A DNA stretch of 64,000 nucleotides from IMG/VR virus record IMGVR_UViG_3300037067_019204, positions 97,312 to 161,311 of that record; one strand, given 5' to 3'. Position numbers and translations under genes: made by a program. Source of the DNA: a virus. Lineage: Duplodnaviria; Caudoviricetes. Shown in pieces: positions 1 to 64,000 of this stretch. The notes under the pieces were generated by a model. It searched no databases and had not been told where the DNA came from. It saw nothing but the letters and a program-made list of their open reading frames with translations. Position 1 is the first letter of the stretch, and every line of letters starts with the position of its first letter.

Positions 1-2
1 AA

Positions 3-653
3 GCAGTACATTTAGCTCAAAAAAAGGAAGGTGTTGAATCTGAAAATGCATTAAGTTTTCTTATTGAAGTATATGAGCCTTATATTAAGAAAATTTCTGG
101 TAAATATTTTACATATGTAAGCAATCCATTAGAGTATGAAGATGTTTTGCAAGAAGTATATGTAATATTTTTAGTATTAACTTATAAATATGATAAGCTA
201 ATATCCTCTTTTTCATATTATATAAATTTGATGCTTCCACAGTATATGAATGTTTGGTTACAAAAAATAACACAATCATACTCTGTTCCTGTAGACATCA
301 AAATTATAGAATCAACAATAAGCCATCCAGCTTTAGATACAGAAGATAAAGTTTATGATTATTTAAATGGAACTATTCTTGAGCGAGAGTATATCCATTT
401 TATAGAAGAACGGGCTAAGAAAAATTCAAGAAGTAATACGGTCAAAGAAGTTTGTGATAAAATATTCTTAGGTAATACAACATGTTCTGAACTAGCCCAA
501 GAACTGGGGATTAGTTATCATGCTGTATACGAAATAATTAATAAGATTAAAAAAGAATTGAGGTACTTTTTTAATTCAAATTGTTTTGCTGAATATTATA
601 TTACAAGTACTGGTGATTACAGTTTATTTCGTGGGGAGTTTAGATCAAAGTGA
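3..653 (+). CDS. Sigma-70 family RNA polymerase sigma factor, 5'-truncated by the window
   Basis: Frame is open from nt 3 (AVHLAQKK...YEPYIKKIS...YEDVLQEVYVIFLVLTYKYDKLISSFSYYI, region-2-like); C-terminal HTH TCSELAQELGISYHAVYEI. Confidence 0.75.
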   Translation, partial: AVHLAQKKEGVESENALSFLIEVYEPYIKKISGKYFTYVSNPLEYEDVLQEVYVIFLVLTYKYDKLISSFSYYINLMLPQYMNVWLQKITQSYSVPVDIKIIESTISHPALDTEDKVYDYLNGTILEREYIHFIEERAKKNSRSNTVKEVCDKIFLGNTTCSELAQELGISYHAVYEIINKIKKELRYFFNSNCFAEYYITSTGDYSLFRGEFRSK

Positions 654-838
654 TGGGAAACAATTATTCATTAATAAAACCATTGGTTGTTTATTTGCCA
701 TCCCACATTAAAAAAAGATTAATGTATAAAATAGATTTTTTTGAACTAAATGTTCAAGATGTGGTAGGTATTTTAATACAAAGATTTATCAATGGTGATT
801 TTGATGAAGATTTTTCTATACCAAAATTCAAAAAATAA
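650..838 (+). CDS. Small hypothetical protein, possibly ribbon-helix-helix
   Basis: Overlaps the sigma stop codon; strand-helix-helix-like pattern LVVYLPSHIKKRL...VQDVVGILIQRF. Confidence 0.45.
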   Translation: MMGNNYSLIKPLVVYLPSHIKKRLMYKIDFFELNVQDVVGILIQRFINGDFDEDFSIPKFKK

Positions 839-852
839 ATGAAGGAGATGCG

Positions 853-1089
853 ATGATGCCAATAATTTTATGGCTTGGTTTGGGTTTAGCAGGTAGTACC
901 CTTGTTGTTCTTCATAAGTGGTATGAGGGAGAAGATGTGACAGTAAATACTATAATTTTATTTACTTTAGCATTAATGGCAGGATTTGTTATACTTGTAG
1001 GGGCTTGTGTTGTTTGGGCAATAGATCTGATTGATTACTTACAAAAAAAAGGTGTTTTTAGTAAGATTGTAATTAAAGGAAAAAAGTAA
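853..1089 (+). CDS. Small membrane protein
   Basis: AAGGAG RBS; two hydrophobic segments. Confidence 0.6.
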   Translation: MMPIILWLGLGLAGSTLVVLHKWYEGEDVTVNTIILFTLALMAGFVILVGACVVWAIDLIDYLQKKGVFSKIVIKGKK

Positions 1090-1100
1090 AAACACACAAT

Positions 1101-1142
1101 TAAAATTAATACGATTATGGCTCCATAATCGTATTAATTTTA
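1101..1142. repeat. 42 bp palindrome, copy 1 (perfect 20 bp arms, CT core)
   Basis: TAAAATTAATACGATTATGG-CT-CCATAATCGTATTAATTTTA, overlapping TATAAT upstream of the GGCT gene. Confidence 0.9.
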
Positions 1143-1158
1143 TAATAGGAGAGTATAA

Positions 1159-1533
1159 TTGGAATATTTATTTGTTTATGGAACATTACGACAAGGATGT
1201 AGTCGTCATAATGTATTAATGAGTCATAGAGCAGAACTTGTTAGTGAAGCTATATGCAAGAATATGAAACTTCTTAATATAGGTTCATTTCCCGGAATGA
1301 TTGCTTCTGATAAAGAAGAAGATATGGTAAAAGGAGAACTGTATTTATTACCTGATCCTGAATCAATTATAAATATTTTAGATAGGATAGAAGGTGTGCC
1401 TTTTCTCTTTAGAAGAGAAGAAGTTGAGGTTATATGTAATGGTGAACCATGTACAGCATGGGCATATACTTATAATAGTAGTAAGAATAAAAGTTATGAT
1501 GTTATAGAATCGGGGGATTTTTTGGATATTTAG
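1159..1533 (+). CDS. Gamma-glutamylcyclotransferase (AIG2-like)
   Basis: LFVYGTLRQG, GELY, LDRIEG and AWAY motifs. Confidence 0.9.
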   Translation: MEYLFVYGTLRQGCSRHNVLMSHRAELVSEAICKNMKLLNIGSFPGMIASDKEEDMVKGELYLLPDPESIINILDRIEGVPFLFRREEVEVICNGEPCTAWAYTYNSSKNKSYDVIESGDFLDI

Positions 1534-1599
1534 CTTAAAATTATTAATAATTTATATATTATTTTAAGCATATAGTATTAGCAAGGAGAAGATTTAAAA

Positions 1600-2802
1600 A
1601 TGAAAAAAATAAAAAACAATAAAAAAGATTTAGATAAAAAATCTTCTAAAACGAAAAATGAAATTAAAAAGGAAATTGGGGAAAAAATAGATGTTCTTAT
1701 TAAGGATTCTAAATCTTCAAAAAAAAGATTTGAAAAAATTAAAAAAGATTTAGAAAGTAAGAAAATTAAAACTACAAACAAAGCAGAAAAAAATGAAATT
1801 GATTCAAAAATAAATAGTGTGGATGATGTGTTAGGGGATCTTAAATCTCATGTAAAAAGATTAAAAGATAAAAAACCAAAGAAAGAAAAATCTAAAAGTA
1901 AAAAATCTAAGCCAAAGAAAATACGCCCACCAAAAAAGAAAACACCTGAACAAGAATTTATTGCCCTTATAAAAGAAGGAAAACCTAGTTTAGAAGCATT
2001 CAAAGTTATATTTGATAATATCCAGACAGGTATATTTGATAGTATTCTTGAGTTATCACCTATTTTTGAATTTTATATAACTGAAAATAATGCTATGGTA
2101 TGGACCAAGGAAGAAAATCAAATATTAGCACATTCAAACTGTGAGGGAGAATTGGAGCTTGTAGAGGATGAAAAAGAAAAACAGATTGCAGTACCTTATG
2201 CTACTATTGGTGGTGATTGTGTCTTTCCTTTATCAAAAATTAAAAATAAAAAATCTATTTCTTATATTAAGGAAATGGAAAATTCAATTATAACTAAAAT
2301 AAGTGCTGATATAAAAGAAAAACTGATTAGTGCTATAGTAGAATTAGGAGATTTTGCAGACAAAAAGCATATTTTTCGCTACAAAAATAAAAAAAATAAA
2401 AATTCATTTTTTAATTTTATAATTAATGCTTTTGCTAAAACACCTATAAACATATATGGGACATTTCTTCTTTCCCAAGAAACAAAAGATATACTTATAA
2501 AATATAAAGAAGACATGAAACAACAAACCTCAGAAGAAGATGGGGAATATATTATTGTTCAAAATAGTATAGATATTATTATAGAGAATAGTGTTTTGTA
2601 TAAAAATTTAGCATTAGGTGAAATTTATTGTTTGGTTTATTCACCACATGGTAAACCTTTTGGTTATGCTGCTTTAAGAGAACTAATGGGGGTTTCTTCT
2701 GATAAATTTGTACTTGGTCAGCCTTGTTATGGGTATAGTGTTTTTTGTATGTTATCTTATGTAATCCCAAATATTCAGCAAGTATATAAAATTATATTAT
2801 AA
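1600..2802 (+). CDS. Lys-rich N-terminus fused to a divergent HK97-fold capsid-like domain
   Basis: About 115 aa K-rich N-terminus; C-terminal pattern (VPYATI...GEIYCLV..P..FG...RELM.V.SD...YGYSVF...IPN..VYKI) recalls jumbo-phage major capsid proteins. Confidence 0.45.
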   Translation: MKKIKNNKKDLDKKSSKTKNEIKKEIGEKIDVLIKDSKSSKKRFEKIKKDLESKKIKTTNKAEKNEIDSKINSVDDVLGDLKSHVKRLKDKKPKKEKSKSKKSKPKKIRPPKKKTPEQEFIALIKEGKPSLEAFKVIFDNIQTGIFDSILELSPIFEFYITENNAMVWTKEENQILAHSNCEGELELVEDEKEKQIAVPYATIGGDCVFPLSKIKNKKSISYIKEMENSIITKISADIKEKLISAIVELGDFADKKHIFRYKNKKNKNSFFNFIINAFAKTPINIYGTFLLSQETKDILIKYKEDMKQQTSEEDGEYIIVQNSIDIIIENSVLYKNLALGEIYCLVYSPHGKPFGYAALRELMGVSSDKFVLGQPCYGYSVFCMLSYVIPNIQQVYKIIL

Positions 2803-2811
2803 GCGGTTCAT

Positions 2812-5800
2812 ATGGCATTAGGTGATAAATTATTAGATCCCGGTTTTAACCCAACTGATCCATCACGATCAAAAATTGATGGCTTTCCTTATTTTAAAAG
2901 TGTAATAAAATGTCCTGTTACTTTTACCAATGATATTATTGAATACGCAGAGAGCAAGGATTTCATCGGGGGTAAACTTCGCCCTTTACAAAAATTATTT
3001 CTGGAAGAACTTTTTTCAAGAGATACTTTGGGCAATTACAGATATACTGAAGGTGTGCTGTGTTCAGGAATGCGCGGAGGTAAGACGCTTATAAAAGGCA
3101 CACCTTTGCTTATGTATAATGGCACAATAAAAAAAGTTGAAGAGCTTCATCTTGGTGATTTAGTAATGGGTCCAGATTCAACACCTCGTACTGTATTAGA
3201 AATACATAGTGGTGTGTCGGAGCTTTTTGAAATACAACAATCTTGTGCAATGACATATACTGTTAATGAATACCACATACTTTCTCTTAAAAAAGCCCAA
3301 TCAGCTAAAAATGCAGATTTAAAATCACGTAATAGCAGGGGACGTTTTCCCAACGAACCAGAAATTGTTAATATACCAATTAAAGATTATTTAAAAAAAT
3401 CTAAGAAATGGAAATATTTCTTTAGGGGGTACAAAGCAGGACTAATAAATTTTCCAATTAAGGAAGTTTTATTAGATCCTTACTTTCTAGCTTGTTGGCT
3501 TGCCGATGGTACATCTATAGCCCCAGAGATAACATCTCCTGATATAGAAATAAAAAGTTATTTACAAGATTTTGCAAATAAGAACAATTTAAGATTATCT
3601 GTTGGTAAGAAAAAAGGAACAACAGCAGAAACACTTCGTTTATGCCGCATAACGGGAATGGCAAATCCAATTTTAGATAAATTAAAATCTTTAAATGTCT
3701 ACAATAATAAACATATACCATTAGAATATATTGCAAATAGTAAAGAAATAAGATTACAAATATTAGCTGGGATGCTTGATTGTGATGGTTATTATACAAA
3801 AAAGCATGGATATGAAATAACATTAGCTAATAAAACATTGGCATATGATGTTAAACGTATTGCTGATACTTTAGGATACAGGACACACATAAGACATAAA
3901 AGAACAACATGTAATTATAATAATTTTGTTGGGGATGGTTGGAGATTATCTATTTATGGAAATGTTTGGGAAATACCATGTAAAGTAGAAAGAAAAAAGT
4001 ATGTTTACAATGGAAAGTTTTCAAATAAGGAGCAAGGTTTATCTTCTCTTAAAGTAACTTCGATTGGACAAGGAGAATATTATGGAATCGGTGTTGACAA
4101 AGATAACCTATATTGCCTAGCCGATGGTACTGTAACACACAATTCTTGGTTAGCTGCTTTAATTAGTACATATATGACTCAATTCATGCTTCAGTTTAAT
4201 GACCCTGCTGTCCAATTTGGGCAATCACCCGGAACTCGTCTTACTGCACAATGTATTGCCACAACAGAGATCCAAGCAAAAGAAACAGTTTTTGCCCATG
4301 TAGAAAGTTTGATTTCAAAAACAGATTGGTGGAAAAAATATATTTCTTATTTGGTGGAAAGGGAAACTGCTGAAAATAAAAAAGGTCAATTATTTACACA
4401 GTTTAAATTAGCATTTGAATTTCCTGAAAAAAGTTTAGCCATACTTTCTTTGCACTCAAACTCTGGTGCTTTAGCTGGTAAAACAAGTTATTGTGTTGTT
4501 CTTGATGAGCTTAGTCGATTTGATGTGGCAGAAGGGAGCGTACAAACAAGAGAGGAAAAAAGAACAGCCGATGCTGTATACTCTACTGTAACACGTTCTT
4601 GCTCAACACTGGGTGCAATAAGTAAAGTTGTAACCATATCTTCTCCTATGTTTGAAGACGATTACACCATGCAATTGGTTGGAATGGCTGGGGCGTGTTA
4701 TGTTAATCAAATGGCATCTATTATAAATCCTTTACGAACAAAGTATGATAGTAAAAGAGCACCTAGCTTATATGCTATGCATGCTACAAGTTTTGAATTA
4801 AATCCAAAAACAGAAGATAATCCAACAGGGCTATCAGAAGATGACCCACGATTTATTAATGAAAAACAAAAGAATCCTGAGACATATAGACGTGACTATT
4901 TAGCTATACCACCTGCAACTATTAATCCATTTTTTGAATATCCAGAACGGATTGATAGGGTTATCCATAAAAGAGATAAAATGGTATTATTTTCTGATAA
5001 AATAATAGAAGAAATGATTCAGAGTGATCATGGTGCTATTCAACGTTTATACATAGGAAAAAAAGTATTGCCTTTGATTCAAGATAGAATGAAGAAATAT
5101 TATGTTTGTGTTGACCAAGGAGAAAAGAAAGACCATTTTACATTAGCAATGGGACATGTTGAAGAGATCCCTATAGAGACTCAAAAAGAAAGTGGGGAAA
5201 AAGAAGAAAGAATAAGACTTAAAATAATTATAGATTTTGTTGAGGGCTGGGTTCCTGATAAAGAAAACCGTGTTACAGTTTCATTTCAAAATGTGGAAGA
5301 ATCTATTAAGCTTCTTTGCACATGGTTTAATGTTGGTTCGGTAGCGTATGACCAATGGGCATCTATTGAATCAATCCAAAGATTGTTTTCAGAAGGTATT
5401 TATACTCAACAACTTGGTGCAACAATTGAAATGTATGATATTTTTAAACAACTTATTTATCAAGGACAAATTGAACTTCCAGATCATGAAATTCTTTTAC
5501 GTGAACTTAAACAATTAACAAATATAAAATCTAAAAAAATTGAACACCCTGTTTCTGGAAGTAAAGACTACTCAGATGCTTGTTGCCGTGTTATTTGGTT
5601 GTGTTATGAAGAATATATCCTTAATACAATAGAGGGTAAACATATTTTACCCATGCGCCAGAGTCTTCCAACCATACGATCAGTTGCCACTTTTTATGAG
5701 TTAGCAAGAATGAATCAGAACAATCCCCATGCCGCTATATGGGGGCAGAGTCGAGCCGGAGAAGGGGTGTTTGGAGACGGGATGGTCGTGCGGCAAAATG

Positions 5801-5826
5801 TGATGCCAAATTTAAAAAATAATTAA
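2812..5826 (+). CDS. terL: Terminase large subunit with intein
   Basis: LRPLQ; Walker A GMRGGK/S restored after splicing; Walker B VVLDE; TISSP; nuclease motifs CVDQG, AYDQW, IEHP..GSKDYSDA. Confidence 0.9.
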   Translation: MALGDKLLDPGFNPTDPSRSKIDGFPYFKSVIKCPVTFTNDIIEYAESKDFIGGKLRPLQKLFLEELFSRDTLGNYRYTEGVLCSGMRGGKTLIKGTPLLMYNGTIKKVEELHLGDLVMGPDSTPRTVLEIHSGVSELFEIQQSCAMTYTVNEYHILSLKKAQSAKNADLKSRNSRGRFPNEPEIVNIPIKDYLKKSKKWKYFFRGYKAGLINFPIKEVLLDPYFLACWLADGTSIAPEITSPDIEIKSYLQDFANKNNLRLSVGKKKGTTAETLRLCRITGMANPILDKLKSLNVYNNKHIPLEYIANSKEIRLQILAGMLDCDGYYTKKHGYEITLANKTLAYDVKRIADTLGYRTHIRHKRTTCNYNNFVGDGWRLSIYGNVWEIPCKVERKKYVYNGKFSNKEQGLSSLKVTSIGQGEYYGIGVDKDNLYCLADGTVTHNSWLAALISTYMTQFMLQFNDPAVQFGQSPGTRLTAQCIATTEIQAKETVFAHVESLISKTDWWKKYISYLVERETAENKKGQLFTQFKLAFEFPEKSLAILSLHSNSGALAGKTSYCVVLDELSRFDVAEGSVQTREEKRTADAVYSTVTRSCSTLGAISKVVTISSPMFEDDYTMQLVGMAGACYVNQMASIINPLRTKYDSKRAPSLYAMHATSFELNPKTEDNPTGLSEDDPRFINEKQKNPETYRRDYLAIPPATINPFFEYPERIDRVIHKRDKMVLFSDKIIEEMIQSDHGAIQRLYIGKKVLPLIQDRMKKYYVCVDQGEKKDHFTLAMGHVEEIPIETQKESGEKEERIRLKIIIDFVEGWVPDKENRVTVSFQNVEESIKLLCTWFNVGSVAYDQWASIESIQRLFSEGIYTQQLGATIEMYDIFKQLIYQGQIELPDHEILLRELKQLTNIKSKKIEHPVSGSKDYSDACCRVIWLCYEEYILNTIEGKHILPMRQSLPTIRSVATFYELARMNQNNPHAAIWGQSRAGEGVFGDGMVVRQNVMPNLKNN
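3085..4143 (+). mobile_element. Intein (353 aa) with LAGLIDADG homing endonuclease, inserted in the terminase Walker A motif
   Basis: Block A TLIKGTPLLMYNG, block B VNEYHIL, WLADG and LAGMLDCDG, C-terminal VTHN followed by +1 Ser. Confidence 0.92.
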
Positions 5827-5827
5827 T

Positions 5828-5865
5828 AAAAAAACGGGTAAAGACCTTTCGATCTTTACCCGTTT
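5828..5865 (-). terminator. Rho-independent terminator at the convergence point
   Basis: 13 bp stem AAACGGGTAAAGA/TCTTTACCCGTTT; GAAA tetraloop and U7 run on the minus strand. Confidence 0.85.
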
Positions 5866-5867
5866 AT

Positions 5868-6008
5868 CAGAAGTAAACGCACAGGATTGTGAGTGGTAGC
5901 AAAAAAATGTGTGATCTATTTTGCCCCTTCTCAAAAAGAAATTGTCTGATACAATTTCTCCTTTAAGGCCAGTCTTCTTAATGCAAGAAGAAACTAAACG
6001 GTTGGCCT
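5868..6008 (-). ncRNA. Putative tracrRNA-like structured RNA with anti-repeat
   Basis: 5868-5886 is complementary to the CRISPR repeat (6 bp + internal loop + 10 bp); hairpins at 5937-5959 and 5966-6008. Confidence 0.45.
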
Positions 6009-6049
6009 AATTTATATTATATTTTTTCTTATATATTCAAGGTGCCTAT

Positions 6050-6260
6050 CCAGTCTTCCTGTGCGTAAGGGCTTCTAGTCTGCTGTTGTCTCTTAAAGTA
6101 TACTAAACATCCCGTCTTCCTGTGCGTAAGGGCTTCTATCAGAAAGAAACATGTAATGTATTCCTTTTGAACCCGTCTTCCTGTGCGTAAGGGCTTCTAA
6201 GAAACATTAATAGATTGTAGCTATTAGAATACCCCGTCTTCCTGTGCGTAAGGGCTTCTA
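6050..6260 (-). CRISPR. CRISPR mini-array, 4 repeats and 3 spacers, no cas genes in window
   Basis: 28 bp repeat CCCGTCTTCCTGTGCGTAAGGGCTTCTA at 6050 (one mismatch), 6111, 6172 and 6233; three unique spacers of exactly 33 bp. Confidence 0.88.
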
Positions 6261-6362
6261 AGGCCCACAGCTTGTGACAAACATTGAGTATATAAGCATT
6301 AAAATAAGTGTAATCATTGCTGATATAATAACAGAACAATATATCCACAAAAACATATCCAT
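6258..6362 (-). CDS. 34 aa hydrophobic peptide whose TAG stop is the first 3 nt of the first CRISPR repeat
   Basis: GAGGTG RBS, ATG at 6362; MDMFLWIYCSVIISAMITLILMLIYSMFVTSCGP*. Confidence 0.55.
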   Translation of the reverse strand: MDMFLWIYCSVIISAMITLILMLIYSMFVTSCGP

Positions 6363-6377
6363 ATAATCACCTCTTAT

Positions 6378-6725
6378 CTAATTTTCATATTCTTTTACTA
6401 CTATTGGTTTTGTAGAGTTTATATATTCTTTTTCTTCCTCTATAACCTTTTCTGCTGATTGAATAGTATCACAATAAGTAATCTTTTTTAATGCAATATT
6501 TTTAAAACCGCACCAAACACCAGAAGGTGTTTGCCATTGTGGATAATATTTATCTTTAATTTTAACAATTCTATATGCTATAGGATCAGGTATAGAATTA
6601 GTAGATGGTAATTTTTTTCTTGATTGACGATAATAGCAACCCATAAGAACAATTAATATAAATAAAAAAATGCAAATTACAATCCCCCAAGTACCTAATA
6701 CTGTATATGAATTCAATATACTCAT
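6378..6725 (-). CDS. Membrane-anchored hypothetical protein
   Basis: AGGAGG RBS; N-terminal TM helix. Confidence 0.6.
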   Translation of the reverse strand: MSILNSYTVLGTWGIVICIFLFILIVLMGCYYRQSRKKLPSTNSIPDPIAYRIVKIKDKYYPQWQTPSGVWCGFKNIALKKITYCDTIQSAEKVIEEEKEYINSTKPIVVKEYEN

Positions 6726-7091
6726 ATCTAAACCTCCTACTTATTTATTATTTTTAATAAAATAATTTTTGTCATTATCTTTTCTAATCCAAATTCCATA
6801 CCAACCATTATCTTTTGATATAAAAAGATAGCCGGGTTGGTTATCAAAGCAAATAGTTTGTTTTCTAAAACAATAAAAAGACCATGTTTTATTTCCCAAT
6901 ATATCTTTTGCTTTATTTGTTAATGGTTCAATATTCATAGTTATCACCACCACCCATAAAACGGATGATAACTTTCAACTTTTTTGCATTTGACACAAAT
7001 ACGAGTATTAAAATCATAATAGTGCCATTTGTGTAATCCTATGTTGCATAATTTCATTTTGATTACCCCAAGATTATTAAGTGTTAATTAA

Positions 7092-7574
7092 CTATGTCCA
7101 TAAAAAGTTTCTTATTTTAATCAAACAAACCAAACTCTCTTCTTCTTTTTTCCTAAATTCTTCCTCACATTGTTTTAGCAAATCAAATAAATATTCCCCA
7201 TATTTAGAACAAATTGATTTATATTCGTAAAAATCATCCCCTTGATAAGGTTCAGACCATAATATATTATGTTCAGACCATTCACTTAGTAAGTAATCAA
7301 TTTCATCTTGTTTTTCCTGTCTTTCTTTTTTCCAGTAATTATAAAGATAGTCCATATCTTTCTTTGCTTGTTCATGATATTCATCACTATCCCAACAGAT
7401 TGTATCTATTCCACCATTCTCATAAAAATCACAGAGAAGTTCAAAATTAAAAGTAACCAACATGTCCAAGCATTCCCACGGTGCATAGAATGCTTTGCTG
7501 GATTTCCAAAACAATTTTATCTTATAGTATCTTCTTCTTATAAACCAAGTATGTTTATATATAAATTTATTCAT
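7092..7574 (-). CDS. Hypothetical phage protein
   Basis: 160 aa ORF in the minus-strand operon. Confidence 0.6.
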   Translation of the reverse strand: MNKFIYKHTWFIRRRYYKIKLFWKSSKAFYAPWECLDMLVTFNFELLCDFYENGGIDTICWDSDEYHEQAKKDMDYLYNYWKKERQEKQDEIDYLLSEWSEHNILWSEPYQGDDFYEYKSICSKYGEYLFDLLKQCEEEFRKKEEESLVCLIKIRNFLWT

Positions 7575-7775
7575 GGTTTTTTCTTCTCTTTAGATAGACT
7601 AACGGTATCAATATACAGCATTGCAAATAACACAGCCTCAAGTATGTGAGCCGAAAGTTCACCATGATTCATATTTTGGTTTGCCCCAATATATGTAATT
7701 ACTGCATTATAAATATCATTTTGAAACTCATCCCCAAATGCACTCATAGCGGACCTCCTTATATGTTATAAAAAC

Positions 7776-7804
7776 AAAATACTATATGCTTATTTAAATG
7801 TCAA
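7776..7804 (-). promoter_or_regulatory. Sigma70-type promoter
   Basis: TTGACA-17-TATTTT upstream of an AGGAGG RBS. Confidence 0.5.
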
Positions 7805-7873
7805 TAAAAAATTATTAATTATAATAATAAAGGAAAAGTGTTTAGCTTTTCCTTTATTATTTCTTTATATAAA

Positions 7874-8365
7874 TTATTTAAGCGGAAACGGTGAACAAAT
7901 AACTCGTGGTTCAAAGTAAACTGGGCGAGGATTTCCTTTAGGATCAATAAGCATTACCCAAGTCCCCTCAGCATCAGCAGGAGAAAACAATCCATTGGGA
8001 TCTGCTTGAGGAGTTGTAGTTCCATTATAATCATATTTCATAGGATTAGTAAACTGTGTGGCATAGGGAATGGGGTATCCTATTGCTTTACCACGAAAAT
8101 GAAGTCCACCACTCATATCTTCAGTATAGACATAAGTAATAAAATTTTCTTTATCTCGAAGTTCTATAATCATTTTAAGAAGCTTACGTTCCCTAAAATT
8201 TTTAACTGCTGGCATTCCTATTTGAGATGTTCCTTCTGCAAGAATTTTTTCTTGTTGCTCCCTTTGGACATCATCTGAATTACGTTGCATACAACCATCG
8301 TTCCCCTTTGCACCCATCAAAAAAACTGTAAACAAAACCACTAAAAAAGCAAAATATTTTCTCAT
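7874..8365 (-). CDS. Exported/lipoprotein-like conserved phage protein
   Basis: Signal peptide; GYPIPYATQFTNP...PQADPNGLFSP..AEGTWVM. Confidence 0.65.
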   Translation of the reverse strand: MRKYFAFLVVLFTVFLMGAKGNDGCMQRNSDDVQREQQEKILAEGTSQIGMPAVKNFRERKLLKMIIELRDKENFITYVYTEDMSGGLHFRGKAIGYPIPYATQFTNPMKYDYNGTTTPQADPNGLFSPADAEGTWVMLIDPKGNPRPVYFEPRVICSPFPLK

Positions 8366-8415
8366 AATTATCTCCTTTTATTTTATTAATTTTTTTCTAG
8401 AACATAAAAAGTATT

Positions 8416-8763
8416 TTATTGCACATTGTTTTCTTCATAAGAATCATACTTACATTTTTTTAGAAAATCACGAAGTTCTGATGATAAACGATCTTCATTA
8501 TAATCTGAAAACTTGATGCGAACTGTATTCATAATAGCTTTTTTATCTTGTTTATCTTTAGCCATATTGTATTGATGCATAAGATCAATAAGCTCTTGTT
8601 GCATACCTTGATTATAAGACTTAGTTTCTTCAAATATTTGTCGTCTAATATTCTCCCGTTTAGGACCAATAAAACTTTCCCATATTAGACTAGAATAATC
8701 AAGACCAAGTATTAAAGCAAAAAACAAAACAAAACCACCAACCCACATAGAAATAAGTTTCAT
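8416..8763 (-). CDS. Membrane-anchored phage protein, likely partner of 7874..8365
   Basis: N-terminal TM; ENIRRQIFEETKSYNQG. Confidence 0.65.
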   Translation of the reverse strand: MKLISMWVGGFVLFFALILGLDYSSLIWESFIGPKRENIRRQIFEETKSYNQGMQQELIDLMHQYNMAKDKQDKKAIMNTVRIKFSDYNEDRLSSELRDFLKKCKYDSYEENNVQ

Positions 8764-8786
8764 AAAGCATCCTCCTTTTTTGATTT

Positions 8787-9356
8787 TTAATCATTCCACA
8801 AAAAATCTAATAGTGTATAGATATAATCTATTTGAGCATCTGTAAACTTCCATCTTTTACCTATGTTCTTATCTGCCCAATCAAAAGGACCATCACTACC
8901 TTTTTCTTTGCTCATTGCACACCAATCACAACACATTTCAGCTATATCTATATCAGACATGATTGTTGCGTCTGTGATAGATTGGGGTGATTTATCTTTA
9001 TCTTCTTTATTTATTTTTGAATTTTTATCAAAAAACTCAGGATGATGACTATTATTATGAATATGATGCTCAGTGGCTTTATGCATAGCATCCCTTGTTG
9101 CCGCATCTACTTCAAAAGGAATATTGTTATCCTTACAATAATATTCCCAAGTAACATATACATAAGGAGCTACTTCAGGCCCATAAAATTTACTTTCATC
9201 ATGGATAGCTCCCCTTTCTAATAGTTCTTTATATACATCAGGATCAAAATCATATAACTTTTTACAATAACTATTTACTAGACTTATGTGATTCTCTGTT
9301 CTTTTATAAAACCAATTAATCATTTCTTTATTCATGTCTATTTCTCCTATTAACAA
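8787..9356 (-). CDS. DUF5662-like HD-type phosphohydrolase
   Basis: HDESKF, HH..N.HHPEF, DIAEMCCDW motifs. Confidence 0.65.
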   Translation of the reverse strand: MLIGEIDMNKEMINWFYKRTENHISLVNSYCKKLYDFDPDVYKELLERGAIHDESKFYGPEVAPYVYVTWEYYCKDNNIPFEVDAATRDAMHKATEHHIHNNSHHPEFFDKNSKINKEDKDKSPQSITDATIMSDIDIAEMCCDWCAMSKEKGSDGPFDWADKNIGKRWKFTDAQIDYIYTLLDFLWND

Positions 9357-10836
9357 TTGGAATATGTTTTAAACATACAAGTTTCTCTCTTTATTTCCTT
9401 CTCTAGGTCTTGTATTTCTTGTTTTTTTTCCTCAATTTTCTTTTTAAGATGTTCCTCTTTTATTTGAGGGGAGGTATATTGAAGTTCAAAATTTCCTCTT
9501 ATTCTTATTTTAATCCCATGTTCCAATTCAAGTTCTACATCATTAAATTCATAGGATTCATAGGATGGGTGAATAGAATTATTTTTTATACGTGTATAAT
9601 AAGTAAGTTCAGCAATACTTTTCTCCAATCCACCAAAAGAAACAAATGGTGTTCCTATTTTTAATATCTTTTTATTATATAAAATACTATTTAGTGTATC
9701 AGGATTATTATTTATTTGAGATTTTTTCTTCTTCATATACTTTTTCCTCCATTTTATTTAACTCAGTTTTGGAACTTCTCTCTTTGAGGATAACTTCAAT
9801 CAAATTTTTTGCTGTAATAAGATTATCAGTACTAATGTATTCATTATTCATTAAGATAGAGAATAATGATTTTTCATAGTAGTTCTTCATCTTTTTTCTC
9901 CTTTTTTACTTTTAAATCCTCTCTTTCCATACGCATTCTTTTTATAGAATCGTCTGCTAATTTTTGAAGTTTAGGATTTGTCAGTGACCATTCTTGATAC
10001 CTTCCTTTGAAACCAGAAATAGAACAAAAGTAAACTTTTTTATCTATCATTTTTTGTATCCTTTGTCATATTTTCCCACTCATTATATAAATCATCACGA
10101 AGAAAGTAATGTATCTTTTTCCAATTATTAATAATTGTTTCTGCAAGTTCCAGCCTTTTTAGAAGATATTTATTTTTTGTTTTGTATGCACGTAACATTC
10201 TGATATGAGCAAAAAATAATTTATGAGTTGTTTTATAATTTAACATTTTATTTATCTTCCTCTTTTTTTATTTTTCCATTTCTTTAACACTTGATTGCCA
10301 TTCTTTAAAAGCACGATCTTCTTCTTCTCCATACATAGTATGAATAACTCTTTCCGCTGCCTCACATCGACGTTTAAGCATTGAAATATATGTACATTGA
10401 TCACATAAATGCCCACTTACACATGATTCTCCATGTCCTAATGTTCTCCCACAAGGTATTTTATAATTCATTTCTTGCCTCCCACCTTTTTAATATCCAA
10501 AACAATCATCTAGCACATCTTCCATCATACTTTGTTGTATTACTTTCCTGTTATTATCCATATAATTCCCTTTACTAAAAGGAATCCAAAGAATAAAACA
10601 ATAATAAGTACCTGAAACCCAAAAGTAACAGGACCACCAACTTTCACAATACATCCAACACTATTGCCACAAATATTTGGAAATATGGTTGTGGTTATAA
10701 AACCAAATATTCCTATAAAAACAAAAGCAACAGTATATAAGCAAATAGGAACGATGATACAAAGAATACCAACGAGTTTTAAAAATTCCCATATTCCCTC
10801 TAATGTATATTTAAGTCTTTCTAATATTTCCATATA

Positions 10837-11310
10837 TTAAACCTCTTTCTTTGCATAGGTGAAATAAGAGAGAGACCCCCATACAATAAATTCAGGCCAT
10901 GCTGCAAAATATGGCATCCCATTCTTATTTTTTTCGGTTTCTGTTTCTATTATTTTGCTTAAAAGTTCTTCTGTTGCATCATGGCATTCTTTTTCTTGTT
11001 CATATAGAGTTTTCCAGCGTTCACTTTCAAGTTTTAGTTGTCTTATAACTTTTGCTACAGCGAAATCATTTACCCATTTTTTATCCTCTATTTGAGTTAA
11101 AGTAACTTCTTCTATCCTATTTAAATCATAGAGAACACCATCAATTGGTTGTTGTATAAAAGTTTGTATAGGAGCAATAATAGGCCCTTCTGTGGACATA
11201 AAAACAATATTTCCCTTTTTATCTTCTTTAAGAATTAAATCACGAAAAGACTTGTATTTATTATCAATTTCTTCTTGTGGAACTTCTTTGCATACGTTTT
11301 CTTTTTCCAT
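10837..11310 (-). CDS. Hypothetical protein
   Basis: 157 aa ORF with GAGG RBS, downstream of a sigma70-like promoter. Confidence 0.6.
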   Translation of the reverse strand: MEKENVCKEVPQEEIDNKYKSFRDLILKEDKKGNIVFMSTEGPIIAPIQTFIQQPIDGVLYDLNRIEEVTLTQIEDKKWVNDFAVAKVIRQLKLESERWKTLYEQEKECHDATEELLSKIIETETEKNKNGMPYFAAWPEFIVWGSLSYFTYAKKEV

Positions 11311-11328
11311 TTTTCCTCACTATAATTA

Positions 11329-11357
11329 ATAATATTATAAGCACTGTTTATTGTCAA
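11329..11357 (-). promoter_or_regulatory. Sigma70-type promoter
   Basis: TTGACA-17-TATTAT. Confidence 0.6.
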
Positions 11358-14356
11358 CAATAAATTATTAATTTTATATAAATTATCTTTTGTGATTATT
11401 TATTTTGTTTTGGTATTTTTTATAATATTTTGGCCAGTTTTTTTTATAAAAGTCTGGGTATTTTTTAATTGCTTCTTCTGGCCATTCAACATTGTATCCT
11501 TTCATATGAAAAAAGAAGTCTTCTGTTTTTTGTATTATTTTTCTGTAAGGAGTTACAGAATCCATGTGACAGTTATTTACATTAAGAGTCTTAGAGATAA
11601 TAAATATTGGCCATAAAAATAATAATCTTAAAAATCTCATTGGGACACTTCCCGGTGAGATAAAAGTAAGAAAAAGCATAAGCCCATTAAATAGCCAAAA
11701 TAAAATTATAATTACCATAACATTAATATTCATTTTTTGTAGTTTCCCTCCACCTTCTTTTTCGCCGCGAGCCATGCAGCAACTATATCATAATCACATT
11801 GTTTATCCCCATATTTATTTTCACAACCAACATCGTAAGGGTGTGAAAAATTATGACATAGTTCACATATTATATTTATTAACTTTTCTTTATCCGCGTC
11901 CGCCGCCGTCAGTGCATCGCGGAGGGCGGTGTTCTGTATTTCAAGATAAAATCCGTATGCTTCAGAGTAATTGCCGTGCGAAGTATGCGTCATTTTATCA
12001 GGATTATCCGTGCAGAATATTTTTCGTATTTTTTCACTCATTTCGGTTCCTCCTGTAATTAAATATGCCGTCTTAATTCTATATGAATTGATGAGCCATA
12101 TTCAATTTGGTTAAATCGGTTTCTGTTTAAATAATCACATGCTTCTTGTATTGATTGTTTCATACATTCATTTTCTCTTTCTACTAACGTTAGTGCTTCA
12201 CGGAGGGCGGCGATTTCATTATTTTTACCATTGCATTTACAAACAGATACTAATTCTTGTGGATTATCAAAACCTTTTACTTCTAAATAGTATTTGCATT
12301 TATCACTCATTTCGGTTCCTCCTGTTATAACCAAAATTTAAACATTCTTCTTTTCTTAGTTTTGTAACACCGGGAACAAGTTTTATATTCATTCCCCCAA
12401 ATATCTGAAAGATACAACCAATCGTGGCCTAAAAAGAAACATTTTATTTTATCAAGCATTATTCCTCCTTTGAGGGAATATAATATTTCAAATATTCACT
12501 CGTGATGAAATCAACATTGTTTAGCCCGATATTTTGAAACTTTTCTTTAACTTCTTTTGGAACTTTGACATTAAAGTAGTTTTCGTATTCTGCTATAAAT
12601 TCATCAAATGGCATAGCATTATATTTTTTTCTTATTTCCAATGCTTTTAATAACTGTTTCATATTCATTTCGGTTCCTCTTTTGGTAGGAGTGAATATTC
12701 TTGAGCTGTTTTTATTGCCATATCTGACGTCTCCTTCCTGCTCTCACACAATGACATAATTATATCAAGTATCACATCTGATTCATTATTACCACACTCA
12801 AGAAGTTTCTTATATGCTGCATGAAAAAATGGATCATTGTAAAACAACCGACGCGTTCTCTCGTCGCCATTGCACATTTTTTTTGAAATTAGTATGGCTA
12901 TGCTGCTCTTCACTTCTCCCTCCCGCACATCGCGCCAGCCGGAGGGGGTGGCGGGAATGTTGCCTTTGCAATTACAACTATCGGTATGATTTACTTTTAT
13001 TTCATAATGTGGACACTTCATTCTTTTCATTCTCTCCCTCACTTTAAATAATATTAACTCTCTGGTTTCTCTGCATCCTTATGGAACAATTTTAACTTCT
13101 CACATAATCTACAGATGTTTCGACACTCACTTCTGGGGTCAGACCAATCACTTCTTATACTCGCCGCAAGACTGTCTATCTTGTCAATAATCTGTATTGC
13201 CGTTTCCTCTGGCATATCAAAACAATTTTGTTCTTCACTCATCACTCCCCCCCCCCGCCGTGGCGGTTGTTATTTATTAACAATGTTTAATTATCAGCAT
13301 AATAACGGTCAATACTGCAACCAGTTGCCATAGTTCAGACCCAATTGTTTCTTTGATGTATTTTTTATCATTATCATCCAGCATCTTTCATCTTTCCTCA
13401 CTATATAATTTTTATTTATTCATACTTCCCATCATTATATTATTGGCCCATCCAAACAACATAAGTATTACCAATAGTCGCCAGTCATACCAATAAAGGA
13501 TAAGTGTTATTGATATCCCACCTATTACCAATTGAAATATTTTATTTATCATTTTTTTCTTCATTATCTTTATAGTGTAATTATAAATTAATTGGATTCT
13601 TTTGGCACAGTAATAATAAGTTTTCCTGTACAATCAATATCTTTAGCCCATTTTATTATTTCAAAAATGGCCTGTCCTTTATCAAATATTTTGGTTTCAA
13701 CCCACATGTCCCCAATTGTTTCATTCCCACAAGATTTTTCAGCTATTGCAACCACTTGGTTATAGTTATCAGGTATTTTCATTTCTTTTACTCCTTTTTT
13801 AGAACGAATATCTGCAATCATTAATCCCCACAATAATCATTTCCTTGTAGATTATAGGTTAACGAAACAGGAACACACTTATATCCTTCCTTTTTTGATT
13901 TAATAATTGGCATTTGGTAATTCATATAGTCCTCAAAATTAGACCATGCTTGGTTTTCAGTATTACCAATAGTAGCATATATTGGGAAGTCATAACCAAG
14001 TATTATCATATACATTTTTTTTGTTTTCATTAATCATCTCCCTATTAATGCTATAAATATGTGTTTTATCCTAATTCTCTACCCGCATTATTTACGCTTG
14101 CCCCTTTTCCAATCATTAAAACTTATATTTTTTCTTATTTGTTGTGAAAAGTGATAAGCACCACATCCTTGATCATCTATACCAATCATTCTAATTTTTG
14201 TTTCACGCCCTATAAAACGCTCATATTCTTCTTTCTGTTGATCTTTTGATGCTTCATTTCTTATTGATTTACTACCACTACCAAAAGAATATGGGTTTTG
14301 TCTTTTATGTAATTCTTCTTCATAGCTCATTTTATTTTTCCTCCATTATATGGTTA

Positions 14357-15118
14357 TTACTTTTTTTTCATTGTTATTAATATAATAGTAGAGGGATCAT
14401 AAATTATATTTTTGCTGTATTCAATGTATATCTTTTTCATCTTTTTTGCAACTTTTTTGTACTTAAAATGAAAATGAACTTTCCCAGCTTTAAGTTGACT
14501 AAAGAATCCTAACAAGCTTCTCCCATAAAAAAACCCTTTATCCCCCAACCCCAAATCAATAAGAAAGGCATGTAATTCATCATACCAAACAGTTTTATCG
14601 TATTCTTTATATAGTAATATATCAAATATATTTCTAAAATAGGATTTTTTTGCGCACATGTTTACATTATAAAAATTAATCAGTGCGTTTACCTCTCTTC
14701 TATAATTTTTGTCAAAATCATATATAGCATGGGCTATTTCATGATTAAGTGCCGTAAAATGTTTACACGTTGCTATAATATAAAACTCTTTTGCTTTTTT
14801 TAGCTTAATAAGTTTTTCTAGTTCACTTATAACAAATAATTCTCTTTCAGAAAGACGATCTTTTTTAATTACTTTTATAAACTCTTTAAATACTTCCCCA
14901 GAAATGTTATGCCCCAATACTACAGATAAATATTTTGGGTAGTATGCAAGCACCTGACCAATTTCAAAATAGGTTCCTTTATATTTAGGAGATTCACTAA
15001 ATTCGCTCATACGCAAAAAGCTTAAATTCATATCTCTTTGAGAATCAAAATTAAAATGAAATATGCACTTTTTTTCTTTATTGTATTGCATTGTGTTTAT
15101 TGTTACATTCATAGGCAT
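14357..15118 (-). CDS. HExxH zincin-like hypothetical protein
   Basis: ALNHEIAHA and a downstream DELHAF. Confidence 0.55.
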   Translation of the reverse strand: MPMNVTINTMQYNKEKKCIFHFNFDSQRDMNLSFLRMSEFSESPKYKGTYFEIGQVLAYYPKYLSVVLGHNISGEVFKEFIKVIKKDRLSERELFVISELEKLIKLKKAKEFYIIATCKHFTALNHEIAHAIYDFDKNYRREVNALINFYNVNMCAKKSYFRNIFDILLYKEYDKTVWYDELHAFLIDLGLGDKGFFYGRSLLGFFSQLKAGKVHFHFKYKKVAKKMKKIYIEYSKNIIYDPSTIILITMKKK

Positions 15119-15506
15119 CTCCTTGTTATATTGATTCTTTTTTAGAATCTAAATCTCTGGAAAGGCATTTTGGACAATATATAAATTCTTGCTCAGACTT
15201 CCAAACATATAAGCATGATCTGCAAAGATATCTGATTATATATCTCATAGTTTACCTACTCATACCCCAATATTACAGGAGTATACAAAGTTACAATAGT
15301 GCCAATTAAAGCACCTAATATATAGGCTACCCTATCATAATTATTAGCCAATGCAAGGTCTTTTATATTCAAAGTCCACATCAGTGATATAGCCATACTT
15401 AACGATATTGCACATTTACGGTAATGATTGGCTATCAACCATATATTAGCAGTAGTAAGAGATACTATCGAAAACGCTCTTAAAGCAATATAGAATTTTT
15501 TTTTCA

Positions 15507-17195
15507 TTATTTCATCCTTATAGAAAACAGCTTATTATCCTTAGCAAAATATGTTTGGTTGCCCTTATTAAACAATTTTGTTCCAGATAAGGTAGTATCT
15601 TGTATAAGCTTTACTGTATTATTATCTTTCCTATTAAAGAACAATTCAGTAAACCCATCTTCATTTACATATATACAAATTCCATTATCCAATACAGTAA
15701 AGTTAATTTCAGTATAAGACACATCCTTTGTTTCTATGATAGAATACTCATACTTATCATTAAATTTAAATATAAATCTATTATAGATACCACCGTGTTC
15801 TCCAATAACAATTAAAATATTGTTATGATATTTAGCATTGACAATACGGAATCCTTCTAATTCTTTTATTTTTATTTGTTGGTGTACTCCGCTTTCAGGA
15901 AATATTGAAATATAATATAATCCCAATAGATTTTGAATTGCAACCCCATCAAATATTTGGGTAGCATTTAATAGAATATTACAGACAGGGCGAATATAAA
16001 CAAAAAGTCTACCCTTTGTTTCAGTAAACATAATTTCACTTATATTTTCTCCATGAACTATATATAAACGATTATTATAAGAGAACAAACTAACCCCTAT
16101 AAAGTCAAAAGGAATGTCTTGCCCTGCTGTAACATTATACAATTGTAGTCTATTATTTTTTATAATAGCTGATACAACATGTCCATATATTGGAGATATT
16201 CCAATATGAGAATAGGAAGCAACTTTTTTATCCAATCTTTTGTCTATAATTAATCCATCACTTGTTAATATTATTTCATGACCGCCCCAAGACTGAAAAT
16301 TTATTATATCAAAGTCATACTCGCCCACTTCTTTTATATCAAAATTATCTGTTCCTGTGATAACACGAACTCTCATAGGCTTGGTAATTATAACAGCATC
16401 CAAACTTGGAGGAAAGGGAAATCGAACCCCATCTTCAAATATAGATTTATACCAAGTCCGATATGTTTCTGGTATTGTATTATTAAAATTATCTACAATA
16501 GGGGGAAGACTAACATCCGTATTAAACACGGATATATTATTATCCATCCGTTGCTCTAAGTTTTTAAATGTAGGATGCTTTCCTTTATAAGGATGTATCC
16601 CGGTTAACATTTGAAATGTTAGTATACCAAATGAAAACCAATCAGTGTTTGCATTAAATTTATTCTTGCAATGCCTATCACGAATAGAATCCATTATAGC
16701 AGTTGCAGGATATGATCGTGTTTGATAACTATCAACATCAATAAAATAAATTTTATTAAAGTTAGACCCATCTAATAAAAAATTCATTTCATTCAAATCA
16801 ACAATAAGAATGTTATTATCATGGCAATGTTGGACATTATTTCTAAATTGTTGTATTAAAGATAATAATTCCTTTGTTCTTAAATTATTCCTATTCTTAA
16901 ATGCTTTAGTAAAAACCTGACACAATGCTGTTGTTCTCTCAATATACTTCATAGTATATCCAATAGGGGTGCTACGTTCATCAAGAAGAACGTGTTCCGG
17001 TTTTATTATCTCGGGAGAAGTTAAAGAAGATAATTCCGCTATCTTTGCTTCAGGAATCATATGTGATGGTTTAATATATATTTTATATGCTATGTTTCCT
17101 TTAACATATATACTTCCCTCACCACCACTGGCAATAAAGTTTCTTTGAGTTAAACTTTCTGGGCCTTTACCTTTAACTATTACTTTCAACATCAT
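15507..17195 (-). CDS. Ser/Thr protein kinase (TerY-P type) with C-terminal beta-rich domain
   Basis: IASGGEGSIY, AYKIY, DLNEMNFL, FIDVDSY, DWFSFG, GIHPYKG. Confidence 0.88.
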   Translation of the reverse strand: MMLKVIVKGKGPESLTQRNFIASGGEGSIYVKGNIAYKIYIKPSHMIPEAKIAELSSLTSPEIIKPEHVLLDERSTPIGYTMKYIERTTALCQVFTKAFKNRNNLRTKELLSLIQQFRNNVQHCHDNNILIVDLNEMNFLLDGSNFNKIYFIDVDSYQTRSYPATAIMDSIRDRHCKNKFNANTDWFSFGILTFQMLTGIHPYKGKHPTFKNLEQRMDNNISVFNTDVSLPPIVDNFNNTIPETYRTWYKSIFEDGVRFPFPPSLDAVIITKPMRVRVITGTDNFDIKEVGEYDFDIINFQSWGGHEIILTSDGLIIDKRLDKKVASYSHIGISPIYGHVVSAIIKNNRLQLYNVTAGQDIPFDFIGVSLFSYNNRLYIVHGENISEIMFTETKGRLFVYIRPVCNILLNATQIFDGVAIQNLLGLYYISIFPESGVHQQIKIKELEGFRIVNAKYHNNILIVIGEHGGIYNRFIFKFNDKYEYSIIETKDVSYTEINFTVLDNGICIYVNEDGFTELFFNRKDNNTVKLIQDTTLSGTKLFNKGNQTYFAKDNKLFSIRMK

Positions 17196-17404
17196 CCTCT
17201 TCTATTTCAATGAAATGGTTATTTGAATTAAATATAAAAAAGAAAGTTTTAATAGAATCATATATTTTTAGTATATGTTCATTATCTGACTTTTTAAATA
17301 CATCCCACCCAATACCAGTATACATTTTCCAAAGTATTGGTTCTGCTCCATCCCTTGTATTTCTGTAACGATATACTTTTATTTCTACCATATATTTTTC
17401 CTTA

Positions 17405-17878
17405 TTATTTATCTATTAATTCAATACTATTTTCAAATATTCTTTCTAGATCATCTGAATAACCAAATCGTTCTTTATTTATTACGATACTTTTTCGTAT
17501 ATTACCGTCGTCATGTCTCTTAGATGCACAATACCAATCAATAAACATTTCCATTATATCAACTAAATTCATATCTTTGATGCCGTTTGCAAAATGTTCC
17601 GTATGATGACGAGAATTTGCATAATGATGTATTAGTGCTGGTTTTAAGTCTTCTAGAGCCTGTTTATACTCTGGAGAACCATATGTTAATTTAGCCAGTC
17701 TTGGAGTATGTTTTGAAAACAAAGAAAATTCTGGTTCTTCTAGCTTTGTATTATCATGTTTTTCACCACGTTCTTTAATCATACTTGCTATTTCAAACAT
17801 TAACTTTTTAACATATTGTTTATGTTCCATTGTTTGTTCCATGCAAAAAACATCTTCTTTTGTTTTAATTTGTGGCAT
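17405..17878 (-). CDS. DUF5662-like HD-type phosphohydrolase
   Basis: HDNTK, YGSPEY, HHYANSRHHTEHF, DIMEMFIDW. Confidence 0.7.
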   Translation of the reverse strand: MPQIKTKEDVFCMEQTMEHKQYVKKLMFEIASMIKERGEKHDNTKLEEPEFSLFSKHTPRLAKLTYGSPEYKQALEDLKPALIHHYANSRHHTEHFANGIKDMNLVDIMEMFIDWYCASKRHDDGNIRKSIVINKERFGYSDDLERIFENSIELIDK

Positions 17879-18132
17879 AGTAATCTCCTACTTTAATATT
17901 AAATTTCCTTTTCTTTTTTGTTTCTTTTTAAAACCACTACATTCAAGAATTTCTTGGCATGGCATATTAAACAACCCAAATCCAACCAATGGGCAATTTA
18001 GAACTTTGTATGCCACATCTTCAATAAATTTTTCAGGATTTCCATCAAGAATATCATAAGTTTTTCGTGTTCGTATTTTTGTTATTAATGCGTTTTCACA
18101 TTTATTACAAATTGAGTTTTTTGGTATTTTTT

Positions 18133-19323
18133 TCATTTTATCCCAAACTCCCTTTTAACTAAATTTAAATATTCCGCATCTTGACATTGTGCCTTTTCAG
18201 GTTCGTCACTGATTTTAGCTACAGGTTTATCATTAACTCTTTGAATCTTCATCACAATAGATATAGGCTTAGAATTAGGAATATCATTGGTTAGATTAGT
18301 TCCTATGCCAAAAGATACGTTTATACTTTTATCAAACGTTCTTTTTAGTTTGATGGCTTTAGTAAAATTAAGATTATCAGAAAATATAATTGTTTTTGTT
18401 TTTGGGTCAATACCCAATTTTATATAATGATTAACTACTTTAGTTCCAATACTAAATGGGTCTCCACTATCTTGTCGAACCCCATCATACAGATTGGCAA
18501 AATATTTATCAAAATCATTCAAAAAAGCATCAATCCCAATAGTATCAGTTAATGCAATCCCAAGACTTCCACGGTATACATCTGCCCATTTCTGTAACAT
18601 AAATCTTTGGCTTTCTTTTAAAGATGGTGCAAGAACCTCACCTGCCATAAGCCATTCATGTGCCATAGTTCCCACAGGTTTAAGATTAAATCTTTTTGCC
18701 ATAGCCACATTAGATGTTCCCATAAACAAATTCCGGTCAGAGTAATAATTAAAATAATTAACAACATCTTCTTGCCAAGATTTAGAGAACCTTCTCCGTG
18801 TACCAAAATCTGCAAACTTTATCTCGTTTGAATTTGCTATTAATATTTTACGAAAGGTTCTGTCTATTCTTCCTTTTATAAAGAAATAGTATTCTTCCAT
18901 ATCAATAGCAGAAGGAATGGTGTGCCTAAAAAAAACTTCACTGATAATAGCTAACACAGGAACTTCAAACAAAATGGTTTCATACCAAGACCCTTTCACT
19001 TTAAAAGAAAAAGGTTTTTCATTCATTTCAATACAATTAAAATTAGGAGTATAGTCTTTAAGACTATCTATATAATCTTTATTGAAATAAGGAAGAGTAC
19101 TAAGATAACCCAATTCCTCATTAGTGAATTTAAGACTGCACCAATGTTTTAGCTCTTCTTTTATTTCATCATAATAAGGAGAAAGATCTTCCCCACTTCG
19201 GCATTTGAATTCATATTCCACCATTGTATCAGGAAATTGATGAAACACCGCATTTTGCATCGTTAATTTGTATAAATCTGTATCTAATAGACTATTTATA
19301 ATCATGGTCATACTCCCAATCAC
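18133..19323 (-). CDS. pncB: Nicotinate phosphoribosyltransferase
   Basis: LLDTDLYKLTM, DFGTRRRFS, GTSNV, GTMAHEW, LTDT, GVRQDSGDP, FGIGTNLT, AKISD. Confidence 0.95.
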   Translation of the reverse strand: MIGSMTMIINSLLDTDLYKLTMQNAVFHQFPDTMVEYEFKCRSGEDLSPYYDEIKEELKHWCSLKFTNEELGYLSTLPYFNKDYIDSLKDYTPNFNCIEMNEKPFSFKVKGSWYETILFEVPVLAIISEVFFRHTIPSAIDMEEYYFFIKGRIDRTFRKILIANSNEIKFADFGTRRRFSKSWQEDVVNYFNYYSDRNLFMGTSNVAMAKRFNLKPVGTMAHEWLMAGEVLAPSLKESQRFMLQKWADVYRGSLGIALTDTIGIDAFLNDFDKYFANLYDGVRQDSGDPFSIGTKVVNHYIKLGIDPKTKTIIFSDNLNFTKAIKLKRTFDKSINVSFGIGTNLTNDIPNSKPISIVMKIQRVNDKPVAKISDEPEKAQCQDAEYLNLVKREFGIK

Positions 19324-20131
19324 AGAATCTTCTCAATGAAAAACTTTCTGGGATTTTGTTTTTATGGTTATTCTTGTCATGCATTTGTTCCACAAACTGA
19401 AAACATTTTGAATCGGTGTTTACATGTGAAGTTATATATGAATTGTAGTAAGTCTTTATTGATTCTTCTATTTCATTATATGTAAACCCAAGTTCTCCTT
19501 CATCAGTTTGTCCTTCCCACAAACCCGCTGACGGAATTTTGTTTATAAGGTTTTCTGGGAGATACTTTGTATCAACAAAATATTGAAGTACTTGGTAAAC
19601 CTCACTTTTAAAAAGTTCACCTATAGGATTACAATCAACACCACCATCCCCATACTTTGTAAAGTATCCAATAAAGTTCTCACTCAGATTATCTGTTCCC
19701 ATAACCCGCACTTTATCATCAAAGAATGAATTAGATAATTCCTCCACAATAGAATACAGAATAGTCATTCTTAATCTGGCCTTCATATTTCCTTTTGTCA
19801 GTTTTGTGGTGGGATGGGAAGACGGATTTTTCCAAATCTTTGTTATAATTTCCTCTTGGAGCATTTCAGCTATTCCACCAACAGGAACTGTTATTGAATT
19901 TATACCTAAATGTTTAGCCAGTTTTGTGGAATCTGAATTAAATGTAGACAAGTCAAACCTATCTGCTGGCATATGAACACCAAATACTTTATTATTTCCC
20001 AGTGCCTGTACACAAAGAGTTGCCACAAGAGTAGAATCTGCTCCACCACTTAAACCAATGACAGCTATATCCGTGAATTCTTTAATTTGTTTGGTTATGC
20101 TTTTTATAAGACCCTGAATATCTGTTATCAT
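19292..20131 (-). CDS. nadE: NH3-dependent NAD+ synthetase
   Basis: GLSGGADS, GNMKARLRM, GYFTKYGDG, PSAGLWEGQTDE.ELG. Confidence 0.95.
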   Translation of the reverse strand: MITDIQGLIKSITKQIKEFTDIAVIGLSGGADSTLVATLCVQALGNNKVFGVHMPADRFDLSTFNSDSTKLAKHLGINSITVPVGGIAEMLQEEIITKIWKNPSSHPTTKLTKGNMKARLRMTILYSIVEELSNSFFDDKVRVMGTDNLSENFIGYFTKYGDGGVDCNPIGELFKSEVYQVLQYFVDTKYLPENLINKIPSAGLWEGQTDEGELGFTYNEIEESIKTYYNSYITSHVNTDSKCFQFVEQMHDKNNHKNKIPESFSLRRFCDWEYDHDYK

Positions 20132-20955
20132 TAATTATCTCCTAGATAAATTGTTCCCATAGATAAATCATCATAGTATTTCCAACCTAAAATATTGCAA
20201 TCCTTTTTGAATCTATTTAATCTCCGTTGAACAAATCTTCCAGTGAACAATTTAAAATTTGTTAATTCAGTTATCACTTCTATAAAACTTACAGGTTCTC
20301 CTGTTTTTATGTCAACAAAAGAATGGACTCCATCTGAAAACAAAGTAATCCATTCATAATCTTCTACAAGGAAAATAGATTTAAAAGAAATTCCTTTTTT
20401 TAAAGTAGTGATTTCATACTTTTTTTCATATATATTATAGTGTGTATGAACAAACCCCTCTGGTTCAATTTTCAAATACCCACTTTTTCTATATTTATCA
20501 AGGCTATAAGATAAATATGCAGGATACCCATTGGGGTATACAACATTATATGCCTGTATAATTCCACTTTTTCTTTTTGTTACTAATACTCCATCCCCCA
20601 TCATATCAATAGATACATATTTTATTCTACTAATTATATTTTTAGTAGGGTCAAAAGGATATTTTGCAATTAATAATGTTGAATCAAACATGTATGGGTT
20701 TGTTTTTAGTTCATACTCATATTTTGTTTCCAACATTTTTAATATGGCTGGTGTAATTCCCCCAATTCCGGTTTCATCAATTAATTGGTCAGCACTTAGT
20801 GCAAGCAATCGTGCGCCCACATCTGTCATTTTAGATGAAGAGCACCCATCACATATAATCATGTGTGTACCCTCTGCCCCCGGAGTACGACTGAGGGTAT
20901 AGTCCTGACAAATCTCGTGAGAGCTACCTATAGTAAAAGCTGTATCTGTATTCAT
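20131..20955 (-). CDS. PP2C-like protein phosphatase (TerY-P type)
   Basis: HEICQDY, IICDGCSS, GDG, LFSDGV, DDLS. Confidence 0.85.
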   Translation of the reverse strand: MNTDTAFTIGSSHEICQDYTLSRTPGAEGTHMIICDGCSSSKMTDVGARLLALSADQLIDETGIGGITPAILKMLETKYEYELKTNPYMFDSTLLIAKYPFDPTKNIISRIKYVSIDMMGDGVLVTKRKSGIIQAYNVVYPNGYPAYLSYSLDKYRKSGYLKIEPEGFVHTHYNIYEKKYEITTLKKGISFKSIFLVEDYEWITLFSDGVHSFVDIKTGEPVSFIEVITELTNFKLFTGRFVQRRLNRFKKDCNILGWKYYDDLSMGTIYLGDN

Positions 20956-20988
20956 ATAACTTTTATATTCCTTTGTATTTGTTTAAAT

Positions 20989-21016
20989 TATCGGCATTAA
21001 ACTCAAAAAACTTTAG
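20989..21016 (-). promoter_or_regulatory. Sigma28-type promoter
   Basis: TAAA-N16-GCCGATAA. Confidence 0.8.
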
Positions 21017-21058
21017 TAAAATTATTACGTTTATGGAGCCAAAATCGTATTAATTTTA
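21017..21058. repeat. 42 bp palindrome, copy 2
   Basis: TAAAATTATTACGTTTATGG-AG-CCAAAATCGTATTAATTTTA, abutting a sigma28-type promoter. Confidence 0.85.
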
Positions 21059-21230
21059 TTTCTTTTTAAACATATTGCATATAATCAATGTAATTATGAT
21101 AGTTAATAATATACTAACCACTATTCCTTCTGGTGTTGAAAGGAAAGGTTGACTTTCTGGGTATTTACTTGCATACCATGCATACATAGTGTCTCTCCAT
21201 ACTCCCATATTGAACCTCCTATTAAAAAAT

Positions 21231-21262
21231 AAAGCTGGCCCACCCAAAGATGGGCCAGCTTT
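21231..21262 (-). terminator. Rho-independent terminator after the vWA gene
   Basis: AAAGCTGGCCCA/TGGGCCAGCTTT stem followed by a U-rich tail on minus. Confidence 0.8.
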
Positions 21263-21266
21263 CATA

Positions 21267-22016
21267 TTAAATGGTAAGAGAAAGAGGCTGACTTGGCGTT
21301 TTTTGGTTAAGAGATTGACTTTGTGAACTAATTGATTTGCTCACAAATTCTGCTAACCTTGCCAGTTTCTTATCTGTTGCTTCATCAATATTTATAAATT
21401 GAGTAAATCCTGCCTCTTGTTTGAATTTATCCAGATAATCTATAACAACAGGATTACTGACATTCATTCCAATTAGCACAGAAACAAGAGATTGAACAAC
21501 CTCATCTTTCACTGCTTTTTGTAGAGATTCTCCAACCTTGTCCCTTCCATATGTTGAATCATTATTTACTCCATCTGTTAAAACAAATAGGATTGCATTA
21601 ACATCAAAATCCTTATCTGTCAATGTTTTTCCATATGCAAGAGTTGCTTCTATGGCATTATATGAAGCATCATATAAGGCTGTATTACCACCACAGTGCA
21701 GTATCCCTTTGTAATCATTTGGATTACAATTGGCCAATAGCTTATACCCATGTACTTCTTCTTCTTTGCTATTGAAGGTAAGAAGTCTTATAAGAAGGTT
21801 ATCTGGGCGTGGGCTATGCTTGCAAGCCCCTATAATTTCTTGAATACATTTTTCAAGATTGTCTTTGTACCCAGCTACACTACCACTTACATCTGTTACA
21901 ATAGTAACAAGGGTATATTCTGTAGCCTCCAAGTTTTCAAGTCGTACTGCTGAGTACTGAAAACTTGTTCCTTGAATTTTATTAACCTCTAAAGAATCAT
22001 CATTTAGTTGTGGCAT
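21267..22016 (-). CDS. vWA-domain protein (TerY-like)
   Basis: MIDAS DVSGS, GGNTALYDA, VLTDG. Confidence 0.88.
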   Translation of the reverse strand: MPQLNDDSLEVNKIQGTSFQYSAVRLENLEATEYTLVTIVTDVSGSVAGYKDNLEKCIQEIIGACKHSPRPDNLLIRLLTFNSKEEEVHGYKLLANCNPNDYKGILHCGGNTALYDASYNAIEATLAYGKTLTDKDFDVNAILFVLTDGVNNDSTYGRDKVGESLQKAVKDEVVQSLVSVLIGMNVSNPVVIDYLDKFKQEAGFTQFINIDEATDKKLARLAEFVSKSISSQSQSLNQKTPSQPLSLTI

Positions 22017-22034
22017 ATTTTTCTCCTTAATTTT

Positions 22035-22847
22035 TTATTTCAGAAAATCAACTGTGGTTGAAACAGTCATTCCTTTTGAAACCATGCTTTTATAAAATTC
22101 TTCCGATTCCGGTTTTGAAGGAAGAACACAACTCATAGCATCTTCCAAAAGCACAATTTTTTTAACATAGCTGTCGTCTTTAAATTCAGACACAAGGTCT
22201 CTCAGTGTGTTAAACACACAGAAATCCTTTGCTTCCCCAGCAACAGCAATCACATCTGCTTTTTCCAGTGTTTCAATCAATCTTGTGTTAACCTGTGTGC
22301 ATGGGTCTGTTGGGTCAACAACATCTGCTCGAATGACACTGTAGTGTTCAGTGTAAGGATTACTGCCTTTTGTAACATAGTCCACCATTTTAAATGATGC
22401 TTCCCAATCCAGAAGCGCATCATATACTGCCGGATAAATACCATGACCTTGACTTCCTATAAGGCAATGGGGTGGCCAGATGCAAAGGGGGTATCGTCCG
22501 TTTTTATCAAGTGTCCTCACATATTCAAGACTTCTCTTGTAAAGAGAGGGAAGAGAGCTTGTCCATACCCCATTTTCCACATCCTTTACTGTAATGGTGG
22601 TAAAAGGTGTTGGGTGAGCACCAGATGAATCTTTCCAAAAGATTGGATGTGCAATATCCACAAAATGATGGGTATCAAGTGTTGCATGAATATCATTTAT
22701 CTTTGGATAAATTCTCCTGATCATTTTTGATAACCTTTCCATATCTGACTCAGCCCCAGTTACATAAAGGCTACCGGGGTATTTAGAGTTTGGGGGATTA
22801 CAAAAATCCTGTTGGCAATCAATCAAAAGCAAATCAACTTTAATCAT
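22035..22847 (-). CDS. pncA: Nicotinamidase / isochorismatase family
   Basis: LLIDCQQDFC, DTH, WPPHC, KG, AGEAKDFCV. Confidence 0.85.
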   Translation of the reverse strand: MIKVDLLLIDCQQDFCNPPNSKYPGSLYVTGAESDMERLSKMIRRIYPKINDIHATLDTHHFVDIAHPIFWKDSSGAHPTPFTTITVKDVENGVWTSSLPSLYKRSLEYVRTLDKNGRYPLCIWPPHCLIGSQGHGIYPAVYDALLDWEASFKMVDYVTKGSNPYTEHYSVIRADVVDPTDPCTQVNTRLIETLEKADVIAVAGEAKDFCVFNTLRDLVSEFKDDSYVKKIVLLEDAMSCVLPSKPESEEFYKSMVSKGMTVSTTVDFLK

Positions 22848-22863
22848 ATACGTTTCCTCCGTT

Positions 22864-23082
22864 TTATTTTATTTCTGGTAAATAACAAGAACATTTATCT
22901 AAGTCTAATCGAGTTAAACTTCTTATATGACCTTTTAAAATATGATTAGGATCATTAACACTAGTAATAATACATGCTATGCGACTATTTGGGTGGTGTC
23001 TTCCAAAGAAGGATGAATCTGAAGTATGCCTTGTACTATAGGGACACCACGGTGTGCAACTAACAAATTGTATTATCTTCAT
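22864..23082 (-). CDS. Small Cys-rich 'KII-CxxxC' family protein
   Basis: MKIIQFVSCTPWCPY. Confidence 0.7.
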   Translation of the reverse strand: MKIIQFVSCTPWCPYSTRHTSDSSFFGRHHPNSRIACIITSVNDPNHILKGHIRSLTRLDLDKCSCYLPEIK

Positions 23083-23395
23083 TTAAAATTCCTTATAATC
23101 ATAATATACACCACAATTGGGACAAACTGGTTCACATGGAACATAAGTATGACAAAACTTACACCATCGTCCGTGTTCAGGAGAAGCATAATAAGTCATA
23201 GTCTGTCTAACTAATTTTTCTTTTTCAGCATCACTTATTGCATTTGGATTAGGCACTAATACTTTCTTTCTTTTGCTCTTTGAAAATATAGATTTAACCC
23301 AGACTGTGATAGCAGATACTATGATAATTATTGTTGTAAAGTTTATTAATTTTTTTAAAAGACCATCTTCTTTTTGCATATTTTACCTTTAAAGA

Positions 23396-23602
23396 TTAAT
23401 CATATTTTAAAACTTTTAAATGACATTTTTTAGTAAACATTGTGTGTTTCCAGTAATCATTATGGGGATATAAATTACACACATCACAATTAGAAATAGA
23501 AAAAGCTACACCGTGTGCATATAGTTGTATATCTGATGTAGCAACACTTAAAAAAGGACACCAAGAAGGACACTTATCTTCTATTTTTATTATTTTACTC
23601 AT
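23396..23602 (-). CDS. Small Cys-rich 'KII-CxxxC' family protein
   Basis: MSKIIKIEDKCPSWCPF. Confidence 0.75.
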   Translation of the reverse strand: MSKIIKIEDKCPSWCPFLSVATSDIQLYAHGVAFSISNCDVCNLYPHNDYWKHTMFTKKCHLKVLKYD

Positions 23603-23622
23603 TTATTTATACTATTTTGGAT

Positions 23623-23835
23623 TTAAAAATCCTCTAACTTTTTTAATACACATTTACGACTATATAAACAAATTTCAAACCAATCATATTGGTCTTTTGT
23701 ATAAAGAAAATTACCAACAGAATGACAATGTAGTGAACCCCCACTTCCATTAAGCATACTATATCTATGCAGATTATGATGCATTTCTTGACACCACGGA
23801 GGACATCTATTTTCTATTCTTATTATCTTGCTCAT
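23623..23835 (-). CDS. Small Cys-rich 'KII-CxxxC' family protein
   Basis: MSKIIRIENRCPPWC. Confidence 0.75.
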   Translation of the reverse strand: MSKIIRIENRCPPWCQEMHHNLHRYSMLNGSGGSLHCHSVGNFLYTKDQYDWFEICLYSRKCVLKKLEDF

Positions 23836-23838
23836 TTG

Positions 23839-24039
23839 TTATTTAAATATACAACCTCTTGTTGCAAATGCCCTATCAAACCAATTATAACCATCATCTA
23901 TATAGAGAAGCCAGTTAATCTTATTACAGCATAGTGTTCCTCCTGCTGGATTATTTATTGTATTCTCAGAATGATCTAAATGACCTTTAAGTATACACCA
24001 AGGAGGACACTTTTCTTTTATTTTTATTATTTTACTCAT
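23839..24039 (-). CDS. Small Cys-rich 'KII-CxxxC' family protein
   Basis: MSKIIKIKEKCPPWC. Confidence 0.75.
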   Translation of the reverse strand: MSKIIKIKEKCPPWCILKGHLDHSENTINNPAGGTLCCNKINWLLYIDDGYNWFDRAFATRGCIFK

Positions 24040-24257
24040 TTGTTTTTTTTGGTTTGTTGTTTAAATACACACTCTTTGTCTGAAAATGATCTTATAAACC
24101 AATCCTCATAATCATCTATATAAAGATTAATTCCGGTTAAGTCACAACACAATGATCCTCCTGCTGGGTTATCTCTTATTTCTCTAAAATGATTTCGATG
24201 GCCTCTGAATTTACACCACGCAGGACAAATAATATCCGTCTTTATTATCTTACTCAT
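24036..24257 (-). CDS. Small Cys-rich 'KII-CxxxC' family protein
   Basis: MSKIIKTDIICPAWC. Confidence 0.75.
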   Translation of the reverse strand: MSKIIKTDIICPAWCKFRGHRNHFREIRDNPAGGSLCCDLTGINLYIDDYEDWFIRSFSDKECVFKQQTKKNK

Positions 24258-24465
24258 TTATATACCCAAAGACACAATTGGGGCGAGTAAATGAAGTTTC
24301 AAACCAATCACCCTCTTGACAATTTTTATATAAATATAAACTTGTTTTATTACATATCAATGAACCTTCAACAGGGTTTTCTGGTATACGTAAATCATGC
24401 CCCTCATGACTTTTATATACACACCATGCTGGGCAGATAGTGGTTGCTTTTATTATTTTACCCAT
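24250..24465 (-). CDS. Small Cys-rich 'KII-CxxxC' family protein
   Basis: MGKIIKATTICPAWC. Confidence 0.75.
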   Translation of the reverse strand: MGKIIKATTICPAWCVYKSHEGHDLRIPENPVEGSLICNKTSLYLYKNCQEGDWFETSFTRPNCVFGYINE

Positions 24466-24473
24466 GCTTTATT

Positions 24474-24713
24474 TCACACTTCATATATTCTACAAGTCCT
24501 ATCTGTATCACTTACATTATGTTGTATTTTATAACACTCCTTGTAAGAATCCTTTAACCAAAAAGGACTAAATAATATTAAACCTGTTTTCTCACAACAC
24601 ATATTCACATTATCAACATGGTTCTCACATGAATATCGTTGTGCTCTATAATGGCCCACACGTCTGTATGGGCATAATGGAGTACATTCTGTCAAAACTA
24701 TTATTTTACTCAT
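24474..24713 (-). CDS. Small Cys-rich 'KII-CxxxC' family protein
   Basis: MSKIIVLTECTPLCPY. Confidence 0.75.
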   Translation of the reverse strand: MSKIIVLTECTPLCPYRRVGHYRAQRYSCENHVDNVNMCCEKTGLILFSPFWLKDSYKECYKIQHNVSDTDRTCRIYEV

Positions 24714-24931
24714 TTTTTTATATAAATATTCCTCTCACTAAAAATACAGGACTCATCTTTAAATGAAATTGTAAACCAATTACTTCTTCCTTCTACATAT
24801 AAATAATAACCTGTTTTATTACAATGAATAGAACCCCCCACCACACTTTCTATAATATTATTATTATGACTATTATGGCTTCTTCTTTTGCACCATGCGG
24901 GGCATTCTTGTACTTGTATTATCTTTGACAT
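24710..24931 (-). CDS. Small Cys-rich 'KII-CxxxC' family protein
   Basis: MSKIIQVQECPAWC. Confidence 0.75.
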   Translation of the reverse strand: MSKIIQVQECPAWCKRRSHNSHNNNIIESVVGGSIHCNKTGYYLYVEGRSNWFTISFKDESCIFSERNIYIKK

Positions 24932-25408
24932 TTAGCATCCAATAATCTCAGCAATGAACCATATTGCAAGAGCAGTACATAAAAGCTTACCTATTATTAG
25001 ACCAATCCAATATGCTCCCACAAAGGTGGTAGTATTACGTGAAAATTTGTATATTGTATCATTAACTTGTTTATCGTGTTCTTGTTTAGCTTGTTTGTAT
25101 GATCCAGCAACTCCATATTTGCAGACTACATTGGCATAATAAGAATTAATTTTATTCTTATCCATTTTTTTTGCCTTTATCTTTGGAAATAGAAATATCT
25201 TGTACTCGTTCGTTTAAATAACGTGTTATTCTTTTTTGTAGAACTTTTTTATAAAAGTTAGTTATTATTAAAGCTCTTGCCTCTCCTCTAAAATATAACC
25301 CAGAATTTGTATGTCCTTCATATGTTATAAGATAACCAATATCAATTATTGATATTGTATCACGTAAATAGTAAAATAGCTGTCTTATTAATGTTTTCAT
25401 ACGATTCA

Positions 25409-25436
25409 TATCGGCATATCCTTTGTTAATCTTTAG
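25409..25436 (-). promoter_or_regulatory. Sigma28-type promoter
   Basis: CTAAAG...TGCCGATAT. Confidence 0.7.
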
Positions 25437-25609
25437 TAATTTTTTTAAAAAAATGAAAAATTTATTATAATAAAATTTATATTAAAATTTTACTTGACAC
25501 TTTTATACCTATATGATTATATTACTTTTGTAGAGTATATAACCGTATATAATAACCTCCTATTTAAAAGCTTAGGCTAAGACCGGACCCCCTTGAAAAA
25601 GGGGGTTTC

Positions 25610-26023
25610 TCATTCTAAATTCCCCCTTTTTGGAAATCCTTTTTTGATCATGTCTTTAAGAGCATCAAAAGTATACCATTCCGTATAATGTATAGTTTTA
25701 TTTTTATTGGTAAATTGAATTCCAATATACAAAATTTCATGCTTTAACTTCCAAGTAAAAAAAACATCACCTGTGGTACTCATATCAGGATATTCGCCAT
25801 AGAGTATAGTTTTATCATTATTATTTCTAAAAGTATAACCCACCATACCATAAAGATCATGTACAAGTTTATTTTCATAGAACACAAATCCAAAATCACT
25901 GTAAACAACATAGTGTTCACATGAAGCTAAATAGTATTTCCCGTTTTCATATTTTATCTTTTGTGGAGTTGAACACTGACAAAATATAACTAAAAATGCT
26001 AATATAAATATTAATTTTTTCAT
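25610..26023 (-). CDS. Putative lipoprotein
   Basis: MKKLIFILAFLVIFCQC signal peptide with Cys. Confidence 0.6.
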   Translation of the reverse strand: MKKLIFILAFLVIFCQCSTPQKIKYENGKYYLASCEHYVVYSDFGFVFYENKLVHDLYGMVGYTFRNNNDKTILYGEYPDMSTTGDVFFTWKLKHEILYIGIQFTNKNKTIHYTEWYTFDALKDMIKKGFPKRGNLE

Positions 26024-26836
26024 ACTACCTCCGCTTCATCAAACGAAACATTATCTTTTATTTGTTCCACCACAAAAGGTTCGCCACCTCCCTCTGTTTT
26101 GCTTTTTTTTCTCTTCATTATTTTACCACATAATGAACAAATAACTTCATCTGGTCTTTCCCCATCTGTTTCCACTGTGGTTACAAAACCGCACACACAA
26201 TGAAATTCATACCCCATCCTTGTTGATTTCAATTGAATCTCCTTTTTTATGAAGTACTACAACGTCTTTCTCTCAGTTTAGTAAGAGAAATATAATAAGA
26301 ATATGTTTTATTTTTTTCTTTTCCGCAAACAGGACAGTCGTATACAGCAAATACTGTGTGAACAATAATTCTAGGTAAGATACCGTGACGGCTATCGTTT
26401 GTGCAAAAATTAGTACGACCCCAAGTATTAGCAGAAGTTAGTCTATCTGGATTAAATCTATTAATATCACCCTGAGTTTCTCCTGATGCAAATCCACAAT
26501 TTCTGCATACCATTACACCCTTTTTTGGGATATAAAAAGTACTTTTTATTCTTAATATAATTTTTTGTATTAATGATAATTCATAATAGTTCATATGTTT
26601 ATTATTCCCATCCCTTTATTTCCCAATGCTCTGGTCCAATACAATATGTTCCCCACCTACGTCCATATGATCTTCCTTTATTGGTTGAAATAAACATACG
26701 CAAATCTATTACGGATTCTATATCTTTTCTATATTCTTTTGTCTGAATATTATAGCATTCTGTATATAATAAAGTACCTTCTCGGAAAAAATGGTCGCTC
26801 GCTGAGAAATTATATCCTATATTTATAGGCATTTAT

Positions 26837-27271
26837 TTATACCAGCATAACAACATATTTAAAGATAAGATATAACGTAACAAGATGTATTGTGTTGTCT
26901 GCAACAGTATGAACTATAGCAGTATAACAAATATATGCAATACTATATATATCTTTTGATTCATCATAATCGGTCATTGCTTTTGACCAGTTTCTTCCGT
27001 TTATAAAGTAAAACCAATTTTCTACTACTGTTGTGCCATCAATTATAAAATGGGTCAGGAGTATAAGACTTAGTACTATCCACTTTTGCCCTGTCCCAAG
27101 ATTATTTAATTCAGGCATTGTGCTGATATAAACTGCAAGTGTATAAATAAAGCAATGAATAAAACACCGGAAACCTTTTTCTTTTTTGTTTAATGCCATC
27201 CAATCATTTTGGAGAAAATAATCCCCAATCAAATGGCCCATAAGAAGCCTAAAAAAGAATTCTGTTGTCAT
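26837..27271 (-). CDS. DUF3307 family membrane protein
   Basis: GHLIGDYFLQ, H..IY, THFIID, DNTIH. Confidence 0.8.
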   Translation of the reverse strand: MTTEFFFRLLMGHLIGDYFLQNDWMALNKKEKGFRCFIHCFIYTLAVYISTMPELNNLGTGQKWIVLSLILLTHFIIDGTTVVENWFYFINGRNWSKAMTDYDESKDIYSIAYICYTAIVHTVADNTIHLVTLYLIFKYVVMLV

Positions 27272-27392
27272 ATTATCTCCCCTTTATTAAAAGAAATATA
27301 CAAATTATTGTACCTATTATGGAACCTACAATTAATATTGCAAACCCCACTGAACCTATTATGTTTAATATTGAATATATCATAATACCTTT

Positions 27393-27704
27393 TTATGATG
27401 GCATATGGAATAAATGCACTACTACAATAGCAAAAAAAATTGAGAATAGTATTGAACAAATTATTCCAATACAAGGATAAAGAGCATCACTTTCTTTTAA
27501 CCTAATATAATTTCTCTTTATCTTTTCTTTAACTGTTTCCTTAATTATTTTTAAAGGACAATCTATTGGAAAATTACCAATTTTAGTACCAAACATACCT
27601 GAATGTCTTCTACAAAAAATACTATATCCTTCGATTGTGTGGTAGACACCACAACAGTGGGGACAAAATATTTCACATTGATGTAGTCTATATATTTTCG
27701 TCAT
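27393..27704 (-). CDS. 'KII-CxxxC' family protein with C-terminal TM helix
   Basis: MTKIYRLHQCEIFCPHC...FPIDCPLK plus hydrophobic tail. Confidence 0.65.
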   Translation of the reverse strand: MTKIYRLHQCEIFCPHCCGVYHTIEGYSIFCRRHSGMFGTKIGNFPIDCPLKIIKETVKEKIKRNYIRLKESDALYPCIGIICSILFSIFFAIVVVHLFHMPS

Positions 27705-27897
27705 ACTTACTTTTCTTTGTGCTTTCATCTTTTAATGGACAAAATCTGGGAAACACGCCTGCTTTTGTAGTAAGATGAATATGAATAAGCTCATATGTTG
27801 CCCGACAACCTTTTTCTTCATTTCTTTGAGTACCCCACGCTTTTTCAAAATATGGGCAATGTGGTCCACAATTTTTTATTTTTAAAATTTTTGACAT
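27688..27897 (-). CDS. Small Cys-rich 'KII-CxxxC' family protein
   Basis: MSKILKIKNCGPHCPY...FPRFCPLK. Confidence 0.75.
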   Translation of the reverse strand: MSKILKIKNCGPHCPYFEKAWGTQRNEEKGCRATYELIHIHLTTKAGVFPRFCPLKDESTKKSKYDENI

Positions 27898-27901
27898 TAT
27901 A

Positions 27902-28183
27902 CTAATCCATTACTTTCAAAGGGCAATCGTTTGGAAAAACACTACCACTGCCCGTAATATGTATATAATCACGCATAAGCCTACATGAGTATGGTGGGAA
28001 AGTTATTAATCCCATAGAACGATAGTGGGATGAATACGATCTTTTAAAATTAGGGCAAGAAGGATCACACTTGTTAATTCTTAATATTTTTGTATAAGGT
28101 TTAGCTTCTGTTACTCTAATAGATGTATATTCATCCCACGTATAACCATATTTTTCATTCGTAGCATACCAAGACATAGCCAA
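27902..28183 (-). CDS. 'KII-CxxxC' family protein with N-terminal extension
   Basis: TKILRINKCDPSCPNF...FPNDCPLK. Confidence 0.7.
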   Translation of the reverse strand: MAMSWYATNEKYGYTWDEYTSIRVTEAKPYTKILRINKCDPSCPNFKRSYSSHYRSMGLITFPPYSCRLMRDYIHITGSGSVFPNDCPLKVMD

Positions 28184-28195
28184 TATGTTACTTAC

Positions 28196-28435
28196 TTATA
28201 TCCCGCGCTCTGTCACAGGACGTTCAGTTGGTTTATCTTTTTCCTTTTTAAGGCTTTCACTGTCTTCCAGTGGACACCAATTGGGGAAATTTTTAACCAT
28301 AGTTGCGGTTGCTATAACCTTATTTTCTTCGGGGGCAGAAGGATGGTCACAATAAGCACCTTCGTCTACACAGCAACCTTCCTGAAAGAAGGGGCAATTA
28401 TTATCACAACGAGAAAGTTCAAGTATTCTTACCAT
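28196..28435 (-). CDS. Small Cys-rich 'KII-CxxxC' family protein
   Basis: MVRILELSRCDNNCPFF...FPNWCPLE. Confidence 0.7.
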   Translation of the reverse strand: MVRILELSRCDNNCPFFQEGCCVDEGAYCDHPSAPEENKVIATATMVKNFPNWCPLEDSESLKKEKDKPTERPVTERGI

Positions 28436-28467
28436 AGTAGTTCTCCTTTTACTTTATTTGTTATATT

Positions 28468-28495
28468 TATCGACATTTTTTCCTAAAAACTTTAA
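28468..28495 (-). promoter_or_regulatory. Sigma28-type promoter
   Basis: TAAAGTTT...TGTCGATAA. Confidence 0.65.
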
Positions 28496-28505
28496 TACTT
28501 TTTAT

Positions 28506-29243
28506 TTATATATTCTTTTTTCTTACTTTATAGTTTTTAACTATATAGTCAGATATTGCGTTTTCATACTTTTTACGAGTTAAGGTTCTCATGCCGGGAG
28601 CCGAATTGACCTCAAATATGCACAATGCCCCATTTGCACAAACACCCACATCTACTGCCCCAAAAACAAGACCCAGACATTGAACTGATTTGACAATGGT
28701 TCTGCATTGAGCCGCAGTAAATGTTTTTTTGACAGGCATTTCCATATATTTGTAATTGGAAAGATTTTTTATCCAGCTTTCTCTGTGGCCGGGACGAAGT
28801 GTTTTTTTATCTACATGAAATATACTGTCACCAATTACATGACACCTGTATTCGTCTTCGCATTCCACAAATTCTTCAAAGTATTGCTCTTTATTAGGAG
28901 CAATTCGGCATTCTTTTTCAAGAAGTTGCATTCCCTCTCCTCTTGAATGTCTTACACGTTTAACTACTTGTGGGTAAGACGGAAAAAGTTCCATTGAAAA
29001 ATCAGGTGACGGTATTTTGCTTTTTTTAAATATTGTTTTCATTGTCAGTTTGTTATGACAATTTGATATTCCTTTATTGGTATTAAAGGATATGTCTGTT
29101 GTTTTTTCAGGAGCTTCACCAAAATACACATTCACTCTTTTAGAAAAAGAAGAGAAGTGAAAATTTTGGTGAGACTCATGGTGACTATGTACCATAAGGC
29201 GGTGGAATGTTATCGGGGTTTTGGGTTTCGCTTTTTTTTCCAT
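28506..29243 (-). CDS. ATP-grasp (RimK-like) peptide ligase
   Basis: NKLTM, H.RGEG, EYRCHV, WIKN, GLVFGAVD, FEVNSAPG. Confidence 0.85.
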   Translation of the reverse strand: MEKKAKPKTPITFHRLMVHSHHESHQNFHFSSFSKRVNVYFGEAPEKTTDISFNTNKGISNCHNKLTMKTIFKKSKIPSPDFSMELFPSYPQVVKRVRHSRGEGMQLLEKECRIAPNKEQYFEEFVECEDEYRCHVIGDSIFHVDKKTLRPGHRESWIKNLSNYKYMEMPVKKTFTAAQCRTIVKSVQCLGLVFGAVDVGVCANGALCIFEVNSAPGMRTLTRKKYENAISDYIVKNYKVRKKNI

Positions 29244-29707
29244 TTGTTTATCCTTTACATATAAAATAAATACAGACTGCCCAAATTATTATTAGTAATA
29301 AAGCTCTGGGTAGAGTGTGTATAAGATTTATTACTCCATCTACTATCCCAGAAAACACAGCATCTTTTTTTGATATTAAAAGCAGAGTACTATCTTCATT
29401 CGTCTTTTTTAAAGATGTTCTTTTGTATTTCATTTAATTTTTCCTGCACAAGAATCCTTACTGGTGTAGTATACTTTCTAAAAACTCCCTTTACCTTTTC
29501 TGATTCTGTGCCTTGCCAACTTTGCATATTTTTATATGCAATAAGTAATTGTTTTTTTATTTCTTTATCGCCCCCTATAATATCAGCAAGGAGAAGAGTC
29601 GAACCATCCAGAGCAAGCTGTACTGCAAGATGATCACACTCTTTTCTGGCAATAGATATTGCCCATTTCAAGTCCTTTTCGTTTAGTATCATATGTACCT
29701 TCCTGTA

Positions 29708-30070
29708 TCATACAGCCCCTCTTGTTTGTTTTTGTTGATATTCTTTTTTTATTATAGTTAATACCTCTTTCCATTTTTTGTTAAATTCTTCATCGTGCTT
29801 CCCCGGATATACCTTATGTTTCAATAATATATGAGCCGTCTCATGTGCTAAAGCGTTTTGAACCATGAAAAGAGATTTAATTTCATACGCATTCAAAAGA
29901 AAGTTTGCACTTTTTTTATTGTAAACACAAGCTGACATGCTTACTTCATCAGGAGAAGTGCTAGTAAAAGAATGTGTAGTAAGAGTAATATCTATTTTTC
30001 TTTTACATAGTCTTTCCAGAATGATTTGGAGTCTATGCCATTTTATTTTAATAGGTGCTTGTTCATTCAT
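29708..30070 (-). CDS. Small HExxH metallopeptidase-like protein
   Basis: LAHETAH...HDEEF. Confidence 0.6.
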   Translation of the reverse strand: MNEQAPIKIKWHRLQIILERLCKRKIDITLTTHSFTSTSPDEVSMSACVYNKKSANFLLNAYEIKSLFMVQNALAHETAHILLKHKVYPGKHDEEFNKKWKEVLTIIKKEYQQKQTRGAV

Positions 30071-30825
30071 ATCAAGCTATCCTTTGATCTTCCCCCCCAG
30101 CGATTGGTTATAGGAATAACCGCAGAACCACCCCCGCTACTTCCTCTTGCTGTTACAGGTAGGTCTGCTTTTTCTGATTCTTCCTTTTTGTAATCACTTC
30201 CATAATTGCACCCATAATCAGAATCATAGTCATAATATTTGTATGATCTGCCATACCCATATTTTTTATAACTGTTATTTGAAAAGAGGATGCCGTCACA
30301 TACTTCAAAGTCCTTCGGAGACCTTACCCAGACTTTATCAGGAGAAAAAATTATGAACTTTCCTGAAAGCTTTGTGAGAACCTTTAGCCCCAGTTGTGAC
30401 ACAAGCATTGCCGCCATTCGGGAATCACTCATTTCTCCTTCAGGGAAAAACTTGTTGGCTATAAAGAAGGGCATTTCATAGTCTTCCCAACGTGTAATAC
30501 ATCCATTATGGAATAGAACTGAAGACCTCCCACTATAAGAAAGTTTAAGGGGGCTTTTGGTTGAAACAAGAAATGGGTGTGTAAGTTCCTGAGTTTTCCC
30601 ACCCGCTGTTCCTATACGGAAGTGAACAACATGCAGATGACCTTCCAACTTAAGCTTTTGATATGTATCCCATGCTGTCTCAACTTTCATTAAACCTTTT
30701 ATGTAATGAAGATTACCGGATTTCTGGTACGCAATTCCTACCCCATCACGGTTTCTGTCAAAACAATTTTCGAATTCGTCTTTTGTAAGACACCTTCCTG
30801 TTTGGCTATATGCAATCACACACAT
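30067..30825 (-). CDS. Class II (Ntn) glutamine amidotransferase
   Basis: N-terminal MC, NRDGVG, HFRIGT, HPF, FHNG, SDSR. Confidence 0.85.
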   Translation of the reverse strand: MCVIAYSQTGRCLTKDEFENCFDRNRDGVGIAYQKSGNLHYIKGLMKVETAWDTYQKLKLEGHLHVVHFRIGTAGGKTQELTHPFLVSTKSPLKLSYSGRSSVLFHNGCITRWEDYEMPFFIANKFFPEGEMSDSRMAAMLVSQLGLKVLTKLSGKFIIFSPDKVWVRSPKDFEVCDGILFSNNSYKKYGYGRSYKYYDYDSDYGCNYGSDYKKEESEKADLPVTARGSSGGGSAVIPITNRWGGRSKDSLI

Positions 30826-30849
30826 AATATTATCCTCCGTTATTTTATA

Positions 30850-32553
30850 TTAAAGAGCTTCGTGAATTTTTCTTTCGATAAAGGCTACTACTGTTGATGT
30901 AACAATTTCCCTGTCTGCTGAAGAAAGTTCACCTGCTCTGTAAGGACGAGCAAGCCCAAGATACACAGTACGCCCGTTACCATTTTCTGAATTGGGATGA
31001 AGAATCTGTTCAAAACCGGGAATAGCCATTCCTGCTACAGACCTTCCACGTTTTCCACTGAGACCATAAATCGTAACGGAAATGGGGTTTTCTTTATTTT
31101 CTATTTTGATTTCCCGAATCCGTCTTTCAAGATCAGAACGGACATCTTCGTTCCAATCATCATGGATTTCCAAGATGAATTTAGGTGCATGTGCGGGTTT
31201 TTTGGCCTTAGAGGTTTTTATGTTCTTGGCCACTGTACGATTCCACGCTACAGCAACATTCATACTGTAATCCATAGTACGGCGAAAGTCGTTGATGTAC
31301 CCCATATAATACTGAGCTTGCTGTTCAGTGAGACCAATCTGAGTAATCAATTCTTCCTGAGTGGTCTCATTCCTGTTATCAGCAATGTTAAACTCAAAAC
31401 CACTGAGATAACGGGTAACAAGATTCTGAACAATCTTTGCCGTTACGAACAGCATTTTGGGATGTGCAAAAACTGCCGCAGGAGGAGTCCTGTATTCAAA
31501 CCCATAGGATTTGTTTTCCAGATTCCCCGGATGATTATATCCCCCCCTCGCTTTTCCTGACATTTTCATTGTGGGGATTCCAACAAAGTAATCAAGAAGT
31601 TTAATAAGTTGAGGAGTCACATTGACCCTTTTTCCAAAACCAATGTGGATGTGGCCACCTATCGGGTGATGATCACCAATTGCACTAAAGACTGCATTGG
31701 CATCCACTTCCCTAAACAGAATCGCCATGTTCTTTACAAGTTCAGCGGGAGAGTTTGCTTTGTCGGGACGAAATTCAACCTGACAACGATTCCCATCAAG
31801 GCCAACTTTTTTGTCCCTTGAAGTTGCGGAACTTCCTACTTCAATTCCTTTGTAAGGGCAAGTGGTGGAATCACGGAAAGTAAGAACATTACCTTTATGG
31901 TCAAGAAGTTCAAACTCAGGGTCAGCACCGAGGGTCACAGAAATTTTGGGCATTTTCGGTTTCACTTCTTTTTTCTTTTTCTTGTCTACAGAGGTATCCC
32001 TTCTGTGAAGAAGATTGTTCTCCACCAAATTTTCAAGAACGGATTTCAGAATACGGCAACCGGCAGACGAGTGTGTAAGATCACAAAGGACCACCGTATT
32101 AAGTTCAGGAAGAACATAACCAAGATGTTTGGTCGGCACATCCTTACGATTATACTTTATCCGTAACTCTATAATCTGTACCGGCGCATCAGAGTTCAAA
32201 GTCACATTGGACAGTGTTGACCTATCAAACAGGCTATCCCTTTGATATTCGTATGCGATTGTTTCTGATTCCTTTTCTTCCGGTGTATCCTTAAAAGAAA
32301 TAAAGTGTTTCTTTCCGTTACGAACCGGATGCGGAATTGTAAGCATGGCATACAAGTACAGCATGTTTGGCTCGATGGGAACCGGAGAGGGTGTGTTTAT
32401 CAGATGGTTTTTAATCTCACGGAAATAGGGAGTTGCCCATTCCGCACCATAGTTTTGTAGAAATTCAGGAAGATGCTCCTGAGAATCCCTTCCACCCGTA
32501 TCGGGATTTGAAAAGAATTTTTTTGATTGGTCGATGTCAAGTTTAATCTTCAT
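30850..32553 (-). CDS. phiEco32-like COOH-NH2 ligase (amidoligase)
   Basis: LGADPEFEL, VGLDG, EFRP, GGHIHIG, GFEYRTPP. Confidence 0.85.
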   Translation of the reverse strand: MKIKLDIDQSKKFFSNPDTGGRDSQEHLPEFLQNYGAEWATPYFREIKNHLINTPSPVPIEPNMLYLYAMLTIPHPVRNGKKHFISFKDTPEEKESETIAYEYQRDSLFDRSTLSNVTLNSDAPVQIIELRIKYNRKDVPTKHLGYVLPELNTVVLCDLTHSSAGCRILKSVLENLVENNLLHRRDTSVDKKKKKEVKPKMPKISVTLGADPEFELLDHKGNVLTFRDSTTCPYKGIEVGSSATSRDKKVGLDGNRCQVEFRPDKANSPAELVKNMAILFREVDANAVFSAIGDHHPIGGHIHIGFGKRVNVTPQLIKLLDYFVGIPTMKMSGKARGGYNHPGNLENKSYGFEYRTPPAAVFAHPKMLFVTAKIVQNLVTRYLSGFEFNIADNRNETTQEELITQIGLTEQQAQYYMGYINDFRRTMDYSMNVAVAWNRTVAKNIKTSKAKKPAHAPKFILEIHDDWNEDVRSDLERRIREIKIENKENPISVTIYGLSGKRGRSVAGMAIPGFEQILHPNSENGNGRTVYLGLARPYRAGELSSADREIVTSTVVAFIERKIHEAL

Positions 32554-32673
32554 TTGTTTTCTCCCTTTTTATAAATATTATAGTTATAATCTCTAGAAAG
32601 TTCATCAACTTAAAAAAATTAATTTAAAAGCTGATGAACCATGTACAGGTTATAGTTCTACAATGTGATACGA

Positions 32674-33294
32674 TTAGCTCTTTTTGCCCTTCTTCGCATC
32701 TTTTGTGACCATCTGCCGGGAGTCTTTCTTGACTACCTGCTTCGAGTCCTTTTTGACGATCTTCTTTTCCGATGCTTTCTTTACAGGCTTTTTGTTGGCT
32801 TTCTTGACATCCTGATATTCTTTCAGGTTGTCAGCTTTTTCCAGCCGGGATTTAATATCAGCAACAAGGGCATCCACCATTGCCACCGACATTGCGTTCT
32901 TTACTGAATACGGAAGACCGTAGTAAAGAGCCGACCGGGTGTTAATAGAGCCACGCTTGGGGTGATTGATCTGCTTGAAGCCATCACAATCAAACCCGGA
33001 AACGACCGCACCCCTTGAATTTTTCAGTGAGTAGAACACCACACGCACAGGGGTCTTAAGGCCGAATCTTTTAACCATATTCATGAGAACTTCCCGAACC
33101 TGTTTCGGGAGCAGGGCTTTACCATGAAACGTCGGGTAAATGGAGGCGATATTGTTCTCAACCCTCCGTATAGCCTCTACCTTATCGGACACTTTTTTGG
33201 ACAGAGAATCTTCTTTGTCCAGATTTGATGCAACCACATCAGCCAGAGATTCAAACTCTTTGCGGGTGTAGCTCATTTCAACATGTTTTACCAT
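32674..33294 (-). CDS. Stand-alone protein sharing the amidoligase C-terminal domain
   Basis: FYSLKNSRGAVVSG..CDGFKQINHP...GLPY matches the C-termini of 30850..32553 and 35832..37022. Confidence 0.7.
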   Translation of the reverse strand: MVKHVEMSYTRKEFESLADVVASNLDKEDSLSKKVSDKVEAIRRVENNIASIYPTFHGKALLPKQVREVLMNMVKRFGLKTPVRVVFYSLKNSRGAVVSGFDCDGFKQINHPKRGSINTRSALYYGLPYSVKNAMSVAMVDALVADIKSRLEKADNLKEYQDVKKANKKPVKKASEKKIVKKDSKQVVKKDSRQMVTKDAKKGKKS

Positions 33295-33350
33295 AGACAC
33301 CACCTTCCTTTTATTTAATCGGCATACGCCGTAGAACACTATATTATCTT

Positions 33351-33377
33351 TATCGTCCTATTCTCTAAAAACTTTAG
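33351..33377 (-). promoter_or_regulatory. Sigma28-type promoter
   Basis: CTAAAGTTT...GGACGATAA. Confidence 0.65.
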
Positions 33378-34969
33378 CATTTTTTTATTTAAAATCTTTT
33401 ATTTTTAATTTTTTCAATCCTGTGATTTTGAATATCTCATATGGAAAATTTGACAATTCAGCATGTTTTATCTGATCTATAAAAGTCAATATATCAGAGA
33501 ATGCCAAATGAATAACCCCACCTGCTGACCCATTTTTTTTCCCAAACATTAAAATATATTTTGGTGTGTTACTATTCTCTTTCGAAGATAAGGTTTGTTC
33601 GTCCATACTCGGTTCCTTTATTATCTATTTTTTCAAAATCCCAACAAGTAATTTCTCTACTTTTTGATACAGGAATATTAAATTGTGTTCCATGTATACA
33701 ATTATAATTTCTGCCTTTATTAGTACGAAGTGCTCTGTCAAAATTGTCGTAAACAGAAACCATTTCTTTTTCGAATAAGGTTTTATCTTCCATTGAATTT
33801 CGGCAACAAGTATAAAGCATAAGAACATACTTTCCCCGTTCAAGATTATTATTTCGAAAAATGGAATTTAATCTATCTCTAGTATTAGGTATTCTACCAA
33901 AGTTCATTTAAAATTCTTTTCCTTTTTATATCTTTTATATTTTGTTATTCCCTTATGTGACAAAAGTAATATTAAGAACATAAATCCTCCCGGCACAATA
34001 GTGGCTATCATAAGTAATGTAATTAAATTTCTATGAATTGTTTCCTTTTTCATATTTATACTTGGGCTTGTGTTGCTTTATCTATTTCTGATTCAACATA
34101 GCTTTTCAATTCATCGTAATCTTTCCCCCCAATATATATCCCTTTCCCATATTCTATAGCCCAAAATGTTTTTCGGATTACATCATCCGATGTTAATTCT
34201 GTTCGTAATGAAGCATGAAAACTTCTATTGTTAAAATCTACATCAAATATTAAAACTTCACTTTTAAGTTTAATGCTCATTGCAAGCTCCTTTTCTTTCT
34301 TCTCCAATTCTTTTTTAAAAGAATCTATAATATCCTTACTAATAGTTGGATTAGTTAAGGGATAACAATAAGCCCCTGATATACTCTTAAAAGAAACCGT
34401 ATACTCTTCTTTTATAACATCAGGTTCATTTATTCTTATTTCCCTGAGTTTAACCACAGAGTAGTTACTTACTTTATAATGGAAATCAAAGTCCAGTCGT
34501 TCTCTTTTTATAACTATTTTATCCTCTTTCATATTGATTCTCCTGAATTTTTTAAGAGGAATGAGTTTGAATAATTCCACCCCAAATGAATAGATGTAAT
34601 TATGGTATGCCTCCCCCATATAATACTTAATACCCATTTATCAAACACTTTGTGTTTATAAAAGAATACTGCTATATTAGCATCACTACTCTTACAAGGA
34701 TAAAAAGGTATTGAAACAATATAAAACCAATAGCAAGGTGAATGGTTTCCTTTTTCTCTTTTAAGAAACTTCCATTTATTCATACCTAAATCCTTACATT
34801 CTTTTTGTTGTGTTGGCATCCTCTTCCAAACTGGGATAATCTTCTGCCCAATTTGAGATATACTTTTCTTTCCTATGATAAATCTTTTTTGGATTTACTA
34901 TATGGAAATTAAAAGTGTCATATTGATAACGCTTTTTAGATGATATGGGATGTTTTTTTTCTTTTTCCA

Positions 34970-35779
34970 TTATTGTCTTACCTCTTTGTTGCAATCAAGG
35001 CAAAAATACTTATCCTTTTGTTCATTTAAATAAAGAAAAGGTTCTTTGCATTTACAAAACTTTCCTTTTTTTTTATTCTTTTTATTTTTTTTTCCAGTAT
35101 TCTCAAAAAAGAAGTCTTCCAATTCCTGTTCTGTCATTGATTCCAAATCAGGTTCTTCGTCGTCTGAATTTTTTGTTGAAGAGGAAGTGCTACCATTTGT
35201 GTCTTTTTTTTTATAGTTGTACACATAGGCAGTTCTGTATGTAGTATTACTAAAGAATACCCCCTTTTCTTCTTCAAAATGTCCATACAATATAGCTTTA
35301 TCAGCCCTCCAGAGAATAAATCTTCCCGCCATAAACTGTAATGCTTTTTCACCAAGACGAGCAATAAGCATTGCCGCCACTCGCGTGTCATTAATTTCAC
35401 CTTCCGGTACTTTCCCTGATTGGAGTGAAAGCGACATTAAGTAGCTTTCCCATCCCACAATAGTGCCATTGTGAAACAGAAGAGGTTTTTCACCCCTGTA
35501 CTTTGTCTGAATATTGCTGTTATTTTCAACAATAAAGGGGTGCGTGAGGTCGGGAGTTTTCTTTCCAGTAGAGGTCAAGCGAAAATGAACAGCATGGGGA
35601 AGAACGGTTACTTTCTGGTATGCATCCCATGCATCCTTAAGCGTCATAAGACCTTTGATATAAACATTCTGACCTTTTTCACGATATGCTATACCCACAC
35701 CATCATCATTTGCTGTCCAGCAATTTTCAAACTCAGTTCTTGTGAGTTTTCTATCCTCTGCATAACATAATATACACAC
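34970..35779 (-). CDS. Class II (Ntn) glutamine amidotransferase, paralog of 30067..30825
   Basis: MC, NDDGVG, HFRLTS, THPF, FHNG, NDTR. Confidence 0.85.
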   Translation of the reverse strand: MCILCYAEDRKLTRTEFENCWTANDDGVGIAYREKGQNVYIKGLMTLKDAWDAYQKVTVLPHAVHFRLTSTGKKTPDLTHPFIVENNSNIQTKYRGEKPLLFHNGTIVGWESYLMSLSLQSGKVPEGEINDTRVAAMLIARLGEKALQFMAGRFILWRADKAILYGHFEEEKGVFFSNTTYRTAYVYNYKKKDTNGSTSSSTKNSDDEEPDLESMTEQELEDFFFENTGKKNKKNKKKGKFCKCKEPFLYLNEQKDKYFCLDCNKEVRQ

Positions 35780-35807
35780 GATTTTTACCTCTTTGTTTTA
35801 TTATTTT

Positions 35808-35835
35808 TATCGGTTACTTTCTGGAAAAACTTTAG
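35808..35835 (-). promoter_or_regulatory. Sigma28-type promoter
   Basis: CTAAAGTTT...AACCGATAA. Confidence 0.7.
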
Positions 35836-37022
35836 CTTTTTTTTGTTTTATTTTTTATAAATTTTTCCAGTGCTGAAATCATTCCTTGTATAATAATCTT
35901 CTCGTCTTTAGCCTTTCCTGTCCTAAAGGTATAGGGAAGACCAAAACGATGGGATACATGTTTACGATTCACCGGATGTTGGATTGTTTCATACCCTTCA
36001 CATGACAACCCCGCAACCTTTTTTCCTCTTTTTTTATTGAGTCCATACAAACCCAAATGGGTTTCCATAATACCATGAGTGTCTATACTTTCCAGAGCCT
36101 TCTCAATTTTTTTCTGTATTGTTTTTGCAAACATATCTCCCTCAGAGTAATAATAAATAAACTTACTGGGCTTAAGATCAATATCATCTTTGGTTCCAGA
36201 TATTGATTTTGTCCAATTTACAACGGGATGATTTTTGCTGTAAGATGCATCTTTCCACGATGAAATAAAATTTCTCAGATACTTTATCTGTGATGCAGTA
36301 AGTTGAGCATAAGTCTTTAAGTCTTCATCTGTTGCCCCACTGCCAGTTAAGCTTAATTTAAAAGGTTTCTCTTCCAAATATCTTTTTGTGATATTCCATG
36401 CTATCTTATAAAAGATAAAAGCAATCTTCGGATTGTCCATGATGGCAGAGGGACAAGGACGATATTCAAACCCATGAGGTTGGGGACGATACCCCCCTCT
36501 GCCAGCCCCCGCCAATTCTTTATATCCACCCCTTGCTTTACCATTAAGTGGAAATGCAATCCTTCCCAAAAAGTGATTCAGGACATCAAGAAATTGTTGT
36601 GATGGGCTGGAAAGACAAGCCTTTTCTCCATTTGCATCTTTAAACCCCAAGTGGATGTGCGCTCCCACTCCCCTCTTATTACCCAATGTAGAAAGAGGAA
36701 CATCCTTTGCTTTATCGAAAAGTTTTTTGAGTTGAAACACTGCTTTCATGGGGCTATTTGCTGGAGAGGGACGAAATTCTGCAATGCCCCCAGCGTCAGA
36801 ACCTATTTTTTGGCCTGTTTGTATTTCCCTATATTTTTGGCCTGTTTGTATTTCCCTATATTTTTGGCAGTTGTGTACATCCACAACATTATCATCATAA
36901 AAATCCCTTGCTTCAAATTCAGGGTCTGCTCCTAAAGATACAATCTTGATAGGATATTTGGACCCACTATGGTCAAACATCCTTTTTATTTCCGATGCTT
37001 TTGCTTTTATTATTGTTTCCAT
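35832..37022 (-). CDS. phiEco32-like COOH-NH2 ligase (amidoligase), second copy
   Basis: LGADPEFE, IGSD, EFRP, GAHIHLG, HGFEYRP. Confidence 0.85.
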   Translation of the reverse strand: METIIKAKASEIKRMFDHSGSKYPIKIVSLGADPEFEARDFYDDNVVDVHNCQKYREIQTGQKYREIQTGQKIGSDAGGIAEFRPSPANSPMKAVFQLKKLFDKAKDVPLSTLGNKRGVGAHIHLGFKDANGEKACLSSPSQQFLDVLNHFLGRIAFPLNGKARGGYKELAGAGRGGYRPQPHGFEYRPCPSAIMDNPKIAFIFYKIAWNITKRYLEEKPFKLSLTGSGATDEDLKTYAQLTASQIKYLRNFISSWKDASYSKNHPVVNWTKSISGTKDDIDLKPSKFIYYYSEGDMFAKTIQKKIEKALESIDTHGIMETHLGLYGLNKKRGKKVAGLSCEGYETIQHPVNRKHVSHRFGLPYTFRTGKAKDEKIIIQGMISALEKFIKNKTKKS

Positions 37023-37052
37023 ACAACAATCTCCTTTTGTTTATTACTTACT

Positions 37053-37079
37053 TATCGGTAACTACTCAAAAAACTTTAA
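37053..37079 (-). promoter_or_regulatory. Sigma28-type promoter
   Basis: TAAAGTTT...TACCGATAA. Confidence 0.7.
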
Positions 37080-37312
37080 TCTTTTTTTATACTTCTAAAA
37101 ATTTTGTTACTGTCTTAAGTTCCAGAAGTTGATTTAGTTTTTCAATAGATTGTTTCTTGTCTTTTTCTAAACTATCTATCACTGATTGGTATCTATTTCG
37201 TAGCAAGACTTCATCCTCACTAGAGATACGACATGCGCACTCACGTAAGTCCTCTCTTATTAAGGATAAGAGTCTCACATTTTTTTCTATTTGTTTCTCA
37301 GCTTGTATAATT

Positions 37313-37996
37313 TCACAGTCGAGAAGTCCCATGTTGCAACCTCATTAAATATTTTGTATATCTGTTATAATACACACTTCGTTTTTCTTCACGTTTAGGA
37401 TTAATCAATCCTCTTGCCCCAACATTATATGCTATATAGTGAGCAAGAGTTTTATACTTTTTTGGTATTTTATCTTTATAAGAAGTATCTCTCAATTCAG
37501 TTTTGAATTCATGTAGTGTCACAGCCCCCGCCATAACATTTACAAGAATATCAAATCTGTCTTTTGAATACTTAAGGTTCATTGACTTTAATATTTTTCT
37601 AGCTTTAGCATATCTCTTTTTTATATAAAAAGAATTCTGCTGGGATAGACCATAATCAATACTCTTGTTTTTATTCCTTCGTTTTGGCACACAATATATA
37701 TCCATTTCTGACTCTGTTAAAATTGTAGCCAGCAGGAACTTGTGATCAATATCAGAATAGGTATCTTCTACTGCAATAAGAGCAGTAGTTAATTTATCTA
37801 TTTGTTTTTTTCGCCATTGTTTTCTAATATGAGGTTCAGCCATTTTTATAGACCGGATAACATCGTGGCGAATATTTTCCCTATAGGGATTATAAAATGA
37901 ATATAGATTACTATCAGTTATCATTATAAATATAACTGATAGTAATATAAATATAAAAATCAATTTGCGTATCATTTCATTCTCTCCTTTTTTCAA
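37313..37996 (-). CDS. Membrane-anchored lytic transglycosylase (SLT/lysozyme-like)
   Basis: N-terminal TM; ILTES, DYGLSQQN, AYNVG. Confidence 0.75.
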   Translation of the reverse strand: MKKGENEMIRKLIFIFILLSVIFIMITDSNLYSFYNPYRENIRHDVIRSIKMAEPHIRKQWRKKQIDKLTTALIAVEDTYSDIDHKFLLATILTESEMDIYCVPKRRNKNKSIDYGLSQQNSFYIKKRYAKARKILKSMNLKYSKDRFDILVNVMAGAVTLHEFKTELRDTSYKDKIPKKYKTLAHYIAYNVGARGLINPKREEKRSVYYNRYTKYLMRLQHGTSRL

Positions 37997-38219
37997 GAGG
38001 GCAAAAATTTGGGAAATTTATTGTAATTATTTTTTTATTTCCCAGTCTTCTTTCGTGCTCTATTTTGTTCTCTATTTCACACGTAATACAGCTATCAGTA
38101 TTATGACAAAAGGTATGTGTTCTTGTATTTGTGTCACCACGTTGATGCCTTAATTCTCCTCCTGTCATATAATAATGACACAAAGGTCCACATCTTTGTA
38201 AAACTATTAGTTTATTCAT
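37977..38219 (-). CDS. Small Cys-rich 'KII-CxxxC' family protein
   Basis: MNKLIVLQRCGPLCHYY...FPNFCPLE. Confidence 0.7.
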   Translation of the reverse strand: MNKLIVLQRCGPLCHYYMTGGELRHQRGDTNTRTHTFCHNTDSCITCEIENKIEHERRLGNKKIITINFPNFCPLEKRRE

Positions 38220-38938
38220 TTATTATAAAGATGTATCCATCTTAAATTATCTACTTTATCAAATCTTACAGTCAATTTTCGTGCCATACGTTGTCCTCCT
38301 TCTTGACAAGGAAGATGCACATTATGTAGTCTTGATTTAACTTTTATATCTCTCATAGCAATTTCCGATAATTTAGGATTAATATCCGGTAAAGGAAATG
38401 TATGCTCATTAAGTTTACTATTTTTTTTCATAGTTATTAATTAATAAAGTGTATGTTTTTTTTACTTACAGAATATATGTTATTATTAAAGTCACATCTT
38501 ACGAGTATTTTTATAAAAGGTTTATGCCCAAATCCTAGTACTGATTTTCTACGATCAACTTGTTCTATTCTTCCGTTATGCCAAACTGAATAATTGTGAT
38601 TATCACGTAAAAAGACACTATAAAAACGTACTCTCGCTCCTATTTTATATCTTGTTGCTGACATTATTTTTCCTTTTATTCAAAAAACCCATCTGATTTT
38701 TTTACTGTAGTTATACAACTTTCAAGAAAAGACCATCTTAAAAATTCTGGTTGAGTATCATCATTACTCATACAATGATTATTACCATATTCACAGATAC
38801 ATTGTGCTAGTTTTAAAGGAACTTCTTTACCAAGAAAATTATCCATTGCCCCAGACGAATTCCAGTCAGGAGGTCTAACTGCACCAAATTTTTCTATGCA
38901 TTCTTCTCTTGTAAGAAATCTATATCTTTCTTCTTTTT

Positions 38939-39145
38939 TCATATTGTGTGTAACTCACAAAAGAAAGGAAAATCTTGAATCTTTTTAGCACAATTAATGC
39001 AAAGATGCCCCACTTTTTTCATACACATAAAATGCTTTTCGTTTAAATGTATTCTATTATCTGGCACATTTTGTCCTGTATGTTCAAGATGAACTTTTCT
39101 AAATGGACATTTATTATTGCATCTATATAATTTAATTATTTTCAT
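38939..39145 (-). CDS. Small Cys-rich 'KII-CxxxC' family protein
   Basis: MKIIKLYRCNNKCPF...FPFFCEL. Confidence 0.7.
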   Translation of the reverse strand: MKIIKLYRCNNKCPFRKVHLEHTGQNVPDNRIHLNEKHFMCMKKVGHLCINCAKKIQDFPFFCELHTI

Positions 39146-39651
39146 ACAATATTATATTGAGGAGTGGGCTGTCTCTTTATAAAGCAACTACCGTATTAAA
39201 CCGGGATCGGCCAACAAAGAGACAGCCACCTAGAACATTCCCCAACTACTGCATATGATACCACAATATCACACCTTTCCGGTAGCTGTTAGAAGGTTGT
39301 TTTTCGGTTACTCCTGAGAATTAAATACAATTAATGGCTTGCATTAAAAACACTAATTGTACAGAACCTCCTTAATAAGAATCCTGATCTTTTAGTAAAA
39401 CTATTTCATTTGGACAAAATGTCCACGGAGTTGATATACTTCCACCACGACAAAAGTTTGGTTGTCTTACAGAACTTTCTTCTTCACAAGATAATTTAGC
39501 CACAAGACTTTGGGGTACTTCTTGCCCTAAAAAACAAGTCATAAGTTCGTTCCAACTGGGAGGAATTGGAGTACCCCATTTTCTTAAACACTCCCGTCTT
39601 GTTAAGAATCTATATCTTTTATTTGGGTTTATCTTTCTGAACATATTTATA

Positions 39652-39679
39652 TATCGGTATATTCCTTATAAAACTTTAG
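39652..39679 (-). promoter_or_regulatory. Sigma28-type promoter
   Basis: CTAAAGTTT...TACCGATAT. Confidence 0.7.
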
Positions 39680-39687
39680 CAAATTTT

Positions 39688-40836
39688 TTAGTCCTCTTCT
39701 TCTATTGACTTTAAGTTAAAAATTGGTTTCATTATAAAATGAATATCAACAGATTCCTCAATGGCATTTACAATTTGATTACTATCCTTATAAACCTCTG
39801 GAGATTCATCAAGAGTAGATTTACAAATACTTTTGCTCCATATGCCTTGCATATCCTCTTTCATTTTTTCTAATGATAATGTATTCTTTGCTTTCTTCCT
39901 GCTTAATACACGCCCCGCCCCATGAGGAGCAGAGAAGTTCCATTTTGGATTTCCTTTTCCTTCCCCGACAATAACACCATCACGCATATTTAAAGGGATA
40001 AGAACTTTTTCACCTTTATGTGCAGAGATTGCACCCTTTCTTATGATATTATCATTAAAGTTAATATAGTTATGGGCGCATTTTATAATTTCTATAGGTT
40101 GCGCATGAAAGAAATCAATAATTGTATTAGCAATACTTTTCCTGTTCAATTCAGCATAGCTTTGTGCTATCTTCATACTGTTTAAATATTCGGTTCCTCC
40201 GTAGTTTATTGGTAAAAATTCCAATCCTTTATAAATATCACCAATAAACATTTCATGCATCAGTTTTTTTGCTTTGTCCTGATAGTATTCACATATGGTC
40301 TTGCCAAAGTTTCGACTCCCCGTATGAATGGTTAACCACACATTACTATCAGGGTCTATATTCAGTTCAATAAAATGATTGCCACCACCCAAACTACCTA
40401 TACCAAGAATAACACGATTAACATCAACCCCTATCTTTTCAGCCAGACCTATGATCTGATCTTTGTAAGGTTGAGCTAATGATAGAAACTCAGAAGACGG
40501 TTTATTTCTCACATGAAAACCATCAGGTATATTAGTTCGTATATAATTTTCCAATGACTCAAAAAAAGAATCAGTCATTGATACTTTCCCAAGATTATAA
40601 GACTCAATACTGCAATGTATATCAACACCTATAACATTAGGGATAATATACTGATTTGATTGTTTGGTAAAACCAATACAAATTCCTTTGCCAGCATGAC
40701 AATCAGGCATAACAGCAATATATCCGTGTTCAAATGCAGGATGATTTAATATTGATTGTAGTTGTTCTTTCAATTCGTCTTCAATATTATCAATCATTAC
40801 ATTTGCGGTATTGTATTTGCCTTTAAAGGTAATCAT
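39688..40836 (-). CDS. rtcB: RtcB RNA ligase
   Basis: MPDCHAG, GVDIHC, LGGGNHFIE, HTGSRNFG, HNY, RKGA, SAPHGAGR, DESPEVYK. Confidence 0.93.
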   Translation of the reverse strand: MITFKGKYNTANVMIDNIEDELKEQLQSILNHPAFEHGYIAVMPDCHAGKGICIGFTKQSNQYIIPNVIGVDIHCSIESYNLGKVSMTDSFFESLENYIRTNIPDGFHVRNKPSSEFLSLAQPYKDQIIGLAEKIGVDVNRVILGIGSLGGGNHFIELNIDPDSNVWLTIHTGSRNFGKTICEYYQDKAKKLMHEMFIGDIYKGLEFLPINYGGTEYLNSMKIAQSYAELNRKSIANTIIDFFHAQPIEIIKCAHNYINFNDNIIRKGAISAHKGEKVLIPLNMRDGVIVGEGKGNPKWNFSAPHGAGRVLSRKKAKNTLSLEKMKEDMQGIWSKSICKSTLDESPEVYKDSNQIVNAIEESVDIHFIMKPIFNLKSIEEED

Positions 40837-40868
40837 TTTTTATCCTTGTTATCTTATTCATACTTACT

Positions 40869-40896
40869 TATCGGTAAGTTCTTTATAAAACTTTAG
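40869..40896 (-). promoter_or_regulatory. Sigma28-type promoter
   Basis: CTAAAGTTT...TACCGATAA. Confidence 0.7.
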
Positions 40897-41119
40897 CATT
40901 TTTTATAGTAAGAAAAGCTTTTTTACAAGGCTTTTCGTTTTTAGCTTTATCTAACCCATGAATACGATGTGTTGGGTTTTCTAACCAAAAATTACAACAT
41001 GTAGATTCATTAAAGCAAAGAGCTTCATCTGCTGTACCTTGCTGTCTATCTATACTTCCATATGGTCTAAACCGTGGGCAATTTGGCCCACACTCTTTTA
41101 TTTCTATGATCTTTGACAT
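40883..41119 (-). CDS. Small Cys-rich 'KII-CxxxC' family protein
   Basis: MSKIIEIKECGPNCPRF. Confidence 0.75.
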   Translation of the reverse strand: MSKIIEIKECGPNCPRFRPYGSIDRQQGTADEALCFNESTCCNFWLENPTHRIHGLDKAKNEKPCKKAFLTIKNAKVL

Positions 41120-41123
41120 AAAT

Positions 41124-41408
41124 TTATATTTTAAGAATAGCTATCCTTCTATAAAAACAACAGTCAATAGGAAATGAATTTTTCATTATAGCAGTTGTTT
41201 CAGAATGAGAACCACTAGAATGAGACCAGAAAGGTGAACGAGAGGGTGAACGAAATCTTTTTATCCAAAAATTATTTCCACCACCACTTATACTAGTTTC
41301 ACTAAAACAAGCAATACCTTCTGGGGAAGATTGATTTACTATGTACCCGTATGGTTTAAAAAAAGGACAAAATGGCCCACATTCTTTTATTTCTATGATC
41401 TTTGACAT
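41124..41408 (-). CDS. Small Cys-rich 'KII-CxxxC' family protein
   Basis: MSKIIEIKECGPFCPFF. Confidence 0.75.
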   Translation of the reverse strand: MSKIIEIKECGPFCPFFKPYGYIVNQSSPEGIACFSETSISGGGNNFWIKRFRSPSRSPFWSHSSGSHSETTAIMKNSFPIDCCFYRRIAILKI

Positions 41409-41878
41409 ATCTTAGTTAAACTTTGACTCCGGTGGACGAGGCAAAGACTTTGCACTTCTTTTTTTGGGATGTTGCGGCGACCCCGGTGGTAAACACGGTT
41501 TGGAAAAATATTCTTCTTTAGGTTTATGCATACATAAACCCTCAGTTAAATTTGGAAGATCAGAAAAAGGTAACGCACTTTTTTGTTTGGGTAAATAAGA
41601 TTTACGATTATCCAGTTTTCCTCCTTTTAACTTATCAGATTGTATTGGTTTAATATAATAAGCCAATGGGGGATATATTGCGTTCCCGGTTCGGCTATCA
41701 AAAGCACGACCCCCTGTTAACCAAATAATCTTATACTGTTTTCCAGTATTGACATCATACTTATATGTTGTATGAGTAATTTTTTCATAAGATGGTGTGC
41801 AAAAACCAGAATCACCAGTACAGCGTACAGTATCACCTTTTATTAGTTTTTGTAATTTCATATTACCTCTTTATATTA

Positions 41879-41920
41879 TAAAATTAATACGATTATGGAG
41901 CCATAAACGTATTAATTTTA
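41879..41920. repeat. 42 bp palindrome, copy 3
   Basis: TAAAATTAATACGATTATGG-AG-CCATAAACGTATTAATTTTA. Confidence 0.9.
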
Positions 41921-42564
41921 TTTACATTCCCCATCCTTTTGTGTGTTTCTTCCACAAAGATTTTTTTCTTTTTAACATTCTTGCTAATTGAAAGAAGTCC
42001 TCATACTTAAAAGTCTTTGGGGCTTTCCAAATAGTTTTCCATTTTTCATTACTCCCTAACAAGTTACTTCTTGTTTCTACTTTGGTTATACTCCCCATAT
42101 GAATTATATGTATGTTATTTCCAGAATAAATTCTTGTATTCCCTGTCCACAAACCAACAGGAGAACACAAAACTATACTTCCTATTCCTCCACATTCATT
42201 GGGGCAGTCAATAGACATAATAGCATCAGGGATAATAGACCCTTTTCCAAATTCTATTATTGCGTACATGTTGCTCCCTCTCCTGTTGTGGGTTCTGGTA
42301 GTAAACTTATATAACCTATACTTACAAGATACAGGTTATTATCTGAATCACATTTTACAAGAACCTTTGCAAATCTACGAGAAAGTCTAGGCACATAACC
42401 AAATCTTTCTTTTAAAGACTGTCTATCAATGCATATTTGTTCGACTCTTCCCATATGATTGAATCCACCACCCGCATTTTCTATACCAGTATAGAAAAAA
42501 CTAATATGTTGACCCACCTTTAAATTTTTTCGTGATTTCATTTTATTTTATTCTTATGATTACT

Positions 42565-42592
42565 TATCGTCATGTTTCATGAAAAACTTTAG
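42565..42592 (-). promoter_or_regulatory. Sigma28-type promoter
   Basis: CTAAAGTTT...TGACGATAA. Confidence 0.65.
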
Positions 42593-42599
42593 TACTTTT

Positions 42600-42821
42600 T
42601 TATTTTGTTAATATTTTTAAATGACAGCCCAAAGGAAAGCCATATCTGTTTCTTAAAACACCAACTCTAGGATTATGTATCCAAAAATCTTCAATTAAGC
42701 TATTTTGATAATAGCAAACTAATACATTATTATGGTGGTGGTCTTGACTCCACATTCCCCCCGCAGGGGTGAATCTTGGGCATAAGTTACAGCAATTATT
42801 TAATAAGATTATTTTACTCAT
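42600..42821 (-). CDS. Small Cys-rich 'KII-CxxxC' family protein
   Basis: MSKIILLNNCCNLCPRF. Confidence 0.75.
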   Translation of the reverse strand: MSKIILLNNCCNLCPRFTPAGGMWSQDHHHNNVLVCYYQNSLIEDFWIHNPRVGVLRNRYGFPLGCHLKILTK

Positions 42822-43030
42822 GCTTTTAAAAAACAATTATGTTGGAATCTTTTCTCTCTATTAGAAAGACGAGACATATTATCTATATACATTCCTGAAA
42901 ATCCATAAGTATCCCGTACCAAACAAGCTATTCTTGTTATACCATGACTTACATCTTCGTTCCCATCATTATATCTTGTACTATATGGGCATAGAGGAGA
43001 GCATTCTTTTAATAAGATTATTTTACTCAT
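42818..43030 (-). CDS. Small Cys-rich 'KII-CxxxC' family protein
   Basis: MSKIILLKECSPLCPY. Confidence 0.75.
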   Translation of the reverse strand: MSKIILLKECSPLCPYSTRYNDGNEDVSHGITRIACLVRDTYGFSGMYIDNMSRLSNREKRFQHNCFLKA

Positions 43031-43476
43031 TACTTTAATGTAAAGGTAATGGTATGCTTAAGTACAGCCCTATAAATTTTACCATTAACATTAACTATCC
43101 CAATGTCAGGGTTATCATCCTCTATTTCTACTTTATCATTACAAAACTGTTGCATGGAATTAAAAAGTTCGGTTTTATTTTTAGCAGTAACAATATCATA
43201 CCACCAATTATCATTACCAAAAGTAGTATACCAATAAGGTTGTTTAAGCAATTCTTCAAGTTCTTCATTCTTAAAATACTCAGCTTCTACAATTTGTATA
43301 AGAAATGGCATAAGATCATTGTTCTTTTGTAATTTTGCAGGAAGGATTGGTATTAGTCTTTTGACTATAAAACAAGGTCGTTCGTGTTGTTTAATTTCAG
43401 TAAGAGACTCAGATGTAAAGCCACAGTAATCACACTGATAGAAAGTCTTTAATGTGGTTTTTGTAATTTTTTTCAA
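43030..43476 (-). CDS. Zinc-finger protein, paralog of 46171..46656
   Basis: YQCDYCGF...HERPC; KQPYWY. Confidence 0.6.
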   Translation of the reverse strand: MKKITKTTLKTFYQCDYCGFTSESLTEIKQHERPCFIVKRLIPILPAKLQKNNDLMPFLIQIVEAEYFKNEELEELLKQPYWYTTFGNDNWWYDIVTAKNKTELFNSMQQFCNDKVEIEDDNPDIGIVNVNGKIYRAVLKHTITFTLK

Positions 43477-43524
43477 TTGTCTTTTCCTGTTATTAATAGT
43501 TTAATAAGTCCCACTTTCTTTACT

Positions 43525-43552
43525 TATCGGTAAACATGTTATAAAACTTTAA
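43525..43552 (-). promoter_or_regulatory. Sigma28-type promoter
   Basis: TAAAGTTT...TACCGATAA. Confidence 0.7.
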
Positions 43553-44269
43553 TTATTTCCTTATTTGGCTTAAAATATTTCTCTGGTTTGCAGGTAAGCC
43601 ATATTATATGATCAGGGGAATATAGTTTAAAAAATGTTCCTGCTATCCAAAACCCTATTGTGCCATCAGGTAGTATTGCAATTCTTGCTTTAACAGTTTT
43701 ATAATAATAGAAACTATATTGGATGTAATCAAACCCAAATAATCTATGCAAAATTTTATACATATTGATTGGTTTCCTTTTACTATATATATTTAATTAT
43801 GCTCATTATTTCTTCATCAGTGGGTTTACGGAACAAGGAAATAGTTTGTGTCATATTATTTCCCTCTGTCCCATCATGCCTAATATGAAATTTTGGGATA
43901 CATGGTTTGCCAAGAGTATAATCATGTCCATTATCTGTTTTATCCACAGGAACAACCACAACAAAGTTTGGGAATTCCTTGATACGTGCTGGTTCTGGTG
44001 ATGGAATAGTTGAAGGGAGAATAATTTTTTCATCTATAGCCAGACTGAAAATTTCAGCCAATATTTTTCTGTTATGGGGGTCAGAGGTTCTATCTATAAG
44101 AGCCGCCATTTTTTTTGCTTTTCCTGACCTTTGCATACCAAGAGTTTTTTCTTTTTCTTTTTGAAAAAGTTCCCCGTTAAAAAATTCCTCGGTTCGTTGT
44201 TTGCATATATCAAATACATTGATTTTATTTTGTTTCTTAGTTATCATATTATCTCCCCTTTATTTTACT

Positions 44270-44296
44270 TATCGGAATAACTGGTGAAAACTTTAA
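44270..44296 (-). promoter_or_regulatory. Sigma28-type promoter
   Basis: TAAAGTTT...TTCCGATAA. Confidence 0.7.
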
Positions 44297-44505
44297 TCAT
44301 TTTTTATTAATAATTTTTTTAAATGGCAATCGAATGGGAAGTATTCATATGTAGAATCATCAAACCAAAAGTTTATTTTATTATCTAGTATACTATAACA
44401 AAGATTCCTTAAGGTATAACGTACCCCTTGTGGCCACACCACTCCCGGAGAGGAGAAACGTGGGCATAATGGGCAACATTTATTTATCTTTATTATCTTT
44501 CCCAT
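44293..44505 (-). CDS. Small Cys-rich 'KII-CxxxC' family protein
   Basis: MGKIIKINKCCPLCPRF. Confidence 0.75.
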   Translation of the reverse strand: MGKIIKINKCCPLCPRFSSPGVVWPQGVRYTLRNLCYSILDNKINFWFDDSTYEYFPFDCHLKKLLIKND

Positions 44506-44743
44506 ATGCCTTTAAGAAACAACCCACATATCTGGCCTCTTCAAATCTCTGTTGTTTATTTACTCCTCTATCACCAGAATCTATACTACCACGTAAAAAT
44601 GTTCCATCATAAAGATTTTCTCCTTTAAGTCTCAGACAAGCTAATTGTGTTACTCCATGTCTCATTCCTTCAAGAAGTAAATTATGCCTTAAGTAATGAG
44701 GACAAAGGGCAGAACATTCTCTTATTAAGAGTATCTTACTCAT
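44480..44743 (-). CDS. Small Cys-rich 'KII-CxxxC' family protein
   Basis: MSKILLIRECSALCPHY. Confidence 0.75.
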   Translation of the reverse strand: MSKILLIRECSALCPHYLRHNLLLEGMRHGVTQLACLRLKGENLYDGTFLRGSIDSGDRGVNKQQRFEEARYVGCFLKAYGKDNKDK

Positions 44744-44966
44744 ATGCTTTTAAGAAACAACTAGTTTCAAACATCCGTTGTTTATTTATGCCTCTGCTAG
44801 TCCAAATTCTGCCACTTAAGTATGTCCCATCATAAGGAGCGTTTCCCTTAAGTCTTAGACAGGCTAATTGTGTTGTCCCATGAATTGTCCCTTCAAAGAG
44901 TAAGTTATGCCTTAAGCAATGAGGACAAAGAGGGCCGCACTCATTTATTAAAAGTATCTTGCCCAT
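44736..44966 (-). CDS. Small Cys-rich 'KII-CxxxC' family protein, recent duplicate of 44480..44743
   Basis: MGKILLINECGPLCPHC; shares TQLACLRLKG, YDGT and RG.NKQ with its neighbour. Confidence 0.75.
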   Translation of the reverse strand: MGKILLINECGPLCPHCLRHNLLFEGTIHGTTQLACLRLKGNAPYDGTYLSGRIWTSRGINKQRMFETSCFLKAYE

Positions 44967-45309
44967 TTATAATTCTCTTATTATATTATCTATTGGTGTT
45001 ATAGTACCTCTTACTGCATACAATATGCCTTTCAAAGATGAAATCTTATTCAGGTCTTCAAGATAGCAATCTATCCTTTTGATAGAGGAATATGTTTCAT
45101 AATTAAGATTACCTATATGGTTTTCAAACTCTTCTTTAAATGAAGCAAGGTCTTTTGTAAACATTATAGTTCTCCTTTTATATTACTTGTATGGTATTAC
45201 CATATATATGTATGGTATAATATTATGAGAATATTTCATACAGGCAAAAAATGACCAGTATAATTGCCACAATCGTTGTAAGCATATCATATTCCTTTTA
45301 TACTTTTTA

Positions 45310-45337
45310 TATCGGTAGAGAACACAGAAAACTTTAG
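45310..45337 (-). promoter_or_regulatory. Sigma28-type promoter
   Basis: CTAAAGTTT...TACCGATAT. Confidence 0.7.
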
Positions 45338-45740
45338 TACTTTATTTAATAGGAGTACAATTTCTTATTATGGATGCACAAAAACAATAACGATTTGAGT
45401 AAGTAGCGTGATCCATACACCATTCAGCTTCATACTTCATTTTCTCAAATTGTTCTTTGTTGCAACGGTAATTTTCCGATGCTGAATCCCACGGTGTTTT
45501 TAAACATCCAACAAAGAATACAAATAGACAGATAATAAATAGTTTCATAGTATTTCTCCTAATGATTAACAATATAGCTATTACGTTCCTGCATCAATTT
45601 ATCAGCAATTTTATAACTCTCAACTACACTGAATGTTTGTTTATAAATAGTCAGTGCCATAATGTCCAATAAGGTCAATTCATCATCATTTTCTGTTGAA
45701 GGATATGATTTCATAGTAATGCTCCTGTGATTGTTATAAA

Positions 45741-46032
45741 ATAAGCAATTGTATTGGCTTTCTTATTAGCAATAAGATTGGCATATATAATAGCACTTAA
45801 ATTAGCCATTGTATTGGCTATTCTTATTGCTATTTATTTTGCTATTTTTTTAGCACTTACTTTGGCTATTTTTTTGGCCAAAAGTGGGTCGATGTCCATG
45901 CCGAAGATCATCTTTGGTTTACGATTACCAATACTATTTCCCAGCTTTGCACTTGGCAGGTGGCCAATTACAACCCCCAAAGGTTATACTAAAGGCCAAT
46001 CCTATGGCCAAGAAAATGGCCAATCCTATGGC
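45741..46032. repeat. 12 bp-period degenerate tandem array (iteron-like)
   Basis: GC dinucleotide exactly every 12 bp from 45745 to 45877 (12 units) and from 45995 to 46031 (4 units), context about TTRGCYA. Confidence 0.8.
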
Positions 46033-46170
46033 TATGTATAGCTTCATTTTACTATCCTTATTAGTTAATATCTGTCTCAAACAGAGTTTTATTGTCTCAG
46101 GTCAGGGGGGACTGGAGGATTCATGAACAAATCTATCAACCCCGTTTGAGACAGGTATTAGCCAATACTT

Positions 46171-46656
46171 TTATCTATGGTTCGATTCTGCCTTTTTTCT
46201 GTATGTATTCATTCGGGGATAAAGTTTAATTTTTACAGAATACCTTGGTCTGGGTTCACAAAGGACACCATCACAATTTACAGCTATAAGATCAAAATTT
46301 TCTTTATCCTTTCCTGAATAAAAATTATTAAGTTCAGTTATAAGTTTATTTTTTGTACTATAGATAAAAAATCTATGGTATGTCCCTTTCTTATCATAAG
46401 CCATATACCAATATGGTTTTGATATTTTTTTTATCAGATTATCTATATTGCGTTCATTATAAAATGAATTCCAAATAACCTTATAAACTTTATAATTATA
46501 AGCTAAAAATGAACATAAGTGGCTTAAGATTTCTCTTGCTCCTTTGCACACATATTCATCAATTCTAGCATCTGCCTCATTATCAAAAGTTTGGCCACAG
46601 TGTTCACATTTATATAATGTGAACAGTACTGTTTTACTTTCTGTTGTTTTTATCAT
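46171..46656 (-). CDS. Zinc-finger protein, paralog of 43030..43476
   Basis: YKCEHCGQ; SKPYWY. Confidence 0.6.
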   Translation of the reverse strand: MIKTTESKTVLFTLYKCEHCGQTFDNEADARIDEYVCKGAREILSHLCSFLAYNYKVYKVIWNSFYNERNIDNLIKKISKPYWYMAYDKKGTYHRFFIYSTKNKLITELNNFYSGKDKENFDLIAVNCDGVLCEPRPRYSVKIKLYPRMNTYRKKAESNHR

Positions 46657-47628
46657 GTTTTTATTTAACTGCTTCTCCTGCTAATTTCATAAACGCATCT
46701 TTCAGATGTATCTAAAGGAGTGATGGTCCAATCTGATGCACGAGAGCAAGGCTCTGATTCTAAAGCCAAACCAAGTGCAACAGACTCACATTCTGCGGAA
46801 ATTATTAAATGAACATCATCAAAGGCTCCCCTTTTATACCAATAATAATTACAGCTATATACGTTCATTTTTTAATTGCCCCTGTATAATTTTATTTAAT
46901 TACCTTTAATATAGAGTTTATAAAGTGCGGCATCTGCTTTCAGAACACTCATAACCCACTCAATACACCTGTGACAAAAGAATGGGATAAAGCTCTTGCA
47001 GTAGCCCACAGCTAACCTTGCAGACTCCTAACCCCGCACTTTATAAATTCTATATTCAAAGAGCCTGATATTAAACGTAGGCAATATGCTCCGTCTAGAG
47101 AGTTGCATTAAATCTCAATGTATACCAAGCTCTTTGAGTATAGCTTTTATAAGACATCATTAAAAACAACTATAGTGTTAGTTTAAAATGATAATGTTAT
47201 TCAGACTTTGTTTCTTTATCTTTATCAGGTTCATACAAATCTTCAAATTCTCCATGCTCATCCCTGCAAACCTGACAGCGAAAATCATTCTTGCAATAAT
47301 TATTAAAATTATGGCAATCTATACAGAACGCAACTGAACATATTTATACCACATAATGCTTGATTTTATTACATCCCAATTTATTCCTTCACTTGAATCA
47401 TGATGTTGTTTCAAATTATGAAGTATTTCTCTGGCCGCTTTTTTAGTCACATGATACTTCTTGCCTAAACCCTTGGCAAAGTAATACACATCATCAGTAC
47501 TCCATACTATATGGATTGTATCAGGGTTTTTCAGGATTTTTATAGCCTCTTTAGTATCCCCCTTTTCTAGGGCTGTAATGGCTCTATTTATTGTGTATGA
47601 CATTTTTCTTTACCCTTCATACCTTACT

Positions 47629-47656
47629 TATCGTCCTGTTTGTGAAAAAACTTTAG
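47629..47656 (-). promoter_or_regulatory. Sigma28-type promoter
   Basis: CTAAAGTTT...GGACGATAA. Confidence 0.65.
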
Positions 47657-47935
47657 CGATTTTTTTTATTAAAATAAAAAATAAACATTTCTTCTATTGC
47701 AATAGATATAATACATACTACAAATGATATTGCAATAAGGCTTACACCTAATATACATGTTAAACCTATATTAGGTTGTTCAACAGTAATTGATATTATC
47801 TTTAAGAGTTGTATTGCTAATACTCCTATACAATATAGACAAAAGATAATTATTGGAATACCTATTGGGATTACAATAATAGTTGCAAGCTTGGCCTTAG
47901 TAGTTACTTTCATTTTTTCTCCTTCATAGGATATT

Positions 47936-47962
47936 CATCGTCTTTTTTCCAAAAAACTTTAG
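47936..47962 (-). promoter_or_regulatory. Sigma28-type promoter
   Basis: CTAAAGTTT...AGACGATGA. Confidence 0.55.
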
Positions 47963-48133
47963 CATTTTTTTCAGTTAATTAATTAATACATTATCTTTGT
48001 GTTCAGTATATTGTCTTTTGTATACAATCTTTTTTTCCTACTTCAATGATTGCCTTCGTTTGACCAAGGTTCATTATTGATGGTAGCACCCCTTGATTTG
48101 CTTGTTGGGGTTCATCTCTCCCTTTGTTTTATA

Positions 48134-48161
48134 TATTGGCATTTTCATTTAAAAACTTTAG
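48134..48161 (-). promoter_or_regulatory. Sigma28-type promoter (variant)
   Basis: CTAAAGTTT...TGCCAATAT. Confidence 0.55.
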
Positions 48162-48195
48162 TACTTTTTTATAGAGGGACGGGAACTCGAACCTT

Positions 48196-48387
48196 TTATT
48201 CTTTTCGTAGTGGGCAGTTTCTTTTTAGCCTATTTAAATTATAAATAAATACCCATTTCCAATGTGTCTTGCTGTAAAGAGCAAGGCATGCAACATGTTC
48301 TTTCCAATATAATCTTGTTTGGGTATCTACTAATATTTTAACATTAGGACAATCACTGCATCTATGTAGTTTAACTATTTTGCTCAT
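48196..48387 (-). CDS. Small Cys-rich 'KII' family protein
   Basis: MSKIVKLHRCSDCPN...NCPLR. Confidence 0.7.
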   Translation of the reverse strand: MSKIVKLHRCSDCPNVKILVDTQTRLYWKEHVACLALYSKTHWKWVFIYNLNRLKRNCPLRKE

Positions 48388-48562
48388 GTTTTTTTAAAGG
48401 GCAAGCAGGTTTAAATTGGTCTCTTTGCCTAATACGAGACGTGGATAGTGGATTAGAAAAACGTAGTAACTTACTACAATATATACACTCATAATCATGC
48501 CCATTACTTGCTGTTATTGTATGAGTACATTCACAACAACTATATATTTTAATTATCTTCAT
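48371..48562 (-). CDS. Small Cys-rich 'KII' family protein
   Basis: MKIIKIYSCCECTH...ACPLK. Confidence 0.7.
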   Translation of the reverse strand: MKIIKIYSCCECTHTITASNGHDYECIYCSKLLRFSNPLSTSRIRQRDQFKPACPLKKHEQNS

Positions 48563-48758
48563 TTTTGCCTATATTTTCTTTCTCTTGGGGCAAAGTGCAT
48601 CTATTTAAAAAGGTTGCTTTATGCCAATTTACAGAAACCCCCGGAATTAAATAATATCCTGTGTTAGGGCATTGCATATTATAATCTTCACTGTTATTTT
48701 GTTCATGTATTGAATGATAACAAAGACTACAATCAGATATTCTTATTATCTTGCTCAT
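48549..48758 (-). CDS. Small Cys-rich 'KII' family protein
   Basis: MSKIIRISDCSLCYH. Confidence 0.7.
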   Translation of the reverse strand: MSKIIRISDCSLCYHSIHEQNNSEDYNMQCPNTGYYLIPGVSVNWHKATFLNRCTLPQEKENIGKNEDN

Positions 48759-48958
48759 TTTTTACTTTTTACATATTGTTGTTCTGTTTGATATTTACAA
48801 TGTCTATCATAGATTACTTTAAACCAATCTCGGTAATTATCAGTAAATAAATTCCAGCAACCACAAGTAAGGCTCCCTAATCTGTGTTGGTTTCTTTGAT
48901 TATTTTTTCTATGTTTACAAAAACCTTCACATTTATTTATTTTTATTATCTTACTCAT
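48755..48958 (-). CDS. Small Cys-rich 'KII-CxxxC' family protein
   Basis: MSKIIKINKCEGFCKH. Confidence 0.75.
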   Translation of the reverse strand: MSKIIKINKCEGFCKHRKNNQRNQHRLGSLTCGCWNLFTDNYRDWFKVIYDRHCKYQTEQQYVKSKK

Positions 48959-49242
48959 AATAAAGTTTTTTTAACACGGGATAAAAACTTTTTTGCTTTG
49001 GTTATATGTATAGCTTTATATTCTTCTTTTGTCATGAAAGGGCATCTTTCCATGAAAGCTCTTTTGAACCAATTAGGTTCATGATCACGATGATATAAGT
49101 ACCAGTGTGCTTTAGTACAAAGTAGCACGGATTCATCTGTGCCATGAATACAATCAGTACGTTGGCCACCCTCTGGATTAGGGTCTGCAATTCGGTTTTT
49201 ACAAAAACCCTCACACTTTCGTATACGTATTATTTTGCTCAT
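48955..49242 (-). CDS. Small Cys-rich 'KII-CxxxC' family protein
   Basis: MSKIIRIRKCEGFCKN. Confidence 0.75.
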   Translation of the reverse strand: MSKIIRIRKCEGFCKNRIADPNPEGGQRTDCIHGTDESVLLCTKAHWYLYHRDHEPNWFKRAFMERCPFMTKEEYKAIHITKAKKFLSRVKKTLL

Positions 49243-49312
49243 ATTATGACATATATAATATAATATACAGTTATAACCAACAATATGATGATGGTTGTTT
49301 TTAGAATATTTT

Positions 49313-49519
49313 TCATAATTCCTCTTTTAGTGTTTTATATGGGCATCTTTCTCTAAATGCTTTTGAAATCCAATAATCGCTATTTATAAACCAATGTGCC
49401 ATTTCACAATAAGCATGGTTATCACAATTGTTTATTGGACTTCCACCATAGAATATACTTTTTGTTATTATATGTTTACAAAATCCCTCACATTTTTCTA
49501 TCCTTATTATCTTACTCAT
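49313..49519 (-). CDS. Small Cys-rich 'KII-CxxxC' family protein
   Basis: MSKIIRIEKCEGFCKH. Confidence 0.75.
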   Translation of the reverse strand: MSKIIRIEKCEGFCKHIITKSIFYGGSPINNCDNHAYCEMAHWFINSDYWISKAFRERCPYKTLKEEL

Positions 49520-49526
49520 GGTTATA

Positions 49527-49554
49527 TATCGGAATAAATAAAAGAAAACTTTAA
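49527..49554 (-). promoter_or_regulatory. Sigma28-type promoter
   Basis: TAAAGTTTTCTTTTATTTATTCCGATA. Confidence 0.7.
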
Positions 49555-50039
49555 TACTTTGCACATGATAAAGGAGAAAGTTTTGGTATTTTTTGTAAAA
49601 GTTTTTCCATTTCTTGTGTGGCTTTTTTATATTTCTTCTTTTTAAGAAGGGAACGAACATTATTTAATTCTTTATAGGTTATGGTAGGATTACCTTCTCC
49701 ATCCAAACTTGTTTGGAAAGCACCTATTCTTTTACGAAAACCTCTGTATTCTGGATCGTATTCACGTCCCCCACCTTGAAAAAGATCAAATTCAATTTTA
49801 TTATCTATTAGTACTTCTTCAAGGGTTGGAAGTTGACCATAGTTGATTTCATGAAAATATAAACGTAATACTTTCTTTTTTTCTATGCAAGATTGTATAG
49901 GCTCATAGTTTTCAGGGTTTTCTTTTTCTATTGCCTTTTCAAGCAAAGGTATAGTGGAGGGATTGATTCTTCCTCCTATGACTAATTTGATAGAACAACG
50001 ATCACCCATAGTAATCTCCTTTTTGCTTTATTACTTATT

Positions 50040-50067
50040 CATCGGAATAAATAAAAGAAAACTTTAG
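50040..50067 (-). promoter_or_regulatory. Sigma28-type promoter, spacer identical to the 49527 copy
   Basis: CTAAAGTTTTCTTTTATTTATTCCGATG. Confidence 0.7.
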
Positions 50068-50718
50068 TATTTTATTTACGGTAAAAAGAAAAAGCGCACA
50101 TTGTTGTTTGATGGGAATGACCTTTATAGACAAAAAGTGGTAATTGTATCCATGCCTTATCAAGGCAATACTTTACCCAAAAGTCGTTGAAGATGGTTTT
50201 TACTGCTTGTTCTGGTGTTTCTTTCTTATGATGTGCAGTTAAGACTACATTATAACACACTAATACTTTATGAAAGTTATTGGAGTTTATTATCCGTAGT
50301 ATATGTCCTAAATCTTTACAAGAAGTCTTGGGCATTTGGCAACAATCATAATTAATTATTGCCGGTTTATACTTTGCAATTTCAATCAGGAATTTCAATT
50401 GTTCAACAAAGTCTCCTTCAATTCAATTACCTTTATTAAGTTGGCTATTTCGTATATGGACAAGGGGGTCTCTTTCAATGCTGAAATACTGATTATGTGT
50501 AATGATTCCTTTTTTAAGAAGAAAGGCCAGTTCTGACTGTTTGGCCAGAACTGGTTTGTTTCCTTCACAACTATTACCCCCCAGAGTTATCATGGTTCCG
50601 TTTTTGGGGACTATTTTATTACCGGAACATTTTTGCCAATCTTTAACAATCTTTTCACGGTGTTCCAGCTTTTGGGGGTAATCCCATACTATACTGGCAT
50701 AGTTTTTGGGTGGCATTG

Positions 50719-51363
50719 TTATTTCCTTTCTTCTTTTTTGGCCTCACGTTCCCTTTGTTTCAGGGCTTCGAGGTTCGATTCTGCCTTTTTCCTTATTTCT
50801 GTCACCACAACAGAAGGACAAAGTTTAGCTTCGTTTAAAGTTCGGGAGAACCTTTTATCAATTAACTGTAAAAGTTTTTCACGATCACTTTTCTTTCTTT
50901 TTTTGTTTGGTTGAAAGGTGACATCCTTTAAAGATTGATATGCTGTGGGCAAGGATATACCAAATTTCTCTGCCACTTCTTTAGCAGTTAATTTTTTCTT
51001 TGTGATACGGGCATAGTTTGCAATTACATTCCTGCGAACTTGACGAGTGAAGTGGCGGCGTATAACATTTTCCCGCATCATAAAATCAATCATATCTTCT
51101 TTGGATTCAAACTTCTTGAAGACACAGTTGATGGTTTTATGACCTGCCGCTTTTGCGGCGGCAAGCCTGTTCATGCCACAGACTACAGCATAGTTTTCTG
51201 TAATTTCTATGGGTCGATCCAGCCCAACACTACTAATACTATTAGCCATAGTTTTGAGGTTATCCCCGTTTTCTATGGGAAAAAGTTCAGTGTTAAGATC
51301 GTTTTGAGGTTTGAGTTTACTGATAGGCACAGCGACAATTTTCCCCACAACAGTGTGCTTCAT
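50719..51363 (-). CDS. ParB-like N-terminal domain + HTH protein
   Basis: SISSVGLDRPIEI...VCGMNRLAAAK, ENVIRRH, HTH TAKEVAEKFGISLPTAY. Confidence 0.8.
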   Translation of the reverse strand: MKHTVVGKIVAVPISKLKPQNDLNTELFPIENGDNLKTMANSISSVGLDRPIEITENYAVVCGMNRLAAAKAAGHKTINCVFKKFESKEDMIDFMMRENVIRRHFTRQVRRNVIANYARITKKKLTAKEVAEKFGISLPTAYQSLKDVTFQPNKKRKKSDREKLLQLIDKRFSRTLNEAKLCPSVVVTEIRKKAESNLEALKQREREAKKEERK

Positions 51364-52017
51364 TGTGTCCTCCTTATTTAAATTAATTTATTCTGGGTAG
51401 TTTCCCATTGTTAAATGCGCTTTCACAGCGGCAATCTGTTGACGGGTATATTGCCGCAAATACTTGAAATGCTTACGAAGTTCATTCGCAGAGTACATAG
51501 AATATAATTCAATGATATACCTGTGGTCACTATTTATTTTGACTAACTTTTTCATTTCTCTTTTTCCCTTCATGTTCTTGCCTAGATTTTATCCATGTGG
51601 ATTTTCTTTTTTCTAATTCAGAAAAATCTATTTGGATTGGTGTCTCAAAAATTACTAGACGTTTATAATCAAAGATTATTTTTTTAAGTACACCACTTCG
51701 ATGTGCCTCAAAATAAGCTTTTGAGTAACAATCACCAATATGACTATAAATATATTCTCTTACTTTACTGAGTTTAAGTTGTTGAGTTTTAGGTAGCAAA
51801 GAGTTTATATCGTAGCAAGTAAATGCACAGCATGCTATATTCTTACAATCACTTCCTACTTCACAATAATGGGGCCAATGACAGGGTGTGCAACACCCAC
51901 CTTTGCAGACCTCGGAACAAAACTTACGAATACCTGAGTCAATCGTCCATTTATTGATTAATGCTAGAGCTTCGGTATAGGTTATTTGAGGCATAGTATT
52001 CTCCTTGTTTATTTATT

Positions 52018-52045
52018 CATCGGAATAATTATACAATAACTTTAG
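52018..52045 (-). promoter_or_regulatory. Sigma28-type promoter
   Basis: CTAAAGTT...TTCCGATGA. Confidence 0.65.
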
Positions 52046-52115
52046 CAAAAAAACCAGAAGATAAAATTAAGCATCTCAATTAAGAGATGCTTAGGTTCAT
52101 GTCTTGGTTTAATAT

Positions 52116-52517
52116 TTACAGGGAGGCTGTGGTAAATTGCGTAATGGGAATGGTATTGCCATTCTCGATTTCAGTGATAACAACAGAAGTGGGTGCTTTG
52201 GATTTATTCATCTTGAATGTATATTCTTCACCGGGTCGTACTTCAATGGAATTAACAATCTTTACACCGGGATATGCCACGGTAATAAACTTGTTATAAT
52301 CTCCATTTACCCTTACTGTGAACGATTGTACATCCCAATACTTGCCATCTTTTCCTGCAATGATGCTGGAGCAAATTGCCCCGGCGCAGGACTGAATAGT
52401 CACTTCAACGTTTCCCTTGTCTTTGGTGAAGAAACTGGAAATGTTTTTTTCTTCTGAGCAAGCACTCCCCATGCCAATAATGGCAAGGGCAAGGATGAGA
52501 ATTGAGAGTCTTTTCAT
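52116..52517 (-). CDS. Putative lipoprotein
   Basis: AAGGAGG RBS; MKRLSILILALAIIGMGSAC; hairpin at 52068-52093 downstream. Confidence 0.65.
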   Translation of the reverse strand: MKRLSILILALAIIGMGSACSEEKNISSFFTKDKGNVEVTIQSCAGAICSSIIAGKDGKYWDVQSFTVRVNGDYNKFITVAYPGVKIVNSIEVRPGEEYTFKMNKSKAPTSVVITEIENGNTIPITQFTTASL

Positions 52518-52560
52518 ACGGTGAGCCTCCTTGTTTGGTTTAATATTTTATAAGCATTGC

Positions 52561-52818
52561 TTATTTTTTGCTGAATAATTTTAACTTGCATCTTTTCTCA
52601 AAATCTTCTTTTAAGTATTCTCCAAAAGAACAAAGGTCAATTTTTGTGCATATAGCATGAGACTCTATTTTTGTAGTAGTATCTATGCCAGATTTCCCAT
52701 AAAAATGTTCTTCAAGATCAGAAATTCTTTGAGGAGCAGATGATTCCATGCGTGATTGATTATCACTAATATAAGGACACCATGCTGGGCATCTGTCATG
52801 TATTTTTATTATCTTCAA
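52561..52818 (-). CDS. Small Cys-rich 'KII-CxxxC' family protein
   Basis: MKIIKIHDRCPAWCPY. Confidence 0.7.
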   Translation of the reverse strand: MKIIKIHDRCPAWCPYISDNQSRMESSAPQRISDLEEHFYGKSGIDTTTKIESHAICTKIDLCSFGEYLKEDFEKRCKLKLFSKK

Positions 52819-53032
52819 TGAAGTTATCCTTTCTGGGATATAAGTTACAATGATTAAAATTATTTTCTCTATAGTCTATTTCATTAAAAATGTATACATG
52901 TTCAGACAAACATGCTAAAAGTGATCTAATACCTTTAAATTGAATATGAGAACATTGCTGATAGCTGTAAGGTTCGATTCCTCTTTTCCTGCACCATGCT
53001 GGGCAATTATGTAATTGTATTATCTTTGACAT
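52796..53032 (-). CDS. Small Cys-rich 'KII-CxxxC' family protein
   Basis: MSKIIQLHNCPAWC. Confidence 0.75.
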   Translation of the reverse strand: MSKIIQLHNCPAWCRKRGIEPYSYQQCSHIQFKGIRSLLACLSEHVYIFNEIDYRENNFNHCNLYPRKDNFIEDNKNT

Positions 53033-53253
53033 TATTTTTCTATTATTCTTAAGCAACAATAGTGCGCGAATATATATCTTGTAGAACAGCATGTTTCCTC
53101 TGCTATTGATAATGACCGTGGTAAATAATGTGCTATTTTACGACACGCTAAATTAGACTTAAAAAGTCTATGAACAGAATCAGTGTGTTCATGTGCCCAA
53201 GCATATGGGCAATAAGCAGGACAATCATCTTTTATTTTTATTATTTTACTCAT
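53032..53253 (-). CDS. Small Cys-rich 'KII-CxxxC' family protein
   Basis: MSKIIKIKDDCPAYCPY. Confidence 0.75.
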   Translation of the reverse strand: MSKIIKIKDDCPAYCPYAWAHEHTDSVHRLFKSNLACRKIAHYLPRSLSIAEETCCSTRYIFAHYCCLRIIEK

Positions 53254-53473
53254 CTATTTTAGGTGTAAGAAAACAATATTGAAATATATTATCCCGTAAT
53301 ACAGCATTATTTGCCCTACAATCAGGAGGCATTCGTTGCACATAATACAAAGCTGTTTTTCTGCATAATACTAAACATCCATACGTATTACTATAATTAA
53401 AATCAAGTTGATGTCCTTCTTGTGCAAAAGGACAAAACGGTATACATTCATTTATTTTTATTATTTTACTCAT
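53246..53473 (-). CDS. Small Cys-rich 'KII-CxxxC' family protein
   Basis: MSKIIKINECIPFCPF. Confidence 0.75.
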   Translation of the reverse strand: MSKIIKINECIPFCPFAQEGHQLDFNYSNTYGCLVLCRKTALYYVQRMPPDCRANNAVLRDNIFQYCFLTPKIDE

Positions 53474-53494
53474 ATAGTCACACATTTAATATGG

Positions 53495-53770
53495 ATTGCC
53501 GACCTCATTTCATCGGCTGGCGTTCCCGGCAAGGTTCTCCCGTAAAGGATACCAAAGGGACAAGCAGGTTTCGTTATTCAATGGATTATATTACCAGTCT
53601 CCATAATTGCTGGAGTTAATAATCTATTGAATAACCACTATTGAACAAGGTGATGGGTTTGTTCCTACCCATAATAGTGACCATTTCCGTATCCTGTTAC
53701 GGTTGGATTTGATGTGCGAGGTCTGGTGTGGTTCCAGATATTTTGTAAACACCGTTCAAAAACGGCCCCG
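53495..53770. ncRNA. Candidate multi-stem structured RNA
   Basis: Nested helices 53540-53552/53689-53702, 53573-53589/53619-53635, 53636-53642/53673-53679, plus flanking hairpins in a gene-free, GC-richer interval. Confidence 0.5.
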
Positions 53771-54685
53771 CTACGTCTACTTCTAATGACCTCTACTTAC
53801 TTAATAAAGTGCTAACCTCAAGATAAAAATTTATTATTTTATTTTTTTCATCTGTAGTTAACTCTTCTCCATTTTTTAAACGGAGCATAGTTGGTTTAAG
53901 GTTAATTACAAAGTTTTTTAGATCATTAAACTCTTCCATTATTGTACCTTACTTTTCAAGCTTTGTAAGCTTTTTATCAGCAAGATCAATACTCTTGTTA
54001 AGAATCTTGGGAAGTTTCACCATGAACTTTTCAAGTTCTTCTGCCGTGGAATCAAAGGTTCCTATAACCTTTTGGGGCGACAGGGCTGAGTTTGGGTTTT
54101 TCTTAAAGTAATCATCCCCGGTTTTAAGAGCCATCATAACCATTGCTTCCTCTTTGGACGGCATGGTCAGAAGCAAAGGAATAAAGATCAATGCGGCAAT
54201 TGTGAACCCCATACAATACTTTCTTCCTTTTTGGAACAAAGAATAGCGTCTGGGGTGTTCTTTGGGGCTGTATGGTGAACAGTGTCTGTCTGTGGAATAA
54301 ACTGCCCACACTATTGCGCCAATAGCGGCCACAGAAACAAGTACCACGAAAATAACAATGAGCAAGTTGGATACAACACCTGCTACATAGTAAACAAGAT
54401 ACATTGAAAGCATAATTTCCTCCACGTTTGTTTAATGTATAACTGTGGGTTTAATTATAAACCCACAGTTACTTTGGGCTTTGGCTTTGCCGGAATTTAT
54501 TAAAATCTAAGATGATTGAGTTTTTGTTTTTACGTTCGCCTCATGTTAGCACCTCCATTATTTGCTTTGGGGGAGATTACCTATGGTTTCCTCGTACAAA
54601 AGGAAGGTACTAATCCAACATCCCAAAGCTTTAAATTTCTTTTTTCAAACTAAATTAAATAATTTTTTTGTTTCTTATACTTATT

Positions 54686-54713
54686 CATCGGTAACTTTTA
54701 GCAAAAACTTTAG
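54686..54713 (-). promoter_or_regulatory. Sigma28-type promoter
   Basis: CTAAAGTTT...TACCGATGA. Confidence 0.65.
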
Positions 54714-55182
54714 CACTTTTTTTATTAAAAGTTATAATCATAAAAAGGATGTGCTCCTAGAATTACATTGGGTTTGCGGTTTCCTTTTGTGCGCAGGGTT
54801 CCGTCTCTGCCAACACTGAACTTATTGATAGCACCTTTGGGGTTCGATTCTATCACCCACTTCTGCTCATAGTTATTGGTGCAATGCCCAGCAAAACCAC
54901 CGGGGACAAAATGAGGTTTAAAGCTGGGGTCCAGTTTACGGCTATCCGCTTGGGCCAGCACAAACCTTTTGTTGATTTCCAACACGGTGAAAGTATCAGC
55001 ATCAGACCAATGCTTTTCCGTGATATGATCCCCCGGTTTAATATTATGAATGGTTGCCGCATTCTTGGGAACAGGCACTTTACGTTTAACCTTAAACGGG
55101 GGTGTTGAATCTGTAGCTCTGTATGGGCAAAAATCCCCGTACCTGTTTGATTCTTCTCTTACAGTATCGCTCATGGTTTACC

Positions 55183-55878
55183 TCACTTAACTATATTATC
55201 GGCATTATTATAAATATCTTTAACTTTTTTTAAGTCTATGGGTGACGGATACCCACTTCCATTATAAAGACTTGGCATCGTGTTTAACATGTCACACATT
55301 GTTTGTTTTGGGAGCATTGTTGCACTTAGATAGTCAAATTCATAATCTTTTATATTATAAAACAAAGGATCTTTTGGTAATATTGCTTGTTGTATAACTA
55401 GAAGAGGAAATGTTAATATATAATTCCAGTCAAAAGAAAGATATATAGGTGCATCTTTTCTTTGAAGTTCATGTATATTTAATCCTACAACATGAAGAAG
55501 TTCATGTGTCACAAAGAATAAACAAAAATAAGTATTTACACCTAAAACTAAATATGCATTAGTATATGGATGATAGTTATTTAGTTTTGTAAAACATGGT
55601 GTTTCATTATTCTCACCTGCTTCAGTAATTATAATCTTTAAGATACGCTCTTCATCAGAAGTATCTTTGCCTGTCATATCCTCAAAATGAACAGCATTAT
55701 TTGTTCCTTTTTCTATATACTCTTTTGCAACAGCAAAGAGTTTAATAGCTTCACTATTATATCCATATATCTTATATGGGATACGTCCTTTATCCCATAG
55801 ATATGGGGAATCAGGGTCTTTTACACAACCACTAAGGATTGAACAAAAAACCAATATGATAATTATATATTTATTCAT
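55183..55878 (-). CDS. Astacin-like (M12A) zinc metalloprotease lipoprotein
   Basis: Lipobox LSGC; LW..GRIPY; HELLHVVGLNIHELQRKD; FDYLSATM Met-turn-like. Confidence 0.7.
   Translation of the reverse strand: MNKYIIIILVFCSILSGCVKDPDSPYLWDKGRIPYKIYGYNSEAIKLFAVAKEYIEKGTNNAVHFEDMTGKDTSDEERILKIIITEAGENNETPCFTKLNNYHPYTNAYLVLGVNTYFCLFFVTHELLHVVGLNIHELQRKDAPIYLSFDWNYILTFPLLVIQQAILPKDPLFYNIKDYEFDYLSATMLPKQTMCDMLNTMPSLYNGSGYPSPIDLKKVKDIYNNADNIVK
55197..55223 (-). promoter_or_regulatory. Sigma28-type promoter inside the 3' end of the astacin-like gene
   Basis: TAAAG...TGCCGATAA. Confidence 0.6.
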
Positions 55879-57235
55879 TAGTTTTTTTCGTATTAAGTAA
55901 CGTTTCAATATGTTCAGCATATTTTTCTTTGGCCTCTTTGCACAAATGTTTGGGGTAACGGTCGTGTCTTATATCAAAGATATTATAATGATTGGAACAA
56001 GATATACAGTGACAAAGATCAACTCCTGTCATAATTTTTCCTGTATTACGTAATGATTTATGAGCCGCTTTAGCGGAAGCATACCATATAGTTCAACAGG
56101 CTTGCCCATCTCCCATATAACGATTCGGACCAATAATATTTTTGGCAACCTTTACTCTAGTATCTTCCATTGGTTTTCCCTATTCATTAAAAAAAGCATA
56201 AGTAGATGTAATACAATCTTGATCTTCATGTCCTAATTTAAACAGGTCAACGACTACACCCTCATCTGTTCTTTTAATATACACAGATATATTACCCACA
56301 GTTACCCAAACATGATCTTGCTTAGGTTTAAGGGTAAACTCTTTTGCATTATTCTTAATCAGTGCTGTTGTACTCATTAGTTTTCCCTATTCTTTTTTTG
56401 TATTGCTCTTTCGCTTGCCAGTAATCCATGTATAAGGCCGTGGCAATAACACAACCTATACCGAGAAATATAGATAAAAGAATTGCCGCCGTGTCTACTA
56501 CTGCACGGTTATTCACAATGTAATCCATTACTTTATCCTTTATCTTCAATATAGAGTTTTGCGAATGTTTTTGCCATTACACGTTGGTATTCGGCAAGTA
56601 ATTTATTACGCTTTCTGTAGAATTTGTGGTGTAATCTAACTCTTTTTATTCCACCAGTAGCAGGTGAGTATTCATAGTCCTCTTCCATAGCCGTTTTTTT
56701 TGCTTGGTATTTTTCCCATGCTGGAAGAACAGATTCTGTGAACTTTCGTTCGGTATTTCTTTTCAAGAATGCATAAGCGGCCCAACGCCAATCAAAAACT
56801 GTTGCCACCTCTTCAGCTCGTTTAATTGTAACATTTACATGGGTTCCGAATAGTTGTTTGAATGCTTGAACTTGTTGAAAACAAGCACTGCGCCGTTTTA
56901 ATTGGAGAATGGTTATTTCTCTGTATTTTGGCATTACTTTATCCTTTATATTAGTCCTTCTAATACACTTTGAAGTAAAGCTTCTCTTTTCTTTCCTGTG
57001 AGTTTATGGCCACAATGTGGGCAGGTCATCATTTTTAATATTCGAAAAGCAACATCAAGTCTTAACCATTTGGTTTCGACTCTTCGTTCTTCCTTTGGTC
57101 CAACAGACCGTTGTAATTGATAACCATATTTGTACTTACCCACACCCACTCTATAAAGAGGATTATCATATTTAGGGTAAAGCTTGGTGTGAATGGGCAT
57201 AAATTGTCTACGTACAATTCTTATCATGGTTGTAC

Positions 57236-58096
57236 CTATGCCACCTTTTCCTCTTTTGCTTTTTCCTGTCCGGCGAACGCCTTTTTAAAGGCGTTCATCC
57301 CCTTGTCAATGAAGATGAAAGAATTGAAGATTTCATCTTTCATTCCCCATGATTTGAGATAGAATTGGCTTTGACGTTCAATGCCATATTCATGGCACAG
57401 CAGATAAGTCAGGGTTTCCGCTTCACACTCTTTTTGGTCACGGGGAATATCTTTCCTGTCATCCGTATGGTGCTTCAACAGGCCGTGAGAAAGTTCATGT
57501 ATCAGCGTTCCGATATTATCCAGAGCTGCACGATTGCTATTTAAGCATATATCATTATTGTGTCCATCATCATTATGGTATAGGCAACCACCCACTGAAA
57601 ATTCCATCGGCCTTGAATTGACTTTAAAGCCAAGCTCAGTTGCTACCTTGATGAGAGTTGGCATATCAACATTTGACCTTTTGGTCATGATTTCCGGCAA
57701 GGGTTTCCCCGTGGTTTGCTTGATGTCATATACCTTGACACATTTGAACCCGACAAGAATTGTCGTTTCATCATCCTGTTCTTCCATCCTGTTTGTCACG
57801 GGGTTTACCCTGTTGACCTTGATGGCCTTTTTGATGATGGTCGGGGCCAGTATCCAGATCGGATAATACTTTTGGTCGGGGGCCACGGAGCGTTCATACT
57901 TTTCCCACTGTTTGGCTCCCATGACTGACGTGCCGCCTGATAACCAGATCAGGATTCGGTTACTGAAACTGTAGTGATGGAAGATAGACGTTGCATCAAG
58001 CCATGCCCGGTAATCTGCGTCCGTCATGGTCTTGACAGTTTCCAGCATGTCTTTTATCTTTGCCAGATTTCTTTCCGCACCATCAGTATTTTTCAT
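57236..58096 (-). CDS. ArdC-like ssDNA-binding/antirestriction protein with zincin domain
   Basis: FHHYSFSNRILI, VYDIKQTTG, TLIHELSH, ECEAE. Confidence 0.8.
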   Translation of the reverse strand: MKNTDGAERNLAKIKDMLETVKTMTDADYRAWLDATSIFHHYSFSNRILIWLSGGTSVMGAKQWEKYERSVAPDQKYYPIWILAPTIIKKAIKVNRVNPVTNRMEEQDDETTILVGFKCVKVYDIKQTTGKPLPEIMTKRSNVDMPTLIKVATELGFKVNSRPMEFSVGGCLYHNDDGHNNDICLNSNRAALDNIGTLIHELSHGLLKHHTDDRKDIPRDQKECEAETLTYLLCHEYGIERQSQFYLKSWGMKDEIFNSFIFIDKGMNAFKKAFAGQEKAKEEKVA

Positions 58097-58118
58097 TTGT
58101 CCTTACCTCTGTTTTATA

Positions 58119-58145
58119 TATCGGCTTTTATTTAAAAAACTTTAG
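58119..58145 (-). promoter_or_regulatory. Sigma28-type promoter
   Basis: CTAAAGTTT...AGCCGATAT. Confidence 0.75.
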
Positions 58146-59998
58146 CGAATTTTTTATTCGTGCAAAAAAAGCATGGGTTCGAATCTGCCTTGCTTGCAGA
58201 TATTCTAATGAATATACTCTTGCTTCAAGGTAGTCTATATACCTGTCTTTACAATGGGAGCATTTAGAAGAAAAGGTTTCACCTTTTGGTAAAACCTTTT
58301 CAATAAACTCTTTCTTGTATCCGTATTTATCCGGGTGATTATCCATTTTGTTTCTCCTCAATAATCTTTTATTATTCCCTCAATCTCTTTTTTCCATTCA
58401 TCTTCAAGAAAGACACGCCGAGTGTCATAACATTCTTGTAATGTTTCTTTGAGAGCTTTGGCGGTTTCTTTGAACCATTCTTCATCTATACCACCATACT
58501 TAAAAGAAATGGTTACTTCTTCATATTCTGGGAATATGCCGACACTCATATCGCCCCTATCATCTATGAATAGTTTTATTTGTTGTGGTTCTTTTTTTCC
58601 TTTCATTTTAAGTTCTCCACTTTTTTCATGGCCACGAGGTATTTAGCGTATAAATTCCCTTTGGCCACGAGTGCAAAGGGCCGACCACTTGGCATGGTAC
58701 AATATTCCAGATATTGTTTAATCACCTTATCCGCAGCCGTTAAAGCTTCACGGAGGGCGGTGATTTCTGCTTCGGCTGTCATCGTCTTTGGCTTATATGC
58801 AGTGCAATTACAGCCATTGGCCAACCTGGTTAAACAATGCTTTACGGAATTATCACAACTATCACATACGTTCATATTGGTTCCTTTTGTGATATTCGTT
58901 TAATATTTTTAGCTTCAACTTTTGTTATCCAACGATAACTGATTTTGTCTATCAGAATATATCCATAAGATATTACTGATTCTGATAATCCTGTTGTCAC
59001 TTTTTGATAATCAAGATACCTTGAATTATTACATTCTGGGTGTAATTCTGAATCATGTTTTGTAAATTGTCTTTTCTCGATTACCATATTACCTTTTTTT
59101 GGCAATACAGAAGCGATTTTCTTTTGCTTGGTATACTCTTTTTCCTTTTGCTCTTTTTGATATTCTTTATATCTCCAAAGAACATCGCTTTTCTCGTTAT
59201 TTGAAAGGGTGTGAAATCGACGACCTGATTGACGTGCATACCACAATTCAAATTCAGTGGGTTTTCGATCATATTCCCAATCATATCCCTCGTCGTTATT
59301 CATTTAAATCTCTCCACCTTATTTATAGCTGCTTGATAAATTTTGTATATTTTCAAGTCATCAGGAAATGGGATATATAATATTTGTAATAAATTATTAG
59401 CCGCAGTTAGAGCTTCGCGGAGAACAATTATTTCGTTTTTTAGTTTAGTTGTTTCACAACTGCATGGATTATCATAATCCGGAAGTTCACCAAGTTCACT
59501 AATGGTTCCACTGCAAGCTCCACATATAATCATATTGGTTATCCCCTTTTTGTCTGTGCAGGGAGCGATACTCCCTCACTTCTTAACACATTTATTACAG
59601 TATCTCTCTTATCCTTTTAGCAATTTGTTCAGTTGTGTCAAGCATATTAAACCATATATTTTTACCGCCGGTATAATCTGTAAAACCCTTGACGGTTCTG
59701 TAGTATCCGGTTGTGTCACATGTTGTGCCACATGTTCCGTCAGTGTTGAAATGCAGATAAAACATTCTGCCATTCTTTTCACCGAAGAAAGACACATCAC
59801 CACTACACGCAATACCTGCTTTATTGTAGTAGTATCTATAATTATCAAGCCCCAATAGCTTGACTAATTCATTACAAAAACCCTGCCCAGCACGGGCGAA
59901 TTGCTTTTTATATGCTTCATCATATCTGAAAGAGTACATACCATTTTTTTCAATAAAGTTTTTGAGTGCGTTCATTTTGTTTTATCCTTTGATTTATA

Positions 59999-60025
59999 TA
60001 TCGGCATGAATTAAAATAACTTTAG
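59999..60025 (-). promoter_or_regulatory. Sigma28-type promoter
   Basis: CTAAAGTT...TGCCGATAT. Confidence 0.75.
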
Positions 60026-60471
60026 TTTTTTTCTTTATGTTTTATCTTTCTTGAATAAGTCTTTTTTGACTTAATTGTTTTCGGTGCGGGCGTGTTCAAT
60101 CGTAACCCGCACGTTTGTTGGATTGTCTTATGTTTCTTTTTAGTAGTCATAATACATTTGAAACTCACGCAGACTTTTTATTCTGGGTCTGCTTTTTTTG
60201 TTTTTGCATTTAGGCCGCTGGACCATTGCACCACAATGAGAGCAAGGTTTATTTGGGACAACTGGGCTGTGTCCACAATTTGAACACCACGGTGTTGAGC
60301 TTCCGTCAGTGCAAAGTACAGCAGTCTGTGATTGTTTTTTGATCGTCATATCTCTCTCCAGAATCTTAATTCTTTTTATTGTTATGATATACATTCAACA
60401 TGGCCACACCTACAACAATTATTGTAGATACACCAGCAGTAATAAAGTACCATTTGAGTGCAATTATTATT

Positions 60472-61128
60472 TCATTCATCACGCATACCCCGATTTAATA
60501 ATTCATTCACTTTTATTGTTCTGTTATTCTTTTTGTAGCACATAAGACATTCTGCGCACGACCGTTGACAATTTATTTTTGTTGCGCAGAAGTTTTTGTC
60601 TGTGTATACAGTAAAAACTTTATTAAATCCTATCGGAATATCATATAAAGGTGCATTGATTGTAGGATTACTGTATATATGAATAAGATTTTTCAGCCTG
60701 ATTATTCCACCTTTACGAATAATATCCAGTCTTTTTGTGAATAAAGTAAAGGTAATATTCGGATTATGTTCAGCTATAACAACATAATTTTCATAATGAC
60801 GGCGGTTCCCTAATTCACCATGCGCATTAAATCTGAAAGAGTTATATTCATTTTTAACTCTCGGCACACGGTATTTTGACAAATCAATTGACGTTAAAAT
60901 ATCGTAATTCATTGCCCATGATTTATGCGCGTTTTTGTAGAATTTCTCAAAACGGAATGAATAACATTTAGTACAGATAATATTATTATCTTTACTGTTA
61001 TGCATGGCTACACAAAAAGGATTTGCCGATGGTGATACACTTAAGCTGCACATCCCCTTCATTTTTCCCGACATTTTATCTGTAATACTTAAAACATCGG
61101 AGGGAGTTATTTTAAATTTGACTGACAT
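60472..61128 (-). CDS. GP88-like / radical-SAM-like Fe-S protein
   Basis: C...CTKCYS, FRFNAHGEL, FTLFTKR, CQRSCAECLMC. Confidence 0.6.
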   Translation of the reverse strand: MSVKFKITPSDVLSITDKMSGKMKGMCSLSVSPSANPFCVAMHNSKDNNIICTKCYSFRFEKFYKNAHKSWAMNYDILTSIDLSKYRVPRVKNEYNSFRFNAHGELGNRRHYENYVVIAEHNPNITFTLFTKRLDIIRKGGIIRLKNLIHIYSNPTINAPLYDIPIGFNKVFTVYTDKNFCATKINCQRSCAECLMCYKKNNRTIKVNELLNRGMRDE

Positions 61129-61150
61129 TTTGTATCACCTTTATTATTTA

Positions 61151-61177
61151 TATCGGCATGATTATACAAAACTTGAG
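61151..61177 (-). promoter_or_regulatory. Sigma28-type promoter
   Basis: CTCAAGTTT...TGCCGATAT. Confidence 0.7.
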
Positions 61178-61476
61178 TGAATTATTTATCTATTCAAAAT
61201 ATTGTGCAATTTCAACTGGTAGATTATTGATTATATAATCGTGCCGCAATTTCCAATAATCATATTCATTAACATCATTGGTTATATCTGTGTCACCTTC
61301 GGAGCAAATAATTTTATTATCTATGAATTTATAACCATAGTTTAATTGTCGGCAATCTCTCATTTCTGGAAGGTTATGCATTAACCAGACTTTACAAACT
61401 ATCTCTTTTTCTTTTATAGCTTGTTTAAAAGTCATCTTATTCATATATATAAAATTATTCATGGTATCTCCTTGTT

Positions 61477-61512
61477 AAAGACTGCCTATTAAAAATATAA
61501 CAGGCAGTCTTT
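61477..61512. terminator. Terminator-like hairpin after 61516..61710
   Basis: AAAGACTGCCT/AGGCAGTCTTT stem. Confidence 0.6.
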
Positions 61513-61736
61513 TTGTTACTTAACTTTGGCGATCAGACCGTTTTTCATGGTGACTTCTGCGAACCATTTACGGTGTGGACCTGCGTCAGCTACACAGAAA
61601 GTACCATCGGATCGATACTCCGTCCCGAACATGCTGGTTTCGTTGTATCGCAATGGTTGACCAATATTTTCTTTCAGCTCTTTTTTGGTCTTGTAATGAG
61701 CTTGTATCATATACCTTTTTCCTTAAAGTTATATTA

Positions 61737-61778
61737 TAAAATTATTACGATTATGGAGCACTAATCGTAATAATTTTA
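61737..61778. repeat. 42 bp palindrome, copy 4
   Basis: TAAAATTATTACGATTATGG-AG-CACTAATCGTAATAATTTTA; the arms co-vary (ATTATTACG/CGTAATAAT). Confidence 0.85.
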
Positions 61779-62916
61779 TTTACATGTTTTTTAATCTTGA
61801 CAGACCATTATCTATAGCAGTAAAGCCAATTTGTTCACCTTTACTATTATATATTGGGCGTTCAATATTTATATGAATTGTAATGTCTTTACAATAATCT
61901 TGCAATGTTTTTATCAAATCTGACCGTCCATTTAATTGACTAAATGAACAATTATTTTTATCATAATCTGGTATTTTTATATGAATATTTAGATATTGCA
62001 TTTAATTTTAAACTCCGCAAACAGTTTTTTGTCTTCAGATTGAAAGATATACGTTTTAGGATTTTTGTCTGTATCTGAAAACGTGCCACGAATAGACGCG
62101 AAGTCAGACAGTCTTTTGAAATTCCAATATTCAGGTGACGCACTCTCCATGAAAATTCTGGTGTCATCCAATATCATAAATGGAATAGATCTCGTTGAAT
62201 ATCCCATAGTTTTATCCTTTACTTTTCAGGTGATAATATCCGTAATACCTCAGCGGTTATTTTTGGTATCATGACATTATTTATATGCTGATTCCAACCT
62301 GACATATTCCCATGATCGACCGGGCTTGTTGTTATATGACAATTAGGTTTACTTCTATGGCAAAATTCAGCCATATCTTTTAGCAAATAGAATTGTTTAA
62401 ACAATTCTGATAATTGCCAGCCTTCCTTTTCTGTAAAGGTGACTTTTTCAAGACGTGGAGAGTCATATATATTATGAATATAATATGACTCTTTTCTCTC
62501 ACCTTTTTCATAATACACTTGCTCACCTAAAAAACCGGGGATATGTTCATGGCTGCCTTTTGATTGAACATAACCAAAACCCCAGTACCATCCGCAATCC
62601 CATGATGGTGCAAGCAGATCGTAATGTGTGCCATCTGTCCCGGACCCCAGTAAATACTTTTTACCCGTTACTATTTTGTTTAATGTTTGTTTCTTGTCAT
62701 GTATTACAACATTATTTTCTGAAACATGAATGCCATAATGCACAGCATCATGATGTTCAATAGAATCTTTTGGAAAAATTGACGGTGATACAAAGTATCT
62801 GCCATCAATTAACTCAACGGGTGAATTTGACGGAATAGTTATGCTACAAGGGATTGCAGATTGCAATCTCACCCATTCAAAATTATTTCGTGTTACTTGT
62901 TTCATGGTTTTATCCT

Positions 62917-63159
62917 TTACATTATACCCAGAATTATAAGCCATGACGGATAACCGTGCTGACACGTTCCGTCCGGTTCAATCCGGCAACCATCCGGGGC
63001 TTTTGATACACCGTCAAAAGTATATTTTTCCAGTGTCTTCATTGACGGAATTTTGACCTTTATGGCAGACGGATATTTAGCTTTATATCCATCAAAATTT
63101 GCATCAGGTTTTAATGTGCGCAATCCGCGCTCTTTTGAATAAACCGCTTGTTGTGCCAT
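62917..63159 (-). CDS. Small Cys/His phage protein
   Basis: APDGCRIEPDGTCQHGYPSWL. Confidence 0.6.
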   Translation of the reverse strand: MAQQAVYSKERGLRTLKPDANFDGYKAKYPSAIKVKIPSMKTLEKYTFDGVSKAPDGCRIEPDGTCQHGYPSWLIILGIM

Positions 63160-64000
63160 GTTATTTACCTTTACTTAATCTTTTAATATTTGTATCTGGC
63201 ATTATTAAACCAATGTCAAATTTACCATAATATGGTAATTGTAATATGCTAAAAATTTGTTTTGTTTCTTGTTTCATTTTATCACTAAAATGAGAAAAAT
63301 CAAAAGTATCTAACATATATGGGTCATCTAATATCCGTTGTTTAAAAAAAGGTTTATTTTTATCTGAATGGAGATAAAAAGAATAACCACCATTCCCAGA
63401 CATAAAATATAATTTATATCGTCGGCAATATGGCCGAATTATGTTCTTTTGTATCTCTTCTAATAGGCTTGTTAATTTTTCATTATATTCTCTTTCAAGA
63501 ATATCCAGTTTGTCTGTAATAATATTTATATCCATAGTGTTTGCCTTATATTATAATATACAAATTAATTTAATTAACTCTATCCAACAGTAGATTGACC
63601 ACAGGGCACCCCTCGTCATTATCCACATACGCTGAATAGAGTTAATTAAATCAATTTTATTATAATTGATAATAATATTCAAAAAAAGATAGGGGGGTAG
63701 GTGCGATCAAGTTAACATGGTGCACCCTACCCAGCGTTCAACACAGTGGATAGTATACTTTGTGCAACCATTCTCCGTGACCGTATTATCCCCGGCGGCG
63801 GCAGTTAGCCGCAATAGCAGTTAGCTATATATCGCCGGGGTGGGGTCTATTAAATTAACTTGCGCACCCCACCCCCCGTATAATAACTACCGGATATAAT
63901 CGATAAAACCTTCGAGAATCGGGTCAATGATATGCTGGCCGCATATTTTCAGCTCGGCAATATTGTCAATGGAAATATCATTTTCATTGACATTGACCCC

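Follow-up and report, generated by a model that had tools for sequence, protein, structure and literature searches.

Ten copies of a long dyad element lie in the short intergenic gaps of a large phage, and we propose, with a probability of roughly 55%, that each is a double-stranded DNA docking site for a phage-encoded symmetric dimer or dimer of dimers, a prediction made from the sequence of the element and its relatives. Genomes above 200 kb must be regulated and organised, and how large phages manage this is almost wholly undescribed. A long, strongly conserved dyad site that does not cluster gives a handle on this control, and its even spacing, if truly selected, points to a distance-limited process (sliding, spreading or looping) on phage DNA.

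We analysed a window of 64,000 nucleotides (the whole stretch of DNA presented here), which forms the right end of a 161,311-bp phage record that is about 65% complete. The four 42-bp palindromes of the preliminary description were confirmed in this window. Copy 1 (window 1101-1142, genome 98412) is a perfect 20+2+20 palindrome with the core CT on the plus strand. Copy 2 (window 21017-21058, genome 118328) has three A/T differences between its arms and copy 3 (window 41879-41920, genome 139190) one A/T mismatch, both with the core AG on the plus strand, while copy 4 (window 61737-61778, genome 159048) reads CACTAA in its inner right arm in place of the usual CCATAA and carries T at half-site position 9 in both arms. 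A half-site search of the window yielded 9 matches against 0.11 expected, and the dyad word occurs ten times in the whole record with none expected by chance (genome left ends or cores at 15930, 39827, 50708, 58665, 67238, 78482, 98412, 118328, 139190 and 159048), five copies being full, three missing one outer arm and two consisting of a 22-bp core alone. An assembly artefact is ruled out by an independent metagenome contig (L036) that has the element at the orthologous place, and a sequencing-adapter artefact was rejected because the site is present in an independent sample and its copies have diverged.

The unit kept in every copy is the 22-bp dyad core ACGWTTWYGG-NN-CCRWAAWCGT, with an optional AT-rich 10-bp extension (TAAAATTAWT) on each flank. 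Six positions (A11, C12, G13, T15, T16 and G20) do not vary in any of the 20 half-sites, and of the 23 half-site substitutions 16 are A/T swaps, which fall mainly at positions 9, 14 and 17, a pattern that would fit read-out of DNA shape or of the minor groove. Copies 15930, 39827, 58665 and 67238 form a sub-family B that has in common a linked change from TTATGG to TTTCGG, and all four B-type cores carry the identical three mismatches in ten pairs. Arm positions pair in 83.2% of cells compared with 83.3% in shuffles, and the compensatory change reported for copy 4, although present, does not rise above chance (one double-sided change versus 1.3 expected in shuffles). Since the arms vary independently, with no excess of double-sided changes, the symmetry of the element is that of two matches to one half-site and not the product of selection for a hairpin. 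The 2-bp core is the non-palindromic CT/AG in nine of the ten copies. It had been described as oriented, reading CT along transcription, which holds for the four window copies but not genome-wide (CT 5, AG 3 and GT 1 among the nine sites with a defined direction), and with counts this mixed and the L036 orthologue of copy 1 reading AG, an oriented core was not upheld.

All ten copies are intergenic, in short gaps, usually right after a stop codon and just ahead of the next ribosome-binding site. They lie before tRNA genes, between co-directional genes and, at 78482, between convergent genes, where the element adjoins a normal terminator; none of the ten is in a divergent promoter region. With contexts so mixed, a simple promoter-operator reading is a poor fit, in agreement with the earlier view, drawn from the spacing, that these are not ordinary operators. 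The promoter elements described at the palindrome edges exist (TATAAT at copies 1, 3 and 4, CTAAAG-N15-GCCGATAA at copy 2), but a promoter role is doubtful at copies 1 and 3, because a ribosome-binding site follows TATAAT directly (copy 1) or five bases on (copy 3), leaving too little room for a start site. The sigma28/SigD-type promoter at copy 2 (20987-21016, minus strand) has its -35 box beginning at the base after the element; the minus strand has about 15 promoters of this type, 14 of which fall within 118-158.5 kb, and all except that of copy 2 are without a palindrome. At site 39827 a classical terminator (39912-39945) precedes the element, whose first six bases are the -10 of a GTGACA-17-TAGAAT promoter. 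Only this site and 118328 touch a recognisable promoter, and a sigma-A promoter with its -10 in the outer arm (TAAAAT) was rejected, a good -35 box being present at 39827 only.

Copy 1 lies between a gene for a 78-aa membrane protein and a downstream gene of the GGACT family (1159-1533, plus strand; gamma-glutamyl cyclotransferase-like, E=6.7e-25). Downstream of copy 2 is the first gene of an NAD-salvage operon (NAD synthase, NAPRTase), with a weak PP2C-like match (20131-20955, minus strand). Copy 3 sits one base past the stop codon of 41922-42269 (minus strand) and 17 nt ahead of the ATG of 41412-41861 (minus strand), which encodes 149 aa and yielded no match in a family search, and copy 4 is followed by a gene for a 64-aa protein of phrog_37117 (61516-61710, minus strand). 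No gene flanking a site matched a DNA-binding family.

These placements suggest how docking might act. The binding protein, which we infer to be specific to this phage lineage, would probably affect transcription through the intergenic gaps, most likely by blocking or gating RNA polymerase as an operator or roadblock, and with one site per ~8-24 kb every long stretch of transcription would carry one. Against this reading weigh the lack of a DNA-binding match among the flanking genes, a recognisable promoter at only two of the ten sites and the absence of sites from divergent promoter regions. At 78482 there is nothing obvious to regulate, and an operator or roadblock leaves the even spacing unexplained, because known repressors have operators without such regularity, as SPBRE in SPbeta illustrates. 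Precedents for dispersed dyad sites bound by phage regulators are SPBRE, the sites of MrpR (PMC10516654), and the Cluster O repeats (PMC4351075).

The gaps between the window copies (19916, 20862 and 19858 bp) were as first described, and one gap outside the window is also near 20 kb (19.93 kb), giving five consecutive copies 19.9-20.9 kb apart. The remaining gaps, in the left half of the record, measure 23.9, 10.9, 7.9, 8.6 and 11.3 kb. Over the whole record, the ~20-kb periodicity proposed earlier thus survives as even dispersal with five copies in register but not as a strict period, and the irregular spacing of other copies, which the preliminary description had named as evidence against its reading, is found in part in these gaps of 8-24 kb. 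When ten sites were drawn from intergenic gaps, a gap CV of 0.36 or less had P=1.4e-3 and a smallest gap of at least 7.9 kb P=2.2e-3; an eight-site set gave a CV of 0.23 (P=3e-4), and four successive gaps agreeing to within 5% had P ~6e-5 with a threshold picked after seeing the data. The independent test outside the window gave one matching gap (P ~0.05), followed by non-matching ones. The sites are evenly dispersed (P ~1e-3, a value that is not decisive with many windows screened) and not strictly periodic. A 20-kb segmental duplication was rejected as the cause of the spacing, all-against-all BLASTP having returned paralogue families and no colinear 20-kb repeats.

Even dispersal raises the possibility, which we hold only tentatively, that the sites load or anchor a ParB-type or other DNA-bridging or sliding protein that organises the genome, with effects on transcription secondary. 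Selection on spacing would then leave no part of the chromosome beyond the protein's reach from a site, ~5-10 kb in either direction. In a fuller and equally tentative form, they would be spacing-selected points at which a phage protein that coats the genome or forms loops is loaded (P0121, a degenerate ParB-fold protein described below, is a possible one), one per 10-20 kb marking or organising a chromosome of ~250 kb, as a case of a wider, so far undescribed habit of evenly spaced palindromes among large phages. Spacing more even than chance in both the ten-site and the eight-site set speaks for this, as do the mixed contexts with their convergent junction, a lineage-specific ParB-fold protein encoded by the phage, and the example of KorB of plasmid RK2, a ParB-family clamp that loads at dispersed operators (PMC11790492).

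The ParB-HTH gene reported at 50719 is real and encodes P0121 (50719-51363, minus strand; 214 aa, ParB_N + HTH, Pfam ParB_N E=1.9e-6), which aligns to Spo0J 1vz0 across the N-domain and HTH. It reads GMNRLAA at the GERRxRA box (GERRYRA in Spo0J) and is short of two of the three arginines of the CTP box, a replacement that makes CTP-dependent clamping doubtful. No homologue occurs in the relatives G001-G003, no close relative was found in IMG/VR, and a distant homologue (23% identical) is encoded by G004, a genome without such a repeat family. P0121 is the sole named candidate binder of the sites; a search by phyletic pattern for genes common to G000 and G002 only returned 13 genes, none of them DNA-binding. 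A canonical ParB, P0122 (genome 60902-61840, box GERRFRAA), adjoins its own clustered array of three 14-bp palindromes (GGAAAT-CC-ATTTCC), and ParA (PF13614) had no match in the 161 kb of this ~65% complete record. Classical parS sites, one of the functions first suggested, are therefore not supported, and the same three observations weigh against loading of a sliding clamp more generally. So do the facts that the 20-kb spacing holds for no more than five of the ten sites, that the match outside the window was confined to a single gap, that G001-G004 contain no such lattice and the related word of G002 is clustered, and that a P near 1e-3 carries limited weight among many screened windows.

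Conservation of the element could be followed in L036, an 84%-identical metagenomic relative with an orthologue of copy 1 at the same place, in which 39 of 40 arm bases are identical and the 2-bp core is flipped to AG, the flanks being ~82-84% identical. This comparison indicates purifying selection on the arms (binomial P ~3.5e-3, our own estimate from the two identity figures and not a tool result). A 216-bp indel in L036 begins exactly at the palindrome edge. Beyond L036, GenBank phage records contained no match, near or distant, and exact-pattern scans of IMG/VR, JGI metagenomes and GTDB genomes returned chance matches only. There are no syntenic sites in G001 and no dispersed repeat family of this kind in G001-G004, and the element is absent from 31 other loci of the capsid-protein family and from the NAD-module relative L132. 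The related phage G002 carries a dyad word of its own (20-22 bp, TTAACTATGGATCCATAGTTAA), which occurs 11 times in the same stop-site-RBS context and has the inner TATGG-NN-CCATA in common with the element studied here, but is clustered and not even. More distant phages are without the element, which on these searches is specific to the lineage.

Such a distribution would also suit the relic of a small palindrome spread by mobility or recombination (MITE-like or at module boundaries), with little present function beyond gene-cassette exchange, which we regard as unlikely. The family must have spread by copying, as the linked change of sub-family B also suggests, and it is confined to one lineage. 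Several copies lie at indel or synteny breakpoints, among them that at the L036 indel, and the A1-like gene adjoining 78482 is missing in G001; site 67238 is not a breakpoint, because its two flanking genes are syntenic in G001. A core that is flipped between orthologues points to template switching or to recombination in the arms. The whole element consists of two inverted 20-bp arms with TA at both termini, and its flanks contain no clear target-site duplication. The orthologous copy is strongly conserved, however, and the changes are mostly A/T swaps at fixed positions around six invariant ones, whereas neutral relics would decay randomly. Random insertion is not expected to give even dispersal either, and neither a transposase nor a recombinase family was found among the proteins scanned (for transposases, ~70 proteins, a subset of the ORFs).

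We give still less credence to an RNA hairpin between cistrons, serving as a terminator (intrinsic or bidirectional), as a place of RNase III processing or as a landing site for an RNA-binding protein. Sites directly after stop codons within co-directional gene runs, A- and T-rich tracts at the arm ends and folding of the perfect copies at -17 to -21 kcal/mol (z=-3.2 to -5.6) would suit it. Covariation is absent, though, with pairing equal to that of shuffles, and two full copies, 118328 (-9.9 kcal/mol, z=-1.0) and 50708, fold no better than shuffles, while 15930 does not form the hairpin, so that three of eight copies in all fail against shuffles; the B-type cores, moreover, retain their mismatches. 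The terminator scan of window 40000-44000 does not call copy 3, a canonical terminator already stands ahead of site 39827, and no Rfam family matched. A cruciform function, suggested at the outset, or a hairpin function is not supported, given the lack of covariation and the shuffle-like folding of two full copies.

Serine-recombinase sites had been suggested from the 2-bp asymmetric core. As crossover sites for programmed inversion or deletion of ~20-kb segments the palindromes fit in form, with inverted arms around such a core, but this reading is very improbable: Resolvase (PF00239) and Phage_integrase (PF00589) domains had no match in the 161 kb (control genomes matched PF00239; this record is incomplete), no segment between sites is inverted or deleted in synteny with G001 and G002, core polarity is inconsistent and flips between orthologues, and the arms of hix/gix-type sites are far shorter than the 20-bp arms here. 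A homodimeric homing-endonuclease target was rejected, because the LAGLIDADG gene that lies 385 nt from copy 15930 encodes two copies of the motif and is thus of the monomeric type, with an asymmetric target.

The docking sites proposed here can be set beside several known systems. The stoperators bound by gp71, the repressor of mycobacteriophage L5, and the conserved inverted repeats (CIRs) of Streptomyces phage phiC31 are repressor sites present in large numbers in the short intergenic gaps of operons, and a stoperator-bound repressor halts passing RNA polymerase instead of acting at promoters only. L5 stoperators are 13-bp, asymmetric and strictly oriented, phiC31 CIRs are 17 bp long, and to our knowledge neither has been reported to be evenly spaced; a temperate lifestyle of the present phage is putative at most. 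The plasmid-prophage N15 carries a few sopC-like centromere palindromes far apart that serve a partition protein and need SopA and SopB, whereas in the present phage a search for a ParA-type ATPase found none and the canonical ParB adjoins a separate, clustered set of sites. The OB operator of KorB is 13 bp and parS 16 bp long, compared with a core of 22 bp and a full element of 42 bp in this phage. On RK2, palindromic OB operators scattered over the replicon load a ParB-fold protein that acts on promoters at a distance (McLean et al. 2025, PMC11790492); our window likewise encodes a ParB-fold protein, P0121, with a putative link to the sites, but it is short of the two CTP-box arginines and there is no ParA match.

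SPBRE, the operators of the SPbeta master repressor MrpR/YopR, had stood as an in silico prediction well before their binder was discovered, and ChAP-seq then showed that they are sites of the repressor (Kohm et al. 2023, PMC10516654). Like the present element, SPBRE is conserved and recurs some ten times across a genome that exceeds 130 kb. The motif that we derived from SPBc2 (15-17 bp, ATACATATTWTTTGTAT) is unrelated, in SPbeta every site precedes a gene start by 20-60 bp and the sites crowd into the 64-100 kb region with gaps of 1.7-16 kb, and MrpR has a tyrosine-recombinase fold, whereas PF00589 had no match here.

The closest likeness in form is to the repeats of Cluster O mycobacteriophages (Corndog), a 17-bp dyad TGTTCGG-NNN-CCGAACA whose function and binder are unknown as well (Cresawn et al. 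2015, PMC4351075). As there, one dyad word recurs genome-wide with invariant arms, a variable spacer and no meaningful orientation to transcription, and many copies are intergenic. The present element falls into this dispersed-dyad-repeat class, which is defined by form only and does not imply homology, in having one dyad word, invariant arms, a free spacer and no strand bias. In Corndog the copies number over 30 in ~70 kb, with a third inside genes and a higher density at one end, whereas this phage has 10 copies in 161 kb without sequence similarity to them, all intergenic, longer (22-bp core, 42 bp in full) and evenly dispersed.

We found all four 42-bp palindromes of the preliminary description exactly where it had placed them (window 1101, 21017, 41879 and 61737), and the half-site TAAAATTAWTACGWTTATGG gave nine window matches at up to 3 mismatches against 0.11 expected. 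Across the whole IMG/VR record (linear, 161,311 bp, ~65% complete by CheckV, of which the window is bases 97312-161311), ten members of the family were identified, named hereafter by genome position: five full palindromes with 20-bp arms and a 2-bp core (50708, 98412, 118328, 139190 and 159048), three with one outer arm swapped for unrelated sequence (15930, 39827 and 78482) and two consisting of the 22-bp core alone (58665 and 67238). No further copy was found in the whole record at up to 4 mismatches to the core, and core matches with 5-6 mismatches were as frequent as in shuffles. The inner ten bases have the consensus ACGWTTWYGG over the 20 half-sites, with A11, C12, G13, T15, T16 and G20 invariant, and 16 of 23 half-site substitutions are A/T swaps, chiefly at positions 9, 14 and 17.

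A metagenome contig of 1,989 bp (L036), colinear with genome 97557-100533 and ~84% identical, has the element where the window copy lies, with 39/40 arm bases the same, while the 140 nt upstream are ~82% identical (P ~3.5e-3, our own binomial estimate from 82% and 39/40). Its 2-bp core is AG against CT in the window copy, the exact reverse complement, which suggests that the centre was flipped rather than changed at two points. The core had been described as always reading CT along transcription; this is true of the four window copies only and appeared to be a rule because of which copies fell inside the window, since genome-wide we counted CT at 5 sites, AG at 3 and GT at 1, the tenth site lying between convergent genes. 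The L036 comparison shows arms under selection and a core polarity that is not. In the same contig, a 216-bp indel (L036:911-1141 against window 1143-1160) begins at the base after the element, its extra 216 bp hold small membrane-peptide ORFs, and the 400-aa gene of window 1600-2802 is absent.

The capsid protein marks a large phage family with genomes of ~210-250 kb, from which we compared four relatives: G001 (217.7 kb), G002 (252.9 kb, with terminal repeats; IMGVR_UViG_3300033143_006101), G003 (236.4 kb) and G004 (179 kb). Core genes common to these and the window's phage have ~25-86% amino-acid identity, mostly 40-65% (colinearity was checked in G001 and G002 only). Neither the element at syntenic gaps nor a long dispersed repeat family was found in G001-G004. 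G002 has its own shorter dyad word of 20-22 bp, TTAACTATGGATCCATAGTTAA, in 11 copies (G002 22228, 81027, 95228-98772, 122102, 128697 and 246203), which are not evenly spaced; 6/11 are packed in 3.5 kb of the small-gene region at 95-99 kb, once as a tandem pair. Like the window's element, the word is flanked by a stop codon on one side and the following ribosome-binding site on the other, and the two have an inner TATGG-NN-CCATA in common. Chance could account for this five-base overlap (roughly the 5% level); if the shared bases are real, the family would have related binders whose specificity is drifting.

It is not possible for ten such similar sites, 22-42 bp long, to have arisen independently, and the linked TTTCGG variant that four of them carry shows these to be copies of one original. 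Indel or synteny breakpoints are found at some copies, copy 67238 instead lying between two conserved syntenic genes. Copy-and-paste spread is thus part of the family's history, and the invariant positions together with the conserved orthologue show a core that is now maintained by selection.

The phage (GC ~31%) has its genes on the minus strand over genome 1-60.6 kb, including tRNA arrays, the HK97-fold capsid gene (42200-43363) and a portal-like gene (1452 aa), then replication and packaging genes on the plus strand over 60.9-103 kb (ParB, SbcC-like, ribonucleotide reductase, DNA polymerase, UvsX-like, DnaB-like, sigma factor, and terminase at 100123-103137), and ~150 small minus-strand genes over 103-161 kb. 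Within the plus-strand region, a 373-aa protein (93964-95085; L013:13964-15085) shows weak similarity to PhuZ/TubZ-like tubulins (E=1.1e-6) and has counterparts of 51-59% identity in both G001 and G002.

Six copies (50708, 58665, 67238, 98412, 139190 and 159048) occupy 50-577-nt gaps between co-directional genes; three of them begin at most 3 bases from a stop codon, and several have the next ribosome-binding site 4-25 nt on. Copy 15930 is 8 nt upstream of tRNA-Leu(caa). Copy 39827 comes after a classical terminator (39912-39945); it opens with TAGAAT, spaced 17 nt from an upstream GTGACA, a good sigma-A-type promoter by sequence. Copies 98412 and 139190 are edged by a TATAAT, proposed earlier as a promoter element, that is too close to the ribosome-binding site for a start site. 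Copy 118328 adjoins the -35 box of a CTAAAG-N15-GCCGATAA promoter, of which ~14 other family members have no palindrome. Copy 78482 lies between convergent genes, next to a normal bidirectional terminator. The most probable job of the element would be genome-wide transcription control through intergenic gaps.

Several neighbouring features were recorded. About 15 sigma28/SigD-type promoters, (C/T)TAAAGTTTT-N11-(G/A/T)CCGATA(A/T), lie upstream of small minus-strand genes (minus strand, window 20994-61160, genome 118305-158467, and genome 31491); the phage encodes a sigma factor (97215-97964; window 1-653, the 5' end beyond the window) and a 26%-identical paralogue (23358-24089). Downstream of copy 118328 is a minus-strand NAD-salvage operon (window 17405-20955) with a PP2C-like gene (weak match), NAD synthase (19292-20131), nicotinate phosphoribosyltransferase (18133-19323) and a DUF5662 gene (17405-17878), which together with a NADAR gene (genome 34397-34825) may be a counter-measure against NAD-depleting host defences. 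Beside copy 78482, a minus-strand T5 A1-like "DNA transfer protein" gene (549 aa; metallophosphoesterase match; phrog_1745, E=8e-81) lies with a 175-aa weak-HTH neighbour (78620-80886; L045:2620-4886); the A1-like gene is present in G002 and absent in G001.

Transcription control leaves only the even dispersal unexplained, which keeps alive the rival reading that the element serves genome organisation. The gaps between the ten copies are, in order, 23.9, 10.9, 7.9, 8.6, 11.3, 19.93, 19.92, 20.86 and 19.86 kb, so the "almost exactly 20 kb" first described holds for the five right-hand sites but not for the rest (7.9-23.9 kb); outside the window, the next gap matched the predicted period (P ~0.05, the sole clean out-of-sample test) and those beyond did not. 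Compared with sites drawn at random from this phage's intergenic gaps, the gap CV was 0.23 for the eight long copies (P=3e-4) and 0.36 for all ten (P=1.4e-3), whose closest neighbours lie 7.9 kb apart (P=2.2e-3); four successive gaps agreeing within 5% gave P ~6e-5, at a threshold picked after the data were seen. A 20-kb segmental duplication as the source was rejected, none appearing in all-against-all BLASTP. The sites avoid clustering beyond chance, with P values that are suggestive, not decisive, given the many windows screened; a fixed period is not established.

A classical parS site and a recombinase site were each rejected on a defining test; no ParA-type ATPase and no serine or tyrosine recombinase domain was found across the 161 kb of this ~65% complete record. 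The phage has two ParB-fold genes. P0122, a canonical ParB (60902-61840, plus strand, GERRFRAA box), is preceded at ~300-400 bp by three GGAAAT-CC-ATTTCC palindromes (GGAAATCCATTTCC) within 45-54-bp direct repeats (60489-60850; L093:1079-1440; 36.5 kb left of the window), with a strongly AT-rich stretch after them, and the matching region of G001 has six GTGACA-N4-TGTCAC sites upstream of the P0122 homologue. P0122 probably partners with this array rather than with the 42-bp element; the array looks parS-like or origin-like, changing along with its ParB. The ParB-HTH gene reported at window 50719 is indeed there as P0121 (50719-51363), aligning with Spo0J in its N-domain and HTH portions but with GMNRLAA in the CTP-box position. 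No close relative was found in IMG/VR; P0121 is absent in G001-G003, and its homologue in G004, a phage without a comparable repeat family, is 23% identical. Lineage specificity is this candidate's sole link to the sites.

Three free-standing homing-endonuclease genes were also present: one, next to the tRNA-Leu genes, for a double-motif LAGLIDADG enzyme that carries two HTH modules at its N-terminus (16357-17379, locus L009; 33% match in G002, none in G001), and two of HNH type (89680-90819, with no match in G001 or G002; 20246-20764, matched in G002 only of the two). The LAGLIDADG gene, 385 nt from copy 15930, was rejected as the palindrome's enzyme, since two motifs indicate the monomeric type, at odds with a palindromic target.

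Hairpin and terminator readings each failed on a defining test. In a nine-sequence alignment, arm-to-arm pairing occurred in 83.2% of cells against 83.3% with 3' letters shuffled among copies, the two arms within a copy vary independently, and the compensatory change previously noted in copy 159048 amounts to one double-sided change against 1.3 expected. Copies 118328 and 50708, whose arms mismatch at three positions each, are no more stable as folds than shuffles (z ~-1), and copy 15930 does not adopt the hairpin. The four B-type cores (ACGATTTCGG-NN-CCATAAWCGT) all retain an identical set of three mismatches among their ten pairs, and an Rfam search with the element matched no family. Since the arms are independent and mismatched copies fold poorly, the palindromic look reflects both arms fitting one half-site consensus, the pattern that results when a symmetric protein dimer recognises the DNA as a duplex.

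On sequence grounds, we conclude that the element is real and under selection, and that a symmetric protein evidently reads it in duplex form; the base rates behind transcription control as its job are those of SPBRE/MrpR, the L5 stoperators, the phiC31 CIRs and KorB.

Follow-up and report, generated by a model that had tools for sequence, protein, structure and literature searches.

Which effector could a short CRISPR array serve when no cas gene lies beside it? The question is raised by a locus on the minus strand of a phage record, at which four direct repeats are followed by a structured RNA. The DNA analyzed here (the window, 64 kb in length) comprises bases 97312-161311 of a 161,311-bp IMG/VR record, which is linear, has a G+C content of ~31%, and is ~65% complete as estimated by CheckV. 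Positions are given in window coordinates unless genome positions are indicated. Phage-borne type V-F/V-U3 systems without adaptation genes and orphan arrays of jumbo phages are already known, and the idea that orphan arrays serve effectors encoded elsewhere has also been published (PMC7162821, PMC11160803).

A mini-CRISPR array at the end of a minus-strand gene block

The plus-strand genes stop at 5826 with the gene for the terminase large subunit, which carries an intein, whereas the minus strand carries essentially all genes from 6258 onward. Genes on both sides converge on the cassette described here (the array together with the RNA that flanks it), which lies where a very long minus-strand block, made up mostly of small ORFs, has its 3' end. 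The features on its 5' side, all on the minus strand, were as follows.

6258-6362, minus: hydrophobic ORF of 34 aa that closes the long minus-strand block; its ribosome-binding site is good
6287-6314, minus: promoter-like site ATTACA-N16-TATACT inside the 34-aa ORF (by consensus match only)
6050-6260, minus: mini-CRISPR array (array B) of 4 x 28-nt repeats and 3 x 33-nt spacers, with a period of exactly 61 nt
6260-6233, 6199-6172, 6138-6111, and 6077-6050, minus: repeats of array B, the last degenerate by 1 nt
6232-6200, 6171-6139, and 6110-6078, minus: spacers of array B, unique, 33 nt each

Array B has the make-up required of CRISPR arrays, with three or more near-identical repeats (size range 23-50 nt) and, between them, unique spacers that are similar in length. 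A 25-nt repeat core was identical in all four copies, and no repeat matches were expected by chance (0/100 shuffles). Three of the copies were identical throughout, and the copy at 6050-6077 had one base changed (CCA for CCC). A degenerate repeat usually marks the distal end of an array, and its location at 6050 fits transcription of array B from the minus strand. The initial annotation, made from the letters of the DNA, had described four 28-bp repeats with three 33-bp spacers and had placed the start of the first repeat in the stop codon of a 34-aa ORF. Positions and shuffles bore out the former, and the latter was confirmed, as the TAG stop of the ORF (6258..6362, minus) forms the first 3 nt of repeat 1. 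The promoter-like site at 6287..6314 would start a pre-crRNA ~20 nt before repeat 1.

The array B repeat showed no hairpin, and its folding was no better than that of shuffled sequences on either strand. The 61-nt period had been noted earlier as a likeness to type I-E, which turned out to be irrelevant, as there was no repeat hairpin and no array match in the collections searched. The class 1 reading was rejected on the repeat without a hairpin, the different register, and the lack of class 1 cas genes among the ORFs scanned.

In a landfill run from another study and another year, the cassette and its spacers were identical wherever contigs covered them. The cassette was identical in samples from two habitats, four years apart, and its flanks were equally identical. 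Contigs of related strains parted from the phage at window position 5811, at the end of the terminase gene, in both runs, indicating that the cassette region is variable between strains.

The array is followed by a structured RNA with an anti-repeat

Downstream of array B on the minus strand, the following features were recorded.

6011-6040, minus: promoter-like site TTGAAT-N18-TATAAA, directly past the last repeat (by consensus match only)
5966-6008, minus: first tracr hairpin, whose unpaired internal loop contains CCGUUU (6001-5996)
5934-5963, minus: AU-rich hairpin of ~12 bp with a 5-nt loop, adjoining the scaffold core on its 5' side (from folding)
5889-5933, minus: scaffold core of UGAGAAGG, an inner hairpin, and CCACUCAC, the counterpart of the invariant GGUGAG ... 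CACUCAC stem of Cas12f-clade tracrRNA
5868-5886, minus: long anti-repeat, pairing with about positions 1-21 of the repeat and leaving ~6 nt of the repeat 3' end free
5832-5865, minus: intrinsic terminator with a 15-bp stem, a GAAA loop, and a U-run (from folding)

The 225-nt stretch that reaches from the last repeat to the U-run folded with a z score of -4.8 against shuffles, forming three hairpins and the 15-bp GAAA-capped terminator. This terminator closes the minus-strand unit, and the stop codon of the convergent terminase gene is 6 nt away. The duplex between anti-repeat and repeat consisted of 6 bp, a 5x3 internal loop, and 10 Watson-Crick bp, with an energy of -23.6 to -24.4 kcal/mol. 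Both observations agree with the initial annotation, in which hairpins preceded the anti-repeat and a GAAA-capped hairpin with a U-run followed it; likewise, the anti-repeat that it had assigned to 5886-5868, with pairing of 6 bp, a 5x3 loop, and 10 bp, was reproduced by co-folding at about -24 kcal/mol.

A sliding scan along the entire minus strand of the 161-kb record ranked the anti-repeat third among duplex sites. Two sites in coding regions paired better with the array B repeat (genome 49252-49281, minus, and window 33031-33060, minus; -27.5 and -27.0 kcal/mol). Both are in coding DNA and were taken as chance matches.

The promoter-like site between the last repeat and the anti-repeat (6040-6011) could give a free tracrRNA, as a separate transcript of ~175 nt. 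On a co-transcript, the last repeat of array B is predicted to pair in cis with the anti-repeat.

The phage encodes one Cas12f1 with an array of its own

No cas gene was found in the 64-kb window, and to this extent the description of the locus as Cas-less was correct. It does not extend to the whole record, which encodes one Cas12f1 of 455 aa (G000:C1:12408-13775, minus), ~90 kb from array B. The protein matched the PADLOC models for Cas12f (E = 9e-104) and Cas12u3 (E = 1e-102) over the full length of the models, and its closest structures were those of AsCas12f (8J3R/8J12) and CnCas12f1 (8HR5). The Asp/Glu/Asp (D/E/D) positions of the RuvC domain were kept, suggesting that the enzyme is a catalytically intact Cas12f1 of type V-F1 (formerly V-U3). 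Its gene was the sole PF07282 gene in the record. The scan for cas genes covered ORFs of ~380 aa or more and a few smaller ones, with a 574-aa ORF (genome 78620-80344) left out, and revealed no cas gene other than cas12f among the ORFs scanned.

Directly downstream of cas12f lies array A, which has six repeats and a different, 32-nt repeat sequence. A k-mer scan showed that arrays A and B are the only two in the record. A simple duplex scan around cas12f was uninformative about the anti-repeat of array A, which was located with the scaffold motif as an anchor. The locus outside the window (L028, G000:C1:11960-13775) forms a complete phage type V-F1 system composed of cas12f, a tracrRNA scaffold, and the six-repeat array. 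The annotated cas12f ORF reads on through the tracrRNA scaffold and measures 459 aa from stop to stop, compared with 413 aa in relatives.

A tracrRNA shared by the Cas12f clade

Homologues of the phage Cas12f1 with 40-83% identity were present in phage-like contigs, and an RNA element adjoined the gene or the array of each of them. The clade tracrRNA was defined from ten independent phage loci, with the cassette left out of the alignment. Its layout is a 7-bp hairpin (hairpin 1), an invariant GGUGAG, a variable hairpin, an invariant CACUCAC, UAAU, and a tail complementary to the repeat, which is the long anti-repeat. When nine of the elements were aligned, covariation was seen at five of the seven pairs of hairpin 1.

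The tails paired best with the repeat of their own locus, and in the same register, in every locus tested (6/6). They begin 2-3 nt past CACUCAC (8 nt in one locus) and leave 4-8 nt, mostly 6, of the repeat 3' end free. The free end has a partner of its own: in eight loci, representing six sequence combinations, the loop of hairpin 1 paired 6/6 with the final 6 nt of the locus's own repeat and thereby acts as a short anti-repeat in pairing terms. The same geometry of a long and a short repeat/anti-repeat duplex, the latter a pseudoknot, has been described for Cas12f1 (PMC11246509). In AsCas12f1, the short duplex was reported to be crucial, and complete replacement of the sequence of both duplexes left function intact (PMC11246509). 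The placement of the clade element next to the array is the one used experimentally for V-U3 systems (PMC7229846).

Two loci showed variations of this arrangement. At L041:559-680, the repeat's final 8 nt and a stretch as long as a spacer stand between the tracrRNA tail, which they directly follow, and the first full repeat; judged by its sequence, this segment looks like a natural fused single guide. At L042, two copies of the tracrRNA scaffold (286-377 and 1922-2034) flank one cas12f gene, and an array follows the downstream copy only.

The cassette RNA carries the core signature of the clade tracrRNA

Read on the minus strand from 5933 to 5868, the cassette consists of UGAGAAGG, an inner hairpin, CCACUCAC, AAU, and then the anti-repeat. 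Its core keeps UGAG and CACUCAC and retains five of the six core pairs, one of them through a compensatory change, and the sixth is mismatched. The signature TGAG-N25-75-CACTCAC, derived from the clade loci and not from the cassette, occurred exactly twice on both strands of the 161 kb, namely in the tracrRNA of cas12f and at 5933-5889 (minus) in the cassette. CACTCAC has seven occurrences in the record, so that the probability of finding the end of one 1-4 nt ahead of a given site by chance is ~9e-5.

A covariance model built without the cassette (R1) matched 5890-5933 (minus) with 13 bits, corresponding to an E value of 0.83 in the whole record and of 0.0012 in the stretch that the initial annotation had named beforehand. 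With a tighter model (R2), the cassette scored 7 bits, which is below the R1 score (E = 0.035 in the region), and none of its genome-wide matches with E values up to 10 fell on the cassette. Support from the covariance models is weak, varies with the model, and would not carry the claim alone. The assignment as a Cas12f tracrRNA is made because of a conjunction, in which the core signature, an immediately adjacent anti-repeat, and the repeat register shared with the clade coincide. The best non-cognate match of R1 was at window 44867-44956 (plus; 15.1 bits, E = 0.21); as the hairpin pairs are broken there and no array is nearby, it is probably a chance match and not a tracrRNA.

Among the loci compared, the cassette tail paired best with its own repeat. 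The cognate duplex reached -23.6 kcal/mol, compared with -7.0 to -11.1 kcal/mol for the tails of other loci on the array B repeat and -5.8 to -9.3 kcal/mol for the cassette tail on the repeats of other loci. The sets of arrays A and B did not cross-pair (-4 and -8 kcal/mol, vs -11 and -24 kcal/mol for the cognate combinations). As in the clade, the long anti-repeat of the cassette lies directly 3' of the core and leaves 6 nt of the repeat end free.

The short anti-repeat of the clade had no convincing counterpart. The homologous loop, in the hairpin just 5' of the cassette core, cannot pair with the repeat end. The only alternative, CCGUUU (6001-5996) in the more 5' hairpin, was equalled or beaten by 35% of shuffles. 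Since the short duplex is reported to be crucial in AsCas12f1, the function of the cassette is not assured.

In the cassette, the array precedes the tracrRNA, which is the reverse of the order in the related loci. Its tracrRNA adjoins its own array but sits ~90 kb from cas12f, unlike the clade placement. The tail and the 3' half of the repeat were nearest to those of the distant locus L041 and not to those of the phage's own locus, which suggests that the cassette has a lineage different from that of the cas-proximal set.

Searches for relatives, hosts, and targets

No exact 22-mer of the array B repeat was found in IMG/VR, and no 14-nt core pair was found in 185,579 species genomes; a repeat-end pattern gave only chance matches in ubiX-like coding DNA. 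In the JGI metagenomes, a 12-nt core pair detected unrelated tandem repeats only. Thus, with two pattern designs that required exact cores, no host array with this repeat was detected in species-representative genomes or JGI metagenomes. A comparison with Rfam returned nothing meaningful.

No relative carrying the cassette was found, either with the repeat and scaffold patterns in IMG/VR or among relatives found through the terminase; in two of the latter, whose terminase is 63% identical, no array follows the terminase gene. A complete relative of the phage (G001) is without Cas12f, and no close Cas12f relatives were found in IMG/VR. The clade scaffold pattern had no match in IMG/VR, and a cassette-like scaffold pattern had four, all of which were judged to be chance matches. 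For the three spacers, no protospacers were found in the phage's own genome, in G001, in IMG/VR (exact 22-24-mers), in a phage collection, or in a plasmid collection.

A guide RNA cassette that could work in trans

Taken together, the scaffold core and an anti-repeat in the register of the clade support the earlier proposal that the locus supplies crRNAs together with a tracrRNA-like RNA of its own and that the effector is encoded elsewhere, possibly in the phage. The proposal had also called for an unusual effector. Because the same record encodes a Cas12f1, this part is probably to be replaced by a known type, V-F1. As for uses, it had named action against competitors, host gene repression, and a decoy role, and the spacers gave no protospacer by which these might be judged. 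We favor, with a probability of roughly 0.55, the interpretation that the locus is a self-contained guide RNA cassette of the Cas12f type (V-F) that works in trans, most simply with the phage's own Cas12f. Judging from the genes and RNA elements of the record, the most likely effector would be this Cas12f1, ~90 kb away.

In the proposed mechanism, the minus strand would be transcribed, either by read-through from the upstream block of small genes or from the two promoter-like sites, and the transcript would be processed. The long anti-repeat at the 3' part of the tracrRNA would pair with positions 1-21 of each repeat, a Cas12f dimer would bind the scaffold (the UGAG ... CACUCAC stem and the hairpins), and the spacer 3' of each repeat would guide PAM-dependent recognition of DNA targets. 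The lack of cross-pairing between sets A and B would explain why array B carries its own tracrRNA. Because the duplexes of AsCas12f1 are fully re-sequenceable (PMC11246509), one Cas12f could accept two repeat/anti-repeat pairs. We therefore raise, tentatively and at less than even odds, the possibility that one Cas12f is fed by two orthogonal tracrRNA:crRNA sets, one beside its gene and one detached from it, past the block of small genes.

A working Cas12f-type cassette might instead serve another Cas12f-like effector, encoded in the missing third of the genome, by the host, or by a co-infecting element. The divergence of the scaffold from the phage's own tracrRNA (the core-pair mismatch, a different hairpin 1, and a 28-nt vs a 32-nt repeat) speaks for such a partner, as do the incompleteness of the record (~65% complete) and the closeness of the cassette tail and repeat to those of the distant L041 rather than the phage's own. 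We nevertheless regard it as unlikely, given that the ORFs scanned in the 161 kb included neither a second PF07282 gene nor another cas gene, that the complete relative G001 is without any Cas12f, and that the repeat was absent, with the patterns used, from the 185,579 species genomes, IMG/VR, and the JGI metagenomes. It is also quite improbable that the cassette is a non-functional relic, derived from a second Cas12f locus minus its nuclease gene or from a rearranged recombination fragment. The expected hairpin without a short anti-repeat, the reversed order relative to the related loci, and the lack of an adjacent cas gene and of a detectable target would suit such a remnant; however, three repeats are identical and the fourth is only 1 nt off, the anti-repeat retains 16 pairs, and the cassette still has its strong terminator, both promoter-like sites, and an RNA that folds well (z = -4.8). 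The identity of the cassette across two habitats and four years points in the same direction, but weakly, because the identity extends to the flanks.

Some phages are known to exploit host Cas proteins by means of mini-arrays or solitary repeats, and the cassette stands at the end of an apparent early gene block, so that an RNA decoy or anti-CRISPR has to be considered, which would mimic the Cas12f RNAs of a host or a rival phage and sequester or misdirect the nuclease, or re-arm it with guides of the phage's choosing. The idea also appears in the literature (PMC7162821). It has little probability here: a host array with the array B repeat was not found in the collections searched, and the phage has its own nuclease of the matching class, which is the simpler explanation. 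Hardly any weight is given to a non-CRISPR origin, in which the 28-bp repeats would be protein-binding sites near the terminase gene, such as packaging sites or replication iterons. The repeats do lie directly downstream of the gene for the terminase large subunit and have no adjacent cas gene, but the exact 61-bp period, the unique spacers of equal length, the near-perfect repeats, and a flanking RNA with the Cas12f tracrRNA signature and a 16-bp anti-repeat are at odds with this origin, and relatives with a 63% identical terminase have nothing similar downstream of it. Finally, a type II (Cas9) system was rejected, since the Pfam scan of ORFs of ~380 aa or more and a few smaller ones (excluding the 574-aa ORF at genome 78620-80344) detected no Cas9-like protein and the repeat measures 28 nt, not ~36 nt.

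Relation to known systems

The system closest to the Cas12f-type cassette is type V-F1, represented by AsCas12f1, CnCas12f1, and SpCas12f1. A miniature effector of the clade is encoded in the same genome, no adaptation module is present, and the RNA likewise has a structured tracrRNA scaffold with a 3' long anti-repeat that forms a bulged duplex with the repeat. In addition, the tracrRNA of AsCas12f1 engages ~28 nt of RNA (PMC11246509), and the array B repeat is 28 nt long. The cassette differs in being ~90 kb from cas12f, not between the gene and the array (PMC7229846), in its order of array and then tracrRNA, and in its unconvincing short anti-repeat (pseudoknot). Moreover, its repeat sequence is unrelated to the repeat beside the phage's cas12f.

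Array B also resembles the orphan arrays of jumbo phages (PMC7162821) and landfill megaphages (PMC11160803), which are short, without adaptation genes, and far from cas genes; the phage studied here likewise exceeds 160 kb and comes from groundwater and landfill. In contrast to those arrays, array B has its own cognate tracrRNA, orthogonal to the cas-proximal array, so that its link to a specific effector class can be tested.

The likeness to type II tracrRNA:crRNA (Cas9) is limited to three features, in that the repeat is unstructured, its duplex with the anti-repeat is bulged, and a terminator hairpin closes the tracrRNA; by contrast, no Cas9/HNH-RuvC protein occurs among the scanned ORFs, the repeat has 28 nt vs 36 nt or more, and the scaffold has the Cas12f-clade signature. 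The omega-RNA of TnpB and the Cas12f scaffold have a common ancestry. Similar to omega-RNA, the scaffold of the phage's cas12f locus overlaps the 3' end of the ORF, whereas the guide of the cassette is encoded in an array and would join the scaffold in trans by way of a repeat:anti-repeat duplex, and there are no transposon ends.

The new element is an orphan array with a cognate tracrRNA of the Cas12f kind, which is orthogonal to the cas-proximal set, lies ~90 kb from it, and has the reversed order. Orphan arrays of large phages are usually left unexplained, and the tracrRNA of array B ties it to a defined effector class, which yields a testable hypothesis. If the phage does use both sets with one Cas12f, different guide sets could be loaded at different times or under different promoters, which would amount to a guide system, multiplexed and addressable and found in nature, around one effector. 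Nature would then already be using the sequence freedom of the Cas12f duplexes known from engineering, and a ready-made pair of orthogonal guide scaffolds would be available for the 455-aa nuclease. It would also mean that cassettes of tracrRNA and array move and evolve independently of cas genes.

Other features of the record

The intein of the terminase large subunit (window 2812-5826, plus) consists of a Hint and a LAGLIDADG domain, and a second ORF with an intein, of 1452 aa, was found at genome 53117-57475. The record also contains cargo that is unusual for a phage, including a Ro60/TROVE protein (genome 34944-36581, minus), the RNA ligase RtcB (window 39688-40836, minus), the NAD salvage genes for NAPRTase and NAD synthase (window 18133-20131, minus), and a tubulin/FtsZ-like protein (genome 93946-95085, plus).

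Follow-up and report, generated by a model that had tools for sequence, protein, structure and literature searches.

The window analysed here, a stretch of 64,000 nt from a contig of 161,311 bp and 31% GC of a large, uncultured phage, contains 31 small, Cys-rich genes that form one real paralog family, which is unusually large for a phage (31 copies as opposed to 1–3 in other viruses) and whose expansion is mostly old and not a recent accordion. When a family HMM built from motif-picked seeds was run against all stop-to-stop frames of the whole genome, 31 ORFs were matched with E-values from 1e-21 to 2e-7, all of them on the minus strand and within positions 22864–53485 of the window, and the next-best match had an E-value of 0.017. 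This agrees with the original prediction of about 31 ORFs belonging to a single Cys-rich family. One weak additional candidate lies outside the window (genome positions 17970–18152, minus strand; E 1.7e-4 with profile A3). With 31 of approximately 286 ORFs, the family accounts for about 11% of the genes and 4.4% of the genome DNA, and no other paralog family of the genome comes near it in size, the second largest having three members.

The members are 63–103 aa long and have in common an N-terminal strand, M(S/G)KI(I/L), of which M1, K3 and I4 are near-invariant in the alignment of the 31 members (A1) and M[S/G]KI is present in 23. Mean column identity is 17%, and exactly four columns are invariant, each of them a Cys; these four also stay invariant when distant relatives are added, in an alignment of 52 sequences. 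The first two Cys are separated by three residues in 28 members and by two in the other three, and the C2–C3 and C3–C4 gaps span 14–42 and 17–48 residues, respectively. The C-terminal FPxxC(P)L that had been described as shared is found in only about 8–9 members, although C-x-L is present in 21. As had been proposed, the Cys4 core is of a type that fits metal binding, and most likely it does bind a metal, for which zinc would be the default guess and iron may be an option.

Although no described family with this signature at this copy number had been recognised at first, the family is not without relatives: profile searches link it to a viral superfamily, 'KIIKI-CxxCPY...C...(I/F)P(E/D)WCPLED', which phrog_29585 covers in part (function not assigned there). 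Judging from these profiles, the window family is a basic, diverged branch of this widespread superfamily. The HMM of the window-only alignment A1 matches canonical proteins of other viral contigs (up to E 9e-10), the profile of the 31 matched 27 non-self proteins among 1.84 billion, canonical PEWCPLED proteins were retrieved with profile A2, and the profiles of the canonical proteins and of the window family retrieve one another. Furthermore, 14 of the 52 A3 members match phrog_29585; searched with the phrog_29585 HMM, this 161-kb genome gave no match. Canonical mini-proteins and window members share the N-terminal strand, the position of C1 at residue 9–11, the order of the four invariant Cys and their size (47–125 aa). 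Whereas the canonical proteins are acidic (median pI 5.1), have a C-x2-C spacing, end almost invariably in PEWCPLED and are found in bacterial and archaeal viruses in 1–3 copies, at loci of 26–57% GC, the window clade is basic, mostly C-x3-C and present in 31 copies, and it has mostly lost the WCPLED motif. Carriers of the superfamily include the Methanoculleus virus L4768 (gp02, YP_010772340) and a 735-kb phage, and the neighbours of the canonical relatives are replication genes and not defence-related genes. Asgard archaeal MAGs encode the superfamily as well, in their case as a conserved gene of the cell. The ortholog there adjoins, divergently, genes for an OYE-type FMN oxidoreductase and a nitroreductase, a hint that the ancestral protein had another role, in housekeeping or redox. 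Searches of Pfam, PHROGs, NCBIfam and the PDB gave no match to a characterised binder, anti-defence or zinc-finger family; a single member showed one weak match to phrog_14146 (E 0.51).

Within the array at 22.9–24.9 kb, subfamily A comprises the genes at 23623..23835 (PxWC...GGSL-C...WF...C; HMM E 5.5e-19), 23839..24039 (E 1.2e-18), 24036..24257 (E 2.1e-19), 24250..24465 (E 6.6e-18) and 24710..24931 (E 1.1e-21), the last being sequence 1 of alignment A1. The same array holds 24474..24713 (E 2e-15; ortholog L007:1941-2138), 23396..23602 (MSKIIKIEDKCPSWCPF...; E 2.9e-16; ortholog L007:2347-2553) and a member of subfamily C, 22864..23082 (MKIIQFVSCTPWCPY...; E 1.3e-9), which groups in the tree with R7_2847, P0038 and P0041. 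Canonical-like members are found at 27393..27704 (FPIDCPL, with a hydrophobic C-terminal extension; E 4.8e-13, A3 profile E 1.3e-13), 27688..27897 (FPRFCPLKDE; E 8.8e-17, A3 profile E 8.2e-18), 28196..28435 (acidic, FPNWCPLED, with the near-identical relative P0018; E 1.5e-12), 37977..38219 (FPNFCPLE; E 8.5e-16) and 38939..39145 (FPFFCEL; E 2.4e-9), as well as, with C-x2-C spacing, at 48196..48387 (CPLRKE; E 2e-11) and 48371..48562 (ACPLKK; E 3.2e-8; ortholog L012:12673-12891, SH-aLRT 95). The gene at 27902..28183 (E 1.7e-7, A3 profile E 7.4e-12) carries a 30-residue N-terminal extension, its family domain lying at 27902–28093.

Subfamily B is made up of 40883..41119 (E 3.6e-12), which was aligned at the DNA level with 41124..41408 (CGPxCP.F.PYG...NFW...FPxxC; E 1.4e-13; ortholog P0025), and of 42600..42821 (E 2.6e-16) and 44293..44505 (E 5.1e-15). 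The subfamily C genes 42818..43030 (E 1.6e-16), 44480..44743 (E 1.6e-13) and 44736..44966 (E 2.4e-14) form a clade (SH-aLRT 98). Next to 48549..48758 (E 3.4e-17) lies the CEGFCK subfamily, with 48755..48958 (E 2.2e-16), 48955..49242 (long basic tail; E 6.9e-20; grouping with L012:12395-12676) and 49313..49519 (E 3.5e-16). The array at 52.5–53.5 kb starts with 53246..53473 (E 1.2e-17) and continues with 53032..53253 (E 2.5e-15; grouping with L012:9772-9996), 52796..53032 (CPAWCRKRGIEP...; E 6.5e-18; grouping with L012:10001-10261 and L007:1514-1717) and 52561..52818, which has a TTG start and a long C2–C3 insert, was matched in two stretches (E 2.3e-9) and has an ortholog of 63% identity (L012:10268-10528).

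By pattern match, a sigma-28-type promoter motif (TAAAG-N-GCCGATA) was located at 25409..25435 on the minus strand, where it heads the operon of the 22.9–24.9 kb array, and the same motif precedes the units holding each of the other arrays. The pattern TAAAGN{14,18}CGATR has 23 matches, of which 22 are minus-strand, compared with 1.1 expected by chance. Members 28196..28435 and 49313..49519 are the first genes behind the motifs at 28494–28468 and 49553–49527, and the motif at 40895–40869 lies within the 3' end of member 40883..41119 and precedes RtcB. Many members had been reported to begin with ATGAG(T/C)AA(A/G)ATAAT overlapping the previous stop; an overlapping or abutting start, which we read as translational coupling, is indeed present in 21 of the 31, and the strict motif ATGAGYAARATAAT in 13. 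Since dN/dS is 0.23–0.54 in paralog and ortholog pairs, which indicates purifying selection, and since 21 genes are coupled and a promoter motif stands ahead of every array, the members look like real genes and are probably co-transcribed and translated into small cytoplasmic proteins. The surroundings, which belong to the non-structural part of the genome and encode NAD salvage enzymes, a Ser/Thr kinase with PP2C, RtcB, amidoligases and an R2K ATP-grasp, are an auxiliary, host-interaction region.

Multi-copy arrays are also present on two related metagenomic contigs. In the tree, copies from the window and from relatives interleave (22 label changes, no fewer than with shuffled labels), from which it follows that the majority of paralog lineages are old and each conserved in its own right, and the subfamily-specific loop residues are invariant within each subfamily; both speak for a mostly old expansion and not for a recent accordion. 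The pairs taken for recent duplicates are not very recent either, 44480/44736 having 68% protein identity, a dS of about 0.75 and a dN/dS of 0.29, and 40883/41124 having 56% identity. The shared 5' DNA, to which recombination had been ascribed, results from conservation of the N-terminal peptide in an AT-rich genome: the Ser2 codons are both AGY and TCA, and the longest exact 5' matches between members are only 15–26 nt. Copy number does differ between relatives, as was to be checked, but only modestly (seven versus five in one array), and gene order differs as well.

The variability of the segments between the Cys residues was confirmed as fast evolution. Between orthologs, the N-terminal module is 67% identical, loop 1 38%, loop 2 32% and the tail 29%, and flanking genes are 58–79% identical compared with at most 50% for members. 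Divergence of the loops is roughly double that of the N-terminal module and of the flanking genes. Positive selection on the loops was not demonstrated, as dN/dS stays under 1 in every case and dS is saturated.

A common Zn-binding fold, for which structure prediction had been suggested as a check, did not emerge. AF2 models reached a pLDDT of 64 (24710..24931) and 55, and an ESM Atlas model one of 0.40, neither source yielding a confident fold, so that one fold common to the members and a single metal site have to be assumed. The fold search with a low-confidence model gave no significant structural match, its top hits being zinc ribbons from proteins that serve transcription and translation. 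Classical Cys4 zinc ribbons (TFIIB N-terminus, Rpb9, ribosomal S27) are likewise small, beta-rich modules, but they have two CxxC knuckles, whereas the window family has one knuckle and two isolated Cys, each 14–48 residues after the preceding one.

These hits, although all below significance, are in line with members being nucleic-acid-binding zinc proteins, i.e. phage transcription or translation regulators or DNA/RNA chaperones with a different site each. Nucleic-acid binding is common among small Cys4 modules, and 27 of the 31 members have a pI above 8 (median 8.9), unlike the acidic canonical relatives. However, the members do not differ in pI from the other small proteins of this AT-rich genome (median 8.8; Mann-Whitney p 0.78), the members lack an HTH or known DNA-binding signature, and 31 regulators are far beyond the plausible needs of a 161-kb phage, which makes this explanation unlikely. 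One could also think of iron-binding, rubredoxin-like redox proteins or metal buffers that alter the host redox or metal balance. Like rubredoxin (PF00301), the superfamily has a short N-terminal strand leading into a CxxC knuckle (K-I-x-x-C-x-x-C-P-Y versus K-Y-x-C-x-x-C-G-Y), four Cys ligands within 50–70 residues and an (I/L)P-D-(D)-W-x-C-P motif close to the C-terminus, the canonical ...IP(E/D)WCPLED resembling the second knuckle ...LPDDWVCPVCG; the flavin enzymes beside the Asgard ortholog and a twofold His enrichment in the window clade point the same way. Yet the second knuckle lacks its second Cys (CPLED versus CPxCG), so that the lone central Cys would have to be the fourth ligand, WCPL is lost in most window members, the profile-profile comparison (hhalign) gave a probability of 0.6%, no member matches PF00301, and 31 diverged electron carriers have no obvious rationale. 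We regard such a role as improbable.

The arrays flank a block of peptide ligases (two COOH-NH2 amidoligases, two class-II amidotransferases and an R2K ATP-grasp), with the R2K ATP-grasp gene followed, 70 bp downstream, by the start of the 27.4–28.4 kb array and member 37977–38219 lying about 1 kb from an amidoligase gene, and the members might accordingly be substrates, as a RiPP-like precursor library or as peptide-tag acceptors. RiPP precursor libraries such as prochlorosins consist of dozens of short paralogs that are conserved at the N-terminus and variable beyond it, as does the window family, but its proteins of 63–103 aa look like folded domains and not like leader-core peptides. N-terminal conservation extends over just some 15 residues, and invariant Cys are spread along the entire protein. 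Proteins are the predicted substrates of the R2K.2 family and of phage amidoligases (PMC4431377). Against a substrate role, which is quite improbable, also stand the distance of 5–20 kb between most arrays and the ligases, 22 other viral loci with canonical relatives as well as contig L012 that have no such ligases nearby, and the 161 kb themselves, in which no radical SAM enzyme was found and no other RiPP maturase was seen. Highly improbable, finally, are dispensable duplicates that decay or drift neutrally in a recombination-prone region: the varying copy number and order, the high divergence and odd ends (the TTG start of 52561, the extensions of 27902 and 27393, the loss of the FPxxC segment in 40883) would suit them, but all 31 members keep an open frame and the four Cys, dN/dS stays below 0.55, subfamily-specific residues are conserved, and orthologs are kept even by relatives with flanking proteins of no more than about 45–80% identity.

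From our point of view, a metal-stabilised mini-binder is plausible, and we tentatively prefer an old, lineage-specific expansion of the viral mini-protein superfamily into metal-stabilised scaffolds with subfamily-specific target binding. For the many diverged copies in a large viral genome, the multigene families of large eukaryotic DNA viruses offer a parallel. The ancestral gene, of a kind normally present in 1–3 copies per virus, was duplicated many times in this phage lineage, most copies losing the acidic PEWCPLED tail and becoming basic and His-enriched, and the copies split into at least six subfamilies, each keeping its own loop residues. The four Cys of each member would hold one metal ion, and the Cys4 site and the N-terminal strand would constitute a minimal metal-stabilised scaffold, with the surfaces that confer specificity formed, as we infer, by the tail and the two long stretches between Cys residues. 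In the infected cell, the macromolecule bound would then differ from subfamily to subfamily, with targets for example in host takeover or possibly in counter-defence.

Seeds were picked on ORFs by the regular expression M-x-K/R-I/L-...C-x(1-4)-C (28-30 seeds), and the HMM built from them was used to search the whole genome in its 1,809 stop-to-stop frames. It found 31 ORFs at E-values of 1e-21 to 2e-7, all of them minus-strand and located at 22864-53485 of the window, with the next match at E 0.017. The original prediction of about 31 related Cys-rich ORFs at 22864-53473 is hence confirmed, and in the alignment of the 31 members (A1) exactly four columns are invariant, namely the four Cys (C1-C4), with M1, K3 and I4 near-invariant and a mean column identity of 17%. 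C1 is located at residue 9-11 in 31 of 31 members and is followed by C2 after three residues in 28 members and after two in 3, the C2-C3 spacing is 14-42 residues (median 21), the C3-C4 spacing 17-48 residues (median 24), and the tail after the last Cys comprises 3-54 residues. Further features named in the original prediction hold for a part of the family: in 21 of the 31 the start codon overlaps or directly adjoins the stop of the gene before it, the strict DNA start motif is present in 13 members and M[S/G]KI in 23; and the C-terminal FPxxC(P)L is true of only nine members (FPxxC in 9 of 31, CP in 9, C-x-L in 21), the full motif occurring only at 28196-28435 (FPNWCPLED). No other family in this genome comes close in size: the runner-up has 3 members, whereas this one accounts for 31 of the ~286 ORFs predicted and for 4.4% of the DNA. 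A possible 32nd and very divergent copy (MKIISLNDCKLCDH...C...C) is situated outside the window at 17970-18152 (-) of the phage genome; it is matched at E 0.017 by the A1 HMM and at 1.7e-4 by the HMM of A3, an alignment of 52 sequences mixed with distant relatives.

Nei-Gojobori estimates of dN/dS ranged from 0.23 to 0.54, both among paralogs and between orthologs in the window and a related contig; flanking genes gave 0.10-0.43. The figures are rough since dS is near saturation, but none of them suggests neutral decay. The region further carries a promoter-like motif of the sigma-28/FliA consensus type, TAAAGTTTT-N11-12-(C)CGAT(A/G), which occurs 23 times in the window, over 20989-60024, compared to 1.1 expected by chance, in 22 of the 23 cases on the coding (minus) strand. 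Reading of the intergenic sequences places every array within a unit headed by this motif, as for the copies at 25409-25435 (-; array at 22.9-24.9 kb), 28468-28494 (-; 27.4-28.4 kb), 43551 and 45310-45336 (-; arrays at 42.6-45.0 kb) and 49527-49553 (-; 48.2-49.5 kb). Scans for sigma-70-type promoters gave matches at chance level. A sigma-like protein is encoded at 1-653 (+) of the window (PF04542, E 3.8e-5; PF04545, E 0.02), a paralog of which is also present in the phage, and the motif-headed units may be either early, i.e. transcribed with host FliA, or dependent on a phage sigma factor.

The viral contig is a single piece of 161,311 bp with 31% GC, of which the window represents the last 64 kb; the IMG/VR record lacks end repeats, and CheckV estimates a completeness of 65%. 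Among its genes are those for a portal protein, DNA polymerase, ribonucleotide reductase and SbcC-like proteins. In the family region, genes that are mostly small follow one another on the minus strand in a single long block, with auxiliary functions interspersed that include RtcB, an SLT lytic transglycosylase and a ParB-like protein. Also belonging to the auxiliary genes are those clustered at 15507-22847, which encode a Ser/Thr kinase, NAPRTase, NAD synthase, a PP2C-like phosphatase, a 249-aa ORF (21267-22016) for which Pfam gives no match, and an isochorismatase-like protein that may be a nicotinamidase; this gene set suggests that the phage encodes an NAD salvage route. A duplicated peptide-ligase block at 28506-37022 consists of an R2K ATP-grasp (28506-29243), two class-II amidotransferase-like genes (30067-30825 and 34970-35779), two phiEco32-type COOH-NH2 amidoligases (30850-32553 and 35832-37022) and a related 221-aa ORF (32674-33339). 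Small proteins also form three further two-copy paralog families, whose genes lie in among the arrays (38437-38664/42257-42541, 38676-38942/39372-39644 and 43030-43476/46171-46656), and the array region has therefore grown partly through segmental duplication. Within the small-gene region, two long and GC-richer intergenic stretches at 39146-39371 (-) and 46869-47187 (-) fold much better than their shuffles (z -4.05 and -5.20, respectively) and are candidate structured phage RNAs, for which Rfam was without a match. A short tandem repeat region with a 12-nt period lies between two operons at 45814-46032, and a 1004-aa ORF at 2812-5826 (+) combines an intein-type Hint domain with a LAGLIDADG homing-endonuclease domain.

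A search with the profile of the 31 members against 1.84 billion representatives returned 48 hits, namely 21 of the window's own and 27 metagenomic proteins with the same signature. Multi-copy arrays are present in two related contigs as well. A contig of 3.2 kb (L007), of which an identical copy was found in a JGI sample (L006), is syntenic with 22.9-26.2 kb of the window, and its flanking proteins are 58-79% identical to those of the window, with no pair of members exceeding 50%. Between the same flanking genes it carries five members compared to seven in the window, so that copy number does vary between relatives. The second contig, L012 (19.7 kb, GCA_043956535.1), is syntenic with 47-61 kb; it too contains ten members, which are arranged differently from those of the window with respect to the ParB-like and lipoprotein genes. 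Neither the amidoligase nor the DNA polymerase, used singly as protein queries, brought up close relatives in IMG/VR, and tblastn searches of named phages with the amidoligase and one canonical member (i.e. of the wider superfamily described below) were likewise without a hit.

In a maximum-likelihood tree of 62 members, copies from the window and from the relatives interleave throughout, with 22 label changes, as many as when the labels are shuffled; there are many one-to-one pairs and only a few lineage-specific duplications such as 42818/44480/44736. The tree rests on 74 alignment columns that leave most deep forks unresolved, and only the interleaving and the starred pairs are relied on here. 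Because of this interleaving, and because residues specific to single subfamilies are invariant (R19, H29, G46 and R54 in subfamily C; F17, G21, Q26, F46 and W47 in subfamily B), we conclude that the expansion is mostly old and that the copies are individually conserved. A recent expansion by the accordion-like recombination that had been proposed is at odds with the tree, which puts most copies before the split from the relatives; copy-number turnover is real but modest. Shared 5' DNA had been suggested to enable such recombination, and exact matches of 15-26 nt do exist at the gene starts, but a conserved MSKIIKI peptide in an AT-rich genome yields the same. We therefore rejected this microhomology as the recombination substrate, given that the exact matches extend to only 15-26 nt and are accounted for by the peptide. 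Ser2 is encoded by AGY as well as by TCA codons. Even so, the shared 5' DNA may favour unequal crossing-over.

A second profile, A2 (16 sequences), combined the most canonical-looking window members (ending FPxxCPL) with distant hits and retrieved a broad set of proteins of 47-137 aa with the consensus MKIIKIxxCxxCPY...C...(I/F)P(E/D)WCPLED at E-values down to 1e-17 (against 5.8 billion sequences). All of these canonical proteins are annotated as 'hypothetical' and none carries a Pfam domain. The match is reciprocal, as the HMM built from window members only detects canonical proteins in two other viral contigs, L008 (8.9e-10) and L025 (3.3e-9). The four Cys are invariant and in the same order in A1 (31 sequences), A2 (16) and the mixed A3 (52), and the N-terminal (M)-x-K-I-I-x-I strand, C1 at 9-11 and the C-x2/3-C are common to members and canonical superfamily. 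The window clade differs from the canonical proteins in its median pI (8.9 compared to 5.1), in having C-x3-C instead of C-x2-C, in the loss of the acidic WCPLED end from most members and in a twofold enrichment of His. Of the 52 A3 sequences, window members and relatives taken together, 14 match phrog_29585 (best E 6e-7); the phrog_29585 HMM itself had no hit in the phage genome when all six frames were searched.

In 19 IMG/VR loci with GC contents of 26-57% the canonical superfamily is present at 1-3 copies, and canonical members also reside within the early and replication modules of ~40-kb phage contigs, with no common neighbour of the canonical relatives except DnaB-type replication genes. 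An archaeal virus, Methanoculleus virus L4768/Blf4 (gp02, L014:298-549), and a phage with a genome of 735 kb (LR756501.1, 688787-689068) carry it at 1-2 copies. When prokaryotes were scanned with a single genome for each species, 13 loci were found, of which eight are in Asgard-archaeal MAGs (L035-L038, L040, L043-L045). There, the ortholog has 73-78 aa (KKLIVVENCIECPYV...TIPDWCPLEDY), is 82-95% identical among the eight MAGs, and lies in the gene order MFS transporter, nitroreductase, OYE-type FMN oxidoreductase, small gene, xylose-isomerase-like TIM barrel and class-V aminotransferase. This neighbourhood is a conserved cellular one, and the Asgard orthologs represent a cellular branch of an otherwise viral family. 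The superfamily is catalogued as a PHROG yet uncharacterised; new are the diverged basic clade of 31 copies and the link among phage, archaeal-virus and Asgard cellular members.

Searches of the window members against Pfam, PHROGs and NCBIfam gave nothing significant, a PDB sequence search gave no hit, and the literature, motif strings included, held nothing relevant on a described family. Two AF2 runs reached pLDDT values of 64 (A1, 31 sequences) and 55 (A3, 52 sequences) without a usable fold; the better, low-confidence model had no significant match with Foldseek against the PDB or with VIA-align wide, and ESM Atlas look-ups led only to unnamed viral clusters with nothing interpretable. The invariance of the four Cys makes the members putative Cys4 metal-binding (Zn or Fe) proteins. 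A classical Cys4 zinc ribbon has two CxxC knuckles on beta-hairpins; the sequences of the members show one knuckle and two lone Cys. As the gene order C-then-B recurs in two neighbouring transcription units, a subfamily C and a subfamily B member were submitted to complex prediction together with two Zn; the resulting score of 0.11 (mark 0.32) weighs neither for nor against binding. A role as targets of a DGR was dismissed for the 161 kb of this contig, in which RVT_1 (reverse transcriptase) has no match; as the contig is estimated to be 65% complete, a reverse transcriptase may still be encoded in the missing part.

With respect to function, our preferred reading is that the members form a repertoire of Cys4 mini-proteins and would bind different targets through their loops during infection. 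The reason is that orthologs share 67% identity in the N-terminal module (Cys excluded) compared to 38% in loop 1, 32% in loop 2 and 29% in the tail, as is typical of a small scaffold that is stabilised by metal and has variable surfaces. The auxiliary, counter-defence-like neighbourhood is, by association only, consistent with host-directed roles. One alternative is that the members are rubredoxin-like iron or redox proteins, as the motif resembles the second rubredoxin knuckle and the Asgard gene neighbourhood contains a flavin oxidoreductase and a nitroreductase; Pfam searches, however, gave nothing, and membership of the rubredoxin family itself (PF00301) was rejected, with one knuckle only, no PF00301 hit at E<=1 and an hhalign probability of 0.6% against six rubredoxins.

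Binding of nucleic acid, which a basic pI would fit, is a further rival to loop-mediated target binding, but the pI of the members does not differ from that of the genome's other small proteins (p 0.78). It is likewise conceivable that the members are substrates of the adjacent peptide ligases, given that protein targets have been predicted for R2K.2 enzymes and phage amidoligases (PMC4431377). Against this stand the lack of a maturase and of a general linkage as well as the spread of the Cys across the whole protein; a RiPP precursor in particular was rejected, since no radical SAM enzyme is encoded in the 161 kb and the canonical relatives are unlinked to ligases. The intact frames, the invariant Cys and the retention of orthologs all contradict the view that the genes are dispensable duplicates.

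For one family to make up about one ninth of the genes of a large phage is uncommon, and it suggests a function that has been strongly selected over a long time. As a tentative proposal, which we ourselves consider rather unlikely, this phage lineage would keep about 30 metal-stabilised mini-binders, each subfamily neutralising a different host defence or takeover target. Such a set would be a phage counterpart of the multigene families with which large DNA viruses of eukaryotes evade immunity. Its basis would be a minimal Cys4 scaffold, of which many bacterial and archaeal viruses as well as Asgard archaea also have a single gene. The expansion is tied to a widespread and unstudied mini-protein superfamily of bacterial and archaeal viruses that is a conserved cellular gene in Asgard MAGs, and because of this span, hundreds of viral genes now labelled 'hypothetical' would gain an annotation from the structure and partner of just one member. 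Should the members prove to be binders with specific targets, these arrays would offer a natural, ready-to-use collection of metal-stabilised inhibitors against bacterial proteins, each very small at 7-10 kDa.
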